Source: Vicinamibacterales bacterium (lineage in GTDB: Bacteria; Acidobacteriota; Vicinamibacteria; Vicinamibacterales; UBA2999). Taken from it: a stretch of DNA of 64,000 bases. The translations under genes were made by a program, and so were the position numbers. A model generated the notes under the pieces. It was not told the origin of the DNA and ran no database searches. It saw only the letters and a list, made by a program, of their open reading frames with translations. The DNA lies in contig JBFWOG010000018.1 in the NCBI GenBank assembly GCA_050250645.1, forward strand, positions 138-64,137, written 5' to 3'. How positions within the stretch are numbered: the stretch's first letter is position 1; the number at the start of each line of letters is the position of its first letter. This document shows positions 1 to 64,000 of the stretch, in pieces.

Positions 1-1203
1 CGCCTTGAGTTCCTCGTCGATCGCGTTGAGGAACTCGTCGGTCGTCAGGTACGGATGGTCGGGGCGGATCAGGATGGCGAGGTCCTTCGTCATGCGGCCC
101 GACTCGACGACATCGACGCAGACCTTCTCGAGCGTGTCGGCGAACTTGACGACGTCGGGGGTGCCGTCGAACTGGCCGCGCCAGTGGAGGCCGCGCGTCC
201 ACGCGTAGATCGACGCGATCGGGTTGGTGGACGTGGGCTTGCCCTGCTGGTGCATCCGGTAGTGCCGGGTGACCGTGCCGTGGGCGGCCTCGGCCTCCAC
301 CGTCTTGCCGTCGGGCGACATCAGCACCGAGGTCATGAGGCCGAGCGACCCGTACCCCTGCGCGACGGTGTCGGACTGCACGTCGCCGTCGTAGTTCTTG
401 CAGGCCCAGAGGTAGCCGCCGTTCCACTTCATGTTCGCGGCGACCATGTCGTCGATCAGGCGGTGCTCGTAGGTGAGGTTCTTCTCGGCGAACTTGCCGG
501 CGAACTCCTCGTCGAACACGCGCTGGAAGGTGTTCTTGAACGCGCCGTCGTACACCTTGAGGATGGTGTTCTTCGTCGACATGTAGACGGAGTACTCGCG
601 GTTGAGCGCGTAGGTGAAGCACGCGCGCGCGAAGCCCTCGATCGACGCGTCGAGGTTGAACATCCCCATCGCGACGCCGCCGCCCGTGGTCTTGATGATC
701 TCGCGGCTGATCGCCTCGCCGCCGCCCTCGGGGGTCCAGGAGATGGTCAGCGTGCCCGCGCCGGGGAACTTGAAGTCCTGCGCGCGGTACTGGTCGCCGA
801 AGCCGTGGCGGGCGACCACCACGGGCTTGTCCCAGTGGGTGACGAGCCGCGGGACGTTGCGGCAGATGATCGGCTCACGAAAGATCGTGCCGTCGAGGAT
901 GTTGCGGATGGTGCCGTTCGGCGACCGCCACATCTGCTTGAGCCCGAACTCCTTGACGCGCGCCTCGTCCGGGGTGATCGTCGCGCACTTCACCGCCACG
1001 CCGTACTGCTTGGTGGCGTTCGCCGAGTCCACCGTGATCTGGTCGTCGGTCTTGTCGCGCGCCTCGATGCCGAGGTCGAAGTACTTCAGGTCGATGTCGA
1101 GATACGGAAGGATGAGCTGCTCGCGAATCTTCTGCCAGATGATGCGCGTCATCTCGTCGCCGTCCATCTCGACGACGGGATTCTTGACCTTGATCTTGGC
1201 CAC
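1..1203 (-). CDS. icd: NADP-dependent isocitrate dehydrogenase (eukaryote-like type II); C-terminus runs off the window start
   Basis: My translation of the minus strand (not in the ORF track): [71 protein letters not shown] start at 1203 with AAGGAG 5 nt upstream. Confidence 0.97.
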
Positions 1204-1296
1204 GGATGCTCCTTGGTCAGCCGGCGACGCGCCTCCGGCCGCGAACGGGGCGCGCCGGGCGTCGACCGCGAATTTTCAAACAGGGACGAACGGCGA

Positions 1297-1302
1297 ATTA
1301 TA
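1297..1302 (-). promoter_or_regulatory. Sigma70 -10 box (TATAAT) upstream of icd
   Basis: Perfect TATAAT on the minus strand in an AT-rich patch about 95 nt upstream of the icd start. The -35 position falls inside the 9-bp repeat array. Confidence 0.6.
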
Positions 1303-1315
1303 CAGGTACCGCCAG

Positions 1316-1456
1316 GGTGCCAAGGGTGCCAGGGGTGCCAAAGGTGCCAGGGGTGCGCCGTCAGGGTGCCACGGGTGCCAAGGGTGCCAAAGGTGCCAGG
1401 GGTGCGCCGTCAGGGTGCCACGGGTGCCCAGGGTGCCACGGGTGCCAAGGGTGCGC
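1316..1456 (+). repeat. 9-bp tandem array, GGTGCC subtype (15 units; three are 13-nt GGTGCGCC variants)
   Basis: Units GGTGCCAAG/AGG/AAA/ACG/CAG start at 1316, 1325, 1334, 1343, 1352, 1365 ... 1450, between divergent icd and the SnoaL-like gene. Confidence 0.95.
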
Positions 1457-1513
1457 CAGCAGGTAGCACGGGTGGGGCGGCAGGAATGGCGGCGGCGTGG
1501 GAGAATCCAGCGC

Positions 1514-1897
1514 ATGGCCTCGAATCCGGTCGAGCGGTACCTGGCGGCGCTGGGCGCAGGGGACTTCGATGTGGCGCGGGCGTGCCTGGCGGACGACTTC
1601 ACGTTCTCGGGCTGGTTCGGGCGGTACGACTCGCCCGACGCGTACCTGGCGGCGATGCGCCGGCTGCGGGGATTCGTCGAGGGCATGGACGTGCGGCACG
1701 TCTTCGCCCACGGTCCCGAGGTGTGCCTGATCTACACGAGCCACACGCGGAACGGCGACGCGGTGCCCGCCGCGGCCTGGTTCCGCCTGGACGGCGACCG
1801 CATCCGCTCGCTCGAGGTCATCTGCGACTCGCGGCCGTTCCAGGCCTTCTGGCAGGAGGCGCTCGGGGAGTCAGACGCGGGTTCCACCGGTTCCTGA
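1514..1897 (+). CDS. SnoaL/NTF2-like fold protein (127 aa)
   Basis: MASNPVERYLAALGAGDFDVARACLADDFTF..WFRLDGDRIRSLEVICDSRPF has the typical NTF2-like length and pattern. Confidence 0.8.
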   Translation: MASNPVERYLAALGAGDFDVARACLADDFTFSGWFGRYDSPDAYLAAMRRLRGFVEGMDVRHVFAHGPEVCLIYTSHTRNGDAVPAAAWFRLDGDRIRSLEVICDSRPFQAFWQEALGESDAGSTGS

Positions 1898-1914
1898 GTT
1901 CCTCGGGTTCCGGG
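1880..1914 (+). repeat. 9-bp array, GGTTCC subtype (4 units), spanning the SnoaL stop codon
   Basis: GGTTCCACC GGTTCCTGA GTTCCTCG GGTTCCGGG. Confidence 0.75.
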
Positions 1915-2027
1915 GGCCTGCGGCCCGTCCGCGGATGGACGCGGATGGACGCGGATGGCTGGCGCTCGCGGGGATTGGCGTCCGGGAGATCCCCGGGCGG
2001 CGCCTGCACCCGCAGGGTGCAGCGGAT

Positions 2028-2097
2028 GGGCAAGGGACGGCCAGGGGCAAGACCAGCCACGGTCCGACCAGGTCTTGCCCCTGGCCGTCCCTTGCCC
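2028..2097. repeat. Perfect 27-bp inverted repeat with a 16-nt loop
   Basis: GGGCAAGGGACGGCCAGGGGCAAGACC (2028-2054) and its exact reverse complement (2071-2097), between convergent genes. Confidence 0.95.
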
Positions 2098-2280
2098 GCC
2101 GGCCGCGCCGCTCCGCGGCGCGGGCGCCGCCCCACGTCGGACGCCTCCGTGTCTCCCGTGGCCTTCTCCGTGTCTCCGTGTCCGCGGAGCGGCCCCGACC
2201 AGGCTCCGGCGTGCGACGATTCGGCAACCGCTGTGCGTCCAGCGCTCGGCGTGCTCTGTGTGCCCTGTGGACCGTCGCCG

Positions 2281-4608
2281 TCAGAACCGGAAGAGACGCG
2301 TCAGCTTGATGACGAAGGCGCGGTTCCTGAGGCCCGTGCCGTTCGGGCGGGTGTCGCGCTCGTCGGTCCACACGAGGAAGAGCTCGCTCCCCGGCCGGTA
2401 CTCCCAGCGGTAGCGGAGGTTGCTGCTGAAGGTCCGGTCGCTCGAGTTGTACTGCACGAGCGCGCTGGCGAACATCCGCGGCGAGAAGGCGTAGTCGCTG
2501 CGCGTCCGGAACAGGCGCTGGATGACACGGCCGGCCGGCAGGTCGAGGTCGTTGAAGGTCAGGCTCGGCTCGAACGACAGGTGGTTGGTCACCGAGACGC
2601 GGCCGCTCGAGAAGCCGATCGCGGTGAGCGTCCCGTCGTAGAACTCGCCGCGCTGCACCGAGAACGTGCCCGAGACGCGCCGCTGCTGCCCCAGCATGTA
2701 GGACACCTTGACGTCGCTGAAGTCGTAGGCGCCGGGCGCAATGCGCACGCCGCCCCCCACGGAGAACGGCACGAACAGCCGCTCGTAGTTGCGGGTGGCC
2801 TCGACAGTCGCCTGGTCGCTCGTTTCGAGCTCGGTGTTGAACTTCGCGCTCTGCTGCCGCGACTCGAGCACGCCGGCGCCGTTCTCGTAGTAGTCGAGCG
2901 CCGCCTCCCACGTGAACTTGCGCACGGCGGCGATGCCGCGGGGCCGCGGGCTGAAGCGCGCGGTCACCGACGACTTGCGGAAGTCGTCGCGCCGCACGAA
3001 GCCGACCTGCGGGTTGAAGTCGGCGCCCACCTTCAGGCGCTCGGCCTGCAGGCCGTACCGGTCCGCCAGGTAGTCGAACTTGGCCTGGTAGCTCTCGTTG
3101 TCGCCGCCGAGGTGCTCCGAGGCGGTGCGGGCGTAGAACGCCCCCATCTGGACGTTCTGGAAGAACGAGAACGCCGCGTCCACGCCGTACGACTGGCTGG
3201 CCGGCCCGCCCCCCGGTGAGACCGACCGGTTCGTGAACATCGCGCCGACCGCGCTCCGCCGCAGGATGTCGTGCTTCACGCGGAGGACCGTGAAGTTGGT
3301 CGCCGCCGTCGCGCTGAGCGGCTCGTCCCCGGCCTGGATGTTCATCACCCCGACCGCCCACGGGCCGACCTTGCCGGTCAGCCGGCCGCCCACGTCGATG
3401 GGGATCACCCGCCCGGCGTTGAGGCCGATGCGCCGGCTGTAGAACAGGTAGGGCGTGTCGCTGCCTCCCCCGCCGCCGCCGGCGCCGGATCCCCCGCGGG
3501 CGAAGTCGAACACCCCGCGCCCCTCGAGGAAGAAGTCGCGCTTCTCGGGAAAGAACAGGCTGAAGCGCGTCAGGTTGACCTGCTGCTCGTCCACCTCGAC
3601 CTGCGCGAAATCGGTGTTCACCGTGAGGTCCGCGGTGAGGTTCGCCGTCACGCCGTACTTCACGTCGCCGCCCGCCGTGCCGTCCCACTCGTTCGACCGC
3701 GCCGGCACCGCCGTGCGATCGGTGGTCACGTTCGCGATCGCGTACGGCTTCACCTCGAGGTTCTTGCTCGCGGGCGGCAGGTCGAGCCCGACGAGCGTGC
3801 CGGCGGCCGACACCCGGTTGAGCGCCTGCGGCCCCGCGAGGTACGCCGGCACCGGCGTCAGGTAGGTCCACTCGTTCTTCCGCCGGATGGACCGCCGCAT
3901 CTGCAGGCCCCACATCTGGCCGGCGCCCGACTGGTAGCGCAGCGTCTTGAACGGGATCGCCATCTCGACGACCCAGCCGCCGTCGAAGCGGCCGCCCTTC
4001 ACGTCCCAGACCGGGTTCCAGTCGGTGTTCGACCCGCCCTCGTCCACCACGGAGTAGTCGGCCCGCGCGCCGAGCGGGTTCGCGTAGAACATGAAGCCGC
4101 TGCGCCGGTCGTAGAACGTGTCGAACATGACGCCGAAGTGGTCGTTGTTGCGCAGCCCCGCCGTGTCGCGGCGCAGTTCGTTGGCCACCCACCGCTCCGG
4201 CGGGGCATCGTCCCAGCACCGGCACGTGACGTACATGTTGGTGTCGTCGTACATCACCCAGACGTCGGTGCGCTCGGACGAGGGCGCCCCGGCGGTCGGG
4301 GCGACCTGGATGAACCCGCCGAAGGGCTGTTCGGTCCGGTAGACGTCCTCGTCGAGGCGCCCGTCGAGCCGGAGGGGCTCGGTGAGGTGGATGGCGCGCA
4401 CGGTGGCACGGCCGGCCGCGTCCCGGGTGATCGTCTCGGGCGCGATCGGGGCCGGCGGGCCGTCGATCACCCGGCCGGGGCTTCCCGGGGCGGCGCCCCC
4501 GCCCGCGTCCTGCGCGGCGGCGACGGGGGCGAAGAGGACGAGCAGGACGAGGGCGGAAAGGGACGAAGAAAACACGAAATCGCGCATGGGTTCCCGAAAG
4601 CGTCGCAT
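2281..4608 (-). CDS. CBM9-like / DUF5916 outer-membrane beta-barrel protein
   Basis: Signal peptide; N-terminal [12 protein letters not shown]...SERT sugar-binding-like domain; NPDFGQVE-like [29 protein letters not shown] motif; C-terminal Phe. Start may be 4587. Confidence 0.8.
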
Positions 4609-4670
4609 ACCGTCGAGGTCGAAGTCGAGGGACTCGCTCCCGGGAGACCACCCGGTGTAATCTTGGCGCC

Positions 4671-5165
4671 ATGCCCTACACGCTGACGGTCAACGGAAAG
4701 GCCACCACCGTCGACGTGCCCGCCGACATGCCCCTCCTGTGGGTCCTGCGGGACGTCCTCGACCTCCGTGGCACGAAATTCGGCTGCGGGATCGGCCAGT
4801 GCGGCGCCTGCACGGTCCACCTCAACGGCCGGCCGGTGCGGTCCTGCCAGACCCGGGTCTCGGCGGCCGCGGGGGCCACCGTCACCACCATCGAGGGGCT
4901 GTCCCCGGATGGGTCGCACCCGCTGCAGGTCGCGTGGCAGGACGTGGACGTCCCGCAGTGCGGCTACTGCCAGGCGGGCCAGATCATGTCGGCCGCCGCG
5001 CTGCTGGCCCAGACGCCGCAGCCCACCGACGCGGACATCGACCGCGCGATGGCCGGCAACTACTGCCGCTGCGCGACCTACACGCGCATCCGCAAGGCGA
5101 TTCACCAGGCCGCGGGCGCCGCGACCACCAGCCAGCCGGCCCCGGCCGCGCGGGCGGGCGAGTAA
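4671..5165 (+). CDS. (2Fe-2S)-binding subunit, isoquinoline 1-oxidoreductase alpha / CoxS-like
   Basis: [25 protein letters not shown] and CRC motifs. Confidence 0.95.
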
Positions 5166-5174
5166 GGAGGCGAC

Positions 5175-7370
5175 ATGGCACCCACGGTGATGAACCGACG
5201 CACGTTCCTCAGTGTCTCCGCGCTCGCCGGCGGCGGGCTCATGCTCGCCACCACGCTCGAGCCGATCAGCGGCCTGCTCGCCCAGGGCGCGGCGGGGACG
5301 TTCTCGCCGAACGCCTTCATCACGATCGCGTCTGACGGCGCGATCACGATCATGGCCAAGAACCCGGAGGTCGGCCAGGGCATCAAGACGATGCTGCCGA
5401 TGATCCTCGCCGAGGAACTGGGCGTGGAGTGGGGCGCGATCACGATCAAGCAGGCCGACCTGGACGAGGAGGCCTACGGGCGCCAGATCGCCGGCGGCAG
5501 CACGAGCACGCCGACCAACTGGGATCCGCTCCGGCAGGCCGGCGCGGTGGGGCGCCACCTGCTGATCGCCGCCGCGGCGGCGACGTGGAGCGTGCCGGCG
5601 GCGGCGTGCGAGGCGCGCGCCGGCCGGGTGCACCACGCCGGCTCGGGCCGCTCGCTCGGCTACGGCGAGCTCGCCGCGAAGGCGGCGACGATGCCGGTGC
5701 CGGACCCGGAGACCGTCGCCCTCAAGGACCCGAAGGACTACACCATCGTCGGCAAGCCGACGAAGGGCATCGACGTGCCCGCGATCGTCACCGGCAAGCC
5801 GATCTTCAGCATCGACTTCACGGTGCCGAACATGCTCTGGGCCGTGTTCGAGAAGTGCCCGGTGTACGGCGGGACGGTCGCGAGCGCCAACCTCGACGAG
5901 ATCAAGGCGATGCCCGGCATCCGCCACGCGTTCGTCGTCGAGGGCGGGAAGGATCTCGGCGGGCTGCTCGGCGGCGTCGCGGTGGTCGGCGACAGCTGGT
6001 GGCAGGCGAAGACGGCGCGCGACAAGCTGCAGGTCCGGTGGAACGAGGGCCCGACGGCGTCGCAGAGCTCGGCGGGCTTCGCGGCCAGGGCGGCGGAGCT
6101 GGCGGCGGCGGCCCCCGGCATGACCCTGCACGAGTCGGGCGACGTGGCGGGCGCGCTGTCGGGCGCCGCCAAGTTGGTCGAGGCGTCGTACTCGTACCCG
6201 TTCATCTCCCACGCGCAGCTCGAGCCGGAGAACTGCGTCGCGCACTACAAGGACGGCACCATCGAGATGTGGTCGCCGAGCCAGACGCCGGGTCGCGGCC
6301 GCGCGATGGTCGCCGAGACGCTGGGCATCCCGGAATCGGCGGTGACGGTGCACATGCTGCAGTCGGGCGGCGGCTTCGGGCGGCGCCTGGCGAACGACTA
6401 CATGTGCGAGGTGGCGCACATCGCGAAGGTCGTGGGCCAGCCGGTGAAGCTCCTGTGGACGCGCGAGGACGACATGCGCCACGACTTCTACCGGCCGGGC
6501 GGCTTCCACCACCTGAAGGGCGGCGTCGACGCCTCGGGCCGCATCGTCGGGTGGCGCGGCCACTTCATCAGCTTCGGCGAGGGCGAGAGCTTCGCCTCGT
6601 CGGCCAACATCCCCGGCACCGAGTTCCCGGCCGGGTTCGTGCCGAACTTCGGCCTCTACGCGTCGCTGATGCCGCTCGGCGTGCCGACCGGCGCGCTGCG
6701 GGCGCCGCGCAGCAACGCGGTCGCGTTCGTCTACCAGTCGTTCCTCGACGAGCTCGCGCACGCCGCGGGCCAGGACCCGGTCGCCTTCCGCCTGGCGCTG
6801 CTCGACCAGACGCGGCGGCTGCCGGAGGGACAGCGCGACGACGGCTTCAACGCGAGCCGGATGCGCGCGGTCGTCGACCTGGTCGCGAAGCGCGCCAACT
6901 GGGGCCGGTCGCTGCCGCAGGGCACGGCCCTCGGCACCGCGTTCTACTACAGCCACCGCGGCTACTTCGCCGAGGTCGCGCAGGTCGCGGTCGGCGCGGA
7001 CAAGCGGCTGCGGGTCGAGAAGGTCTGGGTGGTCGGCGACGTCGGGCGCCAGATCATCAACCCGAGCAACGCCGAGAACCAGGTGCAGGGCGCGGTGATC
7101 GACGGGCTCGGCGAGCTGATGGCGCAGGAGATCACGTTCGAGAACGGCCGCGCGATGCAGTCGAACTACCACCAGTTCCCGCTGGTCCGGATGCCGCAGG
7201 CGCCGCCGGAGATCGACGTGCACTTCCACGTGACCGACTTCCCGCCGACGGGCCTCGGCGAGCCCGCGCTGCCGCCGGTGCTGCCGGCGGTGACCAACGC
7301 GATCTTCGCCGCGACGGGCACGCGCGTCCGCGACCTGCCGCTCGCCAGGCACGGCTACCGCTGGGCGTAG
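5175..7370 (+). CDS. Xanthine-dehydrogenase-family molybdopterin subunit (IorB-like), Tat-exported
   Basis: NRRTFL Tat motif; EVGQG, GGGFGRR, GALRAP and GLGEP motifs; operonic with the 2Fe-2S subunit (AGGAGG RBS). Confidence 0.93.
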
Positions 7371-7477
7371 CCGGCCGACGACATCGACGCCGTCCCGGGA
7401 AGGGGTCAGGCCCCGTCCCGGGATGGCCCGGACTGGACGAGGGGCCCGCCCCCTCGTCCGCGACACGAGGAGAACCC

Positions 7478-7807
7478 ATGCAGAAAGCCGTCAAGCTCGC
7501 GCTCGCCGTCATCCTCGCCCTCGGCCTGCTCGGCCCCGTGGCGCTCGGCGCCATGCACGGCGCCGACGAGGTCACGATGACCGGCAAGATCGTGTGCGCG
7601 CTGTGCACGCTCAACAAGGCCGACCAGAAGGACTGCCAGGACGTCTTCGTGTCGAGCGACGATGTCGAGTACTACATCGAGAAGAACAAGACCGCGACCG
7701 ACGCCGGGCACGTGTGCACCAGCGAGGTCTCGGCGACCGTGACGGGCACCGTGTCGGAGAAGGACGGCAAGAAGTGGATTGCCGCCTCGAAGATCACCAA
7801 GCGGTAG
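7478..7807 (+). CDS. Small secreted Cys/His protein, DUF6370-like (109 aa)
   Basis: GAGGAG RBS; signal peptide; TMTGKIVCALC..C..YY..HVC..VTGTVSEKDGKKWI pattern. Confidence 0.7.
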   Translation: MQKAVKLALAVILALGLLGPVALGAMHGADEVTMTGKIVCALCTLNKADQKDCQDVFVSSDDVEYYIEKNKTATDAGHVCTSEVSATVTGTVSEKDGKKWIAASKITKR

Positions 7808-7824
7808 CTGGGACTGGCTGACGC

Positions 7825-7860
7825 ACGAAACGCCGGCTCTCCTGGGGGGCCGGCGTTCGT
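7825..7860. terminator. Putative bidirectional intrinsic terminator hairpin
   Basis: AACGCCGGC / GCCGGCGTT 9-bp stem with an ACG/CGT extension, between convergent genes. Confidence 0.55.
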
Positions 7861-7869
7861 GTTGTACGG

Positions 7870-7958
7870 GGTTCGTCAGGTTCGTCAGGTTCGTCAGGTT
7901 CGACGGGTTCGACGGGTTCGTCAGGTTCGAGGGTTCGTCAGGTTCGACGGGGTCGACC
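7870..7958 (+). repeat. 9-bp array, GGTTCG subtype (10 units)
   Basis: GGTTCGTCA x3, GGTTCGACG x2, GGTTCGTCA, GGTTCGAG, GGTTCGTCA, GGTTCGACG, GGGTCGACC. Confidence 0.95.
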
Positions 7959-7960
7959 GC

Positions 7961-8377
7961 TCAGGCCTCGCGCTCGATGCGGACGCGGAGCATCGCGACG
8001 CCGATGAAGAGCATGAGCAGCATCCCGCCGCCCCCGAGCTGGTTGACGCACCGCAGGCGCACGTGTTCGCCGGGCCGCGCCTCGAACTCGAAGCTGTGGC
8101 CCACGAGGGTGTTGTGGGCCTTCAGGGTGTGGACGCCCGGCCGGATCTCGCGCGTCAGCTCGCGGCCGTAGCGGATGGGCTCCCACCGCTCGCCGTCGAG
8201 CCACAGGTTCACCGAACGGTCCTGGATGTCGTTGGGGGCGTTGCGGACGACGGTCAGCCAGGTGTTGCCCGGATCGACGCAGAGCCCGGGCTCGCCGTCT
8301 TCGCCGCCGTGCCAGGCGCGCTCGAAGTCGTCCGGCGCGAACAGCGCCGCGCCGATGTCGTCGGTGACCGTGGACAC
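7961..8377 (-). CDS. Hypothetical protein (small beta-rich domain with a hydrophobic C-terminal segment)
   Basis: GGAGG RBS before GTG; non-shadow amino-acid composition. Confidence 0.7.
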   Translation of the reverse strand: MSTVTDDIGAALFAPDDFERAWHGGEDGEPGLCVDPGNTWLTVVRNAPNDIQDRSVNLWLDGERWEPIRYGRELTREIRPGVHTLKAHNTLVGHSFEFEARPGEHVRLRCVNQLGGGGMLLMLFIGVAMLRVRIEREA

Positions 8378-8472
8378 GTGTCCTCCCCTGCCGGCCCGGA
8401 GCGACGGCCGGCGGTGATGGCAGCCCGTGAGTGGATTACCCGTCCCCTAGGATACCGGCGGGCCTGCCCGGC

Positions 8473-9429
8473 TCAAAGGGCGAAGAGGTCCCCGAGGTCG
8501 CCGGCCGCGAGCACGCCGCCTGCCGGCCGCAGGCCGATGGCGGCGGCCGCGGCGCCGAGCACCCGGCCGGGCGTCCAGCCGGCGGCCCGCAGGTCGGAGA
8601 CCCCCGTGTCGCCGTCGGACTTGCTGAGCTTCTGCGTCGCCGACTTCATCACGAGCGGGTGGTGTACGAAGCGGGCGGGCTCGGGCCGGCCGGCGAGCGC
8701 CGCGAGGCGGATCTGACGTCCCGTGGACGCCAGCAGGTCCGTGCCGCGGATCACCAGCGACACCCGCTGCCGCCAGTCGTCCACGCTCGCCGCCCACTGG
8801 TAGGTCCAGTTCCCCAGCCGATCCCGCACCAGCACGTCCCCGCACTGGCCGGCCGGCTCGTGCGTCACGACGCCCACGAGGCCATCGTCGAACGTCACGG
8901 CGCCGGCGTCCATGCGCACGCGCCAGCCCAGGCCGTCGGCGAGCGGGAGGCCGCGGTCGCGGCAGGTCCCGGGATAGTGCAGTTCGCCGGGCTCGCCGGT
9001 CCGCGCGATGCGCCTGGCCTCGATCTGGCGCCGCGAGCAGTCACAGCCATAGACGAGCCCGCGCGCGGCCAGGGCCTCGAGCGCCGCCCGGTAGACCTCG
9101 CCGCGCTCGCTCTGGCGTGACGGGCACGGGCCCGCGCGGAAGGCGTCGGTCGGATAGAGATCCGGCGCCAGGCCCAGCCAGTCGAGGTCATCGAGAATGC
9201 CGCGCTCGAACGCCGGGCGGGCGCGCTGGCGGTCGTGATCCTCGATCCGCAGCAGCACCCGGCCCGCGAGCGCGCGCGCCAGCCCCCACACGATCACGGC
9301 GTTCACGACGTGTCCGAGGTGGAGTTGCCCGGTCGGGGCCGGGGCGAACCGCGTGAGCGGGTGATCGACGACGGGCGCGAGGCGCGCGGCGAGGCGGCGG
9401 CCGTCGATGTGTCCGGTGGAGGCCAGCAC
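8473..9429 (-). CDS. gluQ: Glutamyl-Q tRNA(Asp) synthetase (GluRS catalytic-domain paralog)
   Basis: TRFAPAPTG.LHLGH (HIGH motif), LRIEDHD, CxC..YPGTC zinc motif, VIRGTDLL, KLSKS; about 310 aa with no anticodon-binding domain. Start uncertain. Confidence 0.88.
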   Translation of the reverse strand: MLASTGHIDGRRLAARLAPVVDHPLTRFAPAPTGQLHLGHVVNAVIVWGLARALAGRVLLRIEDHDRQRARPAFERGILDDLDWLGLAPDLYPTDAFRAGPCPSRQSERGEVYRAALEALAARGLVYGCDCSRRQIEARRIARTGEPGELHYPGTCRDRGLPLADGLGWRVRMDAGAVTFDDGLVGVVTHEPAGQCGDVLVRDRLGNWTYQWAASVDDWRQRVSLVIRGTDLLASTGRQIRLAALAGRPEPARFVHHPLVMKSATQKLSKSDGDTGVSDLRAAGWTPGRVLGAAAAAIGLRPAGGVLAAGDLGDLFAL

Positions 9430-9447
9430 CGCGACAGGATACGGGAC

Positions 9448-9495
9448 GGGGACAGTCCCGGGACAGTCCCGGGACAGTCCCGGGACTGTCCCCCC
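9448..9495. repeat. Four tandem 11-bp palindromes GGGACWGTCCC
   Basis: GGGGACAGTCCC GGGACAGTCCC GGGACAGTCCC GGGACTGTCCCCC between divergent gluQ and the LytS-type kinase. Confidence 0.9.
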
Positions 9496-9632
9496 TCTGT
9501 CCCCCCTCCGTCCCCGCCCTGGCCCGGCTCCGTTCGATGGCGGTGGACGGCCGTCCGATCGGGCCGGGCGACCGCTCGCCGGAGACCGGGCATGCGCCCG
9601 CCGGCGCTGGCGTATCCTCGACAGGACGGCCG

Positions 9633-11576
9633 ATGGTCTTCCTGAGCCTCGCGTTCCTGTTCGCCGCCCTCTTCGGGGCCTACGCCTACGGCGCCGCGAC
9701 GGTCCTGTCGCTGCGCAGCCGGGGACCGGTGTGGTCGGCGCCGCGCGATGCGGGGGACGCGGGCCGGCGGCTCGACACGCCGTCGCTGGCGCTCTTCGTG
9801 CTCTCCACCGCGTGGTTCGTCCTCGTGGCCCTCGAGGAGTTCCTCGGGCTCGTGGGCCGCCCGGGGGACGGGTGGCTCGACGTGCTGACGCTGATGCTGG
9901 CGTTCTGGTTCCCGCCGCTCATCATGCACACGGTCTACCGCGAGAGCCAGTACCACCTCGGCACCGCGGGCGCGGCCTGGCGGCGGATCCTGCTCGCGGC
10001 CCACGTGGTCTCCCCCGCCATCGGCCTCTATCTCGGCGCGGCCGTCGTCGGCCTCCTCCCCCTGCCGCCCTCGCCGAACGCCTCCATCGGGCTCGGCATC
10101 GCCCTCGCCTTCACCTTCGCCAGCGTCTACTGCACCCTGCTGATGTACCGCCGCCGGCCGTCGCAGCCGTCGGCGCTGGAGCGGCGGACGCGGCTGACCA
10201 TGGCGACGCTCTTCGCGGTGATGACGGCCTTCATGCTCGGCCTCGTGTTCCTCCGGGAGGGCCAGCTGATGGTGGCGGTGCTGCAGCGGCTCATGAAGGC
10301 CGCGCCCCTCTACTTCCTCGTCGCGTCGGTGTACCTCGAGAACCGCTTCGAGTTCTACGACCTGGTGGTGAAGCGCGGGGTGATGATGGTGGCGAGCCTG
10401 GCGGTGGTGGGCGGCATGCTGGCCATCGCGCTGCCCTGGCTCGACGGCCTGCCGGCCGGCCCGGTCCGCCCCTGGCTCTTCGCGGTGGCGCTGCTCCCGG
10501 CGGCGCTGCTGCTGCCGGCCCTGCACGCCACGATGGGGCGATGGCTCGACCGCGCGTGGTTCGGCCGCGAATTCACGCCCGTCGACGCGGTGAAGCACGT
10601 GCTCGCGGGCATGCAGCCCGCCACCGACGAGCCGTCGCTCGTGCTGGCGACCGAGACGCGGCTGGCCGAGATCTTCGGCGCGCCCGTGGCCGTGCTGGTG
10701 GACGCGCGCGAGGCGCCGGCCGGCGCGGCGATCGAGGCCGAGGTGGCCTCGCCGAGCCCGGTGTCGCGGACGCCCGTGCGCATCGCGATCCTGCGGCAGC
10801 CCGGCGCGCGCACGATCCTCAGCGAAGACCTCGGGCTGCTCCGCTCGCTGGCGAGCGTGTTCGGCTTCATGCTGGAGAACGTGCGGCTGCAGCGCAAGCG
10901 CCTGGAGCAGGAGCAGGTCGCGCAGGACCTGCGGCTCCAGACGAGCCGGTCGGAGCTGAAGGCCCTGCGCGCCCAGATCAACCCGCACTTCCTCTTCAAC
11001 GCCCTCAACGCGATCGCCTCGCTGATCCACACCGACCCCGCCCGCGCCGACCTGGCGGTGGAGCAGCTCGCCGAGGTCTTCCGCTACACGCTCCGCCGGT
11101 CCGAGAGCGAGTGGGCCCCGCTCGACCAGGAGCTCGCCTTCGCGCGCGCGTACCTCGACGTGGAACAGGCGCGCTTCGGCGCGCGGCTCGCCTACGGCGT
11201 GGACGCCGACGACGCGGCCCTGCGCCTCGAAGGCGGCGGCCTGCTGCGCGGCATCCAGGTGCCGTCGATGCTGCTGCAGACGCTCGTGGAGAACGCCGTC
11301 AAGCACGGCATCTCGCCCGCGCGCGGCGCGGGCCGCATCGACATCCACGTGCGCGCGCTCAGTGACCGCGTGGTGGTGGAGGTGCGCAACACCGGCCCCG
11401 GGCCGGACGCGCCGCCCGGCACGCCGCGGGGCGGCGAGGGCTTCGGCCTGCGGAGCGTGCACGACCGGCTCCGCGGACACTTCGGCGACCTCGCCTCGCT
11501 CACCCTCGAGCGCGAGGACGGGACCGGCATGACCGTCGCGCGCATCACCATGCCGCGCGTCGGCGTGCACGCATGA
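9633..11576 (+). CDS. Multi-TM LytS/YehU-family sensor histidine kinase
   Basis: Many TM helices; ELKALRAQINPHFLFNALN H-box; LQTLVENAVKHG, NTGPG and GFGLRSV motifs; AGGA RBS before ATG 9633. Confidence 0.92.
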   Translation: MVFLSLAFLFAALFGAYAYGAATVLSLRSRGPVWSAPRDAGDAGRRLDTPSLALFVLSTAWFVLVALEEFLGLVGRPGDGWLDVLTLMLAFWFPPLIMHTVYRESQYHLGTAGAAWRRILLAAHVVSPAIGLYLGAAVVGLLPLPPSPNASIGLGIALAFTFASVYCTLLMYRRRPSQPSALERRTRLTMATLFAVMTAFMLGLVFLREGQLMVAVLQRLMKAAPLYFLVASVYLENRFEFYDLVVKRGVMMVASLAVVGGMLAIALPWLDGLPAGPVRPWLFAVALLPAALLLPALHATMGRWLDRAWFGREFTPVDAVKHVLAGMQPATDEPSLVLATETRLAEIFGAPVAVLVDAREAPAGAAIEAEVASPSPVSRTPVRIAILRQPGARTILSEDLGLLRSLASVFGFMLENVRLQRKRLEQEQVAQDLRLQTSRSELKALRAQINPHFLFNALNAIASLIHTDPARADLAVEQLAEVFRYTLRRSESEWAPLDQELAFARAYLDVEQARFGARLAYGVDADDAALRLEGGGLLRGIQVPSMLLQTLVENAVKHGISPARGAGRIDIHVRALSDRVVVEVRNTGPGPDAPPGTPRGGEGFGLRSVHDRLRGHFGDLASLTLEREDGTGMTVARITMPRVGVHA

Positions 11577-11586
11577 GGCCACGCGA

Positions 11587-12324
11587 ATGATCAGGACGGT
11601 GATCGTGGACGACGAGCAGCCGGCGCGCGCCCGGCTCCGGCAGCTCCTCGCCGCGCACGACGACGTGGAGGTCGTGGGCGAGGCCGAGGACGGCGTCCAG
11701 GCCATCGAGCAGGTCGCCGCGCTCGCGCCGGACCTCGTGGTGCTCGACATCCAGATGCCGGGCTGCGGCGGTCTCGAGGTCGCCGCGTCGCTCGGCCGCC
11801 CGCGGCCCGCCGTCATCTTCTGCACCGCCTTCGACCAGTACGCGGTCGACGCCTTCGAGCTGCACGCCGCGGACTACCTGCTGAAGCCCGTGAACCGGGC
11901 GCGGCTCGCGGCGGCGCTGGACCACGTGCGCGACCGGCGGGCCACGCGCGCCCGGGAGAGCGGGCTCGACCGGCTGTCCCGCGCGGACGGACTCGCGCCG
12001 GCACGCTTCCTCGCGCGCAAGGGCGCCCGGTACCGCGTGGTGCCGCGGCACGAGGTCGTGGCCTTCACCTTCGACGAGGGCCTGACCCGCCTCCACACCG
12101 CCACCGAGCAGCTGTGGATGCAGCCGACACTCGCCGCCCTCGCGCGCCGCCTGGATCCCCGGGACTTCGTCCAGGTGTCGCGCACCGCCATCGTCAGCCT
12201 CGACGGCGTCCGCGAGGCGAAGCCGTTCCCGGACGGCACGGGCGAGGTGATCCTCACGAGCGGCCTGGCGCTGCCGGTGACCCGGCGCCGATGGCGCGCG
12301 CTCCTCGACCGCCTCGAGGGGTAA
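11587..12324 (+). CDS. LytTR-family response regulator
   Basis: REC domain (VDDE, LDIQMP, FCTAF..DYLLKP) plus LytTR domain (FVQVSRTAIV, LPVTRRR). Confidence 0.93.
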   Translation: MIRTVIVDDEQPARARLRQLLAAHDDVEVVGEAEDGVQAIEQVAALAPDLVVLDIQMPGCGGLEVAASLGRPRPAVIFCTAFDQYAVDAFELHAADYLLKPVNRARLAAALDHVRDRRATRARESGLDRLSRADGLAPARFLARKGARYRVVPRHEVVAFTFDEGLTRLHTATEQLWMQPTLAALARRLDPRDFVQVSRTAIVSLDGVREAKPFPDGTGEVILTSGLALPVTRRRWRALLDRLEG

Positions 12325-12378
12325 CGCGGCCGAATTCGCTGCCAGACCCGCGGGCAACGGCGGTACACTGCGGACAAA

Positions 12379-14634
12379 GTGCCCGAGTCCCAGTGGATCG
12401 CCGCGGTCTACCTCGTTCAGGCGGCCGGGGCGCTGCTCGTGGCGGTCCTGTGCCGGCTGCTCCACCGCCGCGCCGCGCGGCCCTTCCTGCTCGACTGGTC
12501 GGTGAGCTGGCTGGCGCTGGCCGTCTTCGGCGTGACGGGCCTGGTCACGGCGACGGTCGCGGCATCGCTGCCCCCGGCACACCCCGCCCGCGTCGCCTTG
12601 ACGGTCGCCGCGGTCGGCGCCAAGTGGTCCCAGGTCGCCTGGCTCCTCCTCGGCGCGCGCCTCCTCGCCGGCCAGCCGACCCGCCTGCGGCGCCACTGGT
12701 GGCGCGTCGCCGCCGCGATCGCGGTGTGGGCGCTCGTCACCACGCTGGCGACGGTCTCGCTGCCCCTCGGTCCGCGGTACCTCCTCCGGGTCACGCTGCC
12801 GCAGGCGGCCGGCGCGGCCGGGTTCGCCTGGGCGGCGTGGCTCGTGTGGCGACACGCCCCGGCCCGGAGCATCGGCCGGCTCCTGCTCGTCACGATGTTC
12901 GTCCTCTACGCGCTCACCGACCTGCGCTACGCGGTCACCGGCGCGTGGCAGCTCGTCGCGCCCGGGGTCAGCGACCCGCCGTGGGCCGCCCTCTTCGACG
13001 TCTTCATCCACGCCGGCGCGGCCGTCGGCATCTGCACGCTGCTCTTCGACGAGGAGGCCGACCGCCGCGAGGCCGGCCTGGCGCGCGAGGAGGCGACGAT
13101 GGCCGCGCTCCGCGGCCGCGAGCAGCGGGACCGCCTCGTGCTCGACGAGCTGGGCGAGATCATCTATCGCGTGACGCCGGTGCGGGACGGCGACCCGCGC
13201 ACCTGGAGCCTCACCTTCATCAACCGGCGCGGCGAGGCGCTCGTCGGGATGACCGGCGGCCGGCTCGATGCCGAGTCGTGGGCCGCCCGCATCCACCCGG
13301 ACGACCGCGGGCGCGTCCAGGCCTCGACGACGGCCCTGCTCGGCTCCACCCAGCCAGCCACGCGCAGCTACCGCGTCGTGCATGCCGTCACGGGCGCGAC
13401 GCTCTCGATCGAGGAGCGGGTCCTGCCCGACGTGCACGCCGACGGCACGGTCGTCGGGCTCTACGTCGTCGCCCGCGACGCCACCACGGCGCGGGCGGCC
13501 GAGGACGCCCTGCGGCGGGGGCACGAGCAGCTGGCGCGCGCCGAGCGACTCGACGCGGTCGGCCGCCTGGCCGGCGGGCTCGCGCAGGACTTCAACAACC
13601 TGCTGACGACCATCACCGGGTACGCGACCCTCGTGCAGGCGGCCCTGCCCGAGGGCAGCCCCGCGACGCGCGACGCCGAGGGCCTGATCCGCGCGGCCAC
13701 GCGCGCCGCAGACCTCACCCGGCAGCTCCAGGTGTTCGGGGGGCGGCAGCCCACCCACGGGCGGCCGATCGAGATCAATGCCGTCGTCGCCGGCGTGGCC
13801 CCGATGCTCGGCCGCCTCCTGTCGGCGCGCATCGTGCTCGACACGGCGCTCGGGTCCGCCGTGCCCGCCGTCGAGGCCGAGCGCGGGCACATCGAGCAGG
13901 TCCTCCTGCACTTCGCCGTGAACGCCCGGCCGCGGACCGCCACGGGAGGCCGCCTCACGCTGAGCACGCGGATCGCCGACGGCGTCGACGCGGAGCTCCT
14001 CGGCGACCACGACCCGGCCGGCGGCGAGGGCTGGGTCACGCTCGAAATCGCGGGCCAGGGCCTCGCCGTCGACCCGTCACTGCTGCCGGCGATCTTCGCC
14101 CCCGTCACCGGGGGCGGGCCGTCGAAGCCGGGGGGCCGCCAGCCGCGCCTGTCGATCGGCAGCCCCGGCGACGATCGCGTCGCCGTGTCGATCTTCTTCC
14201 CCGTGGCCGCGACGCCCCAGGCCGGCCCGGCGCAGGACCTGTCGGCGCTGCCCGAGCGCCCCGGCGGCGGCACGATCCTGGTGGTCGAGGACGACGAGGC
14301 GGTCCGCGAGCTGGTCGTCGACATCCTCACGCGGGACGGCTACCGGACGATCGAGGCGGGGCACGGCCAGGCCGCGATCGACGAGCTGGAGCGGCGGCGG
14401 CAGCGGATCGACCTGGTCCTGAGCGACGTCGTGATGCCGGGGATGTCGGGGCCGGAGCTGGTGCGCCGGATCAAGCGGCGGCGACCGGACATCCCCGTCC
14501 TCTACATGACGGGCTACGCCGAGCCGAACCCCGCGGACGCCGCGGCACTGGCGGCCGCGCCCGTGCTCCAGAAGCCGTTCACCCCCAAGGCGCTCAGCGA
14601 CGCGGTGCTGCAGGCCCTGGCCGGCCCACGCTGA
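12379..14634 (+). CDS. Membrane PAS hybrid histidine-kinase-like protein with degenerate DHp/ATPase and intact receiver (pseudokinase)
   Basis: About 7 TM helices, PAS (IHPDDR), LAGGLAQDFNNLL (His->Gln), eroded N/G1/F/G2 boxes, REC with EDD/D/T/K intact. Confidence 0.85.
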   Translation: MPESQWIAAVYLVQAAGALLVAVLCRLLHRRAARPFLLDWSVSWLALAVFGVTGLVTATVAASLPPAHPARVALTVAAVGAKWSQVAWLLLGARLLAGQPTRLRRHWWRVAAAIAVWALVTTLATVSLPLGPRYLLRVTLPQAAGAAGFAWAAWLVWRHAPARSIGRLLLVTMFVLYALTDLRYAVTGAWQLVAPGVSDPPWAALFDVFIHAGAAVGICTLLFDEEADRREAGLAREEATMAALRGREQRDRLVLDELGEIIYRVTPVRDGDPRTWSLTFINRRGEALVGMTGGRLDAESWAARIHPDDRGRVQASTTALLGSTQPATRSYRVVHAVTGATLSIEERVLPDVHADGTVVGLYVVARDATTARAAEDALRRGHEQLARAERLDAVGRLAGGLAQDFNNLLTTITGYATLVQAALPEGSPATRDAEGLIRAATRAADLTRQLQVFGGRQPTHGRPIEINAVVAGVAPMLGRLLSARIVLDTALGSAVPAVEAERGHIEQVLLHFAVNARPRTATGGRLTLSTRIADGVDAELLGDHDPAGGEGWVTLEIAGQGLAVDPSLLPAIFAPVTGGGPSKPGGRQPRLSIGSPGDDRVAVSIFFPVAATPQAGPAQDLSALPERPGGGTILVVEDDEAVRELVVDILTRDGYRTIEAGHGQAAIDELERRRQRIDLVLSDVVMPGMSGPELVRRIKRRRPDIPVLYMTGYAEPNPADAAALAAAPVLQKPFTPKALSDAVLQALAGPR

Positions 14635-14676
14635 GCTGGCGGCGCGGCAAGGCCCGCCGCCGCTATAATCCCCGCC

Positions 14677-15846
14677 ATGCCAAGCCGACGCGACGCCCTC
14701 ACTGCCGCCGGCCGCCTGGGCCTCGCCGCCGCGGTCTCGAGGCTGGCGCCCGCGCCCCTGCTCTTCGCGCAGGCCCCCGCGGCGACGTACGGCAAGGATC
14801 ACCTCATCCGCCATTCGACGCGCCCGCCGGACTACGAGACGCCGGTCCGGCTGCTGGACTCGTTCATCACGCCGGCCGAGCACTTCTACACGCGGTCGCA
14901 CATGAGCATCCCGTCCGCCGACCCGGCGGCGTGGACGCTGACGATTGGCGGGCTCGTCGACCGGCCGGTCGCGCTCTCGCTGGCCGACCTCCGCGGGATG
15001 CCCCAGGCCACCGTGACGGTGACGCTCGAGTGCGCGGGCAACGGGCGGGCCTTCTTCGATCCGCCCGTCGCCGGCATCCAGTGGGCGCGCGGCGCGGTCG
15101 GCACGGCGCGCTGGACCGGCGTCCGCATGGCCGACCTGCTGGCGCGCGCCGGCGTCCGTCCCGCCGGCGCCTTCGTCACGATGAACGGCGGCGACCGCCC
15201 GTTCGGCACGCAGCCCGACTTCGTCCGGCAGGTGCCGATGGCCAAGGCCATGCACCCCGACACCCTCGTCGCGCTCGAGATGAACGGCGCGCCGATCCCG
15301 CAGGTCCACGGCTTCCCGCTGCGCGCCATCATCCCGGGCTGGGAGGGCGCCTACGCGGTGAAGTGGCTGACGGAGCTGTCGGTGCTCGACCGCGAGTTCG
15401 ACGGCTTCTGGGTGCAGACCGCCTACCGCTACCCGAAGCGCCAGGTGGCGCCCGGCACCGCGGTCCCGGCGGACGGCATGACGGCGCTGGCCGGGCTGGC
15501 GGTGAAGTCGCTCATCACCCGCCCGCTCGACGGCGCGGCATTCGCGCCCGGCCCGGTCGACGTGGCCGGCTTCGCGTGGGCCGGCGAGGCCGACATCGCC
15601 CGCGTCGACATCTCGGTGGACAACGGCGCCACGTGGCGCCCCGCGCGCCTGACGGGCGAACAGGCGAAGTACACCTGGCGGCGCTTCGAGTACGAGTTCG
15701 TCGCGCGCGAGGCGCAGTCGTACCTCGTGATGGCCAGGGCGACCGACAGCACGGGCGCGGTGCAGCCCGCCGCCCCCCGCTGGAACCCGTCCGGGTACCT
15801 CTGGAACGTGCCCGACCGCGTCCGCATCGAGGTGGGACCGCGATGA
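14677..15846 (+). CDS. Sulfite-oxidase-family molybdoenzyme (SorA/SoxC-like), Tat-exported
   Basis: SRRDAL Tat motif; FYTRSH, LECAGNGR, HGFPLR..PGW.G..VKWL motifs; C-terminal dimerisation domain with RATD..G..QP..WN..GY. Confidence 0.92.
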   Translation: MPSRRDALTAAGRLGLAAAVSRLAPAPLLFAQAPAATYGKDHLIRHSTRPPDYETPVRLLDSFITPAEHFYTRSHMSIPSADPAAWTLTIGGLVDRPVALSLADLRGMPQATVTVTLECAGNGRAFFDPPVAGIQWARGAVGTARWTGVRMADLLARAGVRPAGAFVTMNGGDRPFGTQPDFVRQVPMAKAMHPDTLVALEMNGAPIPQVHGFPLRAIIPGWEGAYAVKWLTELSVLDREFDGFWVQTAYRYPKRQVAPGTAVPADGMTALAGLAVKSLITRPLDGAAFAPGPVDVAGFAWAGEADIARVDISVDNGATWRPARLTGEQAKYTWRRFEYEFVAREAQSYLVMARATDSTGAVQPAAPRWNPSGYLWNVPDRVRIEVGPR

Positions 15847-16382
15847 GGCGGGTGCGCCGCGTCTGTGCTCCACGCCGGTGCGGTACGGCGGTGCGCGTGG
15901 CGTTCGCGCTGGCGATCGGGCTCGCCGCGGCGCCGGTCGCCGCGCAGGAACTGCCCGCGGGCGAGGGGCGCGAGGTGGCGGCCGCGCGGTGCCTGGTGTG
16001 CCACGAGGCCGACATCATCAGCGGGCAGCGCCTGACCACGGCCGCCTGGGGACGCGAGGTCGACAAGATGGTGCGGTGGGGCGCGCGGGTCGCCGCCGCC
16101 GAGCGCGAGCCGCTGGTGGCGTACCTCGCGGCCGCCTTCCCGGTCACGCCGGCCGCCACCCACGGCGCCGTCGACGGCGGCGAGGCCACCTACCGTTCCG
16201 CCTGCACTACGTGCCATGACGACGACATGGTGGATGGACAGCGGCTGTCGCCCGCGGGCTGGGCGCGCGAGGTGGACAAGATGATCCGCTGGGGCGCGCG
16301 GGTCGCCGACGCCGACAAGGCGGCGCTCGTGAACTACCTGGTCGCGCGCGCCGCGGCGCGGGCGGCTACGCCAGGGCGGTGA
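15843..16382 (+). CDS. Diheme c-type cytochrome (two duplicated SorB-like domains)
   Basis: CLVCH and CTTCH, each followed by GQRL...W.REVDKM.RWGA; ATGA overlap with the oxidase stop. Confidence 0.88.
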   Translation: MRRVRRVCAPRRCGTAVRVAFALAIGLAAAPVAAQELPAGEGREVAAARCLVCHEADIISGQRLTTAAWGREVDKMVRWGARVAAAEREPLVAYLAAAFPVTPAATHGAVDGGEATYRSACTTCHDDDMVDGQRLSPAGWAREVDKMIRWGARVADADKAALVNYLVARAAARAATPGR

Positions 16383-17112
16383 CGACTTCCGGGCCGCCGG
16401 CCGTGATGATGAGCGTGTGCTCGTAGTGGACGGCGGTGGCGCCGTTGTGGGTCGCGATCGTCCACCCATCGTCGGCATGCACGGCGCGCGCCTTCCTGGC
16501 TGCGAACAGCGGCTCGATGGTGATCACGAGGCCCTCGGTGAGCCGGTCGCGCTGGAAGGGCACGAAGTGGTTGGGCACCTCCGGCGGCTCGTGGATCGTC
16601 CGGCCCACGCCGTGCCCGCAGAGCTCCCGGATCACCGCGAAGCCGTCGCGCCGCGCGCGGCGCTCCACCGCGTGGCCGATGCGGTTGACGCGCTCGCCGA
16701 CGGCGGCGACCGCCAGCGCGTCGTAGAAGGCGCCGCGGGCCGACAGGCGCAGCCGCTCGGCCTCGGGCGGGGCGGGCGGCACGATCACGGTGTCGGCGGC
16801 GTCGGCGATGTATCCGTCGAGTTCCGCGGTGACATCGAGCTTCAGCACGTCGCCGGGGACCAGGGCCCGCTCGCGCGGGACGCCGTGCACGATCTCCTCG
16901 TTGACGCTGATGCAGTTGCACCCCGGGAAGTCGTAGACCATGCGGGGCGCCGACCGCGCCCCGCGGCGCGCCAGGACGGCCTCGCCGATGCGGTCGAGTT
17001 CCGCGGTGGTGATACCGGGAACGACCGCGGCGCGCATCGCCTCGAGCGCCTCGGCGACCAGCCGTCCAATCGCGCGGATGCCCGCGAGGTCCGCCGGGGT
17101 TGATATGGACAT
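16366..17112 (-). CDS. map: Methionine aminopeptidase type I
   Basis: CISVNEEIVHGVP, GDVLKLDV, GYIAD, CGHGVGRTIHEPP, ITIEP and HYEHT metal ligands. Confidence 0.96.
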   Translation of the reverse strand: MSISTPADLAGIRAIGRLVAEALEAMRAAVVPGITTAELDRIGEAVLARRGARSAPRMVYDFPGCNCISVNEEIVHGVPRERALVPGDVLKLDVTAELDGYIADAADTVIVPPAPPEAERLRLSARGAFYDALAVAAVGERVNRIGHAVERRARRDGFAVIRELCGHGVGRTIHEPPEVPNHFVPFQRDRLTEGLVITIEPLFAARKARAVHADDGWTIATHNGATAVHYEHTLIITAGGPEVVTALA

Positions 17113-17148
17113 GCGCCGATTCTACCTCCGCGGCCGCGGACGAGGCCG

Positions 17149-17958
17149 ATGACGAGCCTGGCCGCCCTCGCGACGTCGTTCGTCCTGCTGTGGGTGGTGT
17201 CGCTCGTCCGCCGCGACGCGAGCATCGCCGACATCTGGTGGGGACCGGCGCAGGTGCTCGCCGTGCTGGCCGCCTGGCCGGCCGGGCCGGACGCGAGGGC
17301 CTGGCTCGTGGCCGCCCTCGTCGCCGCCTGGGCGGCGCGGCTGGCGTGGCACATCGGGAGCCGGCACGCCGGCGAGGACCCGCGCTACCAGGCGTGGCGT
17401 GATCGGCACGGCCCGCGCTGGTGGTGGCTGAGCCTCTTCCAGGTGTTCCTGCTGCAGGCCGCCGTCGCGTGGGTCGTAGCGTGGCCCGTGGCCGCCGCGC
17501 TCAACGCCGGCACGCCCCTCGGGGCCCTCGACCTCGCAGGGGTCGTCCTCGCGGCGGCGGGCCTGGCCATGGAGACGGTGGCCGACCGGCAGTTGCAGCG
17601 CCACCGCGACGCCCCCGCAACACGCGGCCGGGTGCTCGACACCGGGCTCTGGCGCTATTCGCGCCACCCGAACTACTTCGGCGAGGCCGTGTTCTGGTGG
17701 GGACTCGCCCTGGCAGGCGCGGGCGCATCGGGCGACTGGCGCGTGCTCGCCAGCCCGGTCCTGCTCACGGTGCTGCTGCTGCGCGTCTCCGGGGTCACGC
17801 TGCTCGAGGCATCGCTGCGCGCGAACCGGCCGGGATACGCCGACTACGCGCGTCGGACGCCGGCGTTCGTGCCGTGGAAGCCGGGTTCGTCAGGTTCGAC
17901 GGGTTCGTCAGGTTCGACGGGTTCGACAGGTTCGTCGGGTTCGACTCGCGCGTTCTAG
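17149..17958 (+). CDS. DUF1295 / steroid-5-alpha-reductase-like membrane protein
   Basis: SIADIWWG, EDPRY, ETVADRQL, TGLWRYSRHPNYFGE and Y..Y..RTPAFVPW motifs; C-tail encoded by the repeat array. Confidence 0.92.
   Translation: MTSLAALATSFVLLWVVSLVRRDASIADIWWGPAQVLAVLAAWPAGPDARAWLVAALVAAWAARLAWHIGSRHAGEDPRYQAWRDRHGPRWWWLSLFQVFLLQAAVAWVVAWPVAAALNAGTPLGALDLAGVVLAAAGLAMETVADRQLQRHRDAPATRGRVLDTGLWRYSRHPNYFGEAVFWWGLALAGAGASGDWRVLASPVLLTVLLLRVSGVTLLEASLRANRPGYADYARRTPAFVPWKPGSSGSTGSSGSTGSTGSSGSTRAF
17884..17946 (+). repeat. 9-bp array, GGTTCG subtype (7 units), inside the DUF1295 3' end
   Basis: In frame; encodes GSS GST GSS GST GST GSS GST. Confidence 0.95.
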
Positions 17959-17967
17959 AATGGCGAC

Positions 17968-18453
17968 ATGGCCGAACGCGCGCGACCGGGGCTCGCAGCC
18001 CTCATCCTGCTGGTGATCTTCGGGACCAGTGCGGCCCTGTGGCCCCGCCTGGCCACGCTCGGGAGCCGGCCGGTGGACGGCGCGCTCGCGGCGCATGCGC
18101 CCGCGCTTACCGCCCGGACCGCCGCGCCTCCCACGGCCGTGCCCGATGCGGGAGCCCTGGCGGGGCCCCTGCGCCAGCCCCGCGCGCGCGCCGTGCGGCT
18201 CGCCGGGTCGACGCGTGCCCTGCCTCTCTCGGCCTGGTCCGATGCCGCGGCGCCCCAGAGCCCCGCAGCCGTGCTCGCCGACGCCGCGCTCGACGCGCGC
18301 CCGGCCTTCGTCCTGGCCGCCCTTCCGTCAGTCGCCCCGGCGGCGCCTGCGCCGGCACCCGGCATCGGACACCGGTTCGCGCGCGCCGGCCGCTCGCTCG
18401 CCTCGGCGTTCGTCAAGACGGGCGACGCGTTCGCGGACGCCTTCCAGAAGTAG
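17968..18453 (+). CDS. Hypothetical membrane-anchored Ala/Pro-rich protein with an amphipathic C-terminal helix
   Basis: N-terminal TM; TAGAAT 6 nt before ATG; C-terminus FARAGRSLASAFVKTGDAFADAFQK. Confidence 0.6.
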   Translation: MAERARPGLAALILLVIFGTSAALWPRLATLGSRPVDGALAAHAPALTARTAAPPTAVPDAGALAGPLRQPRARAVRLAGSTRALPLSAWSDAAAPQSPAAVLADAALDARPAFVLAALPSVAPAAPAPAPGIGHRFARAGRSLASAFVKTGDAFADAFQK

Positions 18454-18466
18454 GCGGCGCGGGCCC

Positions 18467-19510
18467 GTGGACGTCCTCGACCACCTGACTGCGCACGGCC
18501 ACGAGCAGGTCACCATCGCCCGCGACCCCGCGGCGGGCTACGTCGGCATCGTCGCCATCCACAGCACCGCGCTCGGCCCGGCCGTCGGCGGCACGCGCCT
18601 CCGGGCCTACGGGTCGTTCGACGAGGCGCTGACCGACGCACTGCGCCTCTCGCGCGGCATGACCTACAAGAACGCCCTCGCGGGCCTGCCCTTCGGCGGC
18701 GGCAAGTCGGTGCTCCTCGGGCCGCCACCGCCGGATCGCGCGGCGTTCTTCCGGGCCCACGCCCGCGTCATCGAGCAGCTCGGGGGCGCCTACGTCGCCG
18801 GGGAGGACGTGGGGACGACCCCAGCCGACATGCAGGTGATGGCGGAGGTGACGCGGCACGTCGGCGGCCTGGTCTCGGGCGTGGGCGACCCGTCGCCCTA
18901 CACCGCCCACGGCGTACGCCGCGCCATGGAGGCCGCGGCCGACGCGCGGTGGGGGCCGGGGGGCCTGGCGGGCCGCACCGTCGCCATCCAGGGCCTCGGC
19001 AGCGTCGGGCGCCACCTCGCGTCGGAGCTCGCCGGGTTCGGCGCGCGCCTGATCGTCGCCGACGTGGACCCGGGCCGGGTCGAGGACGCCGTGGCCGCGC
19101 ACGGCGCGACGATGGCGGACCCGGCGGCCATCCACGCCGCGGCGGCCGACGTGTTCGCGCCCTGCGCCCTCGGCGGCGTGCTGGACGACGGGACGATTCC
19201 CGCCATCCGTGCCGCGATCGTCTGCGGCGCGGCGAACAACCAGTTGCTCGAACCCCGCCACGCCGGCGACCTGGCCGCGCGCGGCATCCTGTACGTGCCG
19301 GACTACGTCGCCAACGCGGGTGGAGTGATCAGCGGCAGCGTGGACCTGGCGGGCTGGCCCCGCGCGCGCATGACCGCGGCGCTCGACGGCATCTACGACA
19401 CGGTCCGGTGGGTGCTCGCGCTCGCCGACGCCGACCACCTCACGCCAGCCGCCGCCGCGGACCGCCTTGCCGAGCACCGGCTCGCCGCCGGGCGTGCCTC
19501 AGGAACCTGA
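18467..19510 (+). CDS. Glu/Leu/Phe/Val dehydrogenase (leucine-dehydrogenase-like)
   Basis: IAIHST.LGPA.GGTR-like motif, LSRGMTYKNA, GGGKSV, GEDVGT, QGLGSVG, CGAANNQL, PDYVANAGGVI. Confidence 0.95.
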   Translation: MDVLDHLTAHGHEQVTIARDPAAGYVGIVAIHSTALGPAVGGTRLRAYGSFDEALTDALRLSRGMTYKNALAGLPFGGGKSVLLGPPPPDRAAFFRAHARVIEQLGGAYVAGEDVGTTPADMQVMAEVTRHVGGLVSGVGDPSPYTAHGVRRAMEAAADARWGPGGLAGRTVAIQGLGSVGRHLASELAGFGARLIVADVDPGRVEDAVAAHGATMADPAAIHAAAADVFAPCALGGVLDDGTIPAIRAAIVCGAANNQLLEPRHAGDLAARGILYVPDYVANAGGVISGSVDLAGWPRARMTAALDGIYDTVRWVLALADADHLTPAAAADRLAEHRLAAGRASGT

Positions 19511-19545
19511 GGATTCCGGGTTCCTCAGGTTCCTCGGGTTCCCAA
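19499..19545 (+). repeat. 9-bp array, GGTTCC subtype (one inverted unit plus about 4 direct units)
   Basis: TCAGGAACC (inverted), then GGATTCCG GGTTCCTCA GGTTCCTCG GGTTCCCAA around the dehydrogenase stop. Confidence 0.7.
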
Positions 19546-19574
19546 CCTTCAATCTGAGATCTGCAATCTGAGAT

Positions 19575-20162
19575 CTATCTGTTGACCGTGACCACGACGC
19601 CCTCGCACGCGCGGGCGCCGTGGCGGCGGTAGCCATGCGGCTGGTCCGACTCGAAGTAGATCGAGTCGCCGGCGTCCAGGATGTGCTCGGTCTCGCCGAT
19701 GGTGATGCCGAGCCGCCCCGACTCGACCAGGACGAACTCTGATCCGGGATGGTCGTGGCGGCGCACGCGCGGGCCCGCCGCGAGGAAGCGGACCCAGTAG
19801 GCGTTCGACGCCCGCTCGGTGGCCTCGTAGTCCAGGCACTCGAACTCGAACACCGGCTCCCGGCCTCCCATCCGCTCGACGAAGCGCCGGCGCGCGGCTT
19901 TGCGGACGACGCCGACCCGCTGGCGCGCGGCGCCGGTCTGGAAGAAGTGGTCCAGCCCCACGCCGAAGACCAGCGCGATGCGGAGCAGCGTCGGCAGCGT
20001 CGGGAACAGCCGCCCGCGCTCCAGCTTCGACAACATCGCCGGCGACAGCCCCGTGTGGCGGCCCAGCTCGACGAGTCCCATCTTCTTCCGCAGCCGGAGG
20101 GACCGGATGCGGTCGCCGATGCCGTAGGTGCGCAGGCCGTCGGTCAGGGTCGGCGAAAGCAT
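19575..20162 (-). CDS. XRE-family HTH plus cupin transcriptional regulator
   Basis: IRSLR...GL.ELGRHTGLSPAMLSKLERG HTH; H.HPGSEF..VESG..GDSIYF...PHGY cupin; GAGGAG RBS before ATG 20162. Confidence 0.92.
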   Translation of the reverse strand: MLSPTLTDGLRTYGIGDRIRSLRLRKKMGLVELGRHTGLSPAMLSKLERGRLFPTLPTLLRIALVFGVGLDHFFQTGAARQRVGVVRKAARRRFVERMGGREPVFEFECLDYEATERASNAYWVRFLAAGPRVRRHDHPGSEFVLVESGRLGITIGETEHILDAGDSIYFESDQPHGYRRHGARACEGVVVTVNR

Positions 20163-20179
20163 TTTCTCCTCGCTCAAAT

Positions 20180-20208
20180 ATCGTATCGCTTCACGACACG
20201 ACATTCAA
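20180..20208 (-). promoter_or_regulatory. Sigma70 promoter TTGAAT-N17-TACGAT for the XRE regulator
   Basis: Minus-strand -35 at 20208-20203 and -10 at 20185-20180, with a 17-nt spacer. Confidence 0.7.
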
Positions 20209-20304
20209 ACGATCTGCGCCCGCCCCGGACCCCGCCGCGCGTCCCGCCGGTCCTACCTGTGAACGTCGGCTTACCCGTCAACACGCGTTACAGGAGTCTG
20301 CACC

Positions 20305-20799
20305 ATGAAGTCGTTCACTTCCCGCATCGCCCTCGGCCTCGCCGTCGCGGCGTTCGTGATCTCCGCCGGCGCCGGCGTCCGCGCCCAGGGCAAGGACATC
20401 GTCGACACCGCCGTCGCCGCGGGCCAGTTCAAGACCCTCGCCGCCGCCCTCCAGGCCGCCGGCCTCGTGGACACGCTGAAGGGCGACGGCCCGTTCACCG
20501 TCTTCGCGCCGACCGACGCGGCCTTCGCCAAGCTGCCGAAGGGCACCGTCGAGGAGCTGCTGAAGCCCGAGAACAAGGCCAAGCTGACCGCCATCCTCAC
20601 CTACCACGTCGTGCCGGGCAAGGTCATGGCCGCCGACGTCGTGAAGCTGACCGAAGCCAAGACCGTCGAGGGCGAGTCCCTGACGATCTCGACGATGGGC
20701 GGCACCGTGAAGGTGGACAACGCCACCGTGACGGCCACCGACATCGCGGCGTCGAACGGCGTCATCCACGTCATCGACACCGTCGTGCTGCCGAAGTAG
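20305..20799 (+). CDS. Secreted fasciclin (FAS1) domain protein
   Basis: Signal peptide; [26 protein letters not shown] and [11 protein letters not shown] motifs. Confidence 0.96.
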
Positions 20800-20988
20800 C
20801 CCGCGCGCCCGCGAGCCGCCCCTGGCGTCTTCCACCTCGCGGGCCGTGGGCCGGCGGGATCCGGGACCGGCGCAGTCCCGGATCCCCGCCGCGTTCCGCG
20901 CGTGCCGCGCGGGACGAACGGCGGGACCAGCGCCACGCAGCCGATTCCCGTCCCCCCTCGGCGGCTCCACGCGCTACGCTGGGGCGAC

Positions 20989-21855
20989 ATGCGCCGCCAG
21001 CCTGCCGCGCGCGCCGCCTACGACGCCTTCCGCCCGGATGCCGCGCTCGCGCCCTTCATCGAGGGCATCTGGGTGCAGCAGGCGCCGCCGGCCCCGGCCG
21101 CGCCGCCCACCACCCTGCTGCCGATCGGCCGCATCGACCTCGCCATCCACTTCGGCGATCCCTTCGATCACGAGACCCCGTCCGGCTTCGCCCGCGTGCC
21201 GCGCGTGTACCTCTCGGGACAGCGCACGCGGCCGTGCCGCGCCAGGGCGACCGGGGCCACGGGGCTCGTCCTCGTGGCGATCCTGCCCTGGGCGGGCGAG
21301 GCCCTCTTCGGGTTCCCGATGGCGGCGATCGAGGACGGCGTGCTCGATCTCGCGGAGGTGACGGGGCGGCCGGCCGCCGACAGGCTGGCCTCGGAGGTCG
21401 CGGCCGTCACCGACGCCGCCGGCCGCGCGCGGGCCGCCGCGGCCTTCGTCCGGGCCCGCGCCGCGTCGGCCGTCGTCGATGCCCGCGTGCAGCACGCGGT
21501 CGCCGCGTTCAACCGGAGCTGGGGCGGGACAGGCGTGGACGAAGTCGCGCGGCGGGTGGGGCTCAGCCGGCGTCAACTCCTCCGCCGCTTCGACGAAGCG
21601 GTCGGCACCGCGCCGAAGACGTTCTCGCGCATCGTCCGGGGACAGAAGGCGCTCGGGCTGCTGCGGGCAGGCGCGGCGCCGGCCGACGCGGCGGCCCGCT
21701 GCGGCTACACCGACCAGGCCCACCTCACGCGGGAACTCGGCGCGCTGGCGGGCGGCTCCGCGGGGCGGCTCGTCGGGCTGCGCGAGGCCTCGCCGCTCAA
21801 GGCCGCCTTCAACCTGCCGGCGTTGTCCCATTTCTACAATACCGTCTATCTCTGA
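20989..21855 (+). CDS. AraC-family regulator (DUF6597-like N-domain plus HTH)
   Basis: P..ALAPFIE.IW, LLPIGRIDL, SRRQLLRRF...VG..PK and CGYTDQAHLTRE motifs; TACGCT 8 nt before ATG 20989. Confidence 0.88.
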   Translation: MRRQPAARAAYDAFRPDAALAPFIEGIWVQQAPPAPAAPPTTLLPIGRIDLAIHFGDPFDHETPSGFARVPRVYLSGQRTRPCRARATGATGLVLVAILPWAGEALFGFPMAAIEDGVLDLAEVTGRPAADRLASEVAAVTDAAGRARAAAAFVRARAASAVVDARVQHAVAAFNRSWGGTGVDEVARRVGLSRRQLLRRFDEAVGTAPKTFSRIVRGQKALGLLRAGAAPADAAARCGYTDQAHLTRELGALAGGSAGRLVGLREASPLKAAFNLPALSHFYNTVYL

Positions 21856-21873
21856 CGCTGGCAGGATGCGCGC

Positions 21874-23064
21874 ATGCCCATCCTCACCCCGCGGCGCGCG
21901 ACGGTCCACGCCCTCGCGGCGGCCCTCGCGGCGACCGCGAGCGTCGCCGTCACGCCACGCCCGGCCCCCGCGCAGGCCCCGCTCTTCGCGGACGACTTCG
22001 AGCGCGGCCTCGACGGCTGGCTGCTGAGCGCCCCGGACGTGACGACGACCGCCGACTCCGGCGACCCGGCGCACGGCCGCATCCTGGTGCTGACGCCGCG
22101 CGACGTCGCCCAGTACGCGCTCATCCGCGGGTCGGGGGCGTGGGGCCCCTACCGGATCGAGGGCGACGTGCTCTTCCCGACCAGCGAAGACAACTACCTC
22201 GGCTTCATCTATCACTACCGCGAGGCCGACGGCCGGCGGGACCTGGGCAGCATCTACATCAAGGGCAACGACTCGTACGTGCGCGTGAACCCGCGCCGCG
22301 ACTGGAACCCCGCCCGCCAGATGTACGACGAGTATCGGGTGGACCTGACGGGCGCGGACGCCATCGTCACGGGAACCTGGCAGCGCTTCGCCGCCGAGGT
22401 GTCGGGACACACGTGCCACTTCTACGTCGGCGACATGTCGCGGCCCAAGGTGACGTTCGACCTCTACGAGGGCGACACGGGGATGGCCGGCTTCAAGCCG
22501 CGCGTGGTGGGCGGTCCCGTGTGGCTGGACAACGTGCGCGCGGTCCCCATCGCGCGCCTCACGTGGAGCGGGCCGCGGATGCCGGCGGGCGCGTCGCCGA
22601 TGCCCGGCCGCTTCGTGACGGACTGGCGCGCACTCGGCCCCCTGGCGGCGACGGCGCCGGCGCTCGAGCGCCGCGCGCGGCCCGGCGACGGCGGGGCCGC
22701 CGGCGGCGAGGCCGTCCCGTGGGTGCCCTTCGGGACCGACGGACGCGGCGCCGTCGTCACCGGGCGCCTGACGTCGTTCCTCGGCCCGTCGACGGTGGCC
22801 TACTTCCTGACGACGGCCGACACGCCCGCGGGCGGCCGGCTGGCGTTCAGCACGATCGACGACCTGGCGATCTGGGTGGACGGGGTGTTCCAGGGCTACG
22901 TGAGCCGCGGCCGCACCGCGTGGTTCGACGCGGGTCTCAACCCGGACCATCCGCCGACGGCGAGCGTGTCCCTGCCGCCGGGTCGTCACGAGGTGCTGGT
23001 GCGGGTGCGCGGCGGGCAGTACGCCAGCGGCGGATTCTTCGCGTGGCTGGTCAGAACCCCCTGA
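21874..23064 (+). CDS. Secreted hypothetical protein: ConA/LamG-like domain plus galactose-binding-like domain
   Basis: Signal peptide; LFADDFERGLDGW start of mature domain; C-terminal W.ALGPL..DD.AIWVDG..L.PG.HEVLVRV pattern. Fold call is by pattern recognition only. Confidence 0.6.
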   Translation: MPILTPRRATVHALAAALAATASVAVTPRPAPAQAPLFADDFERGLDGWLLSAPDVTTTADSGDPAHGRILVLTPRDVAQYALIRGSGAWGPYRIEGDVLFPTSEDNYLGFIYHYREADGRRDLGSIYIKGNDSYVRVNPRRDWNPARQMYDEYRVDLTGADAIVTGTWQRFAAEVSGHTCHFYVGDMSRPKVTFDLYEGDTGMAGFKPRVVGGPVWLDNVRAVPIARLTWSGPRMPAGASPMPGRFVTDWRALGPLAATAPALERRARPGDGGAAGGEAVPWVPFGTDGRGAVVTGRLTSFLGPSTVAYFLTTADTPAGGRLAFSTIDDLAIWVDGVFQGYVSRGRTAWFDAGLNPDHPPTASVSLPPGRHEVLVRVRGGQYASGGFFAWLVRTP

Positions 23065-23893
23065 GGAGCGAGCCGAGGCCGATGGCGCTCTCCTTGACGG
23101 GAATGCGGAAGAGCTTCGCCGCGTTCTCGTAGAAGAGGAGCTGCTTGTCCTTGAGGGGCAGCTTCAGCTCCTCCATGAACCCGAGGTACGACTCGAGCGA
23201 CGAGATCGGCCAGTCGGTGCCGAAGAGCACCTTGCGGGGGTTCATGCCCCAGAGCAGCATCTCCTGGAGCTGCTTGCGCATGTACTCCTCGAAGCGATCG
23301 GAGAAGTCGCCGAGGACGAGGCCGGAGATGTCCGCGTACACGTTGTCGTTCTTGTAGACGACCTCCATGCAGTCGCGGAACCACGGGTTCCCGAGGTGGC
23401 AGATGACGAACTTCACGCGCGGGAAGTCGACGGCCACCTCGTCCACGTTGAGGGGGTGCGAGTACTTCACCTTGCCGGTGGGGGCGTAGGTGTCGCCGCT
23501 GTGGATCATGACGGGGACGTCGAACTCCTCGGCGAGGGCGTACGCGGGGGCGAGCTTCTCGTCGGCCGGGTAGAAGGGCTCGTAGCCGGGGTAGAGCTTG
23601 AGGCCCTTGATGGCCCGCTGCTCGAGCAGGTCGCGGAGTTCGTCGAGGTCGGCCTGGGTCAGGTTCTTCCACGAGATTCCGGCGACCACGTGGAGGTTGT
23701 CGATGCCGCGCGTCGCGTTGACGACCGCGCGCGTGGACGGGCGGCCGGGCACGACCTTGTACGACGTCAGGATGAGCGACACGTCCACGCGGTTGCGGCG
23801 CATCGACTGCAGCAGCTTCTGGATGCACTCGTCGAGCGCATCGACCGATTCGTCGTGGTAGTTGTTGACGTGCGTGTGGCAGTCGATGATCAT
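23051..23893 (-). CDS. Amidohydrolase_2 family metal-dependent hydrolase
   Basis: IIDCHTH, GLKLYPGY, PVMIHSG, ICHLGNP, YADISG and LFGTDWP motifs. Confidence 0.92.
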   Translation of the reverse strand: MIIDCHTHVNNYHDESVDALDECIQKLLQSMRRNRVDVSLILTSYKVVPGRPSTRAVVNATRGIDNLHVVAGISWKNLTQADLDELRDLLEQRAIKGLKLYPGYEPFYPADEKLAPAYALAEEFDVPVMIHSGDTYAPTGKVKYSHPLNVDEVAVDFPRVKFVICHLGNPWFRDCMEVVYKNDNVYADISGLVLGDFSDRFEEYMRKQLQEMLLWGMNPRKVLFGTDWPISSLESYLGFMEELKLPLKDKQLLFYENAAKLFRIPVKESAIGLGSLLRGF

Positions 23894-23900
23894 CCGCGCC

Positions 23901-24563
23901 TCACTTGCGGGTGTAGCGGTCGATGACCGAGGCGGCCCAGTCGCGGCCGCCCAGGCCGAAGGCGATGGCCAGCGCGAAGCACAGCGCGCTGAAGGCGATC
24001 TGGAACGCCGAGACCAGCACGCGGCTCTCGATGGCGAGCTGCTCGGCGGCCATGAACACGACGAAGCCGAGCACGGCGAGGCGCGCGAGCACCCCGATGG
24101 GCTCGGCGGCCGTGCTGCCGATGTTGTTGAGGTAGGTGTAGGCGATCGCGCCGACGACCCGCGCGAGCAGCGACCCGAAGACGAGGATGCCGAGCGCCAG
24201 GAAGAGGTTCGGCAGGTAGTTGACGAGGCGGGTGAAGAGCTCGCCGGCGGCCCGCACGCCCAGCGCGTCGAGCAGGGCGATGAAGATGCCGAGCAGGATC
24301 ACCCAGTAGACGGCCTCGGCGAGCAGCGTGACGGTCGTGAACCGGATGCCGCCCTGGATGAGGAAGTCCTCGATGCCGGCGCGCTCGGCCACCTCGTCCA
24401 GCCGGATGAAGCGGAACAGGCGGATGGCGAGGCGGCGGACGAGCCGGGCGACGATCCAGCCGGCGAACAGCAGGACGAGCGCGAGGCCCAGGTCGGGCAG
24501 GGCCTCGATGACCTGCCCCCACGTCCGTTCGAGCGAGGCCACGAGTCCCGTGGTCTCCGTCAT
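23901..24563 (-). CDS. Mechanosensitive-channel-associated TM-helix repeat protein (CmpX-like)
   Basis: LP.L..AL..L..GWIVARLV..; YLPNLFLA..IL.FG; AIAFGLGGRDWA. Confidence 0.8.
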   Translation of the reverse strand: MTETTGLVASLERTWGQVIEALPDLGLALVLLFAGWIVARLVRRLAIRLFRFIRLDEVAERAGIEDFLIQGGIRFTTVTLLAEAVYWVILLGIFIALLDALGVRAAGELFTRLVNYLPNLFLALGILVFGSLLARVVGAIAYTYLNNIGSTAAEPIGVLARLAVLGFVVFMAAEQLAIESRVLVSAFQIAFSALCFALAIAFGLGGRDWAASVIDRYTRK

Positions 24564-24670
24564 CGGCGATCTCCTCCCTCGCGCGCGGCGCGCGACTCCT
24601 GCGCATGGTACCGCCCGGCCGCCGGCCGCGCAAACGGCGCGGCGCGGATGCCCATGTTAGTATGCGCTCG

Positions 24671-25555
24671 ATGTCGTTCGAGCGGGTCTGGACGGCGACG
24701 ATCTTCCGCGTGAGCGGCCAGCCGATCACCGTCAGCAGCGTGGTGATCGCCACCCTGCTCGTGGCCGTCGGCTTCTTCGTGTCGCGCGCCGTGAGCCGCG
24801 CCACCGCCCGCACGCTCTCCCGCCGTGTCGCGCTCGAGCCGGGCGCCGCGAACGCCCTCGAGAGCCTCAGCTTCTACGCGCTGTTCATCGCCTTCGCGTT
24901 CACCTCGCTCAACCTGGTCAACTTCCCCCTCACGATCTTCACGATCGCGGGCGGCGCGGTCGCCATCGGCGTCGGGTTCGGCAGCCAGAACGTGATGAAC
25001 AACTTCATCAGCGGGCTGATCCTGCTCTTCGAGCGCCCGATCCGCGCGGGCGATCTCGTCGGCGTCGAAGGCACCTACGGGGTGGTCGAGCACATCGGCG
25101 GGCGCAGCACGCGCATCCGGACCGCCGACAACACCCACATGATCGTCCCCAACAGCCACCTGCTGGAGAACAGCCTCGTCAACTTCACGCTCTCCGACGA
25201 CGTCGTCCGGACGATGGTCCCCGTGGGGGTCGCGTACGGGTCGGACGTCCGGCTGGTCGAGCGGCTCCTCTACCAGGTCCTGCACGAGCACCCGGCGGTG
25301 CTGCAGGACCGGGACCCGCGCGTGCTCTTCACCGACTTCGGCGACAACGCGCTCGGCTTCGAGGCGATCTTCTGGCTGCGCGCACGGACCACGCTCGAGC
25401 GCCGGCAGGCGGAAAGCGACCTGCGCTACCGGATCGACGAGCTGTTCCGCCAGGCCGGCGTCGTGATCGCGTTCCCGCAGCGCGACGTCCACCTCGACAC
25501 GCTGGCGCCGCTCGACGTCCGCGTGGTCCACGAGCGGCCGCCGGAGGCGCCGTGA
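24671..25555 (+). CDS. MscS-family small-conductance mechanosensitive channel
   Basis: AIGVGFGSQN..NNFISGL.LL.ERPIR.GD, VPNS, VGVAYGSD and F.DFGD motifs; extended -10 TGtTAGTAT 7 nt upstream. Confidence 0.93.
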   Translation: MSFERVWTATIFRVSGQPITVSSVVIATLLVAVGFFVSRAVSRATARTLSRRVALEPGAANALESLSFYALFIAFAFTSLNLVNFPLTIFTIAGGAVAIGVGFGSQNVMNNFISGLILLFERPIRAGDLVGVEGTYGVVEHIGGRSTRIRTADNTHMIVPNSHLLENSLVNFTLSDDVVRTMVPVGVAYGSDVRLVERLLYQVLHEHPAVLQDRDPRVLFTDFGDNALGFEAIFWLRARTTLERRQAESDLRYRIDELFRQAGVVIAFPQRDVHLDTLAPLDVRVVHERPPEAP

Positions 25556-26628
25556 GCACGCGGTTCAGCAAGGCCCACCCCGCGGCCGGCGCGCGCCCCG
25601 GCACCCTCGTCATCCCGTCCGGCGCGCCCGCCCCGCGCATCGTCGTGATCCACTACACGGCGGACGCGGTCACCGAGCGCGCGCTCGCGGGCCCCGAGGA
25701 GCTCCCGCGGGAGTTCCCCGAGGGCAGCGTGACGTGGGTGGACGTCCAGGGCTACGGCGACGAGGCGACGATCCGCGCGATCGGCGACCACTTCCACATG
25801 TCGCCGCTGGCGATCGAGGACGCGGTCAACGCGCCCCAGCGCCCGAAGAGCGAGGCGTACCCCGCGCACCAGCTGGTCATCTCGCGCGTGCCGATCCCGG
25901 AGGGCGACGCGGACCTGATCCTGCCCCAGGTCTGCTTCGTCGTCGGGGAGCGCGTGCTCGTCACCTTCCAGGAGCGGTCGCTCGGGCTCTTCGCGCCGGT
26001 GCGCGAACGCATCCGGGCGGGGGTCGGCCCGATCCGGCGGGCGGGCGCGGACTACCTCGCCTACGCGCTGATCGACACGATGGTGGACCGCTACTACCCC
26101 GTGGCCGAGGCGGTCACGCGGGAGCTCGACGCCATCGAGGACTCGCTGCTCGAGGAGGTCGAGACCGAGGCGCTCGGGCGCCTGCGGCGGGTGCGGAGCC
26201 GCCTCGTGCTGCTCCGCCGCATCGGGCCGCCCCAGCGCGAGATGGTCGCCAACCTGCTGCGCGAGCCGTCGCCGTGGGTGACGCCGCAGGTGCGCGACTA
26301 CCTCCGCGACACCCACGACCACATCAGCCAGGTCGTCGAGCTCGTCGACGCCTCGCGGGAGATGGCGTCGGCCCTCGCCGACGAGCTGCTCTCGCTCGTC
26401 GGCCAGAAGACCAACGAGATCATGAAGGTGCTGACGCTCATGGCCAGCATCTTCATCCCCCTCACGTTCATCGCCGGCATCTACGGGATGAACTTCGAGA
26501 ACATGCCGGAGCTGCACGACCCGCGGGGCTACTTCGGCGTGCTCGCGCTCATGGCGCTCGTCGCCATCGGGATGATCCTCTACTTCGTCCGCCGCGGCTG
26601 GATGCGCTGGCCGACCCGCGACGACTAG
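25552..26628 (+). CDS. corA: Magnesium/cobalt transporter CorA
   Basis: TWVDVQG, EDAVN..QRPK.E, NEIMKVLT, TFIAGIYGMNF (GMN signature), MPEL. Confidence 0.95.
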   Translation: MSTRFSKAHPAAGARPGTLVIPSGAPAPRIVVIHYTADAVTERALAGPEELPREFPEGSVTWVDVQGYGDEATIRAIGDHFHMSPLAIEDAVNAPQRPKSEAYPAHQLVISRVPIPEGDADLILPQVCFVVGERVLVTFQERSLGLFAPVRERIRAGVGPIRRAGADYLAYALIDTMVDRYYPVAEAVTRELDAIEDSLLEEVETEALGRLRRVRSRLVLLRRIGPPQREMVANLLREPSPWVTPQVRDYLRDTHDHISQVVELVDASREMASALADELLSLVGQKTNEIMKVLTLMASIFIPLTFIAGIYGMNFENMPELHDPRGYFGVLALMALVAIGMILYFVRRGWMRWPTRDD

Positions 26629-26641
26629 CCCGGCCAGTCCG

Positions 26642-27859
26642 ATGGATCCGGTCGTCATCGCGATCTTCGTCCTCGTGTACACAGGGATGCTGCTCGGCGA
26701 GTTCCCCGGGCTCGCCCTCGACCGCACCGGCATCGCGCTGCTCGGCGCGATCGCACTCGTCGCAACCGATCGCCTGACGGTCGAAGCGGCGGCGGCGGCC
26801 ATCGACATGCCGACGATGGCGCTGCTGCTGGGCCTGATGGTGATCTCGGCGCAGCTCAGGCTCGGCGGCTTCTACACGGCCGTCACGCGCCGGGTCGGGC
26901 GGTCCGCGCACGGGCCGGCGGGGCTGCTGGCGCTCGTGGTCGCGGCCGCGGGCGGCCTGTCGGCCGTCCTCGCCAACGACATCGTCTGCCTCGCGATGGC
27001 CCCGGTGATCGTCGAGATCACCGCGCGGCGCGGCCTCGACCCGGTCCCGTTCCTGCTGGCGGTTGCCGCCGCCGCCAACGTCGGGTCGGCGGCGACCCTC
27101 ATCGGCAACCCGCAGAACATGCTCATCGGGCAGGCCCTGCACCTCCCCTTCTCGCGCTACCTCCTGGACGGCGGCGTCCCGGCGGCCGCGGGCCTCGTGG
27201 TGGTGTGGGCGGTCGTGTGTGCCGCGTGGCGGCACCGGTGGCGCCGCGCGATCCCGCCGCCTCCCGGCGCGCTGCCGGCGTACGACCGGAGGCAGACGGC
27301 GAAGGGCCTCATCGTGGTGGCGGCGGTGGTGCTGGCGTTCGTCCTGACCTCGTGGCCCCGGGAGGCCGTGGCGCTCGCGGGCGCCGGCGTGCTGCTGGCG
27401 AGCCGGCGGCTCGCGTCACGCGAGATGCTGGCGCTCGTCGACTGGCCGCTGCTGGTGCTCTTCGCGGGGCTCTTCGTGGTCAATCACGCGCTGGCCGCGT
27501 CCGGTGCGCTCGACGTCCTCATCGACGGCCTGCAGGCGGGCGGTGTGGCCATCAGGTCGCCGGCGACGCTCTTCGTGACGACGGCGGTGCTGTCCAACCT
27601 GGTGTCGAACGTCCCGGCCGTGATGCTGCTGCTCCCGGCGGCCGTCCATCCGGCGTCGGGCGCCGTCCTGGCCCTCGCGTCCACGCTGGCCGGCAACCTC
27701 GTCCTTGTCGGCAGCATCGCCAACCTGATCGTGGTGGACCAGGCGGCGCGGCTGGGCGTCCCGATCGGGTGGCGGGCGCACGCCCGGTTGGGCATCCCGA
27801 TCACCGTCATCACGCTGGCGCTGGCAGCCGGATGGCTGGCGCTCCTCGGGGGCGGCTGA
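26642..27859 (+). CDS. ArsB/NhaD (ion-transporter superfamily) anion permease
   Basis: [34 protein letters not shown] and [15 protein letters not shown] motifs; about 12 TM. Confidence 0.88.
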
Positions 27860-27939
27860 CGGGCCCCGGGCACGGGCGAGCGGGCCCGGGCGAGGCGCGC
27901 GGATCCGGGGTTTTGCGATACTCTGGACGTTTGGAAGCC

Positions 27940-29643
27940 ATGTCCGACGAGAATCCCGTCCCCGCTGCCACCCCCACGCTGGACTTCATCCGCGAGATCG
28001 TCCGGGCCGACGTCGCCGCCGGCACCAACGGCGGCCGCGTCGTCACGCGCTTCCCGCCCGAGCCGAACGGCTACCTCCACATCGGCCACGCCAAGGCCAT
28101 CAGCCTCGACTTCGGCATCGCGCGCGAGTTCGGCGGGGTCTGCAACCTGCGCTTCGACGACACCAACCCGGTGAAGGAGGACGTCGAGTACGTCGACTCC
28201 ATCAAGGCCGACGTCCGGTGGCTCGGGTTCGACTGGGGCGACCGCGAGTACTACGCCTCGGACTACTACGAGCGGCTCTACGCGTTCGCGGAGCACCTCA
28301 TCGGGAAGGGTGTCGCCTACGTGGACTCGCTCTCGGCCGACGAGATCCGCGAGCACCGCGGGACGCTCACCTCGCCCGGCCGCAACTCCCCCTACCGCGA
28401 CCGGCCCGCGGCCGAGAGCCTGGACCTCTTCCGCCGCATGCGCGCCGGGGAGTTCCCCGACGGCGCCCACGTGCTGCGCGCCCGGATCGACATGGCCGCG
28501 CCGAACCTCACGATGCGCGACCCGGTGCTGTACCGCATCCGCCACGCGGCGCACCACCGGACGGGCACGGACTGGTGCATCTACCCGATGTACGACTTCG
28601 CGCACCCGCTGTCCGACGCGATCGAGGGCATCACGCACTCGCTCTGCACGCTCGAGTACGTCGACCACCGCCCGCTGTACGACTGGGTCGTGGCGCACGC
28701 CGACGTGCCGTCCCCGCCGCGCCAGTACGAGTTCGCCCGGCTCAACCTGAACTACACGGTGATGAGCAAGCGGAAGCTGCTCCAGCTGGTCGGGCAGGGG
28801 CACGTCGCCGGGTGGGACGACCCGCGGATGCCGACGGTCGCCGCGCTCCGGCGCCGCGGCTACACGCCGGAGTCGATCCGCGACTTCTGCCAGCGGGTGG
28901 GCGTCGCCAAGAAGGAGAACGTGATCGACATCGGCCTGCTCGAGCACTGCGTGCGCGAGGACCTCAACAAGCGCGCGCCGCGCGGCATGGCCGTCCTGCG
29001 GCCGCTCAAGGTCGTGCTGACCAACTACCCGTCGGGCACGACCGACGCGATGGACGTCGTCAACAACCCCGAGGACCCGTCGGCGGGCACCCGCAAGGTG
29101 CCCTTCGGGCGCGAGCTCTACATCGAGCGCGACGACTTCATGGAGGACCCGCCGAAGAAGTTCTTCCGCCTCGCGCCGGGCCGGGAGGTCAGGCTGCGGA
29201 ACGCGTACCTCATCACGTGCCAGGACGTGATCACGGACGCCGACGGCCAGGTCACCGAGCTCCGCTGCACCTACGACCCCGCCACGCGGGGCGGCGACGC
29301 GCCCGACGGCCGCAAGGTGAAGGCCACCCTGCACTGGGTCGCGGCGCACGCCGCCGTCACGGCGGAGGTGCGGCTGTACGACCGCCTCTTCAGCGTCGAG
29401 GACCCCGACGGCGAGGCGTCGCGGCGCGAGGTCGACATCACGACGCTCATCAACCCCGCCTCGCTCGAGGTGCTGACCGACTGCCAGGTCGAGCCGATGC
29501 TCGGCGAGGCGCCGGCCGGCAGCCGCTTCCAGTTCGAGCGCCTCGGCTACTTCGCCGTCGATCCGGACAGCGCTCCCGGCCGGCCCGTCTTCAACCGCAC
29601 GGTGTCGCTCAAGGACGCGTGGGCGCGGATTAGCAGGAAATAG
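27940..29643 (+). CDS. glnS: Glutamine--tRNA ligase
   Basis: [61 protein letters not shown] and FQFERLGYF motifs. Confidence 0.98.
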
Positions 29644-29747
29644 GGTGCCTGGGGGTGCCTGGGGTGCCTGGGGTGCCTGGGGTGCCTGGGGTGCGCCGTC
29701 AAGGTGCCAGGGGTGCCAGGGGTGCCAGGGGTGCCAAGGGTGCGCTG
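29644..29747 (+). repeat. 9-bp array, GGTGCC subtype (11 units including one GGTGCGCCGTCAA), directly after the glnS stop
   Basis: GGTGCCTGG x5, GGTGCGCCGTCAA, GGTGCCAGG x3, GGTGCCAAG, GGTGCGCTG. Confidence 0.95.
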
Positions 29748-29757
29748 GGTGGGGGGG

Positions 29758-30225
29758 TCAGCTCTGCGCGGCGTCGACCGGAGTGGCGTCGAGGACGCGC
29801 ACGAGGACGTCCGGGGCGATCCTGACCAGCAGGCCTCTGCGGCCGCCGTTGATGTAGATCTGCGGCAGGTCGAGAATCGACCGCTCCACGTAGACGGGCA
29901 GCGCCTTGCGCGTGCCGAAGGGGCTCGTGCCGCCGACCAGGTAGCCCGTGTGCTTCTGGGCCGTCGCCGGGTCGCACGGGGCCACGGTCCGCGCGCCCAC
30001 CTGGCGCGCCAGCGCCTTCGTCGACACCTCGCGGTCGCCGTGCATCAGCACCAGCAGCGGCCGCCGCGCCTCGTCCTCCATCACCAGTGTCTTGATGACC
30101 GCGTGCTCGTCCACCCCGAGTTCCCGCGCGGAGACGCGCGTGCCGCCGCGCGGTTCGTACCGGTACTCGCACTCCTCGAAGTCAATACCGTGAGCCCGGA
30201 GGGCCAGCGTCGCCTGGGTTGCCAC
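29758..30225 (-). CDS. ybaK: YbaK/EbsC Cys-tRNA(Pro) deacylase
   Basis: VIKTLV (catalytic Lys) and TGYLVGGTSPFG (GGxSP) motifs, plus YINGGRRG; 155 aa. Confidence 0.92.
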   Translation of the reverse strand: MATQATLALRAHGIDFEECEYRYEPRGGTRVSARELGVDEHAVIKTLVMEDEARRPLLVLMHGDREVSTKALARQVGARTVAPCDPATAQKHTGYLVGGTSPFGTRKALPVYVERSILDLPQIYINGGRRGLLVRIAPDVLVRVLDATPVDAAQS

Positions 30226-30242
30226 GGGGGTAGCTTACTCAG

Positions 30243-30420
30243 GGTTTGTCAGGTTCGTCAGGTTCGACAGGTTCGGCAGGTTCGGCAGGTTCGACAGGTT
30301 CGGCAGGTTCGACAGGTTCGGCAGGTTCGGCAGGTTCGACAGGTTCGGCAGGTTCGACAGGCGGACGGTCGCCAACAGCGGAACCCGACGAACCTGTCGA
30401 ACCCGACGAACCCGACGAAC
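30243..30420 (+). repeat. 9-bp array, GGTTCG subtype: 13 direct units (30243-30359) plus about 4 inverted units (30381-30420)
   Basis: GGTTCG(T/A/G)CA repeats, then CGACGAACC/TGTCGAACC (reverse complements). Confidence 0.95.
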
Positions 30421-30425
30421 ACCGT

Positions 30426-32864
30426 TCATTCCCGGAGCAAGGCGACAGGGTCCATGCGCCTGACGCGCAGGGCGGGCAGCACGCTGGCCACGACGGCGAC
30501 AGCGAGCAGCGTCAGGGCCACGAGGACAAAGGTGAGCGGGTCGGTCTCGCTCACGCCCCACAGGAGGCTTCCGAGGAACCGGGTGGCGGCAAGGGCGCCG
30601 AACGCCCCGGCGGCAAGGCCCACCAGGGCCATGTGGATGCCCGGCAGCGCCGCCGCGCGGACCGCGCCGCCCACCGTCGCCCCCAGCGCGAGGCGGATGC
30701 CCAGTTCGCGCGTGCGCTCGGCCACGCCGCTGGCGATCAGCCCGTGGATGCCGATGGCCGCCAGGAGCAGCGCCGCGCCGCCCAGCAGCCCGACGAGCAG
30801 GGTCAACATCCGCTGCTCGCCCGTCGCCGCCGCGCGGACATCGGTGAGCGCCCGCACATCCGCCACCGCAAGCCCGGGGGCCGCCTCGCGCATGGCCCTC
30901 CGCAGCGCCGGCTCGGCCACCGCCGCCGGACCCGCCGTCCGCACGACCCAGCTCGGGGTGAACCACGTATGCACGACGGCCATCGCGCTCGCCGGGAACT
31001 GCGCGGCAGGCAGGTAGACGCCCGGCAGGGCATCGACCGGGCCGTAGCCGTTGAAGCCGCCGCGCTGGCGCACGTCGCCCACGACGCCGACGATCTCCCG
31101 GAGTTCGCCGCTCATCGCCACCTGGCGGCCGATCGCCGCCCCGTCCGCCAGGTAGCGCCGGACGAAGGTCTCGTTCACGACGACCACCGGCGCACCGGCC
31201 TCGCCGTCGCCGGCGCCGATGGCCCGGCCGGCGACCACGGGGATGGCCAGGGTCTCGAAGTAGCCGGGCGTCACGTAGGTCGCCGTGGTGAACACGCCGT
31301 CGCCCTCCGCCTCCCCACCCGCGCCGACGATCCGCGCCCCCATGTTCAGGATCCTGTCGTAGGGCAGGCCGAGCGAGACGGCAACGGACTCGACGCCGGG
31401 CAGCGCCCGCAGCCGCGCCAGCCCCTCGTCGAACAGCCGCAGCACCGCGTCGTGGTCGCGATACCGGGCATCGTCGAGTGACGCCGAGATCGCGACGACG
31501 TTGCGGGCGTCGAATCCGGGCGGGAGCTGGGTCAGGGCCATGAACGTCCGGAGCAGGAGCCCCGCGCCGACCAGCAGCGTCATCCCGAGCGCGACCTCCG
31601 CGACGACCAGCACGCGGCGCGCCCAGCCCCGCGCGCCACCGGCGATGGACCGGGTCCCGCCCGCGGCCAGCGCCGGCGCGAGGTCGAGACGGCTGGCCTG
31701 CAGCGCCGGCACCAGGCCGACGGCGAGCGCGGTGACCGCGGTGAGGACCGCGGTCACGGCGACCACTCGCCCGTCGAGCACCGCGGCCGGCCCCGGGCCG
31801 ATGAACTGGTCGGCCATGGCCTGCAGTGCCCGCACGCCGGCGGCGCCCACGGCGAGCCCCAGCGCGCCGCCGATGCCGGCGATGAGCGCGCTCTCGGCGA
31901 GCAGCTGGCGGATCACGGCACCGCGCCCGCCGCCCAGGGCCAGGCGCGTGGCGATCTCGCGCGTGCGGGAGCTCGCGCGCGCCAGGAGGAGCCCCGCCAG
32001 GTTGACCATCGCGATCACGAGCACGAGGCCGACGGCGCCCCAGAGCAGCAGCAACGGACGCCGCGACGCTTCCGTCAGGCCGGCCTGGAGGGGTATCGCG
32101 CCATGGGTAATCCGCAGGCCGCCGTCCGCCTCCGTCCGCCGCAGCGAGGGGTCGGCCAGCGCGGCCATCTCGGCCCCCGCCTCCGCCCAGGACACGCCGG
32201 GCCGGAGCCGGAGCGCGATGAGGTAGTTCTCCCCGCCGCCCTCGCCCGTCGTCGACGGCCGGACCGGCGTCCAGACGTCGGGATCAGGCGCGTCGTGGAA
32301 GGTCGCGGGCATGACGCCGACGACGGTGTGCGGCTCCCCGCGCAGCAACACCCGGCGTCCCACCGCGCCGGGATCCCCGTCGAAGAGCGTCCGCCACAGG
32401 CCGTCGCTCAGGATGGCGACCTTCGGGCCGTCCGGCCGGTCTTCCTCCCGCGTGAACTCGCGGCCCAGCACGGGCGACACGCCGAGCACGCCGAAGTACC
32501 CCGCGCCGACGCGCTGCTGGGTGATGGCCATCGCGCGGTCCCCGGCGAGGAGGTTCACCGAGGCCCGCATGCCCGTGTACACCGCGGCATCGACGGTCGT
32601 GGCCGCCGACTCGACGGCGAACCAGGTCGCGCCGGAGCTGGCGATCTCCTCGGCCACGCGCGCGCCGTCCCTGGTGTAGATCCGGGTCAACAGGCCGAGG
32701 CGGTCGGGCTGCGGGTACGGCAGCGGCTTGAGGAGCACCGCGTCCACGAGGGAGAACACCGCGGTGTTGGCGCCGATCGCCAGCGCCAGGGTCAGGATGG
32801 CCGTGACGGCGAACCCCGGGTTCTTCACGAGCATCCGCCACGCAAACCGCAGGTTGTTGCCCAC
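30426..32864 (-). CDS. ADOP-type duplicated ABC permease (MacB_PCD+FtsX x2)
   Basis: [13 protein letters not shown]...[15 protein letters not shown]; two FtsX halves ([21 protein letters not shown]); ends DPVALLRE; GGAGGAG RBS before GTG 32864. Confidence 0.93.
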
Positions 32865-32957
32865 GTGCTCTCCTCCACGGGCACGCCGCGCGTCAGCGGA
32901 TGCGGACGGCGCGCCGCACCAAATCACAAGATCACAAGATCACCAGATGCCCCAAAT

Positions 32958-35417
32958 CTAGTCCTGGCGCAGCGCCGTCAACGGGCTCACCCGCATGGCG
33001 CGCAGCGCCGGGACGGCGCTCGCCAGCCCCGCCACGACCGCGAGCACCAGCGGCACGGCGGCGAACGTCACAGGGTCTCCCGGCGCGACGCCGTACAGCA
33101 AGCTCGACATCAGGCGGGTCAGGGCGTAGGCGGCCGCCGTGCCGGCGAGAATCCCGCCGCCGGCCAGCCGCAGCCCCTGGCCGAGGATGAGGCCCAGAAC
33201 GCCCGCGCGGTCCGCGCCGACGGCCATGCGGATGCCGATCTCGTGCGTGCGGCGCGACACGAAGTACGCGAGCACGCCGTAGATGCCGACCGCCGCGAGG
33301 ACGAGCGCCACCACCGCGAACGCCGACAGCAGGAAGCCGGTGAGCCTGGGCGTCGCGAGCGCGGACGCGACCACGTCCTCCATCGGCCGCACGTTGGCCA
33401 CCGGCAGCTTCGGGTCGAGGGTGCGGACGTCCGCCCGGATGGGGCCGGCGAGCGCGGCCGGGTCGCCGTCGCCCCGGACGACGAGGAACACGCTGCGCAC
33501 GACGAGGCCGTTGGTCACGACGTGCCACTGCGGGTGCGGGATGAAGAACTTCTCCTTCACGACGCCGGTGACGCCGTTGTGCCGCTCGTCCGCGACGATG
33601 CCGACGACCGTGGCCCAGGGGCGCGAGGGATCGGAGCCCACGCGGATGCGGCCCCCGAGCGCCGCCGCCTCGTCGCGCCAGTACGCGCGGGCCATGGTCT
33701 CGTTGATGACCGCGACGGGCGCCGCGGCGGAGGTGTCGCCGTCGTCGAACCAGCGCCCGCGGACGAGCCTGGTGCCGAGCGCCTCGAAGGCGCCGGCCGA
33801 CGCGATCTGCCAGTCGCCCTTCGCGTTGTGGCCCGGCGACTCCTCGAAGCCGTCCACGTCGAGCCCGAAGTCGCCGATCGTCGTCGCGAGCGGCAGGGCC
33901 CGCACGACGCCGGCCGCGGTGACGCCCGGCAGGCCGCGGACGTCCGCGAGGAGCCGCTGGTAGAAGTCCACGACCTTCTCCGGCGAGTCGTAGGAGGCCG
34001 GCGGCAGCGACAGGCGCATCGTGAGGACGTGCGCCGGATCGAAGCCGAGGTCCACCCGGCCGAGCGCCGCAAGGCTGCGCACCATCAGGCCGGCGCCGAT
34101 CACGAGGACGACGGCGAGCGCGACCTCCGCCGACACGAGCAGGCCACGCAGCCGCTGCCGGCGCCCTCCCACCGTCGCCTGCTGGCTGCCCTCGCGCAGC
34201 GATTCGACCAGGTTGACGCCCAGCGCGCGGAGCGCGGGGGCGAGCCCGAAGAGCAGCGTCGTGATCACCCCGAGCCCGAGCGCGAACGCCACGACGCGCC
34301 CGTCGAGGGCGATGGGCGCGAGCGGCGGCAGGCTGGCGGGCGCGAGCGACACGAGCACCCGGAGCGCGCCCGCGGCCAGGGCCAGCCCGGCGAGCGAGCC
34401 GGCAAGCGCGAGGACGAGGCTCTCGACGAGCAGCTGCCGCACGAGCGCGGCGGGCGAGGCGCCGACGGCCGTGCGGACCGCGAGCTCGCGGAGGCGGCTG
34501 TCCCCGCGCACGAGGAGCAGATTCGCCACGTTGGTGCAGGCGATCAGCAGGAGGAAGAGCACCGCGCCCGCCAGCAGCCACATGGCCGGGCGCACCGCGC
34601 CGCGGATCTCCTGGTCGAGCGGGACCGCGAAGGCGGTGAACTGCATGGCCTCGGGATAGTCACCGCGCTCGGTCATCCGGCGCGTCAACGACGCCAGTTC
34701 CGCGGTCGCCGACGCCGCCGTCTGGCCGGGCGCGAGCACGCCGGCCGCGTAGTAGCCGTGGCTGCCGCGCGAGAGGTCCTGGGGGTCGAGCCGCAGCGGA
34801 CGCCACAGCTCGGTCGGCTCGGCGGCGTCCTCCGTGAAGTCGGTGGGCAGCCGGAAGCCGTCGGGCATCACGCCGACGACCTGGACCGGGACATCGTCGA
34901 GCAGGATCGTGCGGCCGACGATCCCCGGGTCGCCGCCGTAGCGCGCCTGCCAGATCCGGTAGCCGAGGACGGCGACGGGCGGGCCGTCCGGCACGTCCTC
35001 CTCGGGACGGATGACGCGCCCGAGGGCCGGCCGCGCCCCGAGCACGTCGAAGGTGTTCGCCATCACGAAGCCGACGCCCACCCGCAGCGGGTCGCCGTCA
35101 CCCGTCAGGTTCTGCTGGCCGGACGTCCAGCCCGCAACGTCCGTCATCGTCCGGCTGAGCCGCTGGTAGTCGAGAATCTCGGCGTCGGAGAGCCAGGTCT
35201 TGTCGAAGCTCACCCAGCGGCTCCAGATGAGCACGCGCTGCCCCGGCTGCGCGTAGGGGAGCGGCTCGAGGAGCACCGCCTGCAGGACGCTGAACATCGC
35301 CGACGTCGCGCCGATGCCGAGCGCCAGCGTCACCAGCGCGGCGATCGCGAACCCCGGGCTCTTCACGAGCCCACGCACGCCGCCCTTCACGTCCTGCCCT
35401 ATCGCGTCCCACGCCAT
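32958..35417 (-). CDS. ADOP-type duplicated ABC permease
   Basis: QDVKGGVRGLVKSPGF..LALGIGATSAMFS; ACTNVANLLL; RTHEIGIRMAVGA; ends SPLTALRQD. Confidence 0.93.
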   Translation of the reverse strand: MAWDAIGQDVKGGVRGLVKSPGFAIAALVTLALGIGATSAMFSVLQAVLLEPLPYAQPGQRVLIWSRWVSFDKTWLSDAEILDYQRLSRTMTDVAGWTSGQQNLTGDGDPLRVGVGFVMANTFDVLGARPALGRVIRPEEDVPDGPPVAVLGYRIWQARYGGDPGIVGRTILLDDVPVQVVGVMPDGFRLPTDFTEDAAEPTELWRPLRLDPQDLSRGSHGYYAAGVLAPGQTAASATAELASLTRRMTERGDYPEAMQFTAFAVPLDQEIRGAVRPAMWLLAGAVLFLLLIACTNVANLLLVRGDSRLRELAVRTAVGASPAALVRQLLVESLVLALAGSLAGLALAAGALRVLVSLAPASLPPLAPIALDGRVVAFALGLGVITTLLFGLAPALRALGVNLVESLREGSQQATVGGRRQRLRGLLVSAEVALAVVLVIGAGLMVRSLAALGRVDLGFDPAHVLTMRLSLPPASYDSPEKVVDFYQRLLADVRGLPGVTAAGVVRALPLATTIGDFGLDVDGFEESPGHNAKGDWQIASAGAFEALGTRLVRGRWFDDGDTSAAAPVAVINETMARAYWRDEAAALGGRIRVGSDPSRPWATVVGIVADERHNGVTGVVKEKFFIPHPQWHVVTNGLVVRSVFLVVRGDGDPAALAGPIRADVRTLDPKLPVANVRPMEDVVASALATPRLTGFLLSAFAVVALVLAAVGIYGVLAYFVSRRTHEIGIRMAVGADRAGVLGLILGQGLRLAGGGILAGTAAAYALTRLMSSLLYGVAPGDPVTFAAVPLVLAVVAGLASAVPALRAMRVSPLTALRQD

Positions 35418-35612
35418 CGGTCACCCCCGGTGCCGGGTTTGACGGATCAACGGGCACCAAGGGTTGTCCCGGGGGCCGGGGGGCAGGCAGCGGGACCTTT
35501 CCATCCGCCGCCGGCGGGCCGGCGCGCGACGAGAGGGGACCCGGCCGAGGGCTGCGGGCGGAGTCGCGCGCCGGGGCACCCGGCGGACGCCGCCTCGGTC
35601 TATCATTCCCCC

Positions 35613-36884
35613 ATGCCGCAGACGTCCGACCTCACGCTCTCCGCCCTCGTGCAGGCGCGCATCGCCCACCCGTCCCCCATCCGCCAGATCATGAAGATGG
35701 CGGAGCGCCAGAACATCCTCGCGATGGGGCTCGACCCGGACGCGGTGATTTCCTTCGGCGGTGGCTGGGTCAACCACCCCGCGCCCGACGGGTTCCGGGA
35801 GGCCTACCAGGAGGTGGTGTCCGACGCGGCGCTCTTCCACGCGAGCGGCGGCTACACCGCGACGCTCGGCGAGCTGGCGTGCCGCGAGCAGATCGCGCGC
35901 TTCGAGGCGCACCTCTTCGGGGTGCCGCGACTCGCCGCGGCGAACATCGCGATCGGCCTCGGCAGCACGCAGCTCACCCACGACCTGTTCCGGACGCTGA
36001 TCGACCCCGGCGACACGGTCATGATTCTCGACCCGACCTACGCCAACTACGAGGGACAGCTCGCCTTCGCCGCGCCGGGCGCGACCATCGTCCGGCTGCG
36101 CGTGCTCGACCCGGCGACGTGGGCCTACCTGCCGGAGACCGACCCGGAGGGCGTCAAGGCGGAGTTCGATCGCCTCTTCGACCTCCACAAGCCGCGGCTC
36201 GTCCTGTTCGGCGCGCCCGACAACCCGACGAGCCAGGTCGTCCCGCAGGCGCTCGCCGAGCACATGCGCGCGCGCACGGCGGAGGCCGGCGCCTGGCTGG
36301 CGATCGACTTCGCCTACAAGTGCCAGTTCTTCTCGGCCCCGCCCGCGTACTACGCCTGGTCGCCGGCCGACCACCCGCACGTGATCGGCATCCACTCCAA
36401 CTCGAAGTGGGCGCGCGGCCTCGGGCGCCGGCTCGGCTGGATCGAGGCCGACACGCGCGTCATCGACGGGCTCGAGCGGGTCCAGCAGTGCAGCATCCTG
36501 TGCCCGGACACGCTCTCGCAGATGACCATGGCCCGCTACCTGGCGCGGGCGATTGACGACGGGTCGCTGCGGGCGTACGTGGACTGGGCCAACGGCCTGT
36601 ACCGGGAGGCGGCGCGCGTCACCGTCGAGGCCGTGGACACGTTCATCGGGCGGCCCCGCCTGACGCCGGCGGGCGGCCTCTACACGGTCGTGGACGTCGG
36701 GAGCGACGCCGACGCGTTCGTCCCCCGCGCGCTCCAGGCGACGGGCGTCCTCGTCGTCCCGGGCCGCGGCTTCGGCCCGTCGATCGCCAACGGCGTCCGC
36801 ATCTCCTACGGCCCGATGGTGATGACGCCGGAGCGCATCCGCGAAGGCCTCGAACGGCTCGGCCGCTGGATGAGGGGGAGCTAG
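35613..36884 (+). CDS. PLP-dependent aminotransferase class I/II
   Basis: ISFGGG.., DPTYANY, PDNPT, DFAY, SNSKWARGLGRRLGW (PLP Lys), GGLY; TATCAT 6 nt before ATG. Confidence 0.9.
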   Translation: MPQTSDLTLSALVQARIAHPSPIRQIMKMAERQNILAMGLDPDAVISFGGGWVNHPAPDGFREAYQEVVSDAALFHASGGYTATLGELACREQIARFEAHLFGVPRLAAANIAIGLGSTQLTHDLFRTLIDPGDTVMILDPTYANYEGQLAFAAPGATIVRLRVLDPATWAYLPETDPEGVKAEFDRLFDLHKPRLVLFGAPDNPTSQVVPQALAEHMRARTAEAGAWLAIDFAYKCQFFSAPPAYYAWSPADHPHVIGIHSNSKWARGLGRRLGWIEADTRVIDGLERVQQCSILCPDTLSQMTMARYLARAIDDGSLRAYVDWANGLYREAARVTVEAVDTFIGRPRLTPAGGLYTVVDVGSDADAFVPRALQATGVLVVPGRGFGPSIANGVRISYGPMVMTPERIREGLERLGRWMRGS

Positions 36885-36887
36885 ACA

Positions 36888-36986
36888 GGTTCGTCAGGTT
36901 CGACGGGTTCGACGGGTTCGACGGGTTCGTCAGGTTCGTCAGGTTCGTCAGGTTCGTCAGGTTCGTCAGGTTCGACGGGTTCGGAC
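36888..36986 (+). repeat. 9-bp array, GGTTCG subtype (11 units)
   Basis: GGTTCGTCA/GGTTCGACG units starting 3 nt after the aminotransferase stop. Confidence 0.95.
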
Positions 36987-37025
36987 CGGGAGAAACGTTT
37001 CAGCGCCTGGCTGCATCAGACGATC

Positions 37026-37523
37026 ATGAGCAGCGGAGCACCCCACGCCATGACCACCTGGACGGCCACGCCGGAAGGACTCGTCGCGCCGTGCGCGGCG
37101 TGTGGGCAGAAGAACCGCGTCCGGCTCGATCGGCTCGGCGCGCGCGGGCAGTGCGGCAAGTGCCACCAGGCGCTGCCGGCCGTGGACGGCCCGGTGGACG
37201 TGCCGTCGGCGGCGGCGTTCGACGCGCTGGTCGCGGGCGCGCGCGTGCCGGTGCTCGTGGACTTCTGGGCGCCGTGGTGCGGCCCGTGCCACATGGTCGC
37301 CCCCGAACTGGCGAAGGTCGCCGCGGCGCACGCCGGTGAGTGGCTCGTCGCCAAGGTGAACACGGACGCCGTGGCCGAGGTGTCCGAGCGGCTCGTCATC
37401 CGCTCGATCCCCACGCTGATGCTGTTCACCGACGGCGCGCTGCGCCACCGGATGAGCGGCGCGCTGCCCGCCGAGGGCATCGAGCAGTTCGTGGCCGCCG
37501 GCCTCGCCGCCCCGCGCCGGTAG
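37026..37523 (+). CDS. trxC: Thioredoxin 2 with an N-terminal zinc finger
   Basis: CAACGQKNR..CGKC zinc motif; VDFWAPWCGPC active site; IRSIPT. Alternative start at 37050. Confidence 0.92.
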   Translation: MSSGAPHAMTTWTATPEGLVAPCAACGQKNRVRLDRLGARGQCGKCHQALPAVDGPVDVPSAAAFDALVAGARVPVLVDFWAPWCGPCHMVAPELAKVAAAHAGEWLVAKVNTDAVAEVSERLVIRSIPTLMLFTDGALRHRMSGALPAEGIEQFVAAGLAAPRR

Positions 37524-37534
37524 CGCGGGCCGGC

Positions 37535-38119
37535 TCAGGGGGACGGACGCGCGCCGGCTGCCCGCCGATCGATCGCCTCGCGCACGATGCGCGCCTGCCA
37601 CAGGTGCCGCCGATCGTGCGCCGGAATCACCCCCAGCACGGTCGACAGCCGCATGCGGAACACCGGGAAGAAGGGGTTGGGGCCGACGACCCGGTTGGCG
37701 TCGACGAAGGCCGCCGCGGCCACCAGCCGGCGGTACGGGTCGTGGCTGGCCACCAGGTTGGGGACCAGCGTCGCCCTCGACGCGGTCGACGCGGGCACCA
37801 CGGCCTTGGGCGCCCCCGCCCGCATCCGCACGGGCGGCTCGAGCGTCCTCAGGAACCACCGCCCGATCCCGCTCGGCTCGAGTCCCGAGAACGGCCCCGG
37901 CCCGCCGTCGCGCGCCTGCTCGGCCAGGGGCAGGAAGCGCTGCAGGTAGAACTCGTTGGTCGCCCGCAGGTGGTCGAGGCACTGGGCGATGCTCCAGGTC
38001 TTGCCGGGGGCGACCTGCCAGTTCACCTCCTCGTCGGTGAGCCCGTCGACCAGCGAGCGGGCGTCGGCCTCGCAGGCCGCGACCTGGTCGAGCAGGGACT
38101 GCAGGGGGGCTGGAAGCAT
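37535..38119 (-). CDS. DinB/YfiT-family protein
   Basis: WSIAQCLDHL and H..RHL.QA metal-binding helices; GAGG RBS before ATG 38119 (GTG 38131 also possible). Confidence 0.88.
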   Translation of the reverse strand: MLPAPLQSLLDQVAACEADARSLVDGLTDEEVNWQVAPGKTWSIAQCLDHLRATNEFYLQRFLPLAEQARDGGPGPFSGLEPSGIGRWFLRTLEPPVRMRAGAPKAVVPASTASRATLVPNLVASHDPYRRLVAAAAFVDANRVVGPNPFFPVFRMRLSTVLGVIPAHDRRHLWQARIVREAIDRRAAGARPSP

Positions 38120-38127
38120 CGCGCACC

Positions 38128-38562
38128 TCACCGCTGGTCGTAGGGCAGGCCGATGTAGGTCGGCTCGCTCTCGGGCCGCAGGATCATCTGGGTGTACTGG
38201 AAGACGAGCGCGTAGCGCCCGTCGGGGGTGCGGCCGGACGTCAACGGCTGCTGGAACCGCACGTGCCAGTCGTAGAGCTCCTGGAACACGGTCACGCCGA
38301 CATCGCAGTATTCCGGGAACTTGCCGTTGGCGCGGAGGAACTGCGCGAACTGGTCGCGCACACGCGGCACGGAGGCCGCAAAGCCGTCCGGCGTGGCCGC
38401 CTGGCGCAGCCGCCCGATCTCGGCCGCCATCGCGCTCGTGCTGGCGGCAATCCGGGCGACCTCCTGCGCGCTCACCTCCTGCGACGCCCAGGCCGCCCCC
38501 GGCGCCGCGGTCGCCGCCGCGCCGAACATCCCCCCGGTCACCACCTCTCGACGTGTCAGCAT
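38128..38562 (-). CDS. Hypothetical protein with a Tat-like signal (MLTRREVV)
   Basis: AGGAGG RBS before ATG 38562; globular C-terminal half; abuts DinB. Confidence 0.75.
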   Translation of the reverse strand: MLTRREVVTGGMFGAAATAAPGAAWASQEVSAQEVARIAASTSAMAAEIGRLRQAATPDGFAASVPRVRDQFAQFLRANGKFPEYCDVGVTVFQELYDWHVRFQQPLTSGRTPDGRYALVFQYTQMILRPESEPTYIGLPYDQR

Positions 38563-38683
38563 GCGGCCTCCTGTTGCCATCGGCGCGGGCGTCCCGTCAT
38601 CGTAGCCCGTCCGGCCGTGCGGGCACACACGGGATCCCCCGCCGCGCCCGGCGCGTCGAACCAGAGACGTAGCCGAACTGCCC

Positions 38684-39316
38684 ATGAGATCCACCGCCTC
38701 CCCCGGCGTCTCCCCCGCCCGCCTCCTGGCCGCCGGCGTCCTCGTCCTCGTGGTGCTTGCCGGCACCCGCTGGCTCTACGCGGGCCTGGCCGGCGTCGAT
38801 GAGTCGCCCGCGGCCCCCGGCTCCCTGTATGCACTGCCGGCGACGCCGCTCGGCAGCAGCACGACGGCCGGCCTCGGCCGCTACGACGGCCGGGTGTCGC
38901 TCGTCGTGAACATCGCGAGCGCGTGCGGGCTCGCGCCGCAGCTGACCGGCCTCGAGCGCCTCTACCAGCGGTACCGCGACCGCGGATTCGTCGTCCTGGC
39001 CTTCCCGAGCGACGACTTCTGGCAGGAGCCCCTCGACGCCACGGGCATCCGGGCGGCGTGCGCGACCCGGGGGGTCACCTTCCCCGTCTTCGACAAGGTC
39101 TCGGTTCGCCCCGGCCCGGCGCAGGCGCCCGCCTACGCCTTCCTCACCTCGACGGGCAACACGCCGCTCTGGAACTTCGCGAAGTACCTGGTCGGGCGCG
39201 ACGGCACGGTCCGGGCCTTCTTCGGCAGCCTCGTGGAGCCGGACGATCCGGCGCTCACCTCGGCGATCGAGGCCGCCCTGGCGGCGGCCGGCCCCGTTGC
39301 CGCCGGGCGCGAGTAG
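38684..39316 (+). CDS. Cys-type glutathione-peroxidase-family protein with an N-terminal membrane/signal segment
   Basis: VVNIASACG, LAFPSDDF.QEP, FPVFDK and WNFAKYLV motifs; the active-site codon is TGC. Confidence 0.88.
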   Translation: MRSTASPGVSPARLLAAGVLVLVVLAGTRWLYAGLAGVDESPAAPGSLYALPATPLGSSTTAGLGRYDGRVSLVVNIASACGLAPQLTGLERLYQRYRDRGFVVLAFPSDDFWQEPLDATGIRAACATRGVTFPVFDKVSVRPGPAQAPAYAFLTSTGNTPLWNFAKYLVGRDGTVRAFFGSLVEPDDPALTSAIEAALAAAGPVAAGRE

Positions 39317-39376
39317 CGCGTCCGGCATTGCACCCGGCGTATCCCCGCCCGCGGTCCTGCCGTATGATGGCCGGAC

Positions 39377-40186
39377 ATGCCACACGCCCCTGTCATCTGC
39401 GCCGTCGACCTCGAGCGCCTCTCGACCCGGGTGATCTACCACGCCGCCGGCCTGGCGGCGGCCCTCGGTGCGCCGCTCGTGCTCGTCGCGGCGGTGGGTG
39501 ACGGCGACTCGACGAGGGATGCCACCGCCGCCCTGCAGCGCGCCTTCGCCGAGGCGATCCCGTACGACGCGTCCGTGGCCGGGGAGCCGGAGGTGTCGGC
39601 GGCGCCAGGCGCCGCGGTTGACGTCGTCCTGGCCGAGGCGGCCGCGCGTGACGCGGCCCTCATCGTGGCGGGCACGCGCGCCCGGGGTGAGCTCGCCAGG
39701 CTGCTCCTCGGCTCGACCAGCGCCGACCTGCTCCAGCGGACGGACCGGCCGCTGCTGCTCGTGCCCCCGACCGACGTGGACATCGTGACGCTCGTCGGCA
39801 CCGGCGTCAGCCTGCACTTCGGGGCCGTGCTCGTGGCCGTCGACCTTGCCGAGAGCAACACGAACCAGCTCGACGCGGCAAGCCAGCTGGCCGCCCTGGC
39901 CCGCCAGCCCCTGCTGGCGATGACGGTGGCCGACAAGAGCGGCGCCTCCGATCACGACGTTGCCGCCGCGCTCCGGTCCGCGACCGCGAGGATGTCGCCG
40001 GTCGCCCCCTCGGCCTACATCGTGCGCCGCGGGGATCCCGCCCAGGAGATCGCCCGCGCGGCGCTCGCCGAGCAGGCGGGCCTGGTGGTGATGGGCCTGC
40101 GGCGCGAGGGCCGCGGCAGGCCCGGCGCGACCGCGACGGCGGTCCTGCAGTCGCACCGCGCCCTCGTCCTCGCGGTTCCGGGGTAG
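39377..40186 (+). CDS. Tandem universal stress protein (2x UspA)
   Basis: VICAVD..; LIVAGTRARG....LLGS.S..LL....PLLLVP; second half VLVAVD..LVVMG..VL....LVLAVP. Confidence 0.88.
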   Translation: MPHAPVICAVDLERLSTRVIYHAAGLAAALGAPLVLVAAVGDGDSTRDATAALQRAFAEAIPYDASVAGEPEVSAAPGAAVDVVLAEAAARDAALIVAGTRARGELARLLLGSTSADLLQRTDRPLLLVPPTDVDIVTLVGTGVSLHFGAVLVAVDLAESNTNQLDAASQLAALARQPLLAMTVADKSGASDHDVAAALRSATARMSPVAPSAYIVRRGDPAQEIARAALAEQAGLVVMGLRREGRGRPGATATAVLQSHRALVLAVPG

Positions 40187-40194
40187 GGACTGGG

Positions 40195-40239
40195 GGTTCC
40201 TCCGGTTCCTCGGGTTCCTCCGGTTCCTCGGGTTCCGCC
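40195..40239 (+). repeat. 9-bp array, GGTTCC subtype (5 units)
   Basis: GGTTCCTCC GGTTCCTCG GGTTCCTCC GGTTCCTCG GGTTCCGCC. Confidence 0.9.
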
Positions 40240-40272
40240 GCCCTTCGCCCCCGTGCGCTACCTGACCATCCT

Positions 40273-40306
40273 CGGACAGTCCCCGGACTGTCCCCTCTCT
40301 GTCCCC
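40273..40306. repeat. GGACWGTCCC palindrome pair (same family as 9448)
   Basis: CGGACAGTCCCC GGACTGTCCCC tctctGTCCCC. Confidence 0.75.
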
Positions 40307-40410
40307 GCCGGGGTCTGGCCGCGGCTCGGCGGCCGCCGAAGGAACCTCCGGGCCGGCAACGCTCGTCCTGATCCATGCGGGGCCTGCCAGCCTGTGCCGC
40401 CTTCATCCCC

Positions 40411-40809
40411 ATGCGCTACCTGATCGTCCTCCTCTGTCTTTCCGCCGCCTGCAGCGGGTCTCCGACGTCCCCCAGCCCGAGCCTGCCCGCGCTCGTCACC
40501 CTCGCGCCCGGCGCGAGCCAGCAGGTCGCGGGCACCGGCCTCACCCTGCGCTTCGATCGCGTCCAGTCGGACTCGCGGTGTCCGTCCGACGCCCTGTGCA
40601 TCCAGCAGGGCGACGCCGCGGTGGTCCTGTCGCTGTCGACCGCCGCGAGCACCGCCACCCACACCCTGCTCGTGAACGACCGGAGCCAGAGCGGCGCGAC
40701 GGGCGGCGCCTTCCTCGTCACGTTCGAGACCCTCGCGCCGTACCCGAGCTCGACCGCCCAGATCGACCCCGCGTCGTATCGCGCCACCTTCCGCGTCTCG
40801 CGCCCCTGA
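40411..40809 (+). CDS. Hypothetical lipoprotein
   Basis: MRYLIVLLCLSAA-C lipobox, Ser/Pro linker, beta-rich domain with DSRCP.D..CIQ.G (possible disulfide). Confidence 0.75.
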   Translation: MRYLIVLLCLSAACSGSPTSPSPSLPALVTLAPGASQQVAGTGLTLRFDRVQSDSRCPSDALCIQQGDAAVVLSLSTAASTATHTLLVNDRSQSGATGGAFLVTFETLAPYPSSTAQIDPASYRATFRVSRP

Positions 40810-40907
40810 GGCGGACGCCCGCGTCCCGGAACCGGGCAGTCGGGCCGGCGCCGCCGGCGCCGCCCGGCCAAACGCCCCGTAAAACGGCCCGCGTCGCGAG
40901 CCCGAAG

Positions 40908-40923
40908 TGGCACGGGGTTCGCC
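40908..40923 (+). promoter_or_regulatory. Candidate sigma54 -24/-12 promoter of the ADOP permease
   Basis: TGGCACGGGGTTCGC: TGGCACG at -24, GC at exact -12 spacing, 13 nt upstream of ATG 40936. Confidence 0.55.
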
Positions 40924-40935
40924 TCCCGCAACCGC

Positions 40936-43458
40936 ATGTCCAGCTTCGCCCACGACCTGCGCCACGCCTTCCGCACGCTGTCCCGCGCGCCCGGCTTCGC
41001 GCTCGTCGTCGTCCTCACCCTCGGCCTGGGCATCGGGGCGAACGCCGCGATCTTCTCGCTGACGGACCAGGTCCTCCTGCGCCTCCTCCCGGTCAGGGAT
41101 CCGGGCTCGCTCGTGCAGCTCGACGGCCCCGGCGCGTTCAGGGGCCGCACGATGAACGACCGCACGTTCTCGTACCCGACCTACGTGGACCTCAGGGACG
41201 CCAACGAGGTGTTCTCGGGACTCGTCGCCCGCGCGGCGGCCCCCGCGACGTTCGCCCTCCGCGGCCAGGCCGAGCGGGTCGACGCGGAGCTGGTCTCGGG
41301 CAACACGTTCGAGGTGCTCGGGGTCTCACCGATCCTCGGCCGGGCCCTGACGCCCGACGATGACCGGACGCCCGGGGCGCACCCGGTCGTCGTGCTGGGC
41401 TACGGGTTCTGGCAGCGGCGGTTCGCCGGCGACCCCGGCGTCCTCAACCAGGTGGTGACGATCAACCGGACGCCCATGACCGTCGTCGGCGTCGCGCCAC
41501 GCGGCTTCGCGGGCGTGCTCGGGACGGCGACGCCGGACCTCTTCGTCCCGATCATGATGAAGGCCCAGCTGACGCCGACGTGGGACGACCTCGACAACCG
41601 GACCAGCCGCTGGGTGTCGGTGGTGGGCCGGCTCAAGCCGGGGCTGACCGCGGCCCAGGCGAAGGCGTCGCTCGACGTCACGTACCAGCGGATCCTGGCG
41701 AACGAGCTCGAGACGGTGCCCGGCTTCGCGCAGGCGTCGGAGACCTTCCGTTCGCGCTACGCGGCGAAGACGCTGGTGCTGCACGAGGCCGGCCGCGGGC
41801 TCTCGGACCTGCGGGACGGGGTCGCGACGCCGCTCTTCGTGTTGATGGGCATGGTGGGGCTCGTGCTGCTCATCGCGTGCGCGAACGTCGCGAACCTCCT
41901 GCTGACGCGGGCCACGGCGCGGCAGCGGGAGATGGCCGTGCGGCTGGCGCTCGGCGCGAGCCGCGCGCGGCTGGTGCGGCAGGCGCTGGCCGAGAGCCTC
42001 GTGCTGGCCGCGGGCGGCGGCATCGCGGGCATCGTCGTCTCGACGTGGCTCGGCGACCTGCTCGTCGGCGTGCTGCCCTTCGAGGACGCCGTCGAGGCGA
42101 TCAGCACGGCGCCCGACGTGCGCGTCGCGCTCTTCACCGCGGGACTGTCGGTGCTGACCGCGCTCGCCTTCGGCATCATCCCGGCGCTCCAGGGGTCGCG
42201 GCTCGAGCTGAACCGCACGATGCGCGAGGAGGGCGGCTCGGTCTCTGGCGGCGGGACCCCGGCGCGGTTCCGCAAGGGACTCGTGGTGGCCCAGGTCGCG
42301 CTCTCGATGCTGCTGGTCGCCGGCGCGGGGCTGTTCGCGCGCAGCCTGCACAACCTGCGCGGCCTCGACACCGGGTTCGAGACCGCGGGCCTCGTCACCT
42401 TCAGCGTGGATCCGTCGTTGAACGGCTACGACCAGGACCGCCTGCGCCAGTTCTACGACCGGCTCCTCGGCGACCTGCGGGCCCTGCCGGGCGTGGCGTC
42501 GGCGTCGGCCGCGGCCGTCCCGATCCTCACTGGCGTGGCCGCCGCGCGGACCGTCCACGTCGCGGGCTACGACCGCAAGCCGGACGAGGACATGAACCCG
42601 TGGATCAACGACGTCGGCCCCGACTACTTCCGGACCCTGGGAACGGCGCTCGTCGCGGGACGGGAGTTCACGGAGACCGACCAGGCCGGCGGCCCGCCCG
42701 TCGCGATCGTCAACGACACCTTCGCCCGCTACTTCTTCGGCGACGAGAGTCCTGTCGGCCGGCGGTTCGGCTGGGGCCCCGAGGGCGACGCGACCGTGGA
42801 GATCGTCGGCCTGGTCCGCGACAGCCTGTATGCCGAGATGCGCCAGGGCAGCGGCGGGGAGGACAACCAGACGCCGCGGTTCATCTACACGCCCTTCAGC
42901 CAGGGTGAGGAGCTCGGCGAGATGACGGTGTACGTGCGCGCGCAGCCGGGCGCGCTCGCGGCGCTGCCGGCCAGGCTGCGCCAGACGGTCCGGCGCGCCG
43001 ACCCGTCGCTGCCCGTCGTCGGCATGCAGACCTTCGAGGAGACCATCGACCGGGCGCTGTTCACCGAGCGCATCCTCGCGCTGCTGTCGGCGGCCTTCGG
43101 CCTGCTCGCCACCCTGCTGGCCGCGGTGGGGCTCTACGGGGTCATGACCTACACGGTGTCGCGCCGCACGCGCGAGATCGGCATCCGCATCGCGCTCGGC
43201 GCCGAGCAGCATCGCGTGCTGTGGCTGGTCCTGCGGGAGGTCGCCCTGCTCACGGCCACGGGGATCGTCATCGGCATCCCCGCGGCGCTGGGGCTGAGCC
43301 GGCTCGTGTCGTCGCAGTTCTTCGGCGTGAGCGCCGGCGACCCGGCGACGCTCGCGGGGGCCGCGGCCGTCCTCGCCACCGTCGGCCTGGTCGCCGGCTA
43401 CATCCCCGCCAGGCGGGCGGCGCGGGTCGAGCCGGTCCTGGCGCTCCGGTACGAGTAG
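40936..43458 (+). CDS. ADOP-type duplicated ABC permease
   Basis: HDLRHAFRTLSRAPGF..LGLGIGANAAIFSL; ACANVANLLL; RTREIGIRIALGA; ends EPVLALRYE. Confidence 0.94.
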   Translation: MSSFAHDLRHAFRTLSRAPGFALVVVLTLGLGIGANAAIFSLTDQVLLRLLPVRDPGSLVQLDGPGAFRGRTMNDRTFSYPTYVDLRDANEVFSGLVARAAAPATFALRGQAERVDAELVSGNTFEVLGVSPILGRALTPDDDRTPGAHPVVVLGYGFWQRRFAGDPGVLNQVVTINRTPMTVVGVAPRGFAGVLGTATPDLFVPIMMKAQLTPTWDDLDNRTSRWVSVVGRLKPGLTAAQAKASLDVTYQRILANELETVPGFAQASETFRSRYAAKTLVLHEAGRGLSDLRDGVATPLFVLMGMVGLVLLIACANVANLLLTRATARQREMAVRLALGASRARLVRQALAESLVLAAGGGIAGIVVSTWLGDLLVGVLPFEDAVEAISTAPDVRVALFTAGLSVLTALAFGIIPALQGSRLELNRTMREEGGSVSGGGTPARFRKGLVVAQVALSMLLVAGAGLFARSLHNLRGLDTGFETAGLVTFSVDPSLNGYDQDRLRQFYDRLLGDLRALPGVASASAAAVPILTGVAAARTVHVAGYDRKPDEDMNPWINDVGPDYFRTLGTALVAGREFTETDQAGGPPVAIVNDTFARYFFGDESPVGRRFGWGPEGDATVEIVGLVRDSLYAEMRQGSGGEDNQTPRFIYTPFSQGEELGEMTVYVRAQPGALAALPARLRQTVRRADPSLPVVGMQTFEETIDRALFTERILALLSAAFGLLATLLAAVGLYGVMTYTVSRRTREIGIRIALGAEQHRVLWLVLREVALLTATGIVIGIPAALGLSRLVSSQFFGVSAGDPATLAGAAAVLATVGLVAGYIPARRAARVEPVLALRYE

Positions 43459-43535
43459 GGGGCGGCCGGGGCAGGCGGCCTGCCCTCCTTCCCGTGTTTC
43501 GCCAGCCGCGGGCGTTCTGTTGTACAACTGGCGCC

Positions 43536-46118
43536 ATGCCGACGCTCGTGTCCCTCGCGCTCGCCCTGCTGGCCGCCGCCGTGGCGCCGGCCGCCGCCCA
43601 GACCGCCACGCCCGGGCCCGGCATCCCTCTCGAGCTCGCCGACGCGCGGGCCGCGGTCGTCTCCGGGCTCCGCTACGAGGTCCGCCTCTCGATTCCGGCG
43701 GCGCGGCAGGCGCCCATCGACGGCGCGGTGACCATCCACCTCTCGCTCGGCGAGGCCGGCCGCCCGCTCGTGGTCGACTTCGCGACGGACCGCGACCACG
43801 TCCGGTCGGTCGCCGCGAACGGCTCGGCGACGGCGTTCACCTTCGTCAACGGCCACGTCGTGGTGCCGGCCGCGGCCCTGCGGGCCGGCGCCAACACGAT
43901 CGACATCGCCTTCACGGCCGGCGACCAGTCGCTCAACCGCAACGACGACTTCCTCTACGCGCTCTTCGTGCCGGCGCGGGCGCGCCTGGCCCTGCCGGTC
44001 TTCGACCAGCCGAACCTCAAGGCCCGCTGGGCCCTGACCCTCGAGGTGCCCGAGGCCTGGCAGGCGGTGGCCAACGGCGCGGAGCTCGAGCGGACGGCGG
44101 CCGACGGGCGCGCGACGGTCCGCTTCGCGGAGACCGAGCCGCTGCCGACCTATCTCTTCGCCTTCGTGGCCGGCGACTTCAAGGTGGAGACGGCCGAGCG
44201 CAACGGCCGGCGCTTCCGCATGTTCCACCGGGAGACGGACGCGGCCAAGGTGGCGCGCAACCGCGACGCCATCTTCGACCTCCACGCGCGGGCCCTCGCG
44301 TACATGGAGGACTACACCGGCATCCCGTACCCGTTCGGCAAGTTCGACTTCGTGCTGATCCCGGCGTTCCAGTTCGGCGGCATGGAGCACGCCGGCGAGA
44401 TCCTCTACAACGCGTCGAGCCTCATGCTCGACGAGTCGGCGACGCAGAACCAGCAGCTCGGCCGCGCGTCGGTCATCTCGCACGAGACCGCCCACATGTG
44501 GTTCGGCGACCTGGTGACCATGCGGTGGTTCACCGACGTCTGGATGAAGGAGGTCTTCGCCAACTTCATGGCGGCGAAGATCGTGAACCCGTCGTTCCCC
44601 GAGGTGAACCACCCGCTGCGCTTCCTGCTCGCGCACTACCCCGCCGCCTACGAGGTGGACCGCACGGCCGGGTCGAACCCGATCCGCCAGCCGCTCGACA
44701 ACCTCGACGAGGCCGGCAGCCTGTACGGCGCGATCATCTACCAGAAGGCGCCGGTCGTGATGCGGCACCTCGAGGGCCTCATGGGCGAGGCGACGTTCCG
44801 CGACGGGTTGCGGGAGTACCTCAAGGCCCACGCCTTCGGCAACGCGACGTGGACCGACCTCATCCGCGTCCTCGACACCCGCACCGACACCGACCTCTCG
44901 GCCTGGAGCCACGTGTGGGTCGAGGAACCCGGCCGGCCGGCGGTCCGCACCGAGCTGGCGTTGGCCGACGGCCGCATCACGCGGCTCGCCTTCCACCAGC
45001 GCGACCCCTGGGGCCGCCCGCTCCTCTGGCCGCAGCGCCTGCGCGTCACGCTGGGCTACGCGGATCGCGCCGAGACGCTCGACGTCGCGATCGACGGCGC
45101 CGACGCGGTCGCCACGGCGGCGGCCGGGCGGCCGGCGCCCCTCTACGTCCTGCCGAACGGCGAGGGCTGGGGGTACGGCGAGTTCGACCTCGACCCCGCG
45201 TCGCTCGCCTGGCTCTCCCGGTCGCTGCCCGACATCGCCGACCCGCTCACGCGCGGCAGCGCCTGGGTCACCCTCTGGGACGCCCTCCTCGACGGGCAGA
45301 CGACGCCCGCCACGTTCATGGACCTCGCGCTCACCGCGCTCCCCCGCGAGTCCGACGAGCAGATCACCTCGCGCGTGCTCGGCTATCTCGGGACGACGTG
45401 GTGGACGTTCCTGTCACCGGCCGACCGGGCCGCGCGGGCGGGCACGGTCGAGCGCGTGCTGCGCGACGGCCTGGCGGCCGCGTCCACGTCGAGCCAGAAG
45501 GCGGCGTGGTTCGGCCGGTTGCGCGACGTGGCGACGACGCCGGCGACCGTCCGCTGGCTGCGCGCCGTGTGGGAACAGGCCGAGCCGGTGCCCGGGCTGA
45601 CGCTGGCCGAGAGCGACTACACGGCGCTCGCCCTCGAGCTCGCGGTGCGCGAGGTGGACGACTGGAAGGGCGTGCTCGACCGCCAGCTCGCCCGCATCGA
45701 GAACCCCGACCGCAAGGCGCGCTTCGCGTTCGTCATGCCCGCCCTCTCGGCGGACCCCGCGGAGCGCGACCGCTGGTTCGCCTCGCTGGCCGACGCCGCG
45801 AACCGGCGCCGCGAGCCCTGGGTGCTCGAGGGACTGAGCTACCTCCACCACCCGCTGCGCGCCGGCGCGTCGGCGAAGTACGTCGGGCCCAGCCTCGCGA
45901 TGCTGCGGGAGATCCAGCAGACCGGCGACATCTTCTTCCCGACCCGCTGGGTGGCGACGACGCTCGGCGGGTACCAGTCGCGGGCGGTGGCCGAGGAGGT
46001 GCTCCGGTTCGTCAACACGCTGCCGCCGGGCTACCCCGAGCGGCTGCGCAACATCACGCTCCAGGCGGCGGACCTGCTCTTCCGCGCCACCGGCGTCCCG
46101 TCACCGCCGCTCCGGTAG
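43536..46118 (+). CDS. Secreted M1-family zinc aminopeptidase with an ERAP1-like C-terminal domain
   Basis: Signal peptide; FGGMEH (GAMEN-like), HETAHMWFGDLVT..W..E (HEXXH-x18-E), IIYQKA. Confidence 0.93.
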   Translation: MPTLVSLALALLAAAVAPAAAQTATPGPGIPLELADARAAVVSGLRYEVRLSIPAARQAPIDGAVTIHLSLGEAGRPLVVDFATDRDHVRSVAANGSATAFTFVNGHVVVPAAALRAGANTIDIAFTAGDQSLNRNDDFLYALFVPARARLALPVFDQPNLKARWALTLEVPEAWQAVANGAELERTAADGRATVRFAETEPLPTYLFAFVAGDFKVETAERNGRRFRMFHRETDAAKVARNRDAIFDLHARALAYMEDYTGIPYPFGKFDFVLIPAFQFGGMEHAGEILYNASSLMLDESATQNQQLGRASVISHETAHMWFGDLVTMRWFTDVWMKEVFANFMAAKIVNPSFPEVNHPLRFLLAHYPAAYEVDRTAGSNPIRQPLDNLDEAGSLYGAIIYQKAPVVMRHLEGLMGEATFRDGLREYLKAHAFGNATWTDLIRVLDTRTDTDLSAWSHVWVEEPGRPAVRTELALADGRITRLAFHQRDPWGRPLLWPQRLRVTLGYADRAETLDVAIDGADAVATAAAGRPAPLYVLPNGEGWGYGEFDLDPASLAWLSRSLPDIADPLTRGSAWVTLWDALLDGQTTPATFMDLALTALPRESDEQITSRVLGYLGTTWWTFLSPADRAARAGTVERVLRDGLAAASTSSQKAAWFGRLRDVATTPATVRWLRAVWEQAEPVPGLTLAESDYTALALELAVREVDDWKGVLDRQLARIENPDRKARFAFVMPALSADPAERDRWFASLADAANRRREPWVLEGLSYLHHPLRAGASAKYVGPSLAMLREIQQTGDIFFPTRWVATTLGGYQSRAVAEEVLRFVNTLPPGYPERLRNITLQAADLLFRATGVPSPPLR

Positions 46119-46207
46119 GAATCGCGGACAGGGGTCAGCCCCCGGGTCCGCGACAGCATCGAACGAGGGGGGGCGCCCTCCCCTTCCGCACCTGGGAGTC
46201 CTTGCTC

Positions 46208-47419
46208 ATGCCCCGTCACCTGCGCCTCGGCGCCGTCGCCTTCCTCGTCCTCCTCGCCGCCGTGGCCCCGCGCGCCCAGTCGGATCGGATCGTCATCCAC
46301 GCCGCGCGGGTCATCGACGGCCGCGGGCAGTCGATCCCCGCGGGGATGGTCGTCGTCTCGGGCTCGACGATCGAGCAGGTGGCCCCGGCCACGGGCGCGG
46401 CGACCTACGACCTCCGGGGGCTCACGCTCCTGCCCGGCTTCATCGACACCCACGTGCACATCGGGTGGCACTTCAACGCCGAGGGCCGCTTCGACAACCG
46501 GGGCGAGGGCCCGGCCGAGGCGGCGCTCTACGGGGCCGAGAACGCGTGGACGACCCTGCAGGCGGGCTTCACCACGGTGCAGTCGGTGGGCGCGGCCAGC
46601 GACGGTCCGCTCCGCGACGCCATCGCGCGGGGCGGCGTGCCCGGACCGCGCCTCCGGACCTCGCTCGGCCAGATCAGCAACGTCGCGCTGACGCCGGAGG
46701 CGATCCGGGCCGAGGTGCGGAAGAAGAAGGAGGCCGGCGCCGACCTCGTGAAGATCTTCGCGTCGGCGAGCATCCGCGACGGCGGGACGCCGACGCTGTC
46801 GCAGGCGCAGCTCGACGCGGCGTGCGGCGAGGCGCGGGCCCAGGGCCTGCCGTCGATGGTGCACGCGCACAGCGCGGAGGCCATGCGCCGGGCGGTGATG
46901 GCGGGCTGCACCGTCGTCGAGCACGGCATCTTCGCCGACCAGGCCGTGCTGACGCTCATGGCGGACCGGGGCGTGTGGTTCGACCCGAACATCGGCCTGG
47001 TGCTGCAGAACTACCTCCTGAACAAGGCCCGCTTCCTCGGCATCGGGAACTACACCGAGGAGGGCTTTGCCGCCATGGAGCGGGCCCTGCCGCTCAACCG
47101 CGCGATGTTCAAGATGGCCCTCGCCACACCCGGCCTCAAGCTGGTGATGGGCACCGACGCGGTCGCCGGCGGCCACGGCCGCAACGTGGAGGAGACGCTC
47201 GAGCGGATCCGGCAGGGCCAGCCCGCGATGGACGCGATCGTGGCCATGACCTCGGAGGCCGCGCGCTCCATGGGGCTCGACAAGGTGATCGGGTCGCTCG
47301 CGCCCGGCTTCCAGGCCGACATGGTGGCCGTCGAGGGGAACCCGCTCGAGGACCCGTCGGCGCTCCAGCGGGTGCGGTTCGTCATGAAGGGCGGGGTCGT
47401 GTACCGCAACCAGCGGTAG
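46208..47419 (+). CDS. Secreted amidohydrolase_1 family protein
   Basis: Signal peptide; PGFIDTHVH, DLVKIF, HAHS, VEHG, GTDAV and GFQADMVAV.GNPL motifs. Confidence 0.9.
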   Translation: MPRHLRLGAVAFLVLLAAVAPRAQSDRIVIHAARVIDGRGQSIPAGMVVVSGSTIEQVAPATGAATYDLRGLTLLPGFIDTHVHIGWHFNAEGRFDNRGEGPAEAALYGAENAWTTLQAGFTTVQSVGAASDGPLRDAIARGGVPGPRLRTSLGQISNVALTPEAIRAEVRKKKEAGADLVKIFASASIRDGGTPTLSQAQLDAACGEARAQGLPSMVHAHSAEAMRRAVMAGCTVVEHGIFADQAVLTLMADRGVWFDPNIGLVLQNYLLNKARFLGIGNYTEEGFAAMERALPLNRAMFKMALATPGLKLVMGTDAVAGGHGRNVEETLERIRQGQPAMDAIVAMTSEAARSMGLDKVIGSLAPGFQADMVAVEGNPLEDPSALQRVRFVMKGGVVYRNQR

Positions 47420-47439
47420 GCGGCGCGCGTCTTCCACCC

Positions 47440-48015
47440 ATGACCCTGAAACAGCGCCTCGGCGGCCTCGCGTCCGGCGTCACGAGCCTGCTCGGCGCGC
47501 TCGGCCGGCGCGCCGGCCGCACGGAGGTGCAGCCGATGTCCGCCTCGCTCTATTCCCTCGCCGTGCCGGCCCTCGACGGCAGCCCGGTGGACCTCGCGCG
47601 CTTCGCCGGCCAGGTGACGCTCGTCGTCAACGTCGCCAGCCAGTGCGGCTACACCCCGCAGTACGGGGGGCTGCAGGCGCTGCACGACGCGCTGGCGCCG
47701 CAGGGCTTCGCGGTCCTCGGCTTCCCCAGCAACGACTTCGGCCGGCAGGAGCCGGGCGACGCGGGCGAGATCCGGACGTTCTGCGAGACCGCGTTCGGCG
47801 TCCGCTTCCCGCTCTTCGCGAAGGTCGTCACGCGGCCGGGCGACCAGCAGTCGCCCGTCTACCGCCTGCTCGGCGAGTCGGGACACCTGCCCGCCTGGAA
47901 CTTCGCCAAGTACCTCGTCGGCCGGGACGGGCAGGTGCGGGCGTTCTTCCCGAGCCAGGTCGCGCCGGAAGCCAGGGAACTCCGCGAGGCGATCGAGGCG
48001 GCCCTGGCGACCTAG
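47440..48015 (+). CDS. Cys-type glutathione peroxidase
   Basis: VVNVASQCGYTPQY, GFPSNDFGRQEPG, FPLFAK and WNFAKYLV motifs; the active-site codon is TGC. Confidence 0.92.
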   Translation: MTLKQRLGGLASGVTSLLGALGRRAGRTEVQPMSASLYSLAVPALDGSPVDLARFAGQVTLVVNVASQCGYTPQYGGLQALHDALAPQGFAVLGFPSNDFGRQEPGDAGEIRTFCETAFGVRFPLFAKVVTRPGDQQSPVYRLLGESGHLPAWNFAKYLVGRDGQVRAFFPSQVAPEARELREAIEAALAT

Positions 48016-49589
48016 TGCGCGGGTGAGCTGGCGGGCGGCCGGGACGCCGCGTGGTCCAGGGCCTCGCGGATCGCGATGAGCAGCAGCGCCGGGCCGTAGG
48101 GCTTGCGCAGGAGGGCGTGGGGGCCGGGCGGGGGCGAACCGGCGGCCTCGCCGTCGTAGCCGCTGGTCATCACGATGGCGGCGCCAGGCACGGCGCGCCG
48201 CAGGTGGGCCGCGACCGCGCGGCCGTTCTTCTTCGGCATCATCACGTCGATGAGGGCGGCATCGAGGGGCCCGCGGTGCCCGTCGATGAGCGCGCAGGCC
48301 TCGTCGCCGTCCCGCGCGACGAGCACGCGGTACCCCGCGCGTTCGAGCACCTCGAGGGCCAGCGCTCGCACGAGTTCCTCGTCCTCGACGAGCAGCACGG
48401 TCTCGCCATGGCCGCGGGGGGCGCGCTGCGGACGCGCGACCGGCACGGTCTCGCGCTCCGCCACCGCCGGCAGCCAGACATGGAACGCCGCGCCGGCGCC
48501 CGGGGCGGTCTCCAGTTCGACCACGCCGCCGTGCTGCTCGACGATCGCCCACGCGGTGGCGAGCCCGAGGCCCGTGCCCTTGCCCCGGGGCTTGGTCGTG
48601 AAGAAGGGCTCGAAGATGCGCGACCGGATGTCCTCCGGGATGCCCGGGCCGTTGTCGCGAACCGTCAGCCGCCCCCAGCGGCCGGGCCGGCCCGCGGGCG
48701 CGCCGCCGTCGCAGGTCGTCTCGATGCGGATCAGCCCGCCGTCGCCCAGCGCGTCCCGCGCGTTGACGCACAGGTTCAGGAGCACCTGCTCCACCTGCCC
48801 CGGGTCGCCATCGACGCAGCAGGGGCCGCCGGCCGCGTGCAGTTCCAGGTCGATGTGGGGGCCGATGACCCGCCGGATCATCTGCACCATCTCGGTGACC
48901 GTCCGGCACAGGTCGAACACCCGGCACTCCGCCGGCTCCCGACGGCTGAACAGCAGCAGTTGCCGCGTCAGTGCGCTCGCGCGCTCGGCCGCGCGCGCCG
49001 CCTCGTCCAGCCGCCGCCGCGCGGGGTGCGGGTCGGGCAGGTCGCCCCGCGCCAGGTCGACGAAGCCGGTGATGGCCTGCAGCAGGTTGTTGAAGTCGTG
49101 CGCCACGCCGCCCGCCAGCTGTCCGATGGCTTCCATGCGCTGCGCCTGCCGCACGCGGGCCTCGAGCGCCTGCCGGGACGCGTCGGCCTGCCGGGCGCCG
49201 GTGACGTCCCTGAACACCAGCAGCGCGCCGTCGATGCCGTCGGGACCGTCCAGCGGACGGGCCGTCACGGAGAACCAGCGGTCCGGCGCGTCGGGCGCGA
49301 GCCGCACGGCGACAACCTCGTCGTCGAGCGCCTGCCCCGACAGCGCGCGGACGCTCGGCAGCGCCGAGAGCGGCATCAGGGCCCCGTCGGCCGCGCGGAA
49401 CTCCATGCCGGGCGCGGGCGAGAGCCGGCCGGGGACGAGGTCGAGGAGCCGGGCCGCGGCGGGGTTGTGGAGGACGATCCGGTTGTCGCGGTCCATCACC
49501 GTGACGCCGTCCGCCATGTTCCAGAGCACGGCCCTCAACAGCTCGAGCGGCGCCATCGACAGCGAGGCCACGCCCTCGTCGCCGGACAC
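48012..49589 (-). CDS. Cytoplasmic PAS hybrid histidine kinase (PAS-HisKA-HATPase-REC), catalytically intact
   Basis: AGGVAHDFNNLL, EQVLLNLCVNARDA, VRDNGPGI, IFEPFFTTK..GKGTGLGLA; REC EDE/D/S/K. Start could be 49556 or 49613. Confidence 0.92.
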   Translation of the reverse strand: MSGDEGVASLSMAPLELLRAVLWNMADGVTVMDRDNRIVLHNPAAARLLDLVPGRLSPAPGMEFRAADGALMPLSALPSVRALSGQALDDEVVAVRLAPDAPDRWFSVTARPLDGPDGIDGALLVFRDVTGARQADASRQALEARVRQAQRMEAIGQLAGGVAHDFNNLLQAITGFVDLARGDLPDPHPARRRLDEAARAAERASALTRQLLLFSRREPAECRVFDLCRTVTEMVQMIRRVIGPHIDLELHAAGGPCCVDGDPGQVEQVLLNLCVNARDALGDGGLIRIETTCDGGAPAGRPGRWGRLTVRDNGPGIPEDIRSRIFEPFFTTKPRGKGTGLGLATAWAIVEQHGGVVELETAPGAGAAFHVWLPAVAERETVPVARPQRAPRGHGETVLLVEDEELVRALALEVLERAGYRVLVARDGDEACALIDGHRGPLDAALIDVMMPKKNGRAVAAHLRRAVPGAAIVMTSGYDGEAAGSPPPGPHALLRKPYGPALLLIAIREALDHAASRPPASSPAH

Positions 49590-49639
49590 GGGCTGCTGGA
49601 CCTGCCGCTCCACCGGCGCCGGGCGCCCGGCGGCGCGAC

Positions 49640-49957
49640 CTACCACTGGCCGCCCTCGAGCAGCGCTTCGAGCCCTCGCCGCAGTTCGGCCAGTTCGCGG
49701 CTCTTGAACGACGACCGTGTCCGCTCGAGCACCGCGATGGTGTGCTTGATGGCGGCCCCGTACGCGCGCGACCGCGAGCAGCCGGTCGTGGCGCAGAGGT
49801 CGACCCCGGCCACCGGACCGTCGGCCAGGCACGCGCCGAGGGCCCGGAGCCGCTCGGACAGGGCGTCCACCTGGCTGGCGAGGTCCTCGACGACGTCGGG
49901 AGCGGTCAACGCCGGCGAGTGGGACGCACCCCGACCGGGGACGGGCTCGGTTGCCAT
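49640..49957 (-). CDS. Small hypothetical helical protein with CxxxxC (105 aa)
   Basis: GAGGA RBS before ATG 49957; C-terminal AIKHTIAVLERTRSSFKSRELAELRRGLEALL looks like an amphipathic helix pair. Confidence 0.75.
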   Translation of the reverse strand: MATEPVPGRGASHSPALTAPDVVEDLASQVDALSERLRALGACLADGPVAGVDLCATTGCSRSRAYGAAIKHTIAVLERTRSSFKSRELAELRRGLEALLEGGQW

Positions 49958-50015
49958 GTCCTCATGATCGGCCGGCCCGGCCAGGCCGGCAATTGGCGGA
50001 TCCCTGATCCGGGGT

Positions 50016-50027
50016 AGGGAATTCCCT
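50016..50027. promoter_or_regulatory. 12-bp palindrome AGGGAATTCCCT, candidate operator
   Basis: Perfect AT-centred palindrome about 60 nt upstream of the small gene, just after the NarL-type regulator. Confidence 0.5.
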
Positions 50028-50064
50028 GAGACGGGACCGCGCGGGCAGGCCGACCGGCGCGGCG

Positions 50065-50703
50065 TCAGTCGTTTGCGATGAGTCCCGCCCGGATCGCCAG
50101 GCGCACCAGTCCCGGGATGTCGTGAATCTGGAGGCGCTCCATCAGCTGCCGGCGGTGGGTCTCGACGGTCTTGGCGCTCAGGGCCAGCCGGAAGGCGATC
50201 TCCTTGGTCGAGTGTCCCTCGGCGATCATCTGGAGAATCTCCCGCTGGCGAGGCGTGAGCTGGTCGACGGGCGACTCGGCCCCGGTGCCGACGAGTCCGT
50301 CCACCACCTGGCTGGCCACGGCCGGACTCAGGAAGCGCTCGCCGCGCATCACCGCATGGATCGCGAGCGGGAGCTCGTCCACGGCGGCCTCCTTGAGCAG
50401 GTAGCTGGCGACCCCCACGGTGAGCGCACGGCGCACGTAGGCCGCCCCGCTGTGCATGGACAGCACGATGACCCGCACGCCAGGGTGCTCCGCCAGGATC
50501 GTGGCGGCGGCGTCGAGGCCGCTCACGCCCGGCATCGAGATGTCCATCAGCACGATGTCGGGCCGGTGCGACGCCGCGAGGGCCACCGCGTCCTGCCCCG
50601 TGCCGGCCTCGGCCACGACCGTCACGTCCTCGATGGTCTCCAGCAGCGCGCGCAGGCCGGCGCGCACGAGCGTATGGTCGTCGACGAGCAGGATCCGGAT
50701 CAT
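50065..50703 (-). CDS. NarL/LuxR-family response regulator
   Basis: ILLVDDH, LMDISMP.., LSMH, YLLK; LTPRQREILQMIAEG.STKEIA..L.LSAKTVETHR HTH. Confidence 0.96.
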   Translation of the reverse strand: MIRILLVDDHTLVRAGLRALLETIEDVTVVAEAGTGQDAVALAASHRPDIVLMDISMPGVSGLDAAATILAEHPGVRVIVLSMHSGAAYVRRALTVGVASYLLKEAAVDELPLAIHAVMRGERFLSPAVASQVVDGLVGTGAESPVDQLTPRQREILQMIAEGHSTKEIAFRLALSAKTVETHRRQLMERLQIHDIPGLVRLAIRAGLIAND

Positions 50704-52883
50704 CGAACCATGTCTCCAGGCAGGTCGAGGGTGAGCCGCGTGCCGTGTTCGGGGGCAGAGTCCAGCTGGAGGCGCGCGCCGATCTCCAGGGCGCGCTCGC
50801 GCATCCCGGCAAGCCCGACGTGCGCGCCACGGGCCGAGCTCTCCGTCGCCGCGGCCACGTCGAAGCCCTTGCCGTCATCGGCCAGCACGACCCGCATGCC
50901 GGCGCCGTCGAGCGCCACCTCGAGCGCCAGGCGGCTGGCGCCGGCGTGGCGGATGGCATTGGTCAGCGCCTCCTGCACGATGCGGTAACAGGCGGTCTCG
51001 ACGTCCGCGGGCAGGCGGGAGGGGACCAGGGTGGGGTCGACCGACACGGCGAGCCCCGCGCGCCGCCCCTCGCGGTCGACGAGCTCGGCCAGCGCCGCGG
51101 CAAGGCCGTGCTGGTCGAGCGCGGATGGCCGCAGGTGACGAGACAACGCCTGCGTCTTCTCGACGACGCCGTCGAGCAGGCGGTCCGCGTCGGCGAGGTG
51201 CGGCGCGAGGTCGGTGACCGTCGCGCGCTTCGCCGCGACCTGGAGCGTCAGCTTGATCGCGGTCAGCTGCTGGCCGACGTCGTCGTGCAGCTCGTGCGCG
51301 ACGCGGCGGCGCTCCGCCCACTCGGCGACCTGCAGCCGGCCGGTGACCGAGTCACACGCCTCCACCTCGCGGCCGAGGTCGGCGACGAGCGCGATGCCCT
51401 CGGCCAGTTCGGCCTCGAGCGCCCGTGTCAACGTGTCGATGACGAGGATCAGGCCGGCGCCGAAGCCGGCGAACAACACCACCCCCCGCAGCACGACGCC
51501 GGAGGAGTCGGCCATGCCGAGCCCCGCCGGCTCCCACGCGAAGGCCAGGCGGGTCAGCGTGACCAGGAAGTACCCGGCCGTCGTGAGGGCCACGACACCC
51601 ACGGCCGTCCCGCGGCCGAAGGCAAACCGCGCGGCGACGGCCGAGGCCAGCCAGAGCGTCGCGGTCATCCCATTCGGGCCGAGGACGCCCAGGTAGCCCA
51701 CCCCGCTCAGGAGGAGGAGCGCGAGGAACGTCCACGCCCGCGGGCCCGGCCACCGCAGCGGAATCGCCAGGGTCCCGAGGGTCAACGCCGCCCACGCCAG
51801 CCACGGCACGTGGGCCGGCGCCGCCGCGCGCGTCGCGCCGGACGCCAGGGCGGCCCAGAACAGGACGCCGGCGACCACGACCGCGGCGACCCGGTGGAAG
51901 CGCCGGAAGGCCTCCTGCCGTACCTCCCGGGGCACGCCGGGTCCGCTGGCCGCCGCCGTCACCGGCGCCGCGGGCGCCTGCGTCCAGGCCGCCCCGAGCA
52001 GCGCCGCCTCGGCCACCGACCGGCCGTCGTCGGCCTGTCCGGACGCCACGGGGGGCGGTTCGCGCCGCAGGTCGCGCGAGAGGGCGCGGACCAGCTCGAT
52101 CAGGTCATCGATGAGGACGAAGACGCGGCCGAGCATGGCGCCCGGCGCCTCGCTGCCGGTACCGGCCAGGCGCAGCGCGCGCCTGACGTCCTCGACCCGC
52201 GCGCCGATCTCGACCCGGAGCACCTCCGACAGGCGGCGCCGCTCCACCTCCTGCTGCGCGGCCAGGCGACGCCCCAGCGCGTGGCGGGTCACGATCTGGC
52301 GGCGGCGGTCCTCGGCCACCTGTGCGCGCTCGTGGATGCTGCGACCGAGTTCGCCGAGCGCCATGTCGGCGCCCGCGACGAGCGCAGACGTCCAAATCAG
52401 GTGGCTGAACATGACGCGCCAGGCGATGCTCGGGCCGGAGGAGGCCCACGGGGCCGGCGGCGTCCACCCGGCGGCGCGCAGGTACGCGATCCCGAGCATG
52501 GCGGCGACGGCCAGCCCGAGCACGAGGTAACCGGCACGGCCCCCGCCCACGATCGAGGCGAGCACGACCAGGGCCAGGGCGGTGAGGAAGGTCACCGGCT
52601 GGAGTCCCTCCACGCCGACGTCGAGGGCGAGGATGGCCGTGAACACGCCGAAGACCAGCGCGGCGCGGAGCCACCGGGGCCATGTCTCGCGCAGGGTGCC
52701 GAGCGCGAGCACACCGACAAGGAGCCAGAAGGCGATCAGCGGCCGGGGTTGGCCGGCGTTGACGGCCATCCCCGTCGCGAACAGGACGGGGACGATGATG
52801 ACCATCATGACGATCCGCAGCGTGTACGCGGCGGAGCGCCATCGCCAGTCAGTGCCCGGGAAGCCGTCGGGGGAAGGCCGCAT
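50700..52883 (-). CDS. Membrane HisKA_3 sensor kinase with an internal duplication (degenerate first DHp, intact second DHp)
   Basis: Unit 1: TMs plus ERRRLSEVLRVEIG. Unit 2: TMs plus ERRRVAHELHDDVGQ. Then YRIVQEALTNA.RHA, DDGKGF and GLAGMRERA; ATGA overlap with the regulator. Confidence 0.88.
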   Translation of the reverse strand: MRPSPDGFPGTDWRWRSAAYTLRIVMMVIIVPVLFATGMAVNAGQPRPLIAFWLLVGVLALGTLRETWPRWLRAALVFGVFTAILALDVGVEGLQPVTFLTALALVVLASIVGGGRAGYLVLGLAVAAMLGIAYLRAAGWTPPAPWASSGPSIAWRVMFSHLIWTSALVAGADMALGELGRSIHERAQVAEDRRRQIVTRHALGRRLAAQQEVERRRLSEVLRVEIGARVEDVRRALRLAGTGSEAPGAMLGRVFVLIDDLIELVRALSRDLRREPPPVASGQADDGRSVAEAALLGAAWTQAPAAPVTAAASGPGVPREVRQEAFRRFHRVAAVVVAGVLFWAALASGATRAAAPAHVPWLAWAALTLGTLAIPLRWPGPRAWTFLALLLLSGVGYLGVLGPNGMTATLWLASAVAARFAFGRGTAVGVVALTTAGYFLVTLTRLAFAWEPAGLGMADSSGVVLRGVVLFAGFGAGLILVIDTLTRALEAELAEGIALVADLGREVEACDSVTGRLQVAEWAERRRVAHELHDDVGQQLTAIKLTLQVAAKRATVTDLAPHLADADRLLDGVVEKTQALSRHLRPSALDQHGLAAALAELVDREGRRAGLAVSVDPTLVPSRLPADVETACYRIVQEALTNAIRHAGASRLALEVALDGAGMRVVLADDGKGFDVAAATESSARGAHVGLAGMRERALEIGARLQLDSAPEHGTRLTLDLPGDMVR

Positions 52884-53163
52884 GGGGGGCCCCCAATCTT
52901 ACCGCCGGCCACGCGCTCCCGGCGCGGGAACGGCGGCTGGCCCAGCCCGGGTGTCCCGGGCCGTCAATTGGCCCGGATGCCGGAGCAGGTGCCCGGAGGG
53001 GAGCGTGCCGAAGACGACAAGAGGCGCAGGGACCGCGGCATGTGCCGCGCGTCCGTGCGCCTCTGACGGGTGGGCCCGGCGCCCGCCGCCCGGCGGGGCT
53101 GCTCACCGTGCAGCCCAACGTCCAGTCAGGTATGAAATCGGCCGGCGTGGACCGAACTTGAAC

Positions 53164-54168
53164 TCAGGCCGCGGCGGATCGCGCGACCGGCGCCACCGCC
53201 CCGCACAGGCGGCGCGGGCGGCCATCCGCGTCCCTGGCCGCGGCGCCAGTCACCACGAACGGCTCGTACGTGCCTGTCGCGCACAGCAGCCGCACCTCGC
53301 AACGCAGCGACGGGGCCCTGCCGGCCAGGTGCGCCGTGATGACCCGCTGCAGCAGCTCCCGGTCGGCGGGGTGCGCCAGCGCCGCGAGCGCGGAAGGCGT
53401 CGCCGCGGGCTGCCCCTCCCCGAGGGCCAGCAGCGCGGCGAGTTCGGGCGACCACGAGATCCGGTTCAGTTCGAAATCCCAGTCGAATCGCGCGACGGCC
53501 AGCGCCTGCCCGACGAGCCGCAGTTCCTCCTCGCACCGCGCCAGCCGCGCCGCCACCTCGCGGCGGCACGTGACGTCGTCGATGACGATGAGGTGGCCGG
53601 TCAGCTCTCCACTCGCCGCGTGGATCGGCGTGATGGATGCGCGTACCCACCGGGACTCACCCGTTGGGCGGCGCAATCGGTACTCGTCTGACTGGTGCTC
53701 GCAGAACGCGACCATCAGGGACCACGATTCCTGCACCCGCGCGCGATCCGGTGGGTCCAGCACCTGCCGCCAGCCGTCACCCGCGGACTCCTCCCCGGTG
53801 AGCCCCGTCAGGGCGCACCAGAGCGCGTTCACGGCGACAACGCGGCCGCCCGCGTCGGCCAGGCCGGCGGCCACGGGCATGGCGTGCAGCAGTTCGAGAC
53901 CGCGCGCCGCGCAGGCGGTGGGCACCGGACGCGTGCGCTCGGCCCCGTCGGCCGGCGCCGGCCGGCGCGTCGCCCAGGCCGCCATCGAGAGCGCGACGCC
54001 CAACGACAGGCCGGCCAACCCGGCCATGGGGCCGGACGTCCACGGCAGGAGGGCCATTTCCCCGGATGCGGGCAGCGCCGCACCAGCGCCAACCGCGAGC
54101 GTCGCCGCCGGAACCACGGCCAGGCCGGCGAGCCAGATTACGGACCGGGACGGAAGGCTGGGACCCAC
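53164..54168 (-). CDS. Membrane-anchored double-PAS protein with no output domain
   Basis: Two hydrophobic segments, then PAS (VNALWCALTG..GDGW..VLDPPDR..EYRLRRPTGESRWV) and PAS_3-like (WSPEL..AHPADRE..CEVRL) domains. Start uncertain. Confidence 0.7.
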   Translation of the reverse strand: MGPSLPSRSVIWLAGLAVVPAATLAVGAGAALPASGEMALLPWTSGPMAGLAGLSLGVALSMAAWATRRPAPADGAERTRPVPTACAARGLELLHAMPVAAGLADAGGRVVAVNALWCALTGLTGEESAGDGWRQVLDPPDRARVQESWSLMVAFCEHQSDEYRLRRPTGESRWVRASITPIHAASGELTGHLIVIDDVTCRREVAARLARCEEELRLVGQALAVARFDWDFELNRISWSPELAALLALGEGQPAATPSALAALAHPADRELLQRVITAHLAGRAPSLRCEVRLLCATGTYEPFVVTGAAARDADGRPRRLCGAVAPVARSAAA

Positions 54169-54338
54169 GGTGCCGTGATGAGCAAGACACCTGCCATGCG
54201 CCGCGCGTGGCCGAGCCGGACCGAACAGACCCCCATCGGGCACGATCCGGGACAGCAGGCGACCGCGGCCACACGGCAGGCGGCGCGACGAGGCGCTTTG
54301 GCGGCACCGGGCTGCCGGATTGCCGCGTCTCAAATAGG

Positions 54339-55637
54339 CTACATGCCCGGCTGCTTGTAGATGCGCCCGTCCTTCATCACGAGGCCGACGCGGCGAAGCG
54401 CGGAGAGATCGGTCGTGGGGTCGCCGTCGACGCTGATGAGGTCGGCAATCTTGCCGGCCGCCACGCTGCCCAGCCGGTCGTCGAGGCCGAACAGGCGCGC
54501 GTTGACCGAGGTCGCCGCCTTGACGGCGTCCATCGGCGAGAGGCCCGCCGCCACCAGCAGCTCGAGCTCGCGGACGTTGTCGCCGTGCGTGAACACGCCG
54601 ACGTCGCCGCCAAAGCAGATCGTGACCCCGGCCGCGACGGCGGCCTTGAACGTCTCGCGCTTCGCGCCGAGGCGCGCGGGTTCGGGGTCGACGCCCTTCT
54701 TCCACCCCGCGTACTGCGCGGTGGCGTCCCCGGCCGCCAGCGTCGGGCAGTAGCCGACACCATGCTCGGCCATGAGGCGCCAGACCTCGGGCGTGCCCTC
54801 GTCGCCGTGCTCGATGGTCCGCACGCCGGCCAGCACCGCGCGGCGCATGCCCTCGGGTGTCGACGCGTGCGCCACGACGTACCGGCCGCTGCTCGACGCG
54901 ACCTCGACGATGCGATTGAGTTCGTCCTGGGTGAAGGTCGGCGCGGCGGTCCCGCGGGCGCCCCACCGGTAGTCCGCGTACACCTTGATCAGGTCGACGC
55001 CGTGCCCGATCTGCTCGCGCGCGACGCGCGTGACGCCGTCGAGGCCGCTCGCCTCCTGCGCGCCCTGCGGCACGTCCCACTCGGGAGCGAAGCCCTTGGG
55101 GCCGTAGCTGCCGGTGGCCACCATCGCCGGACCGGCGACGAGCATCCGGGGACCCGGCACCACGCCATCGGCGATGGCCTGGCGCAGGCCGACGTCGGCG
55201 TAGCCCGCGCCTTCGGTCCCGAGGTCGCGCACCGTGGTGATGCCGGCCATCAGGGTGTCGCGCGCGCTGACCACGGCGCGGGCGACGCGGTAGGCCAGCG
55301 GTTCCTTCAGGACCTGGTCGTTCCAGGGCGTCTCGTCGTAGGGGTGCAGCAGGAGATGGGAATGTCCCTCGATGAGGCCGGGCATGACCGTCTGGCCCGC
55401 CAGCCTGACCGCGCGCGCGCCGGCCGGCGCGGTCACCGAGGCGGCAGGGCCAGCGGCTTCGATGCGCCCGTCGCGCACGAGCACGACCCAGCCCTGGTGC
55501 ATCGCGGTGCCGTCGAACACGCGGTCCGGCTGCAGCAGCACCGCGGCGCCAGGCGCCGGTGCAGGGGCCTGCGCCGCCCCGGGCACGCCGAGGAGCGTGG
55601 CGGCGACGGCGGTCAGGAAGATGTGTCGGATGGCCAT
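54339..55637 (-). CDS. Secreted amidohydrolase_1 family protein (Xaa-Pro dipeptidase-like)
   Basis: Signal peptide; PGLIEGHSHL, TTVRDLG, DLIKVYAD, VAHA, TIEHG, GGDVG, GKIADL; TATACT 7 nt before ATG 55637. Confidence 0.9.
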   Translation of the reverse strand: MAIRHIFLTAVAATLLGVPGAAQAPAPAPGAAVLLQPDRVFDGTAMHQGWVVLVRDGRIEAAGPAASVTAPAGARAVRLAGQTVMPGLIEGHSHLLLHPYDETPWNDQVLKEPLAYRVARAVVSARDTLMAGITTVRDLGTEGAGYADVGLRQAIADGVVPGPRMLVAGPAMVATGSYGPKGFAPEWDVPQGAQEASGLDGVTRVAREQIGHGVDLIKVYADYRWGARGTAAPTFTQDELNRIVEVASSSGRYVVAHASTPEGMRRAVLAGVRTIEHGDEGTPEVWRLMAEHGVGYCPTLAAGDATAQYAGWKKGVDPEPARLGAKRETFKAAVAAGVTICFGGDVGVFTHGDNVRELELLVAAGLSPMDAVKAATSVNARLFGLDDRLGSVAAGKIADLISVDGDPTTDLSALRRVGLVMKDGRIYKQPGM

Positions 55638-55671
55638 GCGGAAAAGTATACGCCGGGCCTCCGACCGCCCT

Positions 55672-56535
55672 TCAGCGACGGACCGCGACGAAGACGAGCT
55701 CGCCACGGGCGGCATCGACACCCACCGGGCCGAGCGCGGTCAGGGGCAGCAGGCCGTCATGGCCGCTCCTCACCCGGCCGGGCAGCAGCACCGCCGGCAG
55801 CCGCGGCCACCGCGCGGCGCCGATCGCAAGATCCCGAAGGATGCCCACGCGCGACCCGCGCCGGCCGTCCGCCGTGCCGGCGGCGCGGCGCGCGCCCGCG
55901 TCCTCGGCCAGCGCCGCCGCCTCGCCGAAGAGCGCGACCATCGACGCCCCGCTGTCGGCGAGCAGGATCAACGGCACGCCGCCGGGCCCGCCGGTCGTCA
56001 CGGACACCCGCATCCGGCCGAGCGGGTCCACCGAGAGGGGCACCCGCGCCCCGGCCAGGCGCGCCGAGAAGCCGGGCGCGGTCGAGGCCACGACCCGTAG
56101 GGCGGACGCGTCGATCAGCAGGCTGGCGCGGCGCAGCACGTCGGCGCCGAGGACGCCGTCGAGCGGGAGGCCCCCCGCGTCGATGGCGTCGAGGGGCGCG
56201 ACCACGACGGGCAGCCCCGTGACGGTCACCGGGCCGAACCGGAGCCGGCCAATCAGCGACTCCCCCGCCTCGCGGGTGCCCGCCGGGGTGACGACCCGCG
56301 CGCCCGCAGTCACCGCGAGACCGAGGCGGGCCGCCGCGGCCGGCGTCACCATCGTGCGCGTGCTGCCCGTGTCGAGGAGCAGGTGGAGCGGGCCGGCGGC
56401 ATTCACCTCCACCGGCACGGTCAGCAGCCCGCCAGGCAGCCGGGCCACCTCGATCGCCATCGTCCTGCCATCCGAGCCCCCTGCCGGCGCCGGCAGCATC
56501 GCCACCACGAGGATTGCTCCCACCAGTCGTCGCAT
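55672..56535 (-). CDS. Secreted two-domain retropepsin-like aspartyl protease
   Basis: LLLDTGS and LLADSGA catalytic motifs, with DGVLG and DGLLP closers; GGAGG RBS. Confidence 0.85.
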   Translation of the reverse strand: MRRLVGAILVVAMLPAPAGGSDGRTMAIEVARLPGGLLTVPVEVNAAGPLHLLLDTGSTRTMVTPAAAARLGLAVTAGARVVTPAGTREAGESLIGRLRFGPVTVTGLPVVVAPLDAIDAGGLPLDGVLGADVLRRASLLIDASALRVVASTAPGFSARLAGARVPLSVDPLGRMRVSVTTGGPGGVPLILLADSGASMVALFGEAAALAEDAGARRAAGTADGRRGSRVGILRDLAIGAARWPRLPAVLLPGRVRSGHDGLLPLTALGPVGVDAARGELVFVAVRR

Positions 56536-56708
56536 GGCCCCTCCCGAGGTCTGGCGACGACTGTGGGCGGGCGGGGATGTGGAAGTCCGGATGGGGGCGG
56601 CATGCGGACGCGCGGAGCGGCTGATGAAATCATGACGACCGCAACTCGCTGCAGCGCGGTGGTTTGGCCGGTGCCTCGGCGGTCCCTGGGTCGCGCATAA
56701 TAGCGGGC

Positions 56709-57890
56709 ATGCGGACGGCGGACGCGGTCATCATCGGCGGCGGGTGCATGGGGGCGAGCACCGCCTACCACCTGGCGCGGCGCGGGGTCACCAACCTGGT
56801 CCTGCTCGAGCGGGAGACGCAGCTGGCCACCGGCTCGACGGGCCGCAACGCCGGCGGCGTCCGGCACCAGTTCTCCCACCCGGCCAACATCGAGCTGTCG
56901 AAGGAGTCGATCGCCCTCTTCGGGCGCTTCGAGGAGGAGGTCGGCTCGCCCATCGACTTCTGGCAGGACGGCTACCTGTTCGTCCTGTCGCGGGAGGCGT
57001 CGGTGGACGCCTTCCGCGCGAACGTGGCGCTGCAGCGCGCGCACGGGGTCGACGTCGAGTGGCTCGACGCGGCCGGGGCGGCCCGTCGGGCCCCGGGGCT
57101 GTCGGTGGACGACGTCCTGGCCGCGACCTGGTGCGCCGCGGACGGCGTGGCCGACCCGAACGGCGTGACGATGGGGTTCGCCAGGGCGGCGCAGGCGGCG
57201 GGCGCGACGATCCTCCGCGAGACCGAGGCGACGGAGGTCCTCCATGCCAGCGGCCGGGTGACCGGCGTGCGCACGTCCCGCGGGGACATCGAGGCGCCGG
57301 TGGTCGTGAACGCGGCCGGCCCGTGGGCGGCCGGGGTCGGCGCGATGGCGGGCCTCGAGGTCCCGGTGTCACCGGAGCGGCGCCACATCTTCATCGCGCA
57401 GCCGCCGGGTGGCGGCTCGTGGGACGACCCGGGGCACGCGGGGCGCGCGCCGTCGACGCGCGTGCTCGTGATCGACTTCGACACGAGCTTCTACTTCCAC
57501 CGCGAGGGGACGGGGCTGCTCTTCGGGATGGGCGACCCGGACGAGCGCCCGGGCTTCGACACCACCGTCCGCTGGGACTTCCTGCCGCAGGTCACCGAGG
57601 TGGCGATGCGGCGGCTCCCGGCCCTGGCCGACGCGGCCATCTCGCGCGCGTGGGCGGGGCTGTACGAGATGACGCCCGACCACAACCCGATCATCGGGGA
57701 GTCGGACGTCCTCCGCGGCTTCTTCACGATTGCCGGCTTCAGCGGGCACGGCTTCCAGCACGCGCCCGCCGCGGGACGCATCCTCGCGGACCTCGTCACG
57801 GGGCGCGACCCCGCGTTCGACCTCGCGCCGTTCCGCCCGGACCGCTTCGCGCGGGGCGGCGGCGGGGCCGGCGAGGGCAACGTCGTCTAG
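56709..57890 (+). CDS. FAD-dependent oxidoreductase, DAO / sarcosine-oxidase-beta family
   Basis: VIIGGGCMG, GSTGRNAGG, VVNAAGPW, WAGLYEMTPD..PIIG and GFSGHGFQHAP motifs. Confidence 0.93.
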   Translation: MRTADAVIIGGGCMGASTAYHLARRGVTNLVLLERETQLATGSTGRNAGGVRHQFSHPANIELSKESIALFGRFEEEVGSPIDFWQDGYLFVLSREASVDAFRANVALQRAHGVDVEWLDAAGAARRAPGLSVDDVLAATWCAADGVADPNGVTMGFARAAQAAGATILRETEATEVLHASGRVTGVRTSRGDIEAPVVVNAAGPWAAGVGAMAGLEVPVSPERRHIFIAQPPGGGSWDDPGHAGRAPSTRVLVIDFDTSFYFHREGTGLLFGMGDPDERPGFDTTVRWDFLPQVTEVAMRRLPALADAAISRAWAGLYEMTPDHNPIIGESDVLRGFFTIAGFSGHGFQHAPAAGRILADLVTGRDPAFDLAPFRPDRFARGGGGAGEGNVV

Positions 57891-57900
57891 CCGCCGGGCG

Positions 57901-58986
57901 CTAGAACACGCCGAGCTTCTTCAGGCGCGCCGTCGGGTTGAAGTTCAGCTGGATGTCCCACCGGCGCTGGTTCTCGATCGCGTAGTCGGTCGCGAACGCC
58001 TGGGTGCCGAAGAACGACAGCGACAGGTCCTGGGTCAGCGTGACGCTCACCTCGCCGTACGCGCGGGTGCCGTCGTCGTACTTGTCGCCGTTCAGGCCGC
58101 CGTAGTGGCGGTCGATGGACGTGACGCCGACGCCGACGCGCAGCCGTCCCTGGGGGCGGACCTCGGCCTCCACGTTGAAGCCCTGGGCGGTGTCGGGATC
58201 GACGCGCTCGTACGCCTCGAGCTGCAGCTCGAGCCGGCCGGGCGTGGGCAGCGAGAGGCTCACCGCCTGGCGCAGCGTGTCGCGGCCGTCCTCGTAGGTG
58301 TAGTCGCCGGAGATCTCGACGCGGGGGTGGAGGCGGGCGACGGCGGCGAGCTGGGCGAAGTTGAACTCGCCCAGGCGGTCGGCGCGCTTGAAGAAGTTGG
58401 GCTCGCGACGATCCCCGAGGTAGCCGGTGGTCAGGGCGACGGCGGTGACCGGCCCGCCCGGCCGGACGATGAGCCGTTCCCCGGCCATGTAGGTGTCGCT
58501 GTCCCAGGTCGTGATCTCGGTGCTCAGCCCGCGGTACATCCCGATGCCGCCGACCTGGATCTCGACCTGGTCGATGGGCCGCGCCTGCAGGAAGAGCTGC
58601 TCGACGTTGACCGTGCCGGCGAAGTTGCCGAGCCCGGCGCCGGTGTTGTTCCACCCGGACTGGATGCTCGACCCGCCGTAGGTCCCGACGTTGACGCTAT
58701 AGCGCCCGTCGGCGTCGAACAGCAGCCGGGCCCGGACCTGCGGCGACCACTGCAGGGAGCTGGAGTTGATCCGGCCGTCGGTGCCCCGGAACCAGCGGAA
58801 GCGCGACGAGATCTGCAACTGCTGCACGTCGAGCCAGCGGCGGATGGCGGGCGTCGGGGCCGGTGCGGCCTGGGCGGCCGGCGCCGGGCGCTCCTGCGCG
58901 TGGGTCGGCCAGGCGGCAAGACACAGGAAGAACGTGAATGCCAGCCGGGCAGCCCGATGGCGCGTCGTCGTCCGCGGAATGATCAT
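57901..58986 (-). CDS. Hypothetical outer-membrane beta-barrel protein
   Basis: Signal peptide; alternating aromatic/polar strands; C-terminal Phe. Alternative start at 58995. Confidence 0.65.
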   Translation of the reverse strand: MIIPRTTTRHRAARLAFTFFLCLAAWPTHAQERPAPAAQAAPAPTPAIRRWLDVQQLQISSRFRWFRGTDGRINSSSLQWSPQVRARLLFDADGRYSVNVGTYGGSSIQSGWNNTGAGLGNFAGTVNVEQLFLQARPIDQVEIQVGGIGMYRGLSTEITTWDSDTYMAGERLIVRPGGPVTAVALTTGYLGDRREPNFFKRADRLGEFNFAQLAAVARLHPRVEISGDYTYEDGRDTLRQAVSLSLPTPGRLELQLEAYERVDPDTAQGFNVEAEVRPQGRLRVGVGVTSIDRHYGGLNGDKYDDGTRAYGEVSVTLTQDLSLSFFGTQAFATDYAIENQRRWDIQLNFNPTARLKKLGVF

Positions 58987-59009
58987 GGGCGTCATTCTGC
59001 GGCCTGAAT

Positions 59010-59049
59010 GTTAGACCGACGTTACCTGCGCGTTACATCTAGGTTACAT
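59010..59049 (+). promoter_or_regulatory. Four GTTA(C) direct repeats at 11-bp period (OmpR/PhoB-family-type box)
   Basis: GTTAG 59010, GTTAC 59021, GTTAC 59032, GTTAC 59043; the last overlaps the -35 position of TATAAT 59065. Confidence 0.65.
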
Positions 59050-59077
59050 CCACGCCGCTGCTCCTATAATCGGCGCC

Positions 59078-59623
59078 ATGGCGTACATCCGCTACGCGGG
59101 CCGCGACGAGATCGACCCGGCCGACCGGGTCGACGACGACGACAACATCATCCGCATCCACGGGGTGCACGGCCGGACGCTGAGGCAGCACTACGACCTC
59201 TACGCGGAGCTGATGCGCGGCGCCGGTCCGCTCACGCGCGTGCAGCGGGAGATGATCGCCGTCTCGGTGTCGGTGGAGAACCGCTGTCACTATTGAATCG
59301 CGCACCACGGGGCGGGGCTCCGTCGAGCGCTCTCGGAGGCCGGGGTGGACCGCGAGGTCCGCGACCGGCTCGTCGCGGACCTGAAGACCGACTACCGGGC
59401 GGCCGGCCTCGCGCCGGCGGACCGCGCGATGCTCGACTACGCGGCGTGCCTGACGCGGACGCCGTGGGCGGTGACCGCGGCCACGGTGGACGCCCTGCGG
59501 GCGGCCGGCTTCGACGACCGGGGCATCCACGACATCTGCGCCATCACGGCGTACTACGCCTTCGTCAACCGCATCGCGGATGGGCTGGGCGTCGAGCTGG
59601 AGTCACCCGGCCGGGCCGGGTAG
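59078..59623 (+). CDS. AhpD/CMD-family peroxidase-related enzyme, probable selenoprotein (CxxU, UGA at 59294-59296)
   Basis: ORFs 59078-59296 and 59345-59623 are in one frame. Read-through gives QREMIAVSVSVENRCHY-U-IAHHGAGL..ML.YA..LTRTP..V....V..LR.AGF.D..I.D...I.AYYAFVNRIADGLG. SECIS-like hairpin downstream. Confidence 0.85.
59300..59330 (+). promoter_or_regulatory. Candidate bacterial SECIS stem-loop
   Basis: Upper stem ACGGGGC/GCUCCGU (59307-13 / 59317-23) with a GGG loop 17 nt after UGA; lower stem GCGC/GCGC (59300-03 / 59327-30). Confidence 0.65.
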
Positions 59624-59739
59624 CGCGCCCGCGCGGCCGCCGGGCCGCCGTTGCGCCCGCCTCCAGCCCCCCACTACTATAGGTGTCCGTTGTTGGACCG
59701 CGCCCTCCCGTGGCCCGGCCATTCCCCGAAGGACGGCTC

Positions 59740-62700
59740 ATGCGTACTTCCAGAACACTTCGCGGCCTCGCGGCCGGCGCCCTGCTCGGCGCCCTCGTGC
59801 TCGCCGGCGCCCCGGCGGACCGTTCCCTCGTCCGCGCGCAGGGCGACCCCAACGTCATCGTGCCGCCGCAGGCGTACCAGGACCTCCGGTGGCGCAGCGT
59901 GGGCGCGTCGCGCGGCGGCCGCGTCACCGCCTACGCGGGCGTGCGCCAGCAGCCCCATACCTTCTACATGGGCGCCACCGGCGGCGGCGTGTGGAAGACC
60001 GAGGACGCGGGCATCACGTGGGTGCCGATCGCGGACGGGCAGATCGAGACCGGCTCGATCGGGTCGATCGACGTCGCGCCGTCGAACCCCGACCTCGTCT
60101 GGGTCGGGACGGGCTCGGCGGCCATCCGGTCGAACGTGATCATCGGCCGCGGCGCGTACAAGTCGACCGACGCGGGCGCGACCTGGCAGTTCATGGGGCT
60201 GCGCGACGCCGGGCAGCTCGCCGGCCTCCGCATCCACCCGACCAACCCCGACGTGGTGTGGGTGGCCGCCATGGGCTCGCCGTACGGGCCGACGGCGGAC
60301 CGCGGCGTCTACAAGACGAGCGACGGCGGCAAGACGTGGAAGAAGACGCTGTACATCGACCCGGAGTACGGCGCGCGTGACATCGAGGTCGACTGGCGGA
60401 ACCCGGACGTGCTCTACGCGGCGATGTACCGGGGCTTCCGCAAGGGCTGGGACATCATCAGCGGCGGGCCGGCCGACAAGGGCGGCATCTACAAGTCGAC
60501 CGACGGCGGCGAGACCTGGACGAAGCTCTCGGCGGGGCTGCCGCAGGACCTGATCGGCAAGATCGACCTCGACATCGCGCGCAGCAACCCGAGCGTCGTC
60601 TACGCGATGCTCGAGGCGCCGGGCGCCGAGGGCGGGCTCTACCGGTCGAACGACGCCGGCGCGACGTGGACCCTGGTCAACAACTCCCAGCGCCTGCGCG
60701 CGCGGCCCTTCTACTTCAACTACGTGAGCGTGAACCCGAAGAACGAGAACGAGGTCTACGTCTCGGAGCTCGGCTTCCACAAGTCCACCGACGGCGGGAA
60801 GACCTTCACCTCCATCCCGACCCCGCACGGCGACAACCACGGCGTCTGGATCAACCCCGACCAGCCCGAGATCATGCTCGAGGTCAACGACGGCGGCGCC
60901 AACGTCACGCTGAACGGCGGCCGCAGCTGGTCGTCGATCCTCAACCAGCCGACCGCCGAGTACTACATGGTCTCGGTGGACGAGCAGTACCCCTACCGGA
61001 TGTACGTCCCGCAGCAGGACAACACGACCCTGATCATCCCGAGCCGTCCCCCCGCGTCGTGGCGCATCGACCACCCGGCGGAGCTCTGGCAGCAGGGCCC
61101 GGGGTGCGAGACGGGCCAGATCTGGGCGCGCCGGGACGGCAAGACCGTCTGGGGCGCGTGCAAGGGCGAGGTCGGGCGCTACAGCGTCGAGACCGGCCAG
61201 GAGAAGATGTACTGGGTCTATCCCCAGAACCGCTACGGCCACGCGCCCGACGAGATCGCCTACCGCTTCCCGCGCCAGACCGTCGTCTCCATCTCGCCCC
61301 ATGACGAGCGCGTGGTCTACCAGGCCTCGCACGTGCTGCACCGCTCGACCGACGAGGGCGTCACCTGGGAGACGATCAGCCCGGACCTGACGGCCCACGA
61401 GCCGGAGTTCCAGATCATCCCCGGCAACCCCATCACGCGCGACATCACGGGCGAGGAGGTCTACTCCTCGATCTACGCGATGGTGGAGTCGCGGCTCGAG
61501 AAGGGCGTCATCTGGGTCGGCGCCAACGACGGCCCCGTCCACGTCTCGCGCGACAACGGCAAGACCTGGAAGAACGTGACGCCGCCCATGCCGCCCGGCG
61601 GGCGCATCCAGACGATCGAGGACTCGCCGCACCACGCCGGCACCGCGTTCGTCGCCGCGTACCGCATGATGCGTGAGCACGACCTCGCGCCGTACCTCTT
61701 CAAGACCGAGGACTACGGCGCGACCTGGACGCGGCTCACCGACGGCAGGAACGGGATCCCGGCCGACTCCCCCGTCCGCGTGGTCCGCGAGGACCCCGCG
61801 CGGGAAGGCCTCCTCTACGCGGGCACCGAGTTCGGCATCTACGTCTCGTTCAACGGCGGGGCGAACTGGCAGCCGCTGCAGCAGAACCTGCCCGCCACGC
61901 CCGTCACCGACATCCGCGTCCACCGGAACGACCTCGTCATCTCGACGATGGGCCGCTCGCTGTGGATCATGGACGACATCACGCCGCTCCAGCAGCTCGC
62001 CGCGATGCGCGCCCAGCCGAGCGCCGCCGCCGGCGCGCCGGCCCTGGCCGACGCCGGCCAGATGGCCGGGGGCCGCGGCGCGATGCCGACCGTCCACCTG
62101 TTCCAGCCCGGCGGCGTCATCCGCTACCGCTCGCCCGCCTCGCCGCCCGACCCGGTCGAGCCCGAGTACCCGGTGACGGGCGCCCACTTCGACGTGTGGT
62201 TCGACGGCCCGCCGCCGGCCGACGCGAAGCTCGAGGTGAAGGACGCGGCGGGCAACGTCATCCGCACGTTCACCGTCGCCCAGCCCGGCCGCGCCGGCGC
62301 GGCGGCGTCCCAGAACCCGTTCCGCCGGATGGGGGGCGACAGCGCGATCGAGCCGAAGGCCGGCATGCAGCGCTTCACCTGGGACCTCCGCCACCCCGGC
62401 TCCTGGGCGCCCAACGCGCCCAACGGCGGCCCCGGGGGCCCGCTCGTCGCGCCGGGCCGCTTCACCGTGACGCTGACCGCCGGCGGGGCGTCGGAGTCGA
62501 AGACCTTCGACGTCCAGGCGGACCCGCGCGTGCTCGACGACGGCGTCAGCCTCGCCGACCTGAAGGAGCAGGAGCAGTTCCAGCTCCGGCTGCGCGACAC
62601 CATCAGCGAGGCCCGGCGCTTCGCGCAGGCGGTGAGCCAGGCGATGCGCAAGGCGGGTGTCGAGCCGCCCCCGCCCGCGCCACCGGGCGCCCGCCCGATG

Positions 62701-62925
62701 GACACGAAGTTCGAGGATCCGCTGCAGCGTCTCTGGGCCGAGCTGAACGAGGCGGAGGGCCCGTACCCGCAGCCGATGCTGATCAACCAGTTGAACAACA
62801 TCAACCGGATGGTCGGCCAGGCCGACCAGAAGCTCGGCAAGGACGCCTTCGACCGCTACGAGGACCTGCTGAAGAAGTTCGAGGAGCTCCAGAAGGAGTT
62901 CGCGAAGATCACCGGCACCACCTAG
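59740..62925 (+). CDS. Large secreted BNR/Asp-box (VPS10/sortilin-like beta-propeller) glycosyl-hydrolase-like protein
   Basis: Repeated S/T-x-D-G-G-x-T-W Asp boxes (KSTDAGATW, KTSDGGKTW, KSTDGGETW, RSNDAGATW ...); WRSVG..RGGR, HGDNH and NLPATPV.D motifs. Confidence 0.9.
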   Translation: MRTSRTLRGLAAGALLGALVLAGAPADRSLVRAQGDPNVIVPPQAYQDLRWRSVGASRGGRVTAYAGVRQQPHTFYMGATGGGVWKTEDAGITWVPIADGQIETGSIGSIDVAPSNPDLVWVGTGSAAIRSNVIIGRGAYKSTDAGATWQFMGLRDAGQLAGLRIHPTNPDVVWVAAMGSPYGPTADRGVYKTSDGGKTWKKTLYIDPEYGARDIEVDWRNPDVLYAAMYRGFRKGWDIISGGPADKGGIYKSTDGGETWTKLSAGLPQDLIGKIDLDIARSNPSVVYAMLEAPGAEGGLYRSNDAGATWTLVNNSQRLRARPFYFNYVSVNPKNENEVYVSELGFHKSTDGGKTFTSIPTPHGDNHGVWINPDQPEIMLEVNDGGANVTLNGGRSWSSILNQPTAEYYMVSVDEQYPYRMYVPQQDNTTLIIPSRPPASWRIDHPAELWQQGPGCETGQIWARRDGKTVWGACKGEVGRYSVETGQEKMYWVYPQNRYGHAPDEIAYRFPRQTVVSISPHDERVVYQASHVLHRSTDEGVTWETISPDLTAHEPEFQIIPGNPITRDITGEEVYSSIYAMVESRLEKGVIWVGANDGPVHVSRDNGKTWKNVTPPMPPGGRIQTIEDSPHHAGTAFVAAYRMMREHDLAPYLFKTEDYGATWTRLTDGRNGIPADSPVRVVREDPAREGLLYAGTEFGIYVSFNGGANWQPLQQNLPATPVTDIRVHRNDLVISTMGRSLWIMDDITPLQQLAAMRAQPSAAAGAPALADAGQMAGGRGAMPTVHLFQPGGVIRYRSPASPPDPVEPEYPVTGAHFDVWFDGPPPADAKLEVKDAAGNVIRTFTVAQPGRAGAAASQNPFRRMGGDSAIEPKAGMQRFTWDLRHPGSWAPNAPNGGPGGPLVAPGRFTVTLTAGGASESKTFDVQADPRVLDDGVSLADLKEQEQFQLRLRDTISEARRFAQAVSQAMRKAGVEPPPPAPPGARPMDTKFEDPLQRLWAELNEAEGPYPQPMLINQLNNINRMVGQADQKLGKDAFDRYEDLLKKFEELQKEFAKITGTT

Positions 62926-62932
62926 GCCCGCC

Positions 62933-62964
62933 GGGCGGGAGCGCCGTCGCCGGCGCTCCCGCCC
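62933..62964. terminator. Perfect 13-bp GC hairpin between convergent genes
   Basis: GGGCGGGAGCGCC gtcgcc GGCGCTCCCGCCC; no U tract. Confidence 0.5.
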
Positions 62965-62971
62965 CGGCCCC

Positions 62972-63763
62972 TCAACGCGAGCGGGCCACGACCACGCCGA
63001 CGCTGACGGTCCAGTCAGGCGCCGCGCCACTCACGCCCCGCCCAAGCCCCGCATCCACCTGCAACCAGCGCCGGCTCCGCCCCGCGACGCCCGCGCCGAC
63101 GCTCGTCGCGGGGCCCGCGCCGGGGCCGCCCTGGACGACGACCTCCCCGTACGCCGACCACGGCCCCCCGCCGAGGGCCCGCGACACGGCGGCGCCGCCA
63201 CCGTAGTCGGCATGCCGCGCGCCGTCGCGGGTGACCGCGCCGGCCCGCGCCATCGCCGACAGGTCGACGCCGAGCGGAAGCCGCCGCGCGACGGCGGCCG
63301 TCAGCGCGGGGTCGAGGCCGCCACTCGAGGCGGGCCTCGTGCCCGAGGGCAGCGACAGCGTGGCGACGAGGCCCGCGTCCACGGCGTGCCGGCGCCCGTC
63401 GGCGATCAGCCACTTGACGCCGACCGCGGCGTCGCCGAGCGCGCCGCCCCCGCCGGAACCGGACCGCGACCGCACGCGCTGGTGGACCAGTCCCACGCCC
63501 GCGAGGCGCAGCTCCAGGCGCGGCGACAGCCCGATGCGGACGACCGCGCCGGGAAACGTCTGGGTCAGGCTGCGGACATCACCCGACCGGTCGTGGGCGA
63601 GGCCGTAGCCGAGTTCGGCCTGGACCGCCCCCGCCGGCACGATGCCCGCTGCCTCGATGGCGCCGGGGCGGCCCGGCACCATCCCGGGAGCGTCCGCGCC
63701 GGCCGCCGGCGCCTGCGCGGCAGCGGTGGTCGCGGCGAGCAGCACGATGAGGAGCGCGCGCAT
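62972..63763 (-). CDS. Outer-membrane beta-barrel, Phenol_MetA_deg / 'transporter' family-like
   Basis: Signal peptide; VQAELGY, RIGLS.RLELR, GLGD..VGVK-like motif, WLQVDAGLG.G....APDW.VSVG. Confidence 0.7.
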   Translation of the reverse strand: MRALLIVLLAATTAAAQAPAAGADAPGMVPGRPGAIEAAGIVPAGAVQAELGYGLAHDRSGDVRSLTQTFPGAVVRIGLSPRLELRLAGVGLVHQRVRSRSGSGGGGALGDAAVGVKWLIADGRRHAVDAGLVATLSLPSGTRPASSGGLDPALTAAVARRLPLGVDLSAMARAGAVTRDGARHADYGGGAAVSRALGGGPWSAYGEVVVQGGPGAGPATSVGAGVAGRSRRWLQVDAGLGRGVSGAAPDWTVSVGVVVARSR

Positions 63764-63773
63764 CGCGGCCACC

Positions 63774-64000
63774 TCAGAACGCCCCGAACGTGCCGGTCGC
63801 CTGCGGCTCGTCATCGAGCGGGATGACGGGCGCCTTCGGCGGGGCGGAGACGAGGGTGAGCCGGGCGGTCTTGCGCGCCGCCGGGGCGCCGGCGCGCGCG
63901 GCCGCCGCGCCGCCGATGAGGGCCTCGAGGCCGCGCACGACCTGCATGGACGTCTCGGCCTGCGCGTTGAGCTCCTCGCTGGCGGCCGCGCTCTCCTCGG
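63774..64000 (-). CDS. C-terminal end of a methyl-accepting chemotaxis protein (partial)
   Basis: My translation: EESAAASEELNAQAETSMQVVRGLEALIGG..DDEPQATGTFGAF*, i.e. a methylation helix, a flexible tail and an xFxxF pentapeptide. Confidence 0.85.
   Translation of the reverse strand, partial: EESAAASEELNAQAETSMQVVRGLEALIGGAAAARAGAPAARKTARLTLVSAPPKAPVIPLDDEPQATGTFGAF

Follow-up and report, generated by a model that had tools for sequence, protein, structure and literature searches.

Polar nonamer repeat arrays at gene boundaries of a Vicinamibacterales genome and their possible relation to PF05635 hairpin cassettes

Long simple sequence repeats with units of 5–11 nt were reportedly described by Mrazek and colleagues in 2007, and the REP, BIME and REPIN elements of other bacteria are regarded as passengers that depend on a single gene family (RAYT) and are not autonomous. 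The heptamers of Xanthomonas (GGGAATC) and of Nostoc PCC 7120 (GGGGA(C/T)T) obey a boundary rule identical to the one reported here, i.e., of the two flanking ORFs the one on the 5' side of the G-rich strand is the nearer to the array regardless of how that ORF is oriented, and the strand is sense after stops and antisense before starts (Rehm et al., 2015; PMC4692102). This rule has been known since 2015. The TAACTGA arrays of Beggiatoaceae mostly face start codons and contain stops in all frames (PMC4679880). A different kind of element, the ORF-bearing 23S rRNA intervening sequence, is found in Coxiella burnetii and Leptospira (S23p IVS; PMC4990558). On balance, the arrays of 9-nt GGTKCS repeats in the genome studied here probably represent a lineage-specific superfamily of the polar gene-boundary repeat class to which the Xanthomonas and Nostoc heptamers belong, spread by module copying with later local slippage, and the arms or half-arms of hairpin cassettes of the kind that carries a PF05635 gene.

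The window, i.e., the whole 64-kb stretch of DNA that was analysed, belongs to the draft assembly of a soil acidobacterium, with 54 contigs and 72% GC. A reading of its sequence alone had listed nine arrays of the form GGTKCSNNN with about 80 units. All nine were recovered at their places by Tandem Repeats Finder (TRF) and direct reading, on which the following coordinates rest, with about 78 units counted across them, and the G-rich strand is the plus strand in 9 of 9. The list was incomplete, as a tenth array, an inverted arm at 30381–30420, had been overlooked. A GGTGCC-N3 array of about 15 units (14.8 by TRF) at 1309–1457 (TRF 1314–1454) consists of three 49-nt higher-order units, each made of four 9-nt units and the 13-nt GGTGCGCCGTCAG, has GGTGCG as its last unit, and lies in a divergent spacer between the starts of a minus-strand gene (1203) and a plus-strand gene (1514). 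The other GGTGCC-N3 array (29643–29749, 11.2 units) starts on the TAG stop of gene 27940–29643, occupies the whole of a convergent spacer, and has one 13-nt punctuation (29690) and again a last unit GGTGCG; in the orthologous spacer of a congener, inverted CACAGATG arrays stand in place of GGTGCC. The GGTTCC-N3 array at 1878–1911 (3.9 units) overlaps the final codons of gene 1514–1897, whose TGA stop (1895–1897) is the array's own variable triplet, while the GGTTCC-TCN arrays at 19519–19542 (2.7 units) and 40194–40240 (5.1 units) each begin 8 nt past a stop, namely TGA at 19508–19510 and the TAG of gene 39377–40186, respectively. Tandem repeats of other unit lengths follow these three arrays: a decamer array CGCGGATGGA at 1930–1958, a heptamer array (CAATCTGAGATCTG) at 19550–19576 and an 11-mer array (TCCCCGGACTG) at 40269–40307.

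The GGTTCG subtype accounts for the remaining arrays of the window. At 7869–7957 about 10 units of GGTTCG-[T/A]C[G/A] lie in a convergent spacer, 62 nt past a plus-strand stop (7807) and, by the TRF end, about 3 nt from a minus-strand stop (7961); this array is oriented toward the nearer gene end, which is the minority orientation. The array at 17882–17945 (6.9 units) is in frame with ORF 17149–17958 and forms its C-terminal Gly-Ser-Ser/Thr tail (GSSGSTGSSGST...). This ORF has an RHPNYFGE motif and presumably belongs to a DUF1295 / steroid-reductase-like family. The GGTKCS arrays give proteins stop codons and Gly/Ser or Pro-rich tails, and they mislead gene callers. The array at 36886–36983 (10.9 units) begins 1–3 nt past the TAG stop of gene 35613–36884. 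At 30250–30361 an array of 12.4 units, the long arm of a hairpin, adjoins the start of minus-strand gene 29758–30225, and the overlooked inverted arm (GAACCCGAC x4.4, minus strand, 30381–30420) lies 5 nt past the stop (30426) of minus-strand gene 30426–32864, on the sense strand of that gene. It had been proposed that the nearest gene end of the arrays at 7870 and 30243 is a minus-strand stop, which is correct for the former (7869; stop 7961) and incorrect for the latter (30250), which adjoins a gene start; the proposal that most arrays begin near a stop reduces to five of the nine that touch a stop codon (1878, 19519, 29643, 36886, and 40194). An assembly artefact was rejected, as another assembly (GCA_050246075.1) contains a contig with 99.8% identity over 2.65 kb, which spans two arrays without differences inside them, so that their unit counts match.

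Genome-wide, the many families of short tandem repeats total about 1,080 arrays, of which 357 with 2,672 units are GGTKCS-N3, and a four-unit GGTKCS pattern occurs 1,115 times against 4 for a reversed control. Short tandem repeats make up 55.6 kb of about 566 kb of intergenic DNA (about one tenth), with nonamers contributing 26 kb. With gene boundaries from our own crude caller, in which starts are especially approximate, array midpoints fall outside called genes in 308 of 357 cases, although intergenic DNA makes up only about 11% of the genome. Arrays also occur inside genes and in divergent promoter regions, the divergent spacers holding 17% of GGTKCS arrays and amounting to 14% of spacers. 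Four-unit matches number at most 18 in any of about 440 other Acidobacteriota genomes against the 1,115 here, and GGTTCG nonamer arrays were found neither in the 40 closest relatives nor among the phylum-survey matches listed. The GGTKCS family is almost confined to one species, and a burst of this kind makes its spread recent and datable.

The subtypes belong together, as the sequence-only reading had it: more than one core type occurs in 190 of 375 chains of strict period, and single steps interconvert the cores along the series GGTTCG > GGTTCC > GGTGCC > GGTGCG. The shared core and the 9-nt period stand, but the last three positions of the unit are not free, since the triplet after GGTTCG is [T/A]C[G/A] in 93% of units and that after GGTGCC is mostly AGG, AAG or TGG. 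The arrays are also directional. There are 137 transitions from GGTGCC to GGTGCG and only 7 from GGTGCG to any unit, and the GGTGCC module consists of four units and one terminal unit. Chain lengths are most often 3–5 units. The 13-nt interruption GGTGCGCCGTCA(G/A), which is indeed common to both GGTGCC arrays of the window (at 1352, 1401, and 29690), is present family-wide: 51 of 110 GGTGCC loci contain 86 copies of it, most often spaced 49 nt apart (20 of 34 cases), and the junction TAG-AGCCAG-GGTGCC is repeated at many genes. Each array is a directional module that opens with a short leader and continues as (GGTKCS + constrained triplet)n; modules of the GGTGCC subtype close with a GGTGCG unit.

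Leader, body, terminal unit and punctuation argue for templated copying and against pure slippage, and at the level of the family the earlier suggestion of a common template is supported by the 49-nt higher-order unit, the terminal GGTGCG and the recurrent leader. The arrays probably spread recently by the copying of preformed modules, after which individual arrays grew and shrank by slippage or unequal exchange. It is highly unlikely that independent slippage from chance local seeds produced the arrays, with their likeness due to mutational convergence and nothing dispersed. Slippage alone would fit the wide range of unit numbers per array (3 to 31), and the site C2:243464, where the congener has GGACGCC and this genome a repeated GGACGAACC, looks like growth from a local seed; it does not fit the identical 9-mers, triplet constraints, 13-nt punctuation at 49 nt, terminal unit and leaders shared by hundreds of loci in just one species, nor the fixed order GGTTCG > GGTTCC > CATCTG-type that composite arrays hold.

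Read 5' to 3', the G-rich strand leads away from the closest gene end and into the spacer, and this holds for stops as well as starts. Among 305 intergenic arrays, 223 read away from the nearest gene boundary and 82 toward it, and the away bias is significant in convergent (30:9) and divergent spacers (35:14) as well as in both tandem contexts (77:33 at stops, 70:12 at starts), which is the polarity of Rehm et al. (2015). Facing pairs in one spacer have the G-rich arm first (36 +− against 3 −+), and about three quarters of the arrays lack an inverted partner within 200 nt. The same polarity rule is followed by other families in the genome, e.g., AAGAATC (129:16) and GATCTGGT (22:4), and in most polar families G equals or exceeds C on the strand reading away from the gene. 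The sequence-only reading had offered two interpretations, one being a 3'-UTR element. Proximity to stops was confirmed, as the distance to an array is 12 nt or less for 36% of facing stops compared to 8% of starts, but the same polarity at gene starts and in convergent spacers means that the arrays are not bound to the sense strand of the 3' UTR. Where an array abuts a stop and reads away from it, the stop is TAG in 61 of 82 cases (74%) compared to 39% genome-wide (p = 7e-11); TAG is found upstream of only about 30% of all arrays and is not a general leader. At stops next to arrays the C-termini are within 2 residues of those of congener orthologues in 89% of cases.

The other interpretation was a replichore-oriented (Chi/KOPS-like) signal. 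That machinery linked to replication or segregation reads the arrays in this way is very improbable. The G-rich strand does favour the negative-skew strand (108:73 vs. 75:101, Fisher p = 0.0015), and some contigs are one-sided (C10 23:5, C14 0:9, C18 16:3). The skew bias survives control for position in a logistic model of orientation (odds ratio 0.48, p = 0.0045), but in the same model the side of the spacer explains orientation much better (odds ratio 7.6, p = 3e-16), and genome-wide the arrays are divided into 183 on the plus and 174 on the minus strand. The effect is small, roughly 60:40, the G-rich strand being on the negative-skew strand in only about 59–68% of cases, short of the strong skew of KOPS or Chi. 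Furthermore, facing pairs within one spacer are common, a congener lacks the arrays, which are intergenic, and array length shows no difference with orientation. The bias against GC skew is a weak secondary effect (odds ratio about 2) and not the organising principle, and the 9 of 9 on the plus strand in the window reflects a locally plus-biased contig (16 + and 3 −, negative skew) together with position effects.

A congener (G001) has 187 arrays per Mb compared to 207 per Mb here, made of other units. Array-bearing spacers coincide between the two species (odds ratio 9.6, p = 1e-17), and the congener often has other-unit arrays in the same spacers. At two sites of array hairpins the congener has an ordinary GC hairpin, with a T run after one; at the site of the arm at 30381–30420 this hairpin is short and the T run follows. 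In the genome studied here the transcript 30226–30430, which covers both arms (30250–30361 and 30381–30420), folds at −89 kcal/mol (z = −7.5). From these data, selection may conceivably maintain the arrays as cis-elements of gene boundaries, either terminators or insulators (hairpins if paired, with C-rich, G-poor RNA into genes favouring Rho) or G-quadruplex elements. Any suitable repeat would then serve, so that sequence turns over while position stays, and the G content of the away-reading strand and the presence of a canonical quadruplex motif (G3+N1-7 x4) in 103 of 357 arrays would be in agreement with such a role. We nevertheless regard it as unlikely. Most arrays are solitary and unable to form hairpins, the quadruplex motif is found in only 29% of arrays and not at all in other polar families (AAGAATC, GTGATCTT), and arrays are also found in divergent promoter regions and inside genes. 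Nine relatives, five without and four with PF05635, have no comparable arrays in 20-kb samples, which makes the trait dispensable.

PF05635 is the family of the '23S rRNA intervening-sequence protein', an Avd-like four-helix bundle. In the genome, a PF05635 ORF lies between terminal inverted repeats at two or three places (C21, C19, and in part C2), none of them inside the window. The gene at C21:24541–24879 lies between GGTGCC arrays of nine units on the left (+) and 20 units on the right (−) in a cassette spanning C21:24438–25276, and the C19 copy is flanked on both sides by GGTTCC arrays. Among 12 homologue loci with a placed PF05635 gene, 10 have inverted tandem arrays on both sides; nine of these 10 have cores GGTGC(C/G/T) or GGTTC(G/C/A/T), with periods of 6–10 and always with the G-rich arm first, and such bracketing arrays occur in several Vicinamibacterales genomes. 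As inverted GGTGC/GGTTC-core arrays bracket PF05635 genes, the GGTKCS arrays can be read as arms, or surviving half-arms, of hairpin cassettes of the kind in which a PF05635 gene lies between inverted arrays. Where both arms are present the transcript would fold into a long stem, which could be a terminator or an RNase III substrate. Several observations speak against the cassette reading: the three quarters of arrays without a partner are half-arms by inference, only two or three PF05635 cassettes with these cores are found against 357 arrays, and the positional conservation of array-bearing spacers would fit a selected function equally well. The four relatives with 4–14 PF05635 genes and no repeat bloom in their 20-kb samples indicate that a PF05635 gene is not sufficient for one. 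Fourteen of the 36 facing pairs join different subtypes and are unable to base-pair. The one relative of the cassette protein with a solved structure is XCC0516 of Xanthomonas campestris (PDB 2GSC); the genus Xanthomonas itself carries polar tandem repeats.

No mobility enzyme for the arrays was identified in the genome, which encodes no reverse transcriptase. The enzyme looked for on the strength of the sequence-only reading, an HUH transposase of the RAYT/IS200 type, was not found either, as no Y1_Tnp (PF01797) match was obtained at E ≤ 0.01 while control matches were obtained in 6 of 14 genomes. REP- or REPIN-like elements moved by RAYT or another HUH single-strand transposase would be intergenic, often in inverted pairs and at or beside stops, as the arrays are, with a TAG border in the 74% of stop-abutting cases, and would also explain the weak bias relative to replication direction. 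Given the absence of the enzyme, units that are direct 9-nt repeats rather than 20–40-nt imperfect palindromes, and a TAG that is not a general array leader, this explanation is extremely unlikely. A MITE was rejected, as the spacers between facing arms are unrelated between loci, with no conserved MITE-like body, and no target-site duplication was visible at the sites compared with the congener.

It is tempting to speculate, although the idea is a doubtful one, that GGTGC/GGTTC-core arrays are recognition arms of the PF05635 protein, and that arrays and protein together constitute a bacterial selfish hairpin element of a class not yet described, which inserts at gene boundaries, preferentially right after TAG stops, and sheds gene-less arms that amplify. 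If so, the polar tandem repeats of Xanthomonas, cyanobacteria, Bacteroidota and Acidobacteriota would gain a mechanistic origin, and a causal cassette link would assign many 'junk' repeats of several phyla to a single type of element. The genome contributes a family of 9-nt units whose anatomy is clearly directional, with leader, body, terminal unit and punctuation. It also allows the boundary rule to be separated quantitatively from a replication-strand effect that is the weaker of the two, and it shows that the same core motifs are repeatedly associated with PF05635 cassettes across an order.

Compared with REP, BIME and REPIN elements, the GGTKCS arrays are similarly abundant intergenic repeats by gene 3' ends, often inverted doublets and lineage-specific, but they have no RAYT gene, are direct tandem 9-mers and not palindromes, and lack a general GTAG head. 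The C21 and C19 cassettes resemble the 23S rRNA intervening sequences in having a small PF05635 gene in the loop of an inverted-repeat stem. They differ in lying between protein-coding genes and not in rRNA helix 45, and in having as arms tandem arrays of up to 20 units instead of a unique 28-bp stem, and most GGTKCS arrays have neither gene nor partner arm. With the long repeats of Mrazek and colleagues, the cyanobacterial STRR heptamers and the Beggiatoaceae TAACTGA repeats (PMC4679880) they share a dispersed, mostly intergenic distribution of over-represented 7–9-nt tandems with a gene-related orientation preference, while unit, host phylum and module anatomy differ; unlike TAACTGA, the nonamer is free of stops in every frame of the strand leading away from the gene. 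From the heptamers of Rehm et al. (2015) the GGTKCS arrays differ in a unit of 9 and not 7 nt, in four interconverting cores and a terminal variant unit, in the quadruplex motif being restricted to 29% of arrays, in not being under-represented in divergent spacers, in the secondary bias against GC skew, and in co-occurring with many other 7–11-nt families in one genome. Otherwise the likeness is close: hundreds of dispersed intergenic arrays, overlaps with stop codons, inverted pairs, an apparent preference for modules of about four units, and copy number and sequence that differ between close species at the same spacers.

All nine nonamer arrays claimed for the window in the sequence-only reading are present, with a total of about 78 period-9 units (Tandem Repeats Finder and direct reading of the sequence), and every one of them is G-rich on the plus strand. 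They are located at 1314-1454, 1878-1911, 7869-7957, 17882-17945, 19519-19542, 29643-29749, 30250-30361, 36886-36983 and 40194-40240, and have GGTGCC, GGTTCG or GGTTCC as core. A tenth array had been overlooked on the minus strand (30381-30420); this inverted arm comprises 4.4 GGTTCG units and pairs with the end of the array at 30250-30361; the minus-strand transcript from 30430 to 30226 is predicted to fold with -89 kcal/mol (z = -7.5). No Rfam family was matched within the window. In the gene at 1514-1897 the TGA stop is the variable triplet of the array at 1878. Arrays of other families are found near the nonamers at 1930-1958, 9449-9533, 19550-19576, 32923-32948 and 40269-40307, their units being the decamer CGCGGATGGA, the palindromic 11-mer GGGACAGTCCC (twice), the heptamers CAATCTG/AGATCTG and the octamer ATCACAAG.

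The source genome (5.21 Mb in 54 contigs, 72% GC), in which the window is C18:138-64137, contains 357 GGTKCS-N3 arrays with a total of 2,672 units, as determined by a pattern chain search requiring at least three units per array. By core these are GGTTCG (140), GGTGCC (126), GGTTCC (84) and GGTGCG (7), and they are split 183 to 174 between the plus and minus strands. They belong to a larger set of about 1,080 short tandem arrays with periods of 5-11 nt, which occupy 55.6 kb of the approximately 566 kb of intergenic DNA and include AAGAATC (151 arrays), GTGATCTT, GATCTGGT, GCCATCTGT and ACGCGGATGG. Terminators, insulators or quadruplexes are candidate roles of the nonamer arrays in the host, (GGGGTGCCA)4 and (CGGGTTCGA)4 being putative quadruplex-forming repeats. 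Genes were called with our own codon-likelihood caller (4,235 genes, 89% coding; window positions 59078-59296 and 59345-59623 were called as two separate ORFs), and 308 of the 357 nonamer arrays have their midpoint outside a called gene. The remaining 49 encode tripeptide repeats of the Gly-Ser-Ser/Thr, Gly-Phe-Val or (Glu/Ala/Asn)-Pro-x type, among them the array at 17882, which encodes a GSSGST tail on the ORF at 17149-17958. On contig C31 an ORF (18650-19380) that, judging only by its sequence, encodes a winged-helix (OmpR/CadC-like) regulator runs into a GGCACC-oriented array, resulting in a Gly-Thr-rich C-terminal tail, and octamer and 11-mer arrays are located upstream of its start. A hairpin-rich repeat element of about 270 nt containing ...GACTGGGAGTGACGCGACAC...CGAAACCGCGCC...GGCGCGGTTTCG...GTCAGCTCCCC... 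was found at C10:73739-74007, C10:74071-74339 and C11:102178-102422; GGTTCG arrays flank every copy, and the element has been tandemly duplicated once together with its array, with a period of about 340 nt.

The internal structure of the arrays argues for a single superfamily. The variable triplet of GGTTCG units is [T/A]C[G/A] in 93%, and that following GGTGCC is mostly AGG, AAG or TGG. GGTGCG is a terminal unit: the step from GGTGCC to GGTGCG occurs 137 times, GGTGCG is the last unit of 135 chains, and in only 7 instances does a further in-phase unit come after it. The 13-nt interruption shared by the two GGTGCC arrays of the window is made up of the terminal GGTGCG and the leader that follows it (GGTGCG-CCGYCA-R), and is present in 86 copies at 51 of 110 GGTGCC loci. 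As successive copies are spaced by 49 nt in 20 of 34 cases, GGTGCC arrays are multimers of a 49-nt module, i.e., four nonamers and the 13 nt. Cores are mixed in 190 of 375 chains; steps in the order GGTTCG, GGTTCC, GGTGCC outnumber the reverse, and composite arrays have the constant order GGTTCG, GGTTCC, CATCTG-type. Arrays of the CGCGGATGGA, GGGACAGTCCC, CAATCTG/AGATCTG and ATCACAAG families likewise often come after GGTTCC arrays in a fixed order. The constrained triplets, terminal GGTGCG, 49-nt modules, mixed cores and fixed order together support one superfamily, in which preformed modules were probably copied to new sites, with additional slippage at each locus. Copying from a common template, originally proposed for the two GGTGCC arrays of the window, is thus supported for the family as a whole, and these two are not singled out.

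Two explanations had been offered for the uniform orientation in the window, a replichore signal of the Chi/KOPS type and a 3'-UTR element. When mapped across the genome, 223 of 305 arrays have their G-rich strand directed 5' to 3' away from the gene boundary closest to them, and this holds in convergent spacers (30 away, 9 toward), divergent spacers (35:14) and tandem spacers, both at stops (77:33) and at starts (70:12). Neighbors of opposite orientation face each other (36 plus-minus pairs vs. 3 minus-plus). Local GC skew also has an effect, with 75 plus and 101 minus arrays at positive skew compared to 108 plus and 73 minus at negative skew (Fisher p = 0.0015). In a joint logistic model the odds ratio is 7.6 for spacer side (p = 3e-16) and 0.48 for skew sign (p = 0.0045); the position in the spacer is decisive for orientation and the effect of skew modest, which speaks against a replichore signal. 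The all-plus pattern of the window is explained by a local plus bias of its contig (16:3, negative skew) together with the effects of position, and so does not indicate a Chi/KOPS-type code. A polarity set by the gene strand, as for a 3'-UTR element, is rejected as the governing rule because the G-rich strand of tandem spacers is sense in 92 and antisense in 117 cases. The 3'-UTR proposal covers no more than one half of a boundary rule that is symmetric. A G-poor leader before start codons is rejected as the sole cause of polarity since convergent spacers are polar as well. Nearly all other repeat families of the genome follow the boundary rule, often more strictly, and the CGCGGATGGA, GGGACAGTCCC, CAATCTG/AGATCTG and ATCACAAG families have this same polarity.

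Of the stop codons facing an array, 36% are within 12 nt of it, vs. 8% of starts. Where arrays read away from the gene, the abutted stop is TAG in 61 of 82 cases (74%) compared to 39% genome-wide (p = 7e-11), and the junctions TAG-AGCCAG-GGTGCC and TAG-GGTTCG each recur at many genes. Arrays could in principle have truncated these genes. This is excluded by their C-termini, which are within 2 residues of those of the orthologues in a congener genome (G001) in 89%, the same as for other genes, and the arrays are therefore located at the native stop. Of the 18 orthologous stops in the congener only 7 are TAG, and TAG thus goes with the array; the association may have arisen by a preference for such targets or by subsequent change, which 18 stops are too few to separate. 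Neither TAG, found at only about 30% of arrays, nor any other leader is common to all of them, and the GGTGCC "leader" CCAG is a partial unit. In the window, TAG stops are abutted by nonamer arrays at 29641-29643, 36882-36884 and 40184-40186; the first of these is TTG in a second assembly, although there the base is close to the edge of a short contig.

A survey of related Acidobacteria, proposed along with the original observation, showed that the family is nearly confined to the source species. The degenerate GGTKCS pattern has 1,115 matches in the source genome and no more than 18 in any one of 400 further genomes from the phylum, where most matches are to GGTGCC-type arrays of a few members of the same order, and the four-unit GGTTCG pattern was absent from 40 relatives searched, the congener included. 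The congener, with gene identity of about 80% at the nucleotide level, has a similar density of short arrays, with 187 per Mb in a sample of 1.06 Mb vs. 207 per Mb in the source genome, built from other units such as CTCCGTGT, CATCTGTG and CGTGCCCTT. Arrays tend to occupy the same places: across 502 syntenic spacers they co-occur in the two species (48/90 vs. 44/412; odds ratio 9.6, p = 1e-17), and 17 of 37 spacers with nonamers in the source genome carry other repeats in the congener. Aligned side by side, the spacers have conserved flanks and a replaced interior, and at two sites the congener has an ordinary GC hairpin (at one followed by a T run) in place of the array hairpin. The small tRNA_edit (PF04073) gene between two array-bearing spacers of the window (29758-30225) is inverted in the congener (G001:C20:50797-51197) relative to its conserved neighbors, which suggests rearrangement at repeat-rich spacers. 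The concern that the arrays are assembly artefacts is removed by a 99.8% identical contig of the second assembly, which spans two arrays and has no difference inside them; this second assembly is the sole other one found, and the comparison is uninformative on polymorphism.

It had been suggested that a co-distributed HUH/RAYT or other nuclease spreads the repeats. The genome has no match to Y1_Tnp (PF01797), and a RAYT/HUH transposase is rejected as the agent; as there is none to PF00078 either, so is retro-mobility by an Avd-like protein and a reverse transcriptase. A MITE-like conserved interior is also rejected, as no relationship was seen among the spacers of facing arms that lack a gene, and more distant facing arrays enclose ordinary genes unrelated by translation. 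The only genes located in cassettes are those of PF05635 ("23S rRNA intervening-sequence protein"); the genome has six PF05635 genes, in addition to four PDDEXK_3 (GxxExxY) genes. One, at C21:24541-24879, lies between inverted GGTGCC arrays of 9 and 20 units, the copy on C19 between GGTTCC arrays and that on C14 between AAGAATC arrays. Homologues of the C21 protein, whose sole solved relative is Xanthomonas campestris XCC0516 (PDB 2GSC), were found in 11 of 16 related genomes tested. The position of the gene could be determined at 12 of the fetched loci, and at ten of these it is flanked on either side by inverted tandem arrays with the G-rich arm leading; nine of the ten loci have GGTGC(C/G/T) or GGTTC(G/C/A/T) as core, at periods of 6-10 nt. 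The GGTKCS core is therefore the arm motif of a clade of PF05635 cassettes. This link is limited by the unrelated spacers of the gene-less arms and by the three quarters of nonamer arrays that are solitary. Samples of 20 kb contained no 5-11-nt arrays in five relatives without PF05635 and essentially none in four relatives with 4-14 copies, and copy number, as far as such small samples tell, does not predict a repeat bloom. A PF05635 gene may be necessary for the bloom, and judging by the same samples it is not sufficient.

The account best supported by these observations is a burst of directional repeat modules that was recent and confined to this species, the modules having geometry and core motif in common with the arms of the PF05635 hairpin cassettes. 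The modules would have spread by a copying process, with an agent other than a RAYT or a reverse transcriptase encoded in this genome, and then have been remodelled locally by slippage. The layout of the cassettes, a PF05635/S23p gene between inverted arms, is that of ORF-bearing 23S rRNA intervening sequences, in which terminal inverted repeats form a stem, the loop carries the S23p ORF and excision is by RNase III (PMC4990558). Oriented arrays of TAACTGA have also been described (MacGregor, 2015, PMC4679880). The closest likeness is to the heptamers GGGAATC of Xanthomonas and GGGGA(C/T)T of Nostoc, which obey the same boundary rule, overlap stop codons, form inverted pairs, prefer four units and vary at the same spacers in close species, and for which the function is not known (Rehm et al., 2015, PMC4692102). 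As far as tested, the nonamers share the defining features of this class; they add a family, and with it a phylum, to an already known class of repeats and are not a new kind.

Follow-up and report, generated by a model that had tools for sequence, protein, structure and literature searches.

An interrupted reading frame and its surroundings

The window, i.e., the whole stretch of 64,000 nucleotides that was analyzed, is part of contig C18, which belongs to a genome of 5.2 Mb with a completeness of 100%. RpoB of this genome shares 84-90% identity with its counterparts in Vicinamibacterales and Acidobacteriota metagenome-assembled genomes (MAGs). On the plus strand, positions 59078 to 59623 hold the coding sequence of an AhpD-like protein of 181 codons, which starts with an ATG at 59078 and ends with a TAG stop codon at 59621-59623. 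The sole interruption of this frame is a TGA at 59294-59296. The first-pass annotation had described two short open reading frames separated by this TGA alone, and a complete protein of 181 amino acids upon read-through, with the TGA at the second position of a CxxC motif. We indeed see a single frame, and translation of the TGA as selenocysteine (Sec) yields 181 amino acids that include the segment VENRCHYUIAHHGAGLRR, in which the motif C70-H-Y-U73 is followed by H77. The proposed NRCHYUIAHHG stretch is thereby reproduced.

Under translation table 11, open reading frame calling breaks the gene into two pieces, one spanning 59078-59296 (72 aa) and one spanning 59345-59623 (92 aa). The latter begins with a GTG at 59345, the only start codon available to it, and the conserved HHGAGLRR segment is absent from both. 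The gene has a GC content of 72%, equal to that of the genome, and the half located 3′ of the TGA shows a GC3 of 0.98. Against the background of 1582 long open reading frames from the same genome, several rare codons cluster within 11 codons of the UGA, namely TGT (7.6% of Cys codons), TAT (5.3% of Tyr codons), CGT and CGA (3.2% and 2.1% of Arg codons, respectively). The codon usage around the UGA, which had been called atypical for this genome, is thus unusual for all four codons. One of them, the TGT at 59285-59287 on the plus strand, encodes Cys70, with which the CxxU motif begins.

A predicted sigma-70-like promoter is located directly upstream of the gene at 59043-59070 on the plus strand, consisting of GTTACA, a spacer of 16 nt and TATAAT, with 10 out of 12 consensus matches; the search returned one site compared to 0.1 expected in shuffled sequences. 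As the −10 box ends only 7 nt 5′ of the ATG, the arrangement suggests a leaderless or near-leaderless mRNA. The upstream neighbor is a divergent gene of 364 aa for which no Pfam match was obtained, followed further out by a DAO-type FAD oxidoreductase, and the downstream neighbor is a BNR/sortilin-like gene of 1080 aa. An intrinsic terminator was not detected. Likewise, no ahpC, AhpC/Prx or other redox partner gene lies adjacent among the neighbors, which sets the locus apart from the ahpC-ahpD operon of AhpD sensu stricto. The window and the locus of the closest orthologue (L024) share no synteny, and the surroundings thus give no conserved operon that would hint at a partner.

Family assignment, fold and active site

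Comparison of the 181-aa protein with NCBIfam resulted in a match to TIGR01926, 'peroxidase-related enzyme', with 115.7 bits against a cutoff of 81.8, covering residues 22-172. The Pfam CMD domain was matched at 8.7e-14, and the earlier placement of the protein in the AhpD/CMD family therefore stands on both models. Two other CMD superfamily models that likewise describe CxxU proteins represent different families: NF041238, the AhpD_rel_CFYUT (seleno)protein, scored 54.8 against a cutoff of 175, and NF053654, the YciW-related (seleno)protein, scored 15.7 against a cutoff of 310. A function as carboxymuconolactone decarboxylase of the PcaC type was discarded as well, given that no pca genes are found nearby and that the protein has the invariant CxxU/C-H redox motif. 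The tie to PcaC-type enzymes is limited to the common Pfam CMD domain.

An AlphaFold model calculated from an alignment of 44 sequences reached a pLDDT of 96.7 and a pTM of 0.91. The model is all-alpha, comprises eight helices and places the C70-x-x-U73 motif at the N-terminus of the helix formed by residues 71-87. Using Foldseek, it superimposed on 3c1l with an rmsd of 1.5 Å and a TM score of 0.78, and on AhpD of D. radiodurans (6k40) with a TM score of 0.84 and an E value of 2e-9. The match to M. tuberculosis AhpD (1lw1) was only distant (E = 0.02, TM score 0.54). At the sequence level, the PDB entries 3c1l and 6k40 were matched with E values of 1.8e-25 and 7e-17, respectively. Among the Cys-type TIGR01926 structures, identity amounts to 33-37% for 3c1l (Mlr4105) and 2pfx, and to 28-29% for 2oyo and 2prr. 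These four structural-genomics proteins carry Cys where the present protein has Sec, and the CxxC motif of all solved relatives, including 6k40, aligns with CxxU.

Seven residues are invariant in all 129 sequences of the family set: E58, C70, Y72, H77, L81, N164 and R165. Column 73 of the same set holds U, or a TGA translated as W, in 100 sequences and Cys in 22. The codon for Glu58 (59249-59251, plus strand) lies 15 residues ahead of Sec, the position expected for the proton-relay Glu of AhpD. His77, four residues after Sec, is encoded by the CAC at 59306-59308 on the plus strand, the last two bases of which open the stem of the hairpin described below. The spacing Glu-(x11)-Cys-x-x-Cys/Sec-x-x-x-His is what we take to be the active-site spacing of AhpD, based on the M. 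tuberculosis enzyme, and Cys133 of that enzyme, presumably its attacking nucleophile, would be the counterpart of Sec73. By analogy with M. tuberculosis AhpD, E58 may thus serve in a proton relay and H77 may have a catalytic role. The AhpD proteins of M. tuberculosis (Rv2429, 1lw1) and D. radiodurans (6k40) and the present protein have the all-alpha CMD/AhpD fold in common, with Sec replacing the nucleophilic Cys. Judged by this analogy, the protein is AhpD-like in its probable working mode, but it is probably no orthologue of AhpD proper.

AhpD-like CxxU selenoproteins had been noted as already reported, and this is correct. The AhpD-like protein (COG2128, CxxU) has been catalogued since 2005, when it was defined as a novel selenoprotein family in Sargasso Sea data on the basis of 27 sequences, with SECIS elements in whose apical loop guanosines are conserved (PMC1088965). 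In the Global Ocean Sampling data of 2008, 'AhpD-like 1' was the fourth commonest selenoprotein family, represented by 299 Sec and 902 Cys sequences (PMC2398784). A review from 2026 contains the entry 'AhpD-like protein | TIGR01926 | CxxU' (PMC13188914), and BSepDB holds an AhpD-like family page (PMC13326102). Between this family (COG2128/TIGR01926) and the protein encoded here we find no essential difference: both fall under the same NCBIfam model, both have a CxxU motif with Sec in second place, and Cys homologues are widespread. The likeness is judged at the level of the family, by TIGR01926 and CxxU; the published representative is MCB9421940.1. A difference is seen in the source, as the known family stems from marine plankton and from Deltaproteobacteria and Clostridia, whereas the present copy belongs to a terrestrial Vicinamibacterales MAG from a landfill.

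The hairpin downstream of the UGA and conservation of the codon

A putative SECIS apical hairpin is located at 59307-59323 on the plus strand. Its arms are formed by ACGGGG (59307-59312) and CUCCGU (59318-59323) and enclose the loop CGGGG (59313-59317). In the minimum free energy (MFE) fold of the present sequence, C59313 and G59317 can pair in addition, which extends the stem to the 7 bp of ACGGGGC/GCUCCGU and leaves a GGG loop. The stem begins exactly 10 nt 3′ of the UGA. The 7-bp stem at this distance and the loop starting with G, both pointed out in the first-pass annotation, agree with this fold. The lower 4-bp stem that was thought to support it (GCGC/GCGC, 59300-59303 with 59327-59330, plus strand) also forms in the MFE fold of the present sequence, but conservation does not extend to it, since only 37% of the orthologue cells pair, no better than in slid controls. 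The fold energy of the region is unremarkable in comparison to shuffled sequences (z = 0.02). Given the GC content of the gene, a thermodynamic shuffle test is uninformative, and the case for the hairpin rests on comparative evidence.

For this comparison, we used an ungapped alignment of 81 sequences covering TAYTGA and the following 42 nt. The consensus after the UGA reads CAY CAC GGR GCG GGN CUC CGU and gives rise to the arms ACGGRG and CUCCGU with the loop CGGGN. Across 79 distinct orthologues, 92.2% of the cells of the 6-bp helix are paired, compared to 30-56% after a shift of the 3′ partner by one to three columns. At pair 20/30, six sequences show a swap from G-C to C-G, and pair 21/29 is A-U in 48 sequences and G-U in 28. 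As the element hardly varies, covariation is modest. RNAalifold applied to the 81-sequence alignment predicted zero pairs, and a search of the window with Rfam at the gathering threshold gave no match. By eye, some divergent members, e.g., L089 and L095, seem to form a hairpin in a shifted register of the alignment.

Codon choice within the hairpin differs strongly from that in the remainder of the same orthologue genes, which served as background for synonymous codons. The Arg at +9 after the UGA is encoded by CGT in 69 of 76 cases (91%, compared to 8% in the background), and the Gly at +5 by GGA or GGG in 66 of 66, with GGC, which makes up 44% of the background, at 0%. Similarly, CTC is used for the Leu at +8 in 71 of 81 sequences (background 39%), and CAT for the His at +3 in 79% (background 19%). 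The hairpin thus appears to be upheld by strong synonymous-site constraint, i.e., by selection on synonymous sites.

Homologues with Cys at the site behave in two ways. L104 has the identical HHGAGLRR peptide but encodes it with GGC...AGG and forms no hairpin, and in L105 the hairpin is broken as well. L107 and L108 retained the stem and lost the G-rich loop. As two of these four Cys homologues keep the stem, the stem by itself is no marker of Sec use. We read the stems of L107 and L108 as probable fossil SECIS elements, and not as counter-evidence to the element.

The conservation of the TGA itself was assessed by a pattern search with one genome per species, of which the best 80 loci were kept. 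All 80 of these orthologous loci carry TGA at the Sec73 column. The sole search pattern spanning the site had been back-translated with Cys, so this result is no selection artefact. The best 80 loci span about ten phyla and comprise members of Acidobacteriota, Gemmatimonadota, Desulfobacterales, Zixibacteria, Chloroflexota, Calditrichota, Planctomycetota, Marinimicrobia, KSB1 and Actinomycetota. Among them are Candidatus Palauibacter (Gemmatimonadota) and the Olavius Delta 1 symbiont (L044, Desulfobacterales), the selenoproteome of which was published in 2007 (PMC1976440). The closest orthologue, L024 from an Acidobacteriota MAG, shows 80% identity, and the orthologues align from residue 1 to approximately residue 178 of the 181-aa protein. 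In a survey of 121 Vicinamibacterales genomes, homologues were detected in 39 genomes. Of the 48 matches, 45 contain an in-frame TGA. An alignment of homologues at this column, proposed at the outset as a check, hence finds TGA throughout the best loci and Cys in further homologues.

The expectation that standard gene callers miss the gene was also confirmed, as database homologues are mostly fragments. Among the best 120, about 70 begin just 3′ of the TGA and measure 101-122 aa, 19 nominally full-length entries have W at the site, i.e., the TGA was called as Trp, and 21 are true CxxC (Cys) forms. In a quick tree with many weak forks, the Cys forms make up small clades surrounded by Sec forms, and the Cys clade of P0005 and P0016 is sister to a Sec-bearing Gemmatimonadales sequence. 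Owing to the weak forks, the direction of the changes between Sec and Cys is tentative.

Selenocysteine decoding and the reading of the locus

The first-pass annotation proposed that the organism decodes Sec and suggested a search for the sel machinery. The full set is encoded in the same genome, with selA (518 bits), selB (314 bits), selD (357.7 bits) and a tRNA-Sec with the anticodon UCA (66.2 bits), all above their cutoffs. The selD gene has an in-frame TGA of its own, within MVSCAGUASK. Further selenoprotein genes were sought by a GC3/GC2-guided search for in-frame TGAs combined with motif inspection. This search identified genes for FdhA (RTUHAPSV), a peroxiredoxin (FTAGU), an AhpC-TSA/DsbD_N protein (WUPYC), a DUF3179 protein (WUPLC), a TIGR02187 PDO-type thioredoxin (TPTUPHCP), a PrdB-like protein (VUPFC) and a DUF411 protein (SPTUGCC). 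At least eight further selenoprotein genes display a hairpin of 6-7 bp that starts 10-14 nt after the UGA, the same geometry as in the gene under study, and the loops are mostly 5 nt long and contain G. A relaxed genome-wide scan for TGA codons near Cys had returned 331 candidates, mostly off-frame, and was dropped in favor of the stricter scan; the candidates C3 and C4 were likewise discarded as off-frame.

At the level of the order, selA scores above its cutoff in 101 of 121 Vicinamibacterales genomes, which makes Vicinamibacterales broadly Sec-decoding. Acidobacteria had been recorded with three selenoprotein families in 2006 (PMC1794560). The earlier view that Sec use is poorly documented in this lineage was thus overstated, although it holds insofar as we found no paper in the literature searched that treats Sec use in Vicinamibacterales specifically.

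The split frame under table 11 and the existence of Cys homologues would also fit a nonsense pseudogene, in which a CxxC gene of the AhpD-like type was lately inactivated by a change from TGC or TGT to TGA, leaving a fragment of 72 aa. A recent inactivation does not agree with a TGA that is common to the best 80 of 80 orthologues from about ten phyla and to nearly all matches within the order, and the ungapped alignment of 81 sequences argues against misalignment of these codons. The half downstream of the TGA is fully conserved as protein, with H77, N164 and R165 invariant and the high GC3 noted above, the SECIS element appears to be kept by selection on synonymous sites, and the Sec machinery is complete. 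Loss of function is thus effectively refuted and, in our estimate, highly improbable. An error of sequencing or assembly, with TGC or TGT as the true codon, deserved attention because the window is taken from a metagenome-assembled genome. As a check of the codon, we compared assembled Logan contigs from two landfill samples (X1, depth 12.5; X2, depth 92.9), which drop rare variants, so that a minority allele is possible. The contigs are identical to the window over 59000-59700, with the TGA present in both independent sample assemblies, and the TGA recurs in independent genomes that stem from many studies. The sequencing runs that hold the locus are DNA metagenomes only. An error at this codon is the least probable of the alternatives, with hardly any weight left to it.

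Translation of the UGA into one of the standard amino acids Trp, Gly or Cys, by read-through or reassignment, would agree with the 19 database homologues that gene callers deposited as CxxW. Near-cognate insertion of Cys or Trp at UGA also occurs under selenium limitation. Against this, many genes of the genome (72% GC) end in TGA as an ordinary stop codon. Moreover, the codon occupies the second, redox-active position of CxxC, where TGA alternates with Cys only and where Trp would destroy the redox motif, and SelA, SelB, SelD, a tRNA-Sec(UCA) and a hairpin of the SECIS type are all at hand. We consider a standard amino acid at this position as improbable as the pseudogene.

Taken together, the internal TGA almost certainly encodes selenocysteine, and with very high confidence the locus represents one intact gene for an AhpD-like thiol/selenol oxidoreductase (TIGR01926/COG2128) in which UGA is decoded as Sec. 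The recoding would be a standard bacterial SelB/SECIS event in which Sec takes the place of the nucleophilic Cys in an AhpD-type CxxC motif. Sec insertion itself, the binding of SelB, the substrate and the roles of the catalytic residues are parts that we infer, and they may be pictured as follows. When the ribosome nears the UGA, the 6-7 bp hairpin 10 nt downstream, encoded within the codons for the peptide H-H-G-A-G-L-R of the catalytic helix, would present its G-rich apical loop. SelB carrying GTP and the Sec-tRNA(Sec, UCA) would bind this loop and compete with release factor 2 to deliver Sec. Charging of the tRNA would proceed via SelA and SelD, the latter presumably a selenoprotein itself. 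In the finished enzyme, Sec73 would attack and thereby reduce a peroxide or an oxidized partner, e.g., a peroxiredoxin, by analogy with M. tuberculosis AhpD. Cys70 would then resolve the selenenylsulfide, with H77 and E58 acting as proton relay.

A broader scenario, to which we give somewhat less than even chances, would combine these observations. Sec might be ancestral and nearly obligatory in a TIGR01926 sub-clade distributed over about ten phyla, with the HHGAGLR codons of the catalytic helix hard-wiring the SECIS element, so that conservation of the peptide would be partly RNA-driven. The Cys forms might then be secondary reversions with a fossil hairpin and a degraded loop, as in L107 and L108. 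Vicinamibacterales, an abundant order in soil, might be almost universally Sec-decoding, with a selenoproteome of at least nine members that would include a Sec form of DUF411 (SPT-U-GCC) outside current catalogues.

The gene is a further member of the AhpD-like selenoprotein family known since 2005, and its recognition corrects an annotation and is no new discovery. Knowledge of Sec decoding and of the AhpD-like family is left unchanged. What splitting and truncation by standard callers hide is a predicted antioxidant selenoenzyme that is present in many Gemmatimonadota and in roughly one in three Vicinamibacterales genomes. Together with the frequency of selA in the order, this points toward reliance on selenium for redox defence in a widespread acidobacterial order of soil and landfill, which bears on the trace-element ecology of largely uncultured bacteria.

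A side lead concerns the DUF411 protein with the SPT-U-GCC motif, which may represent an uncatalogued Sec form. The protein has no NCBIfam match, and our search of the selenoprotein literature did not yield a Sec form of DUF411. Its TGA occupies the same column in six genomes, where it alternates with Cys, and is followed by a conserved hairpin. In the survey of the order, 16 of 62 matches contained an in-frame TGA.

Predicted selenoprotein genes in the Vicinamibacterales genome

Outside the window, the same genome carries a series of further genes with an in-frame UGA. Six of these belong to known selenoprotein kinds, i.e., FdhA (RTUHAPSV; contig C43, position 17566, plus strand), a peroxiredoxin (FTAGU; C14:1818, minus), an AhpC-TSA/DsbD_N fusion (WUPYC; C7:189352, minus), a DUF3179 protein (WUPLC; C7:131556, plus), a TIGR02187 PDO-type thioredoxin (TPTUPHCP; C25:46418, plus) and a PrdB-like protein (VUPFC; C1:96291, plus), whose TIGR04483 score of 111 bits lies below the cutoff. 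In each of the six genes a hairpin of 6-7 bp, mostly with a 5-nt loop containing G, is found 10-14 nt 3' of the UGA. SelD is itself a selenoprotein (MVSCAGUASK; C8:188703-189626, minus). Counting SelD and the AhpD-like gene of the window, the genome is predicted from its sequence to encode at least nine selenoproteins.

A second SelD-type ORF of roughly 800 aa, an NADH-dehydrogenase-SelD fusion with the motif CVGCGGK, is located on the plus strand of C7 at about 138.0-141.0 kb, ~8 kb 3' of the gene for the DUF3179 selenoprotein. It is of the same type as the Ndh-SelD fusion previously recorded in the GOS paper (PMC2398784).

A DUF411 gene with an in-frame TGA

A DUF411 (PF04214) gene on the minus strand (C45:9182-9667) contains an in-frame TGA at C45:9527-9529 within the motif SPT-U-GCC. 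The TGA column is identical in this gene and its relatives L124-L128, together covering six Vicinamibacterales genomes, and a conserved hairpin, GCCUGGR...YCCGGGC, lies ~12 nt 3' of the TGA. Across the survey of 121 genomes of the order, 16 of 62 DUF411 matches carry an in-frame TGA, with none in the remainder. The protein had no match in a search against NCBIfam, PF04214 is absent from the selenoprotein table of a 2026 review (PMC13188914), and our literature search found no paper combining 'selenoprotein' and 'DUF411'. SPT-U-GCC may represent an uncatalogued Sec form of DUF411.

Promoter, homologues and annotation of the AhpD-like gene

Upstream of the AhpD-like gene, a strong sigma-70-like promoter is predicted at window positions 59043-59070 of the plus strand (GTTACA, 16 nt, TATAAT; 10 of 12 matches). 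Since its -10 box ends 7 nt ahead of the selenoprotein ATG, this arrangement suggests a leaderless or near-leaderless transcript lacking a Shine-Dalgarno sequence.

Two Cys homologues, P0005 (L107:1501-2043) and P0016 (L108:1501-2040), retain the SECIS stem, as CGGAG...CUCCG and ACGGAG...CUCCGU, respectively, but GGG is gone from the loops (UCUGG and CGAAU). In a quick, weakly supported tree, the sister of their clade is a Gemmatimonadales sequence bearing Sec. These stems look like fossil SECIS elements remaining from Sec-to-Cys replacement. An AhpC-TSA/redoxin gene is among the neighbours of L108.

Among the best 120 homologues in the protein database (P0002-P0121), ~70 have been entered as C-terminal fragments of 101-122 aa whose first residue directly follows the TGA. 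In 19 more, the entry covers the full length and shows Trp where Sec is expected (TGA read as W), and a few show R, S or G there. The fragment and Trp entries are a systematic annotation artefact.

The orthologue of Candidatus Palauibacter ramosifaciens carries an 18-nt tandem duplication (L066:3250-3285; GTCGTCTGCTCGCCACGA, copy beginning GTCGTCTGCTCGCCAC) directly 3' of the SECIS hairpin, which adds 6 codons relative to its sister species. Two in-frame TGAs were reported for orthologues from four genomes of the order, G001 (C91:12836-13378, L112), G085, G048 and G097; the extra TGA may encode another Sec, or the match may have taken in the terminal stop.
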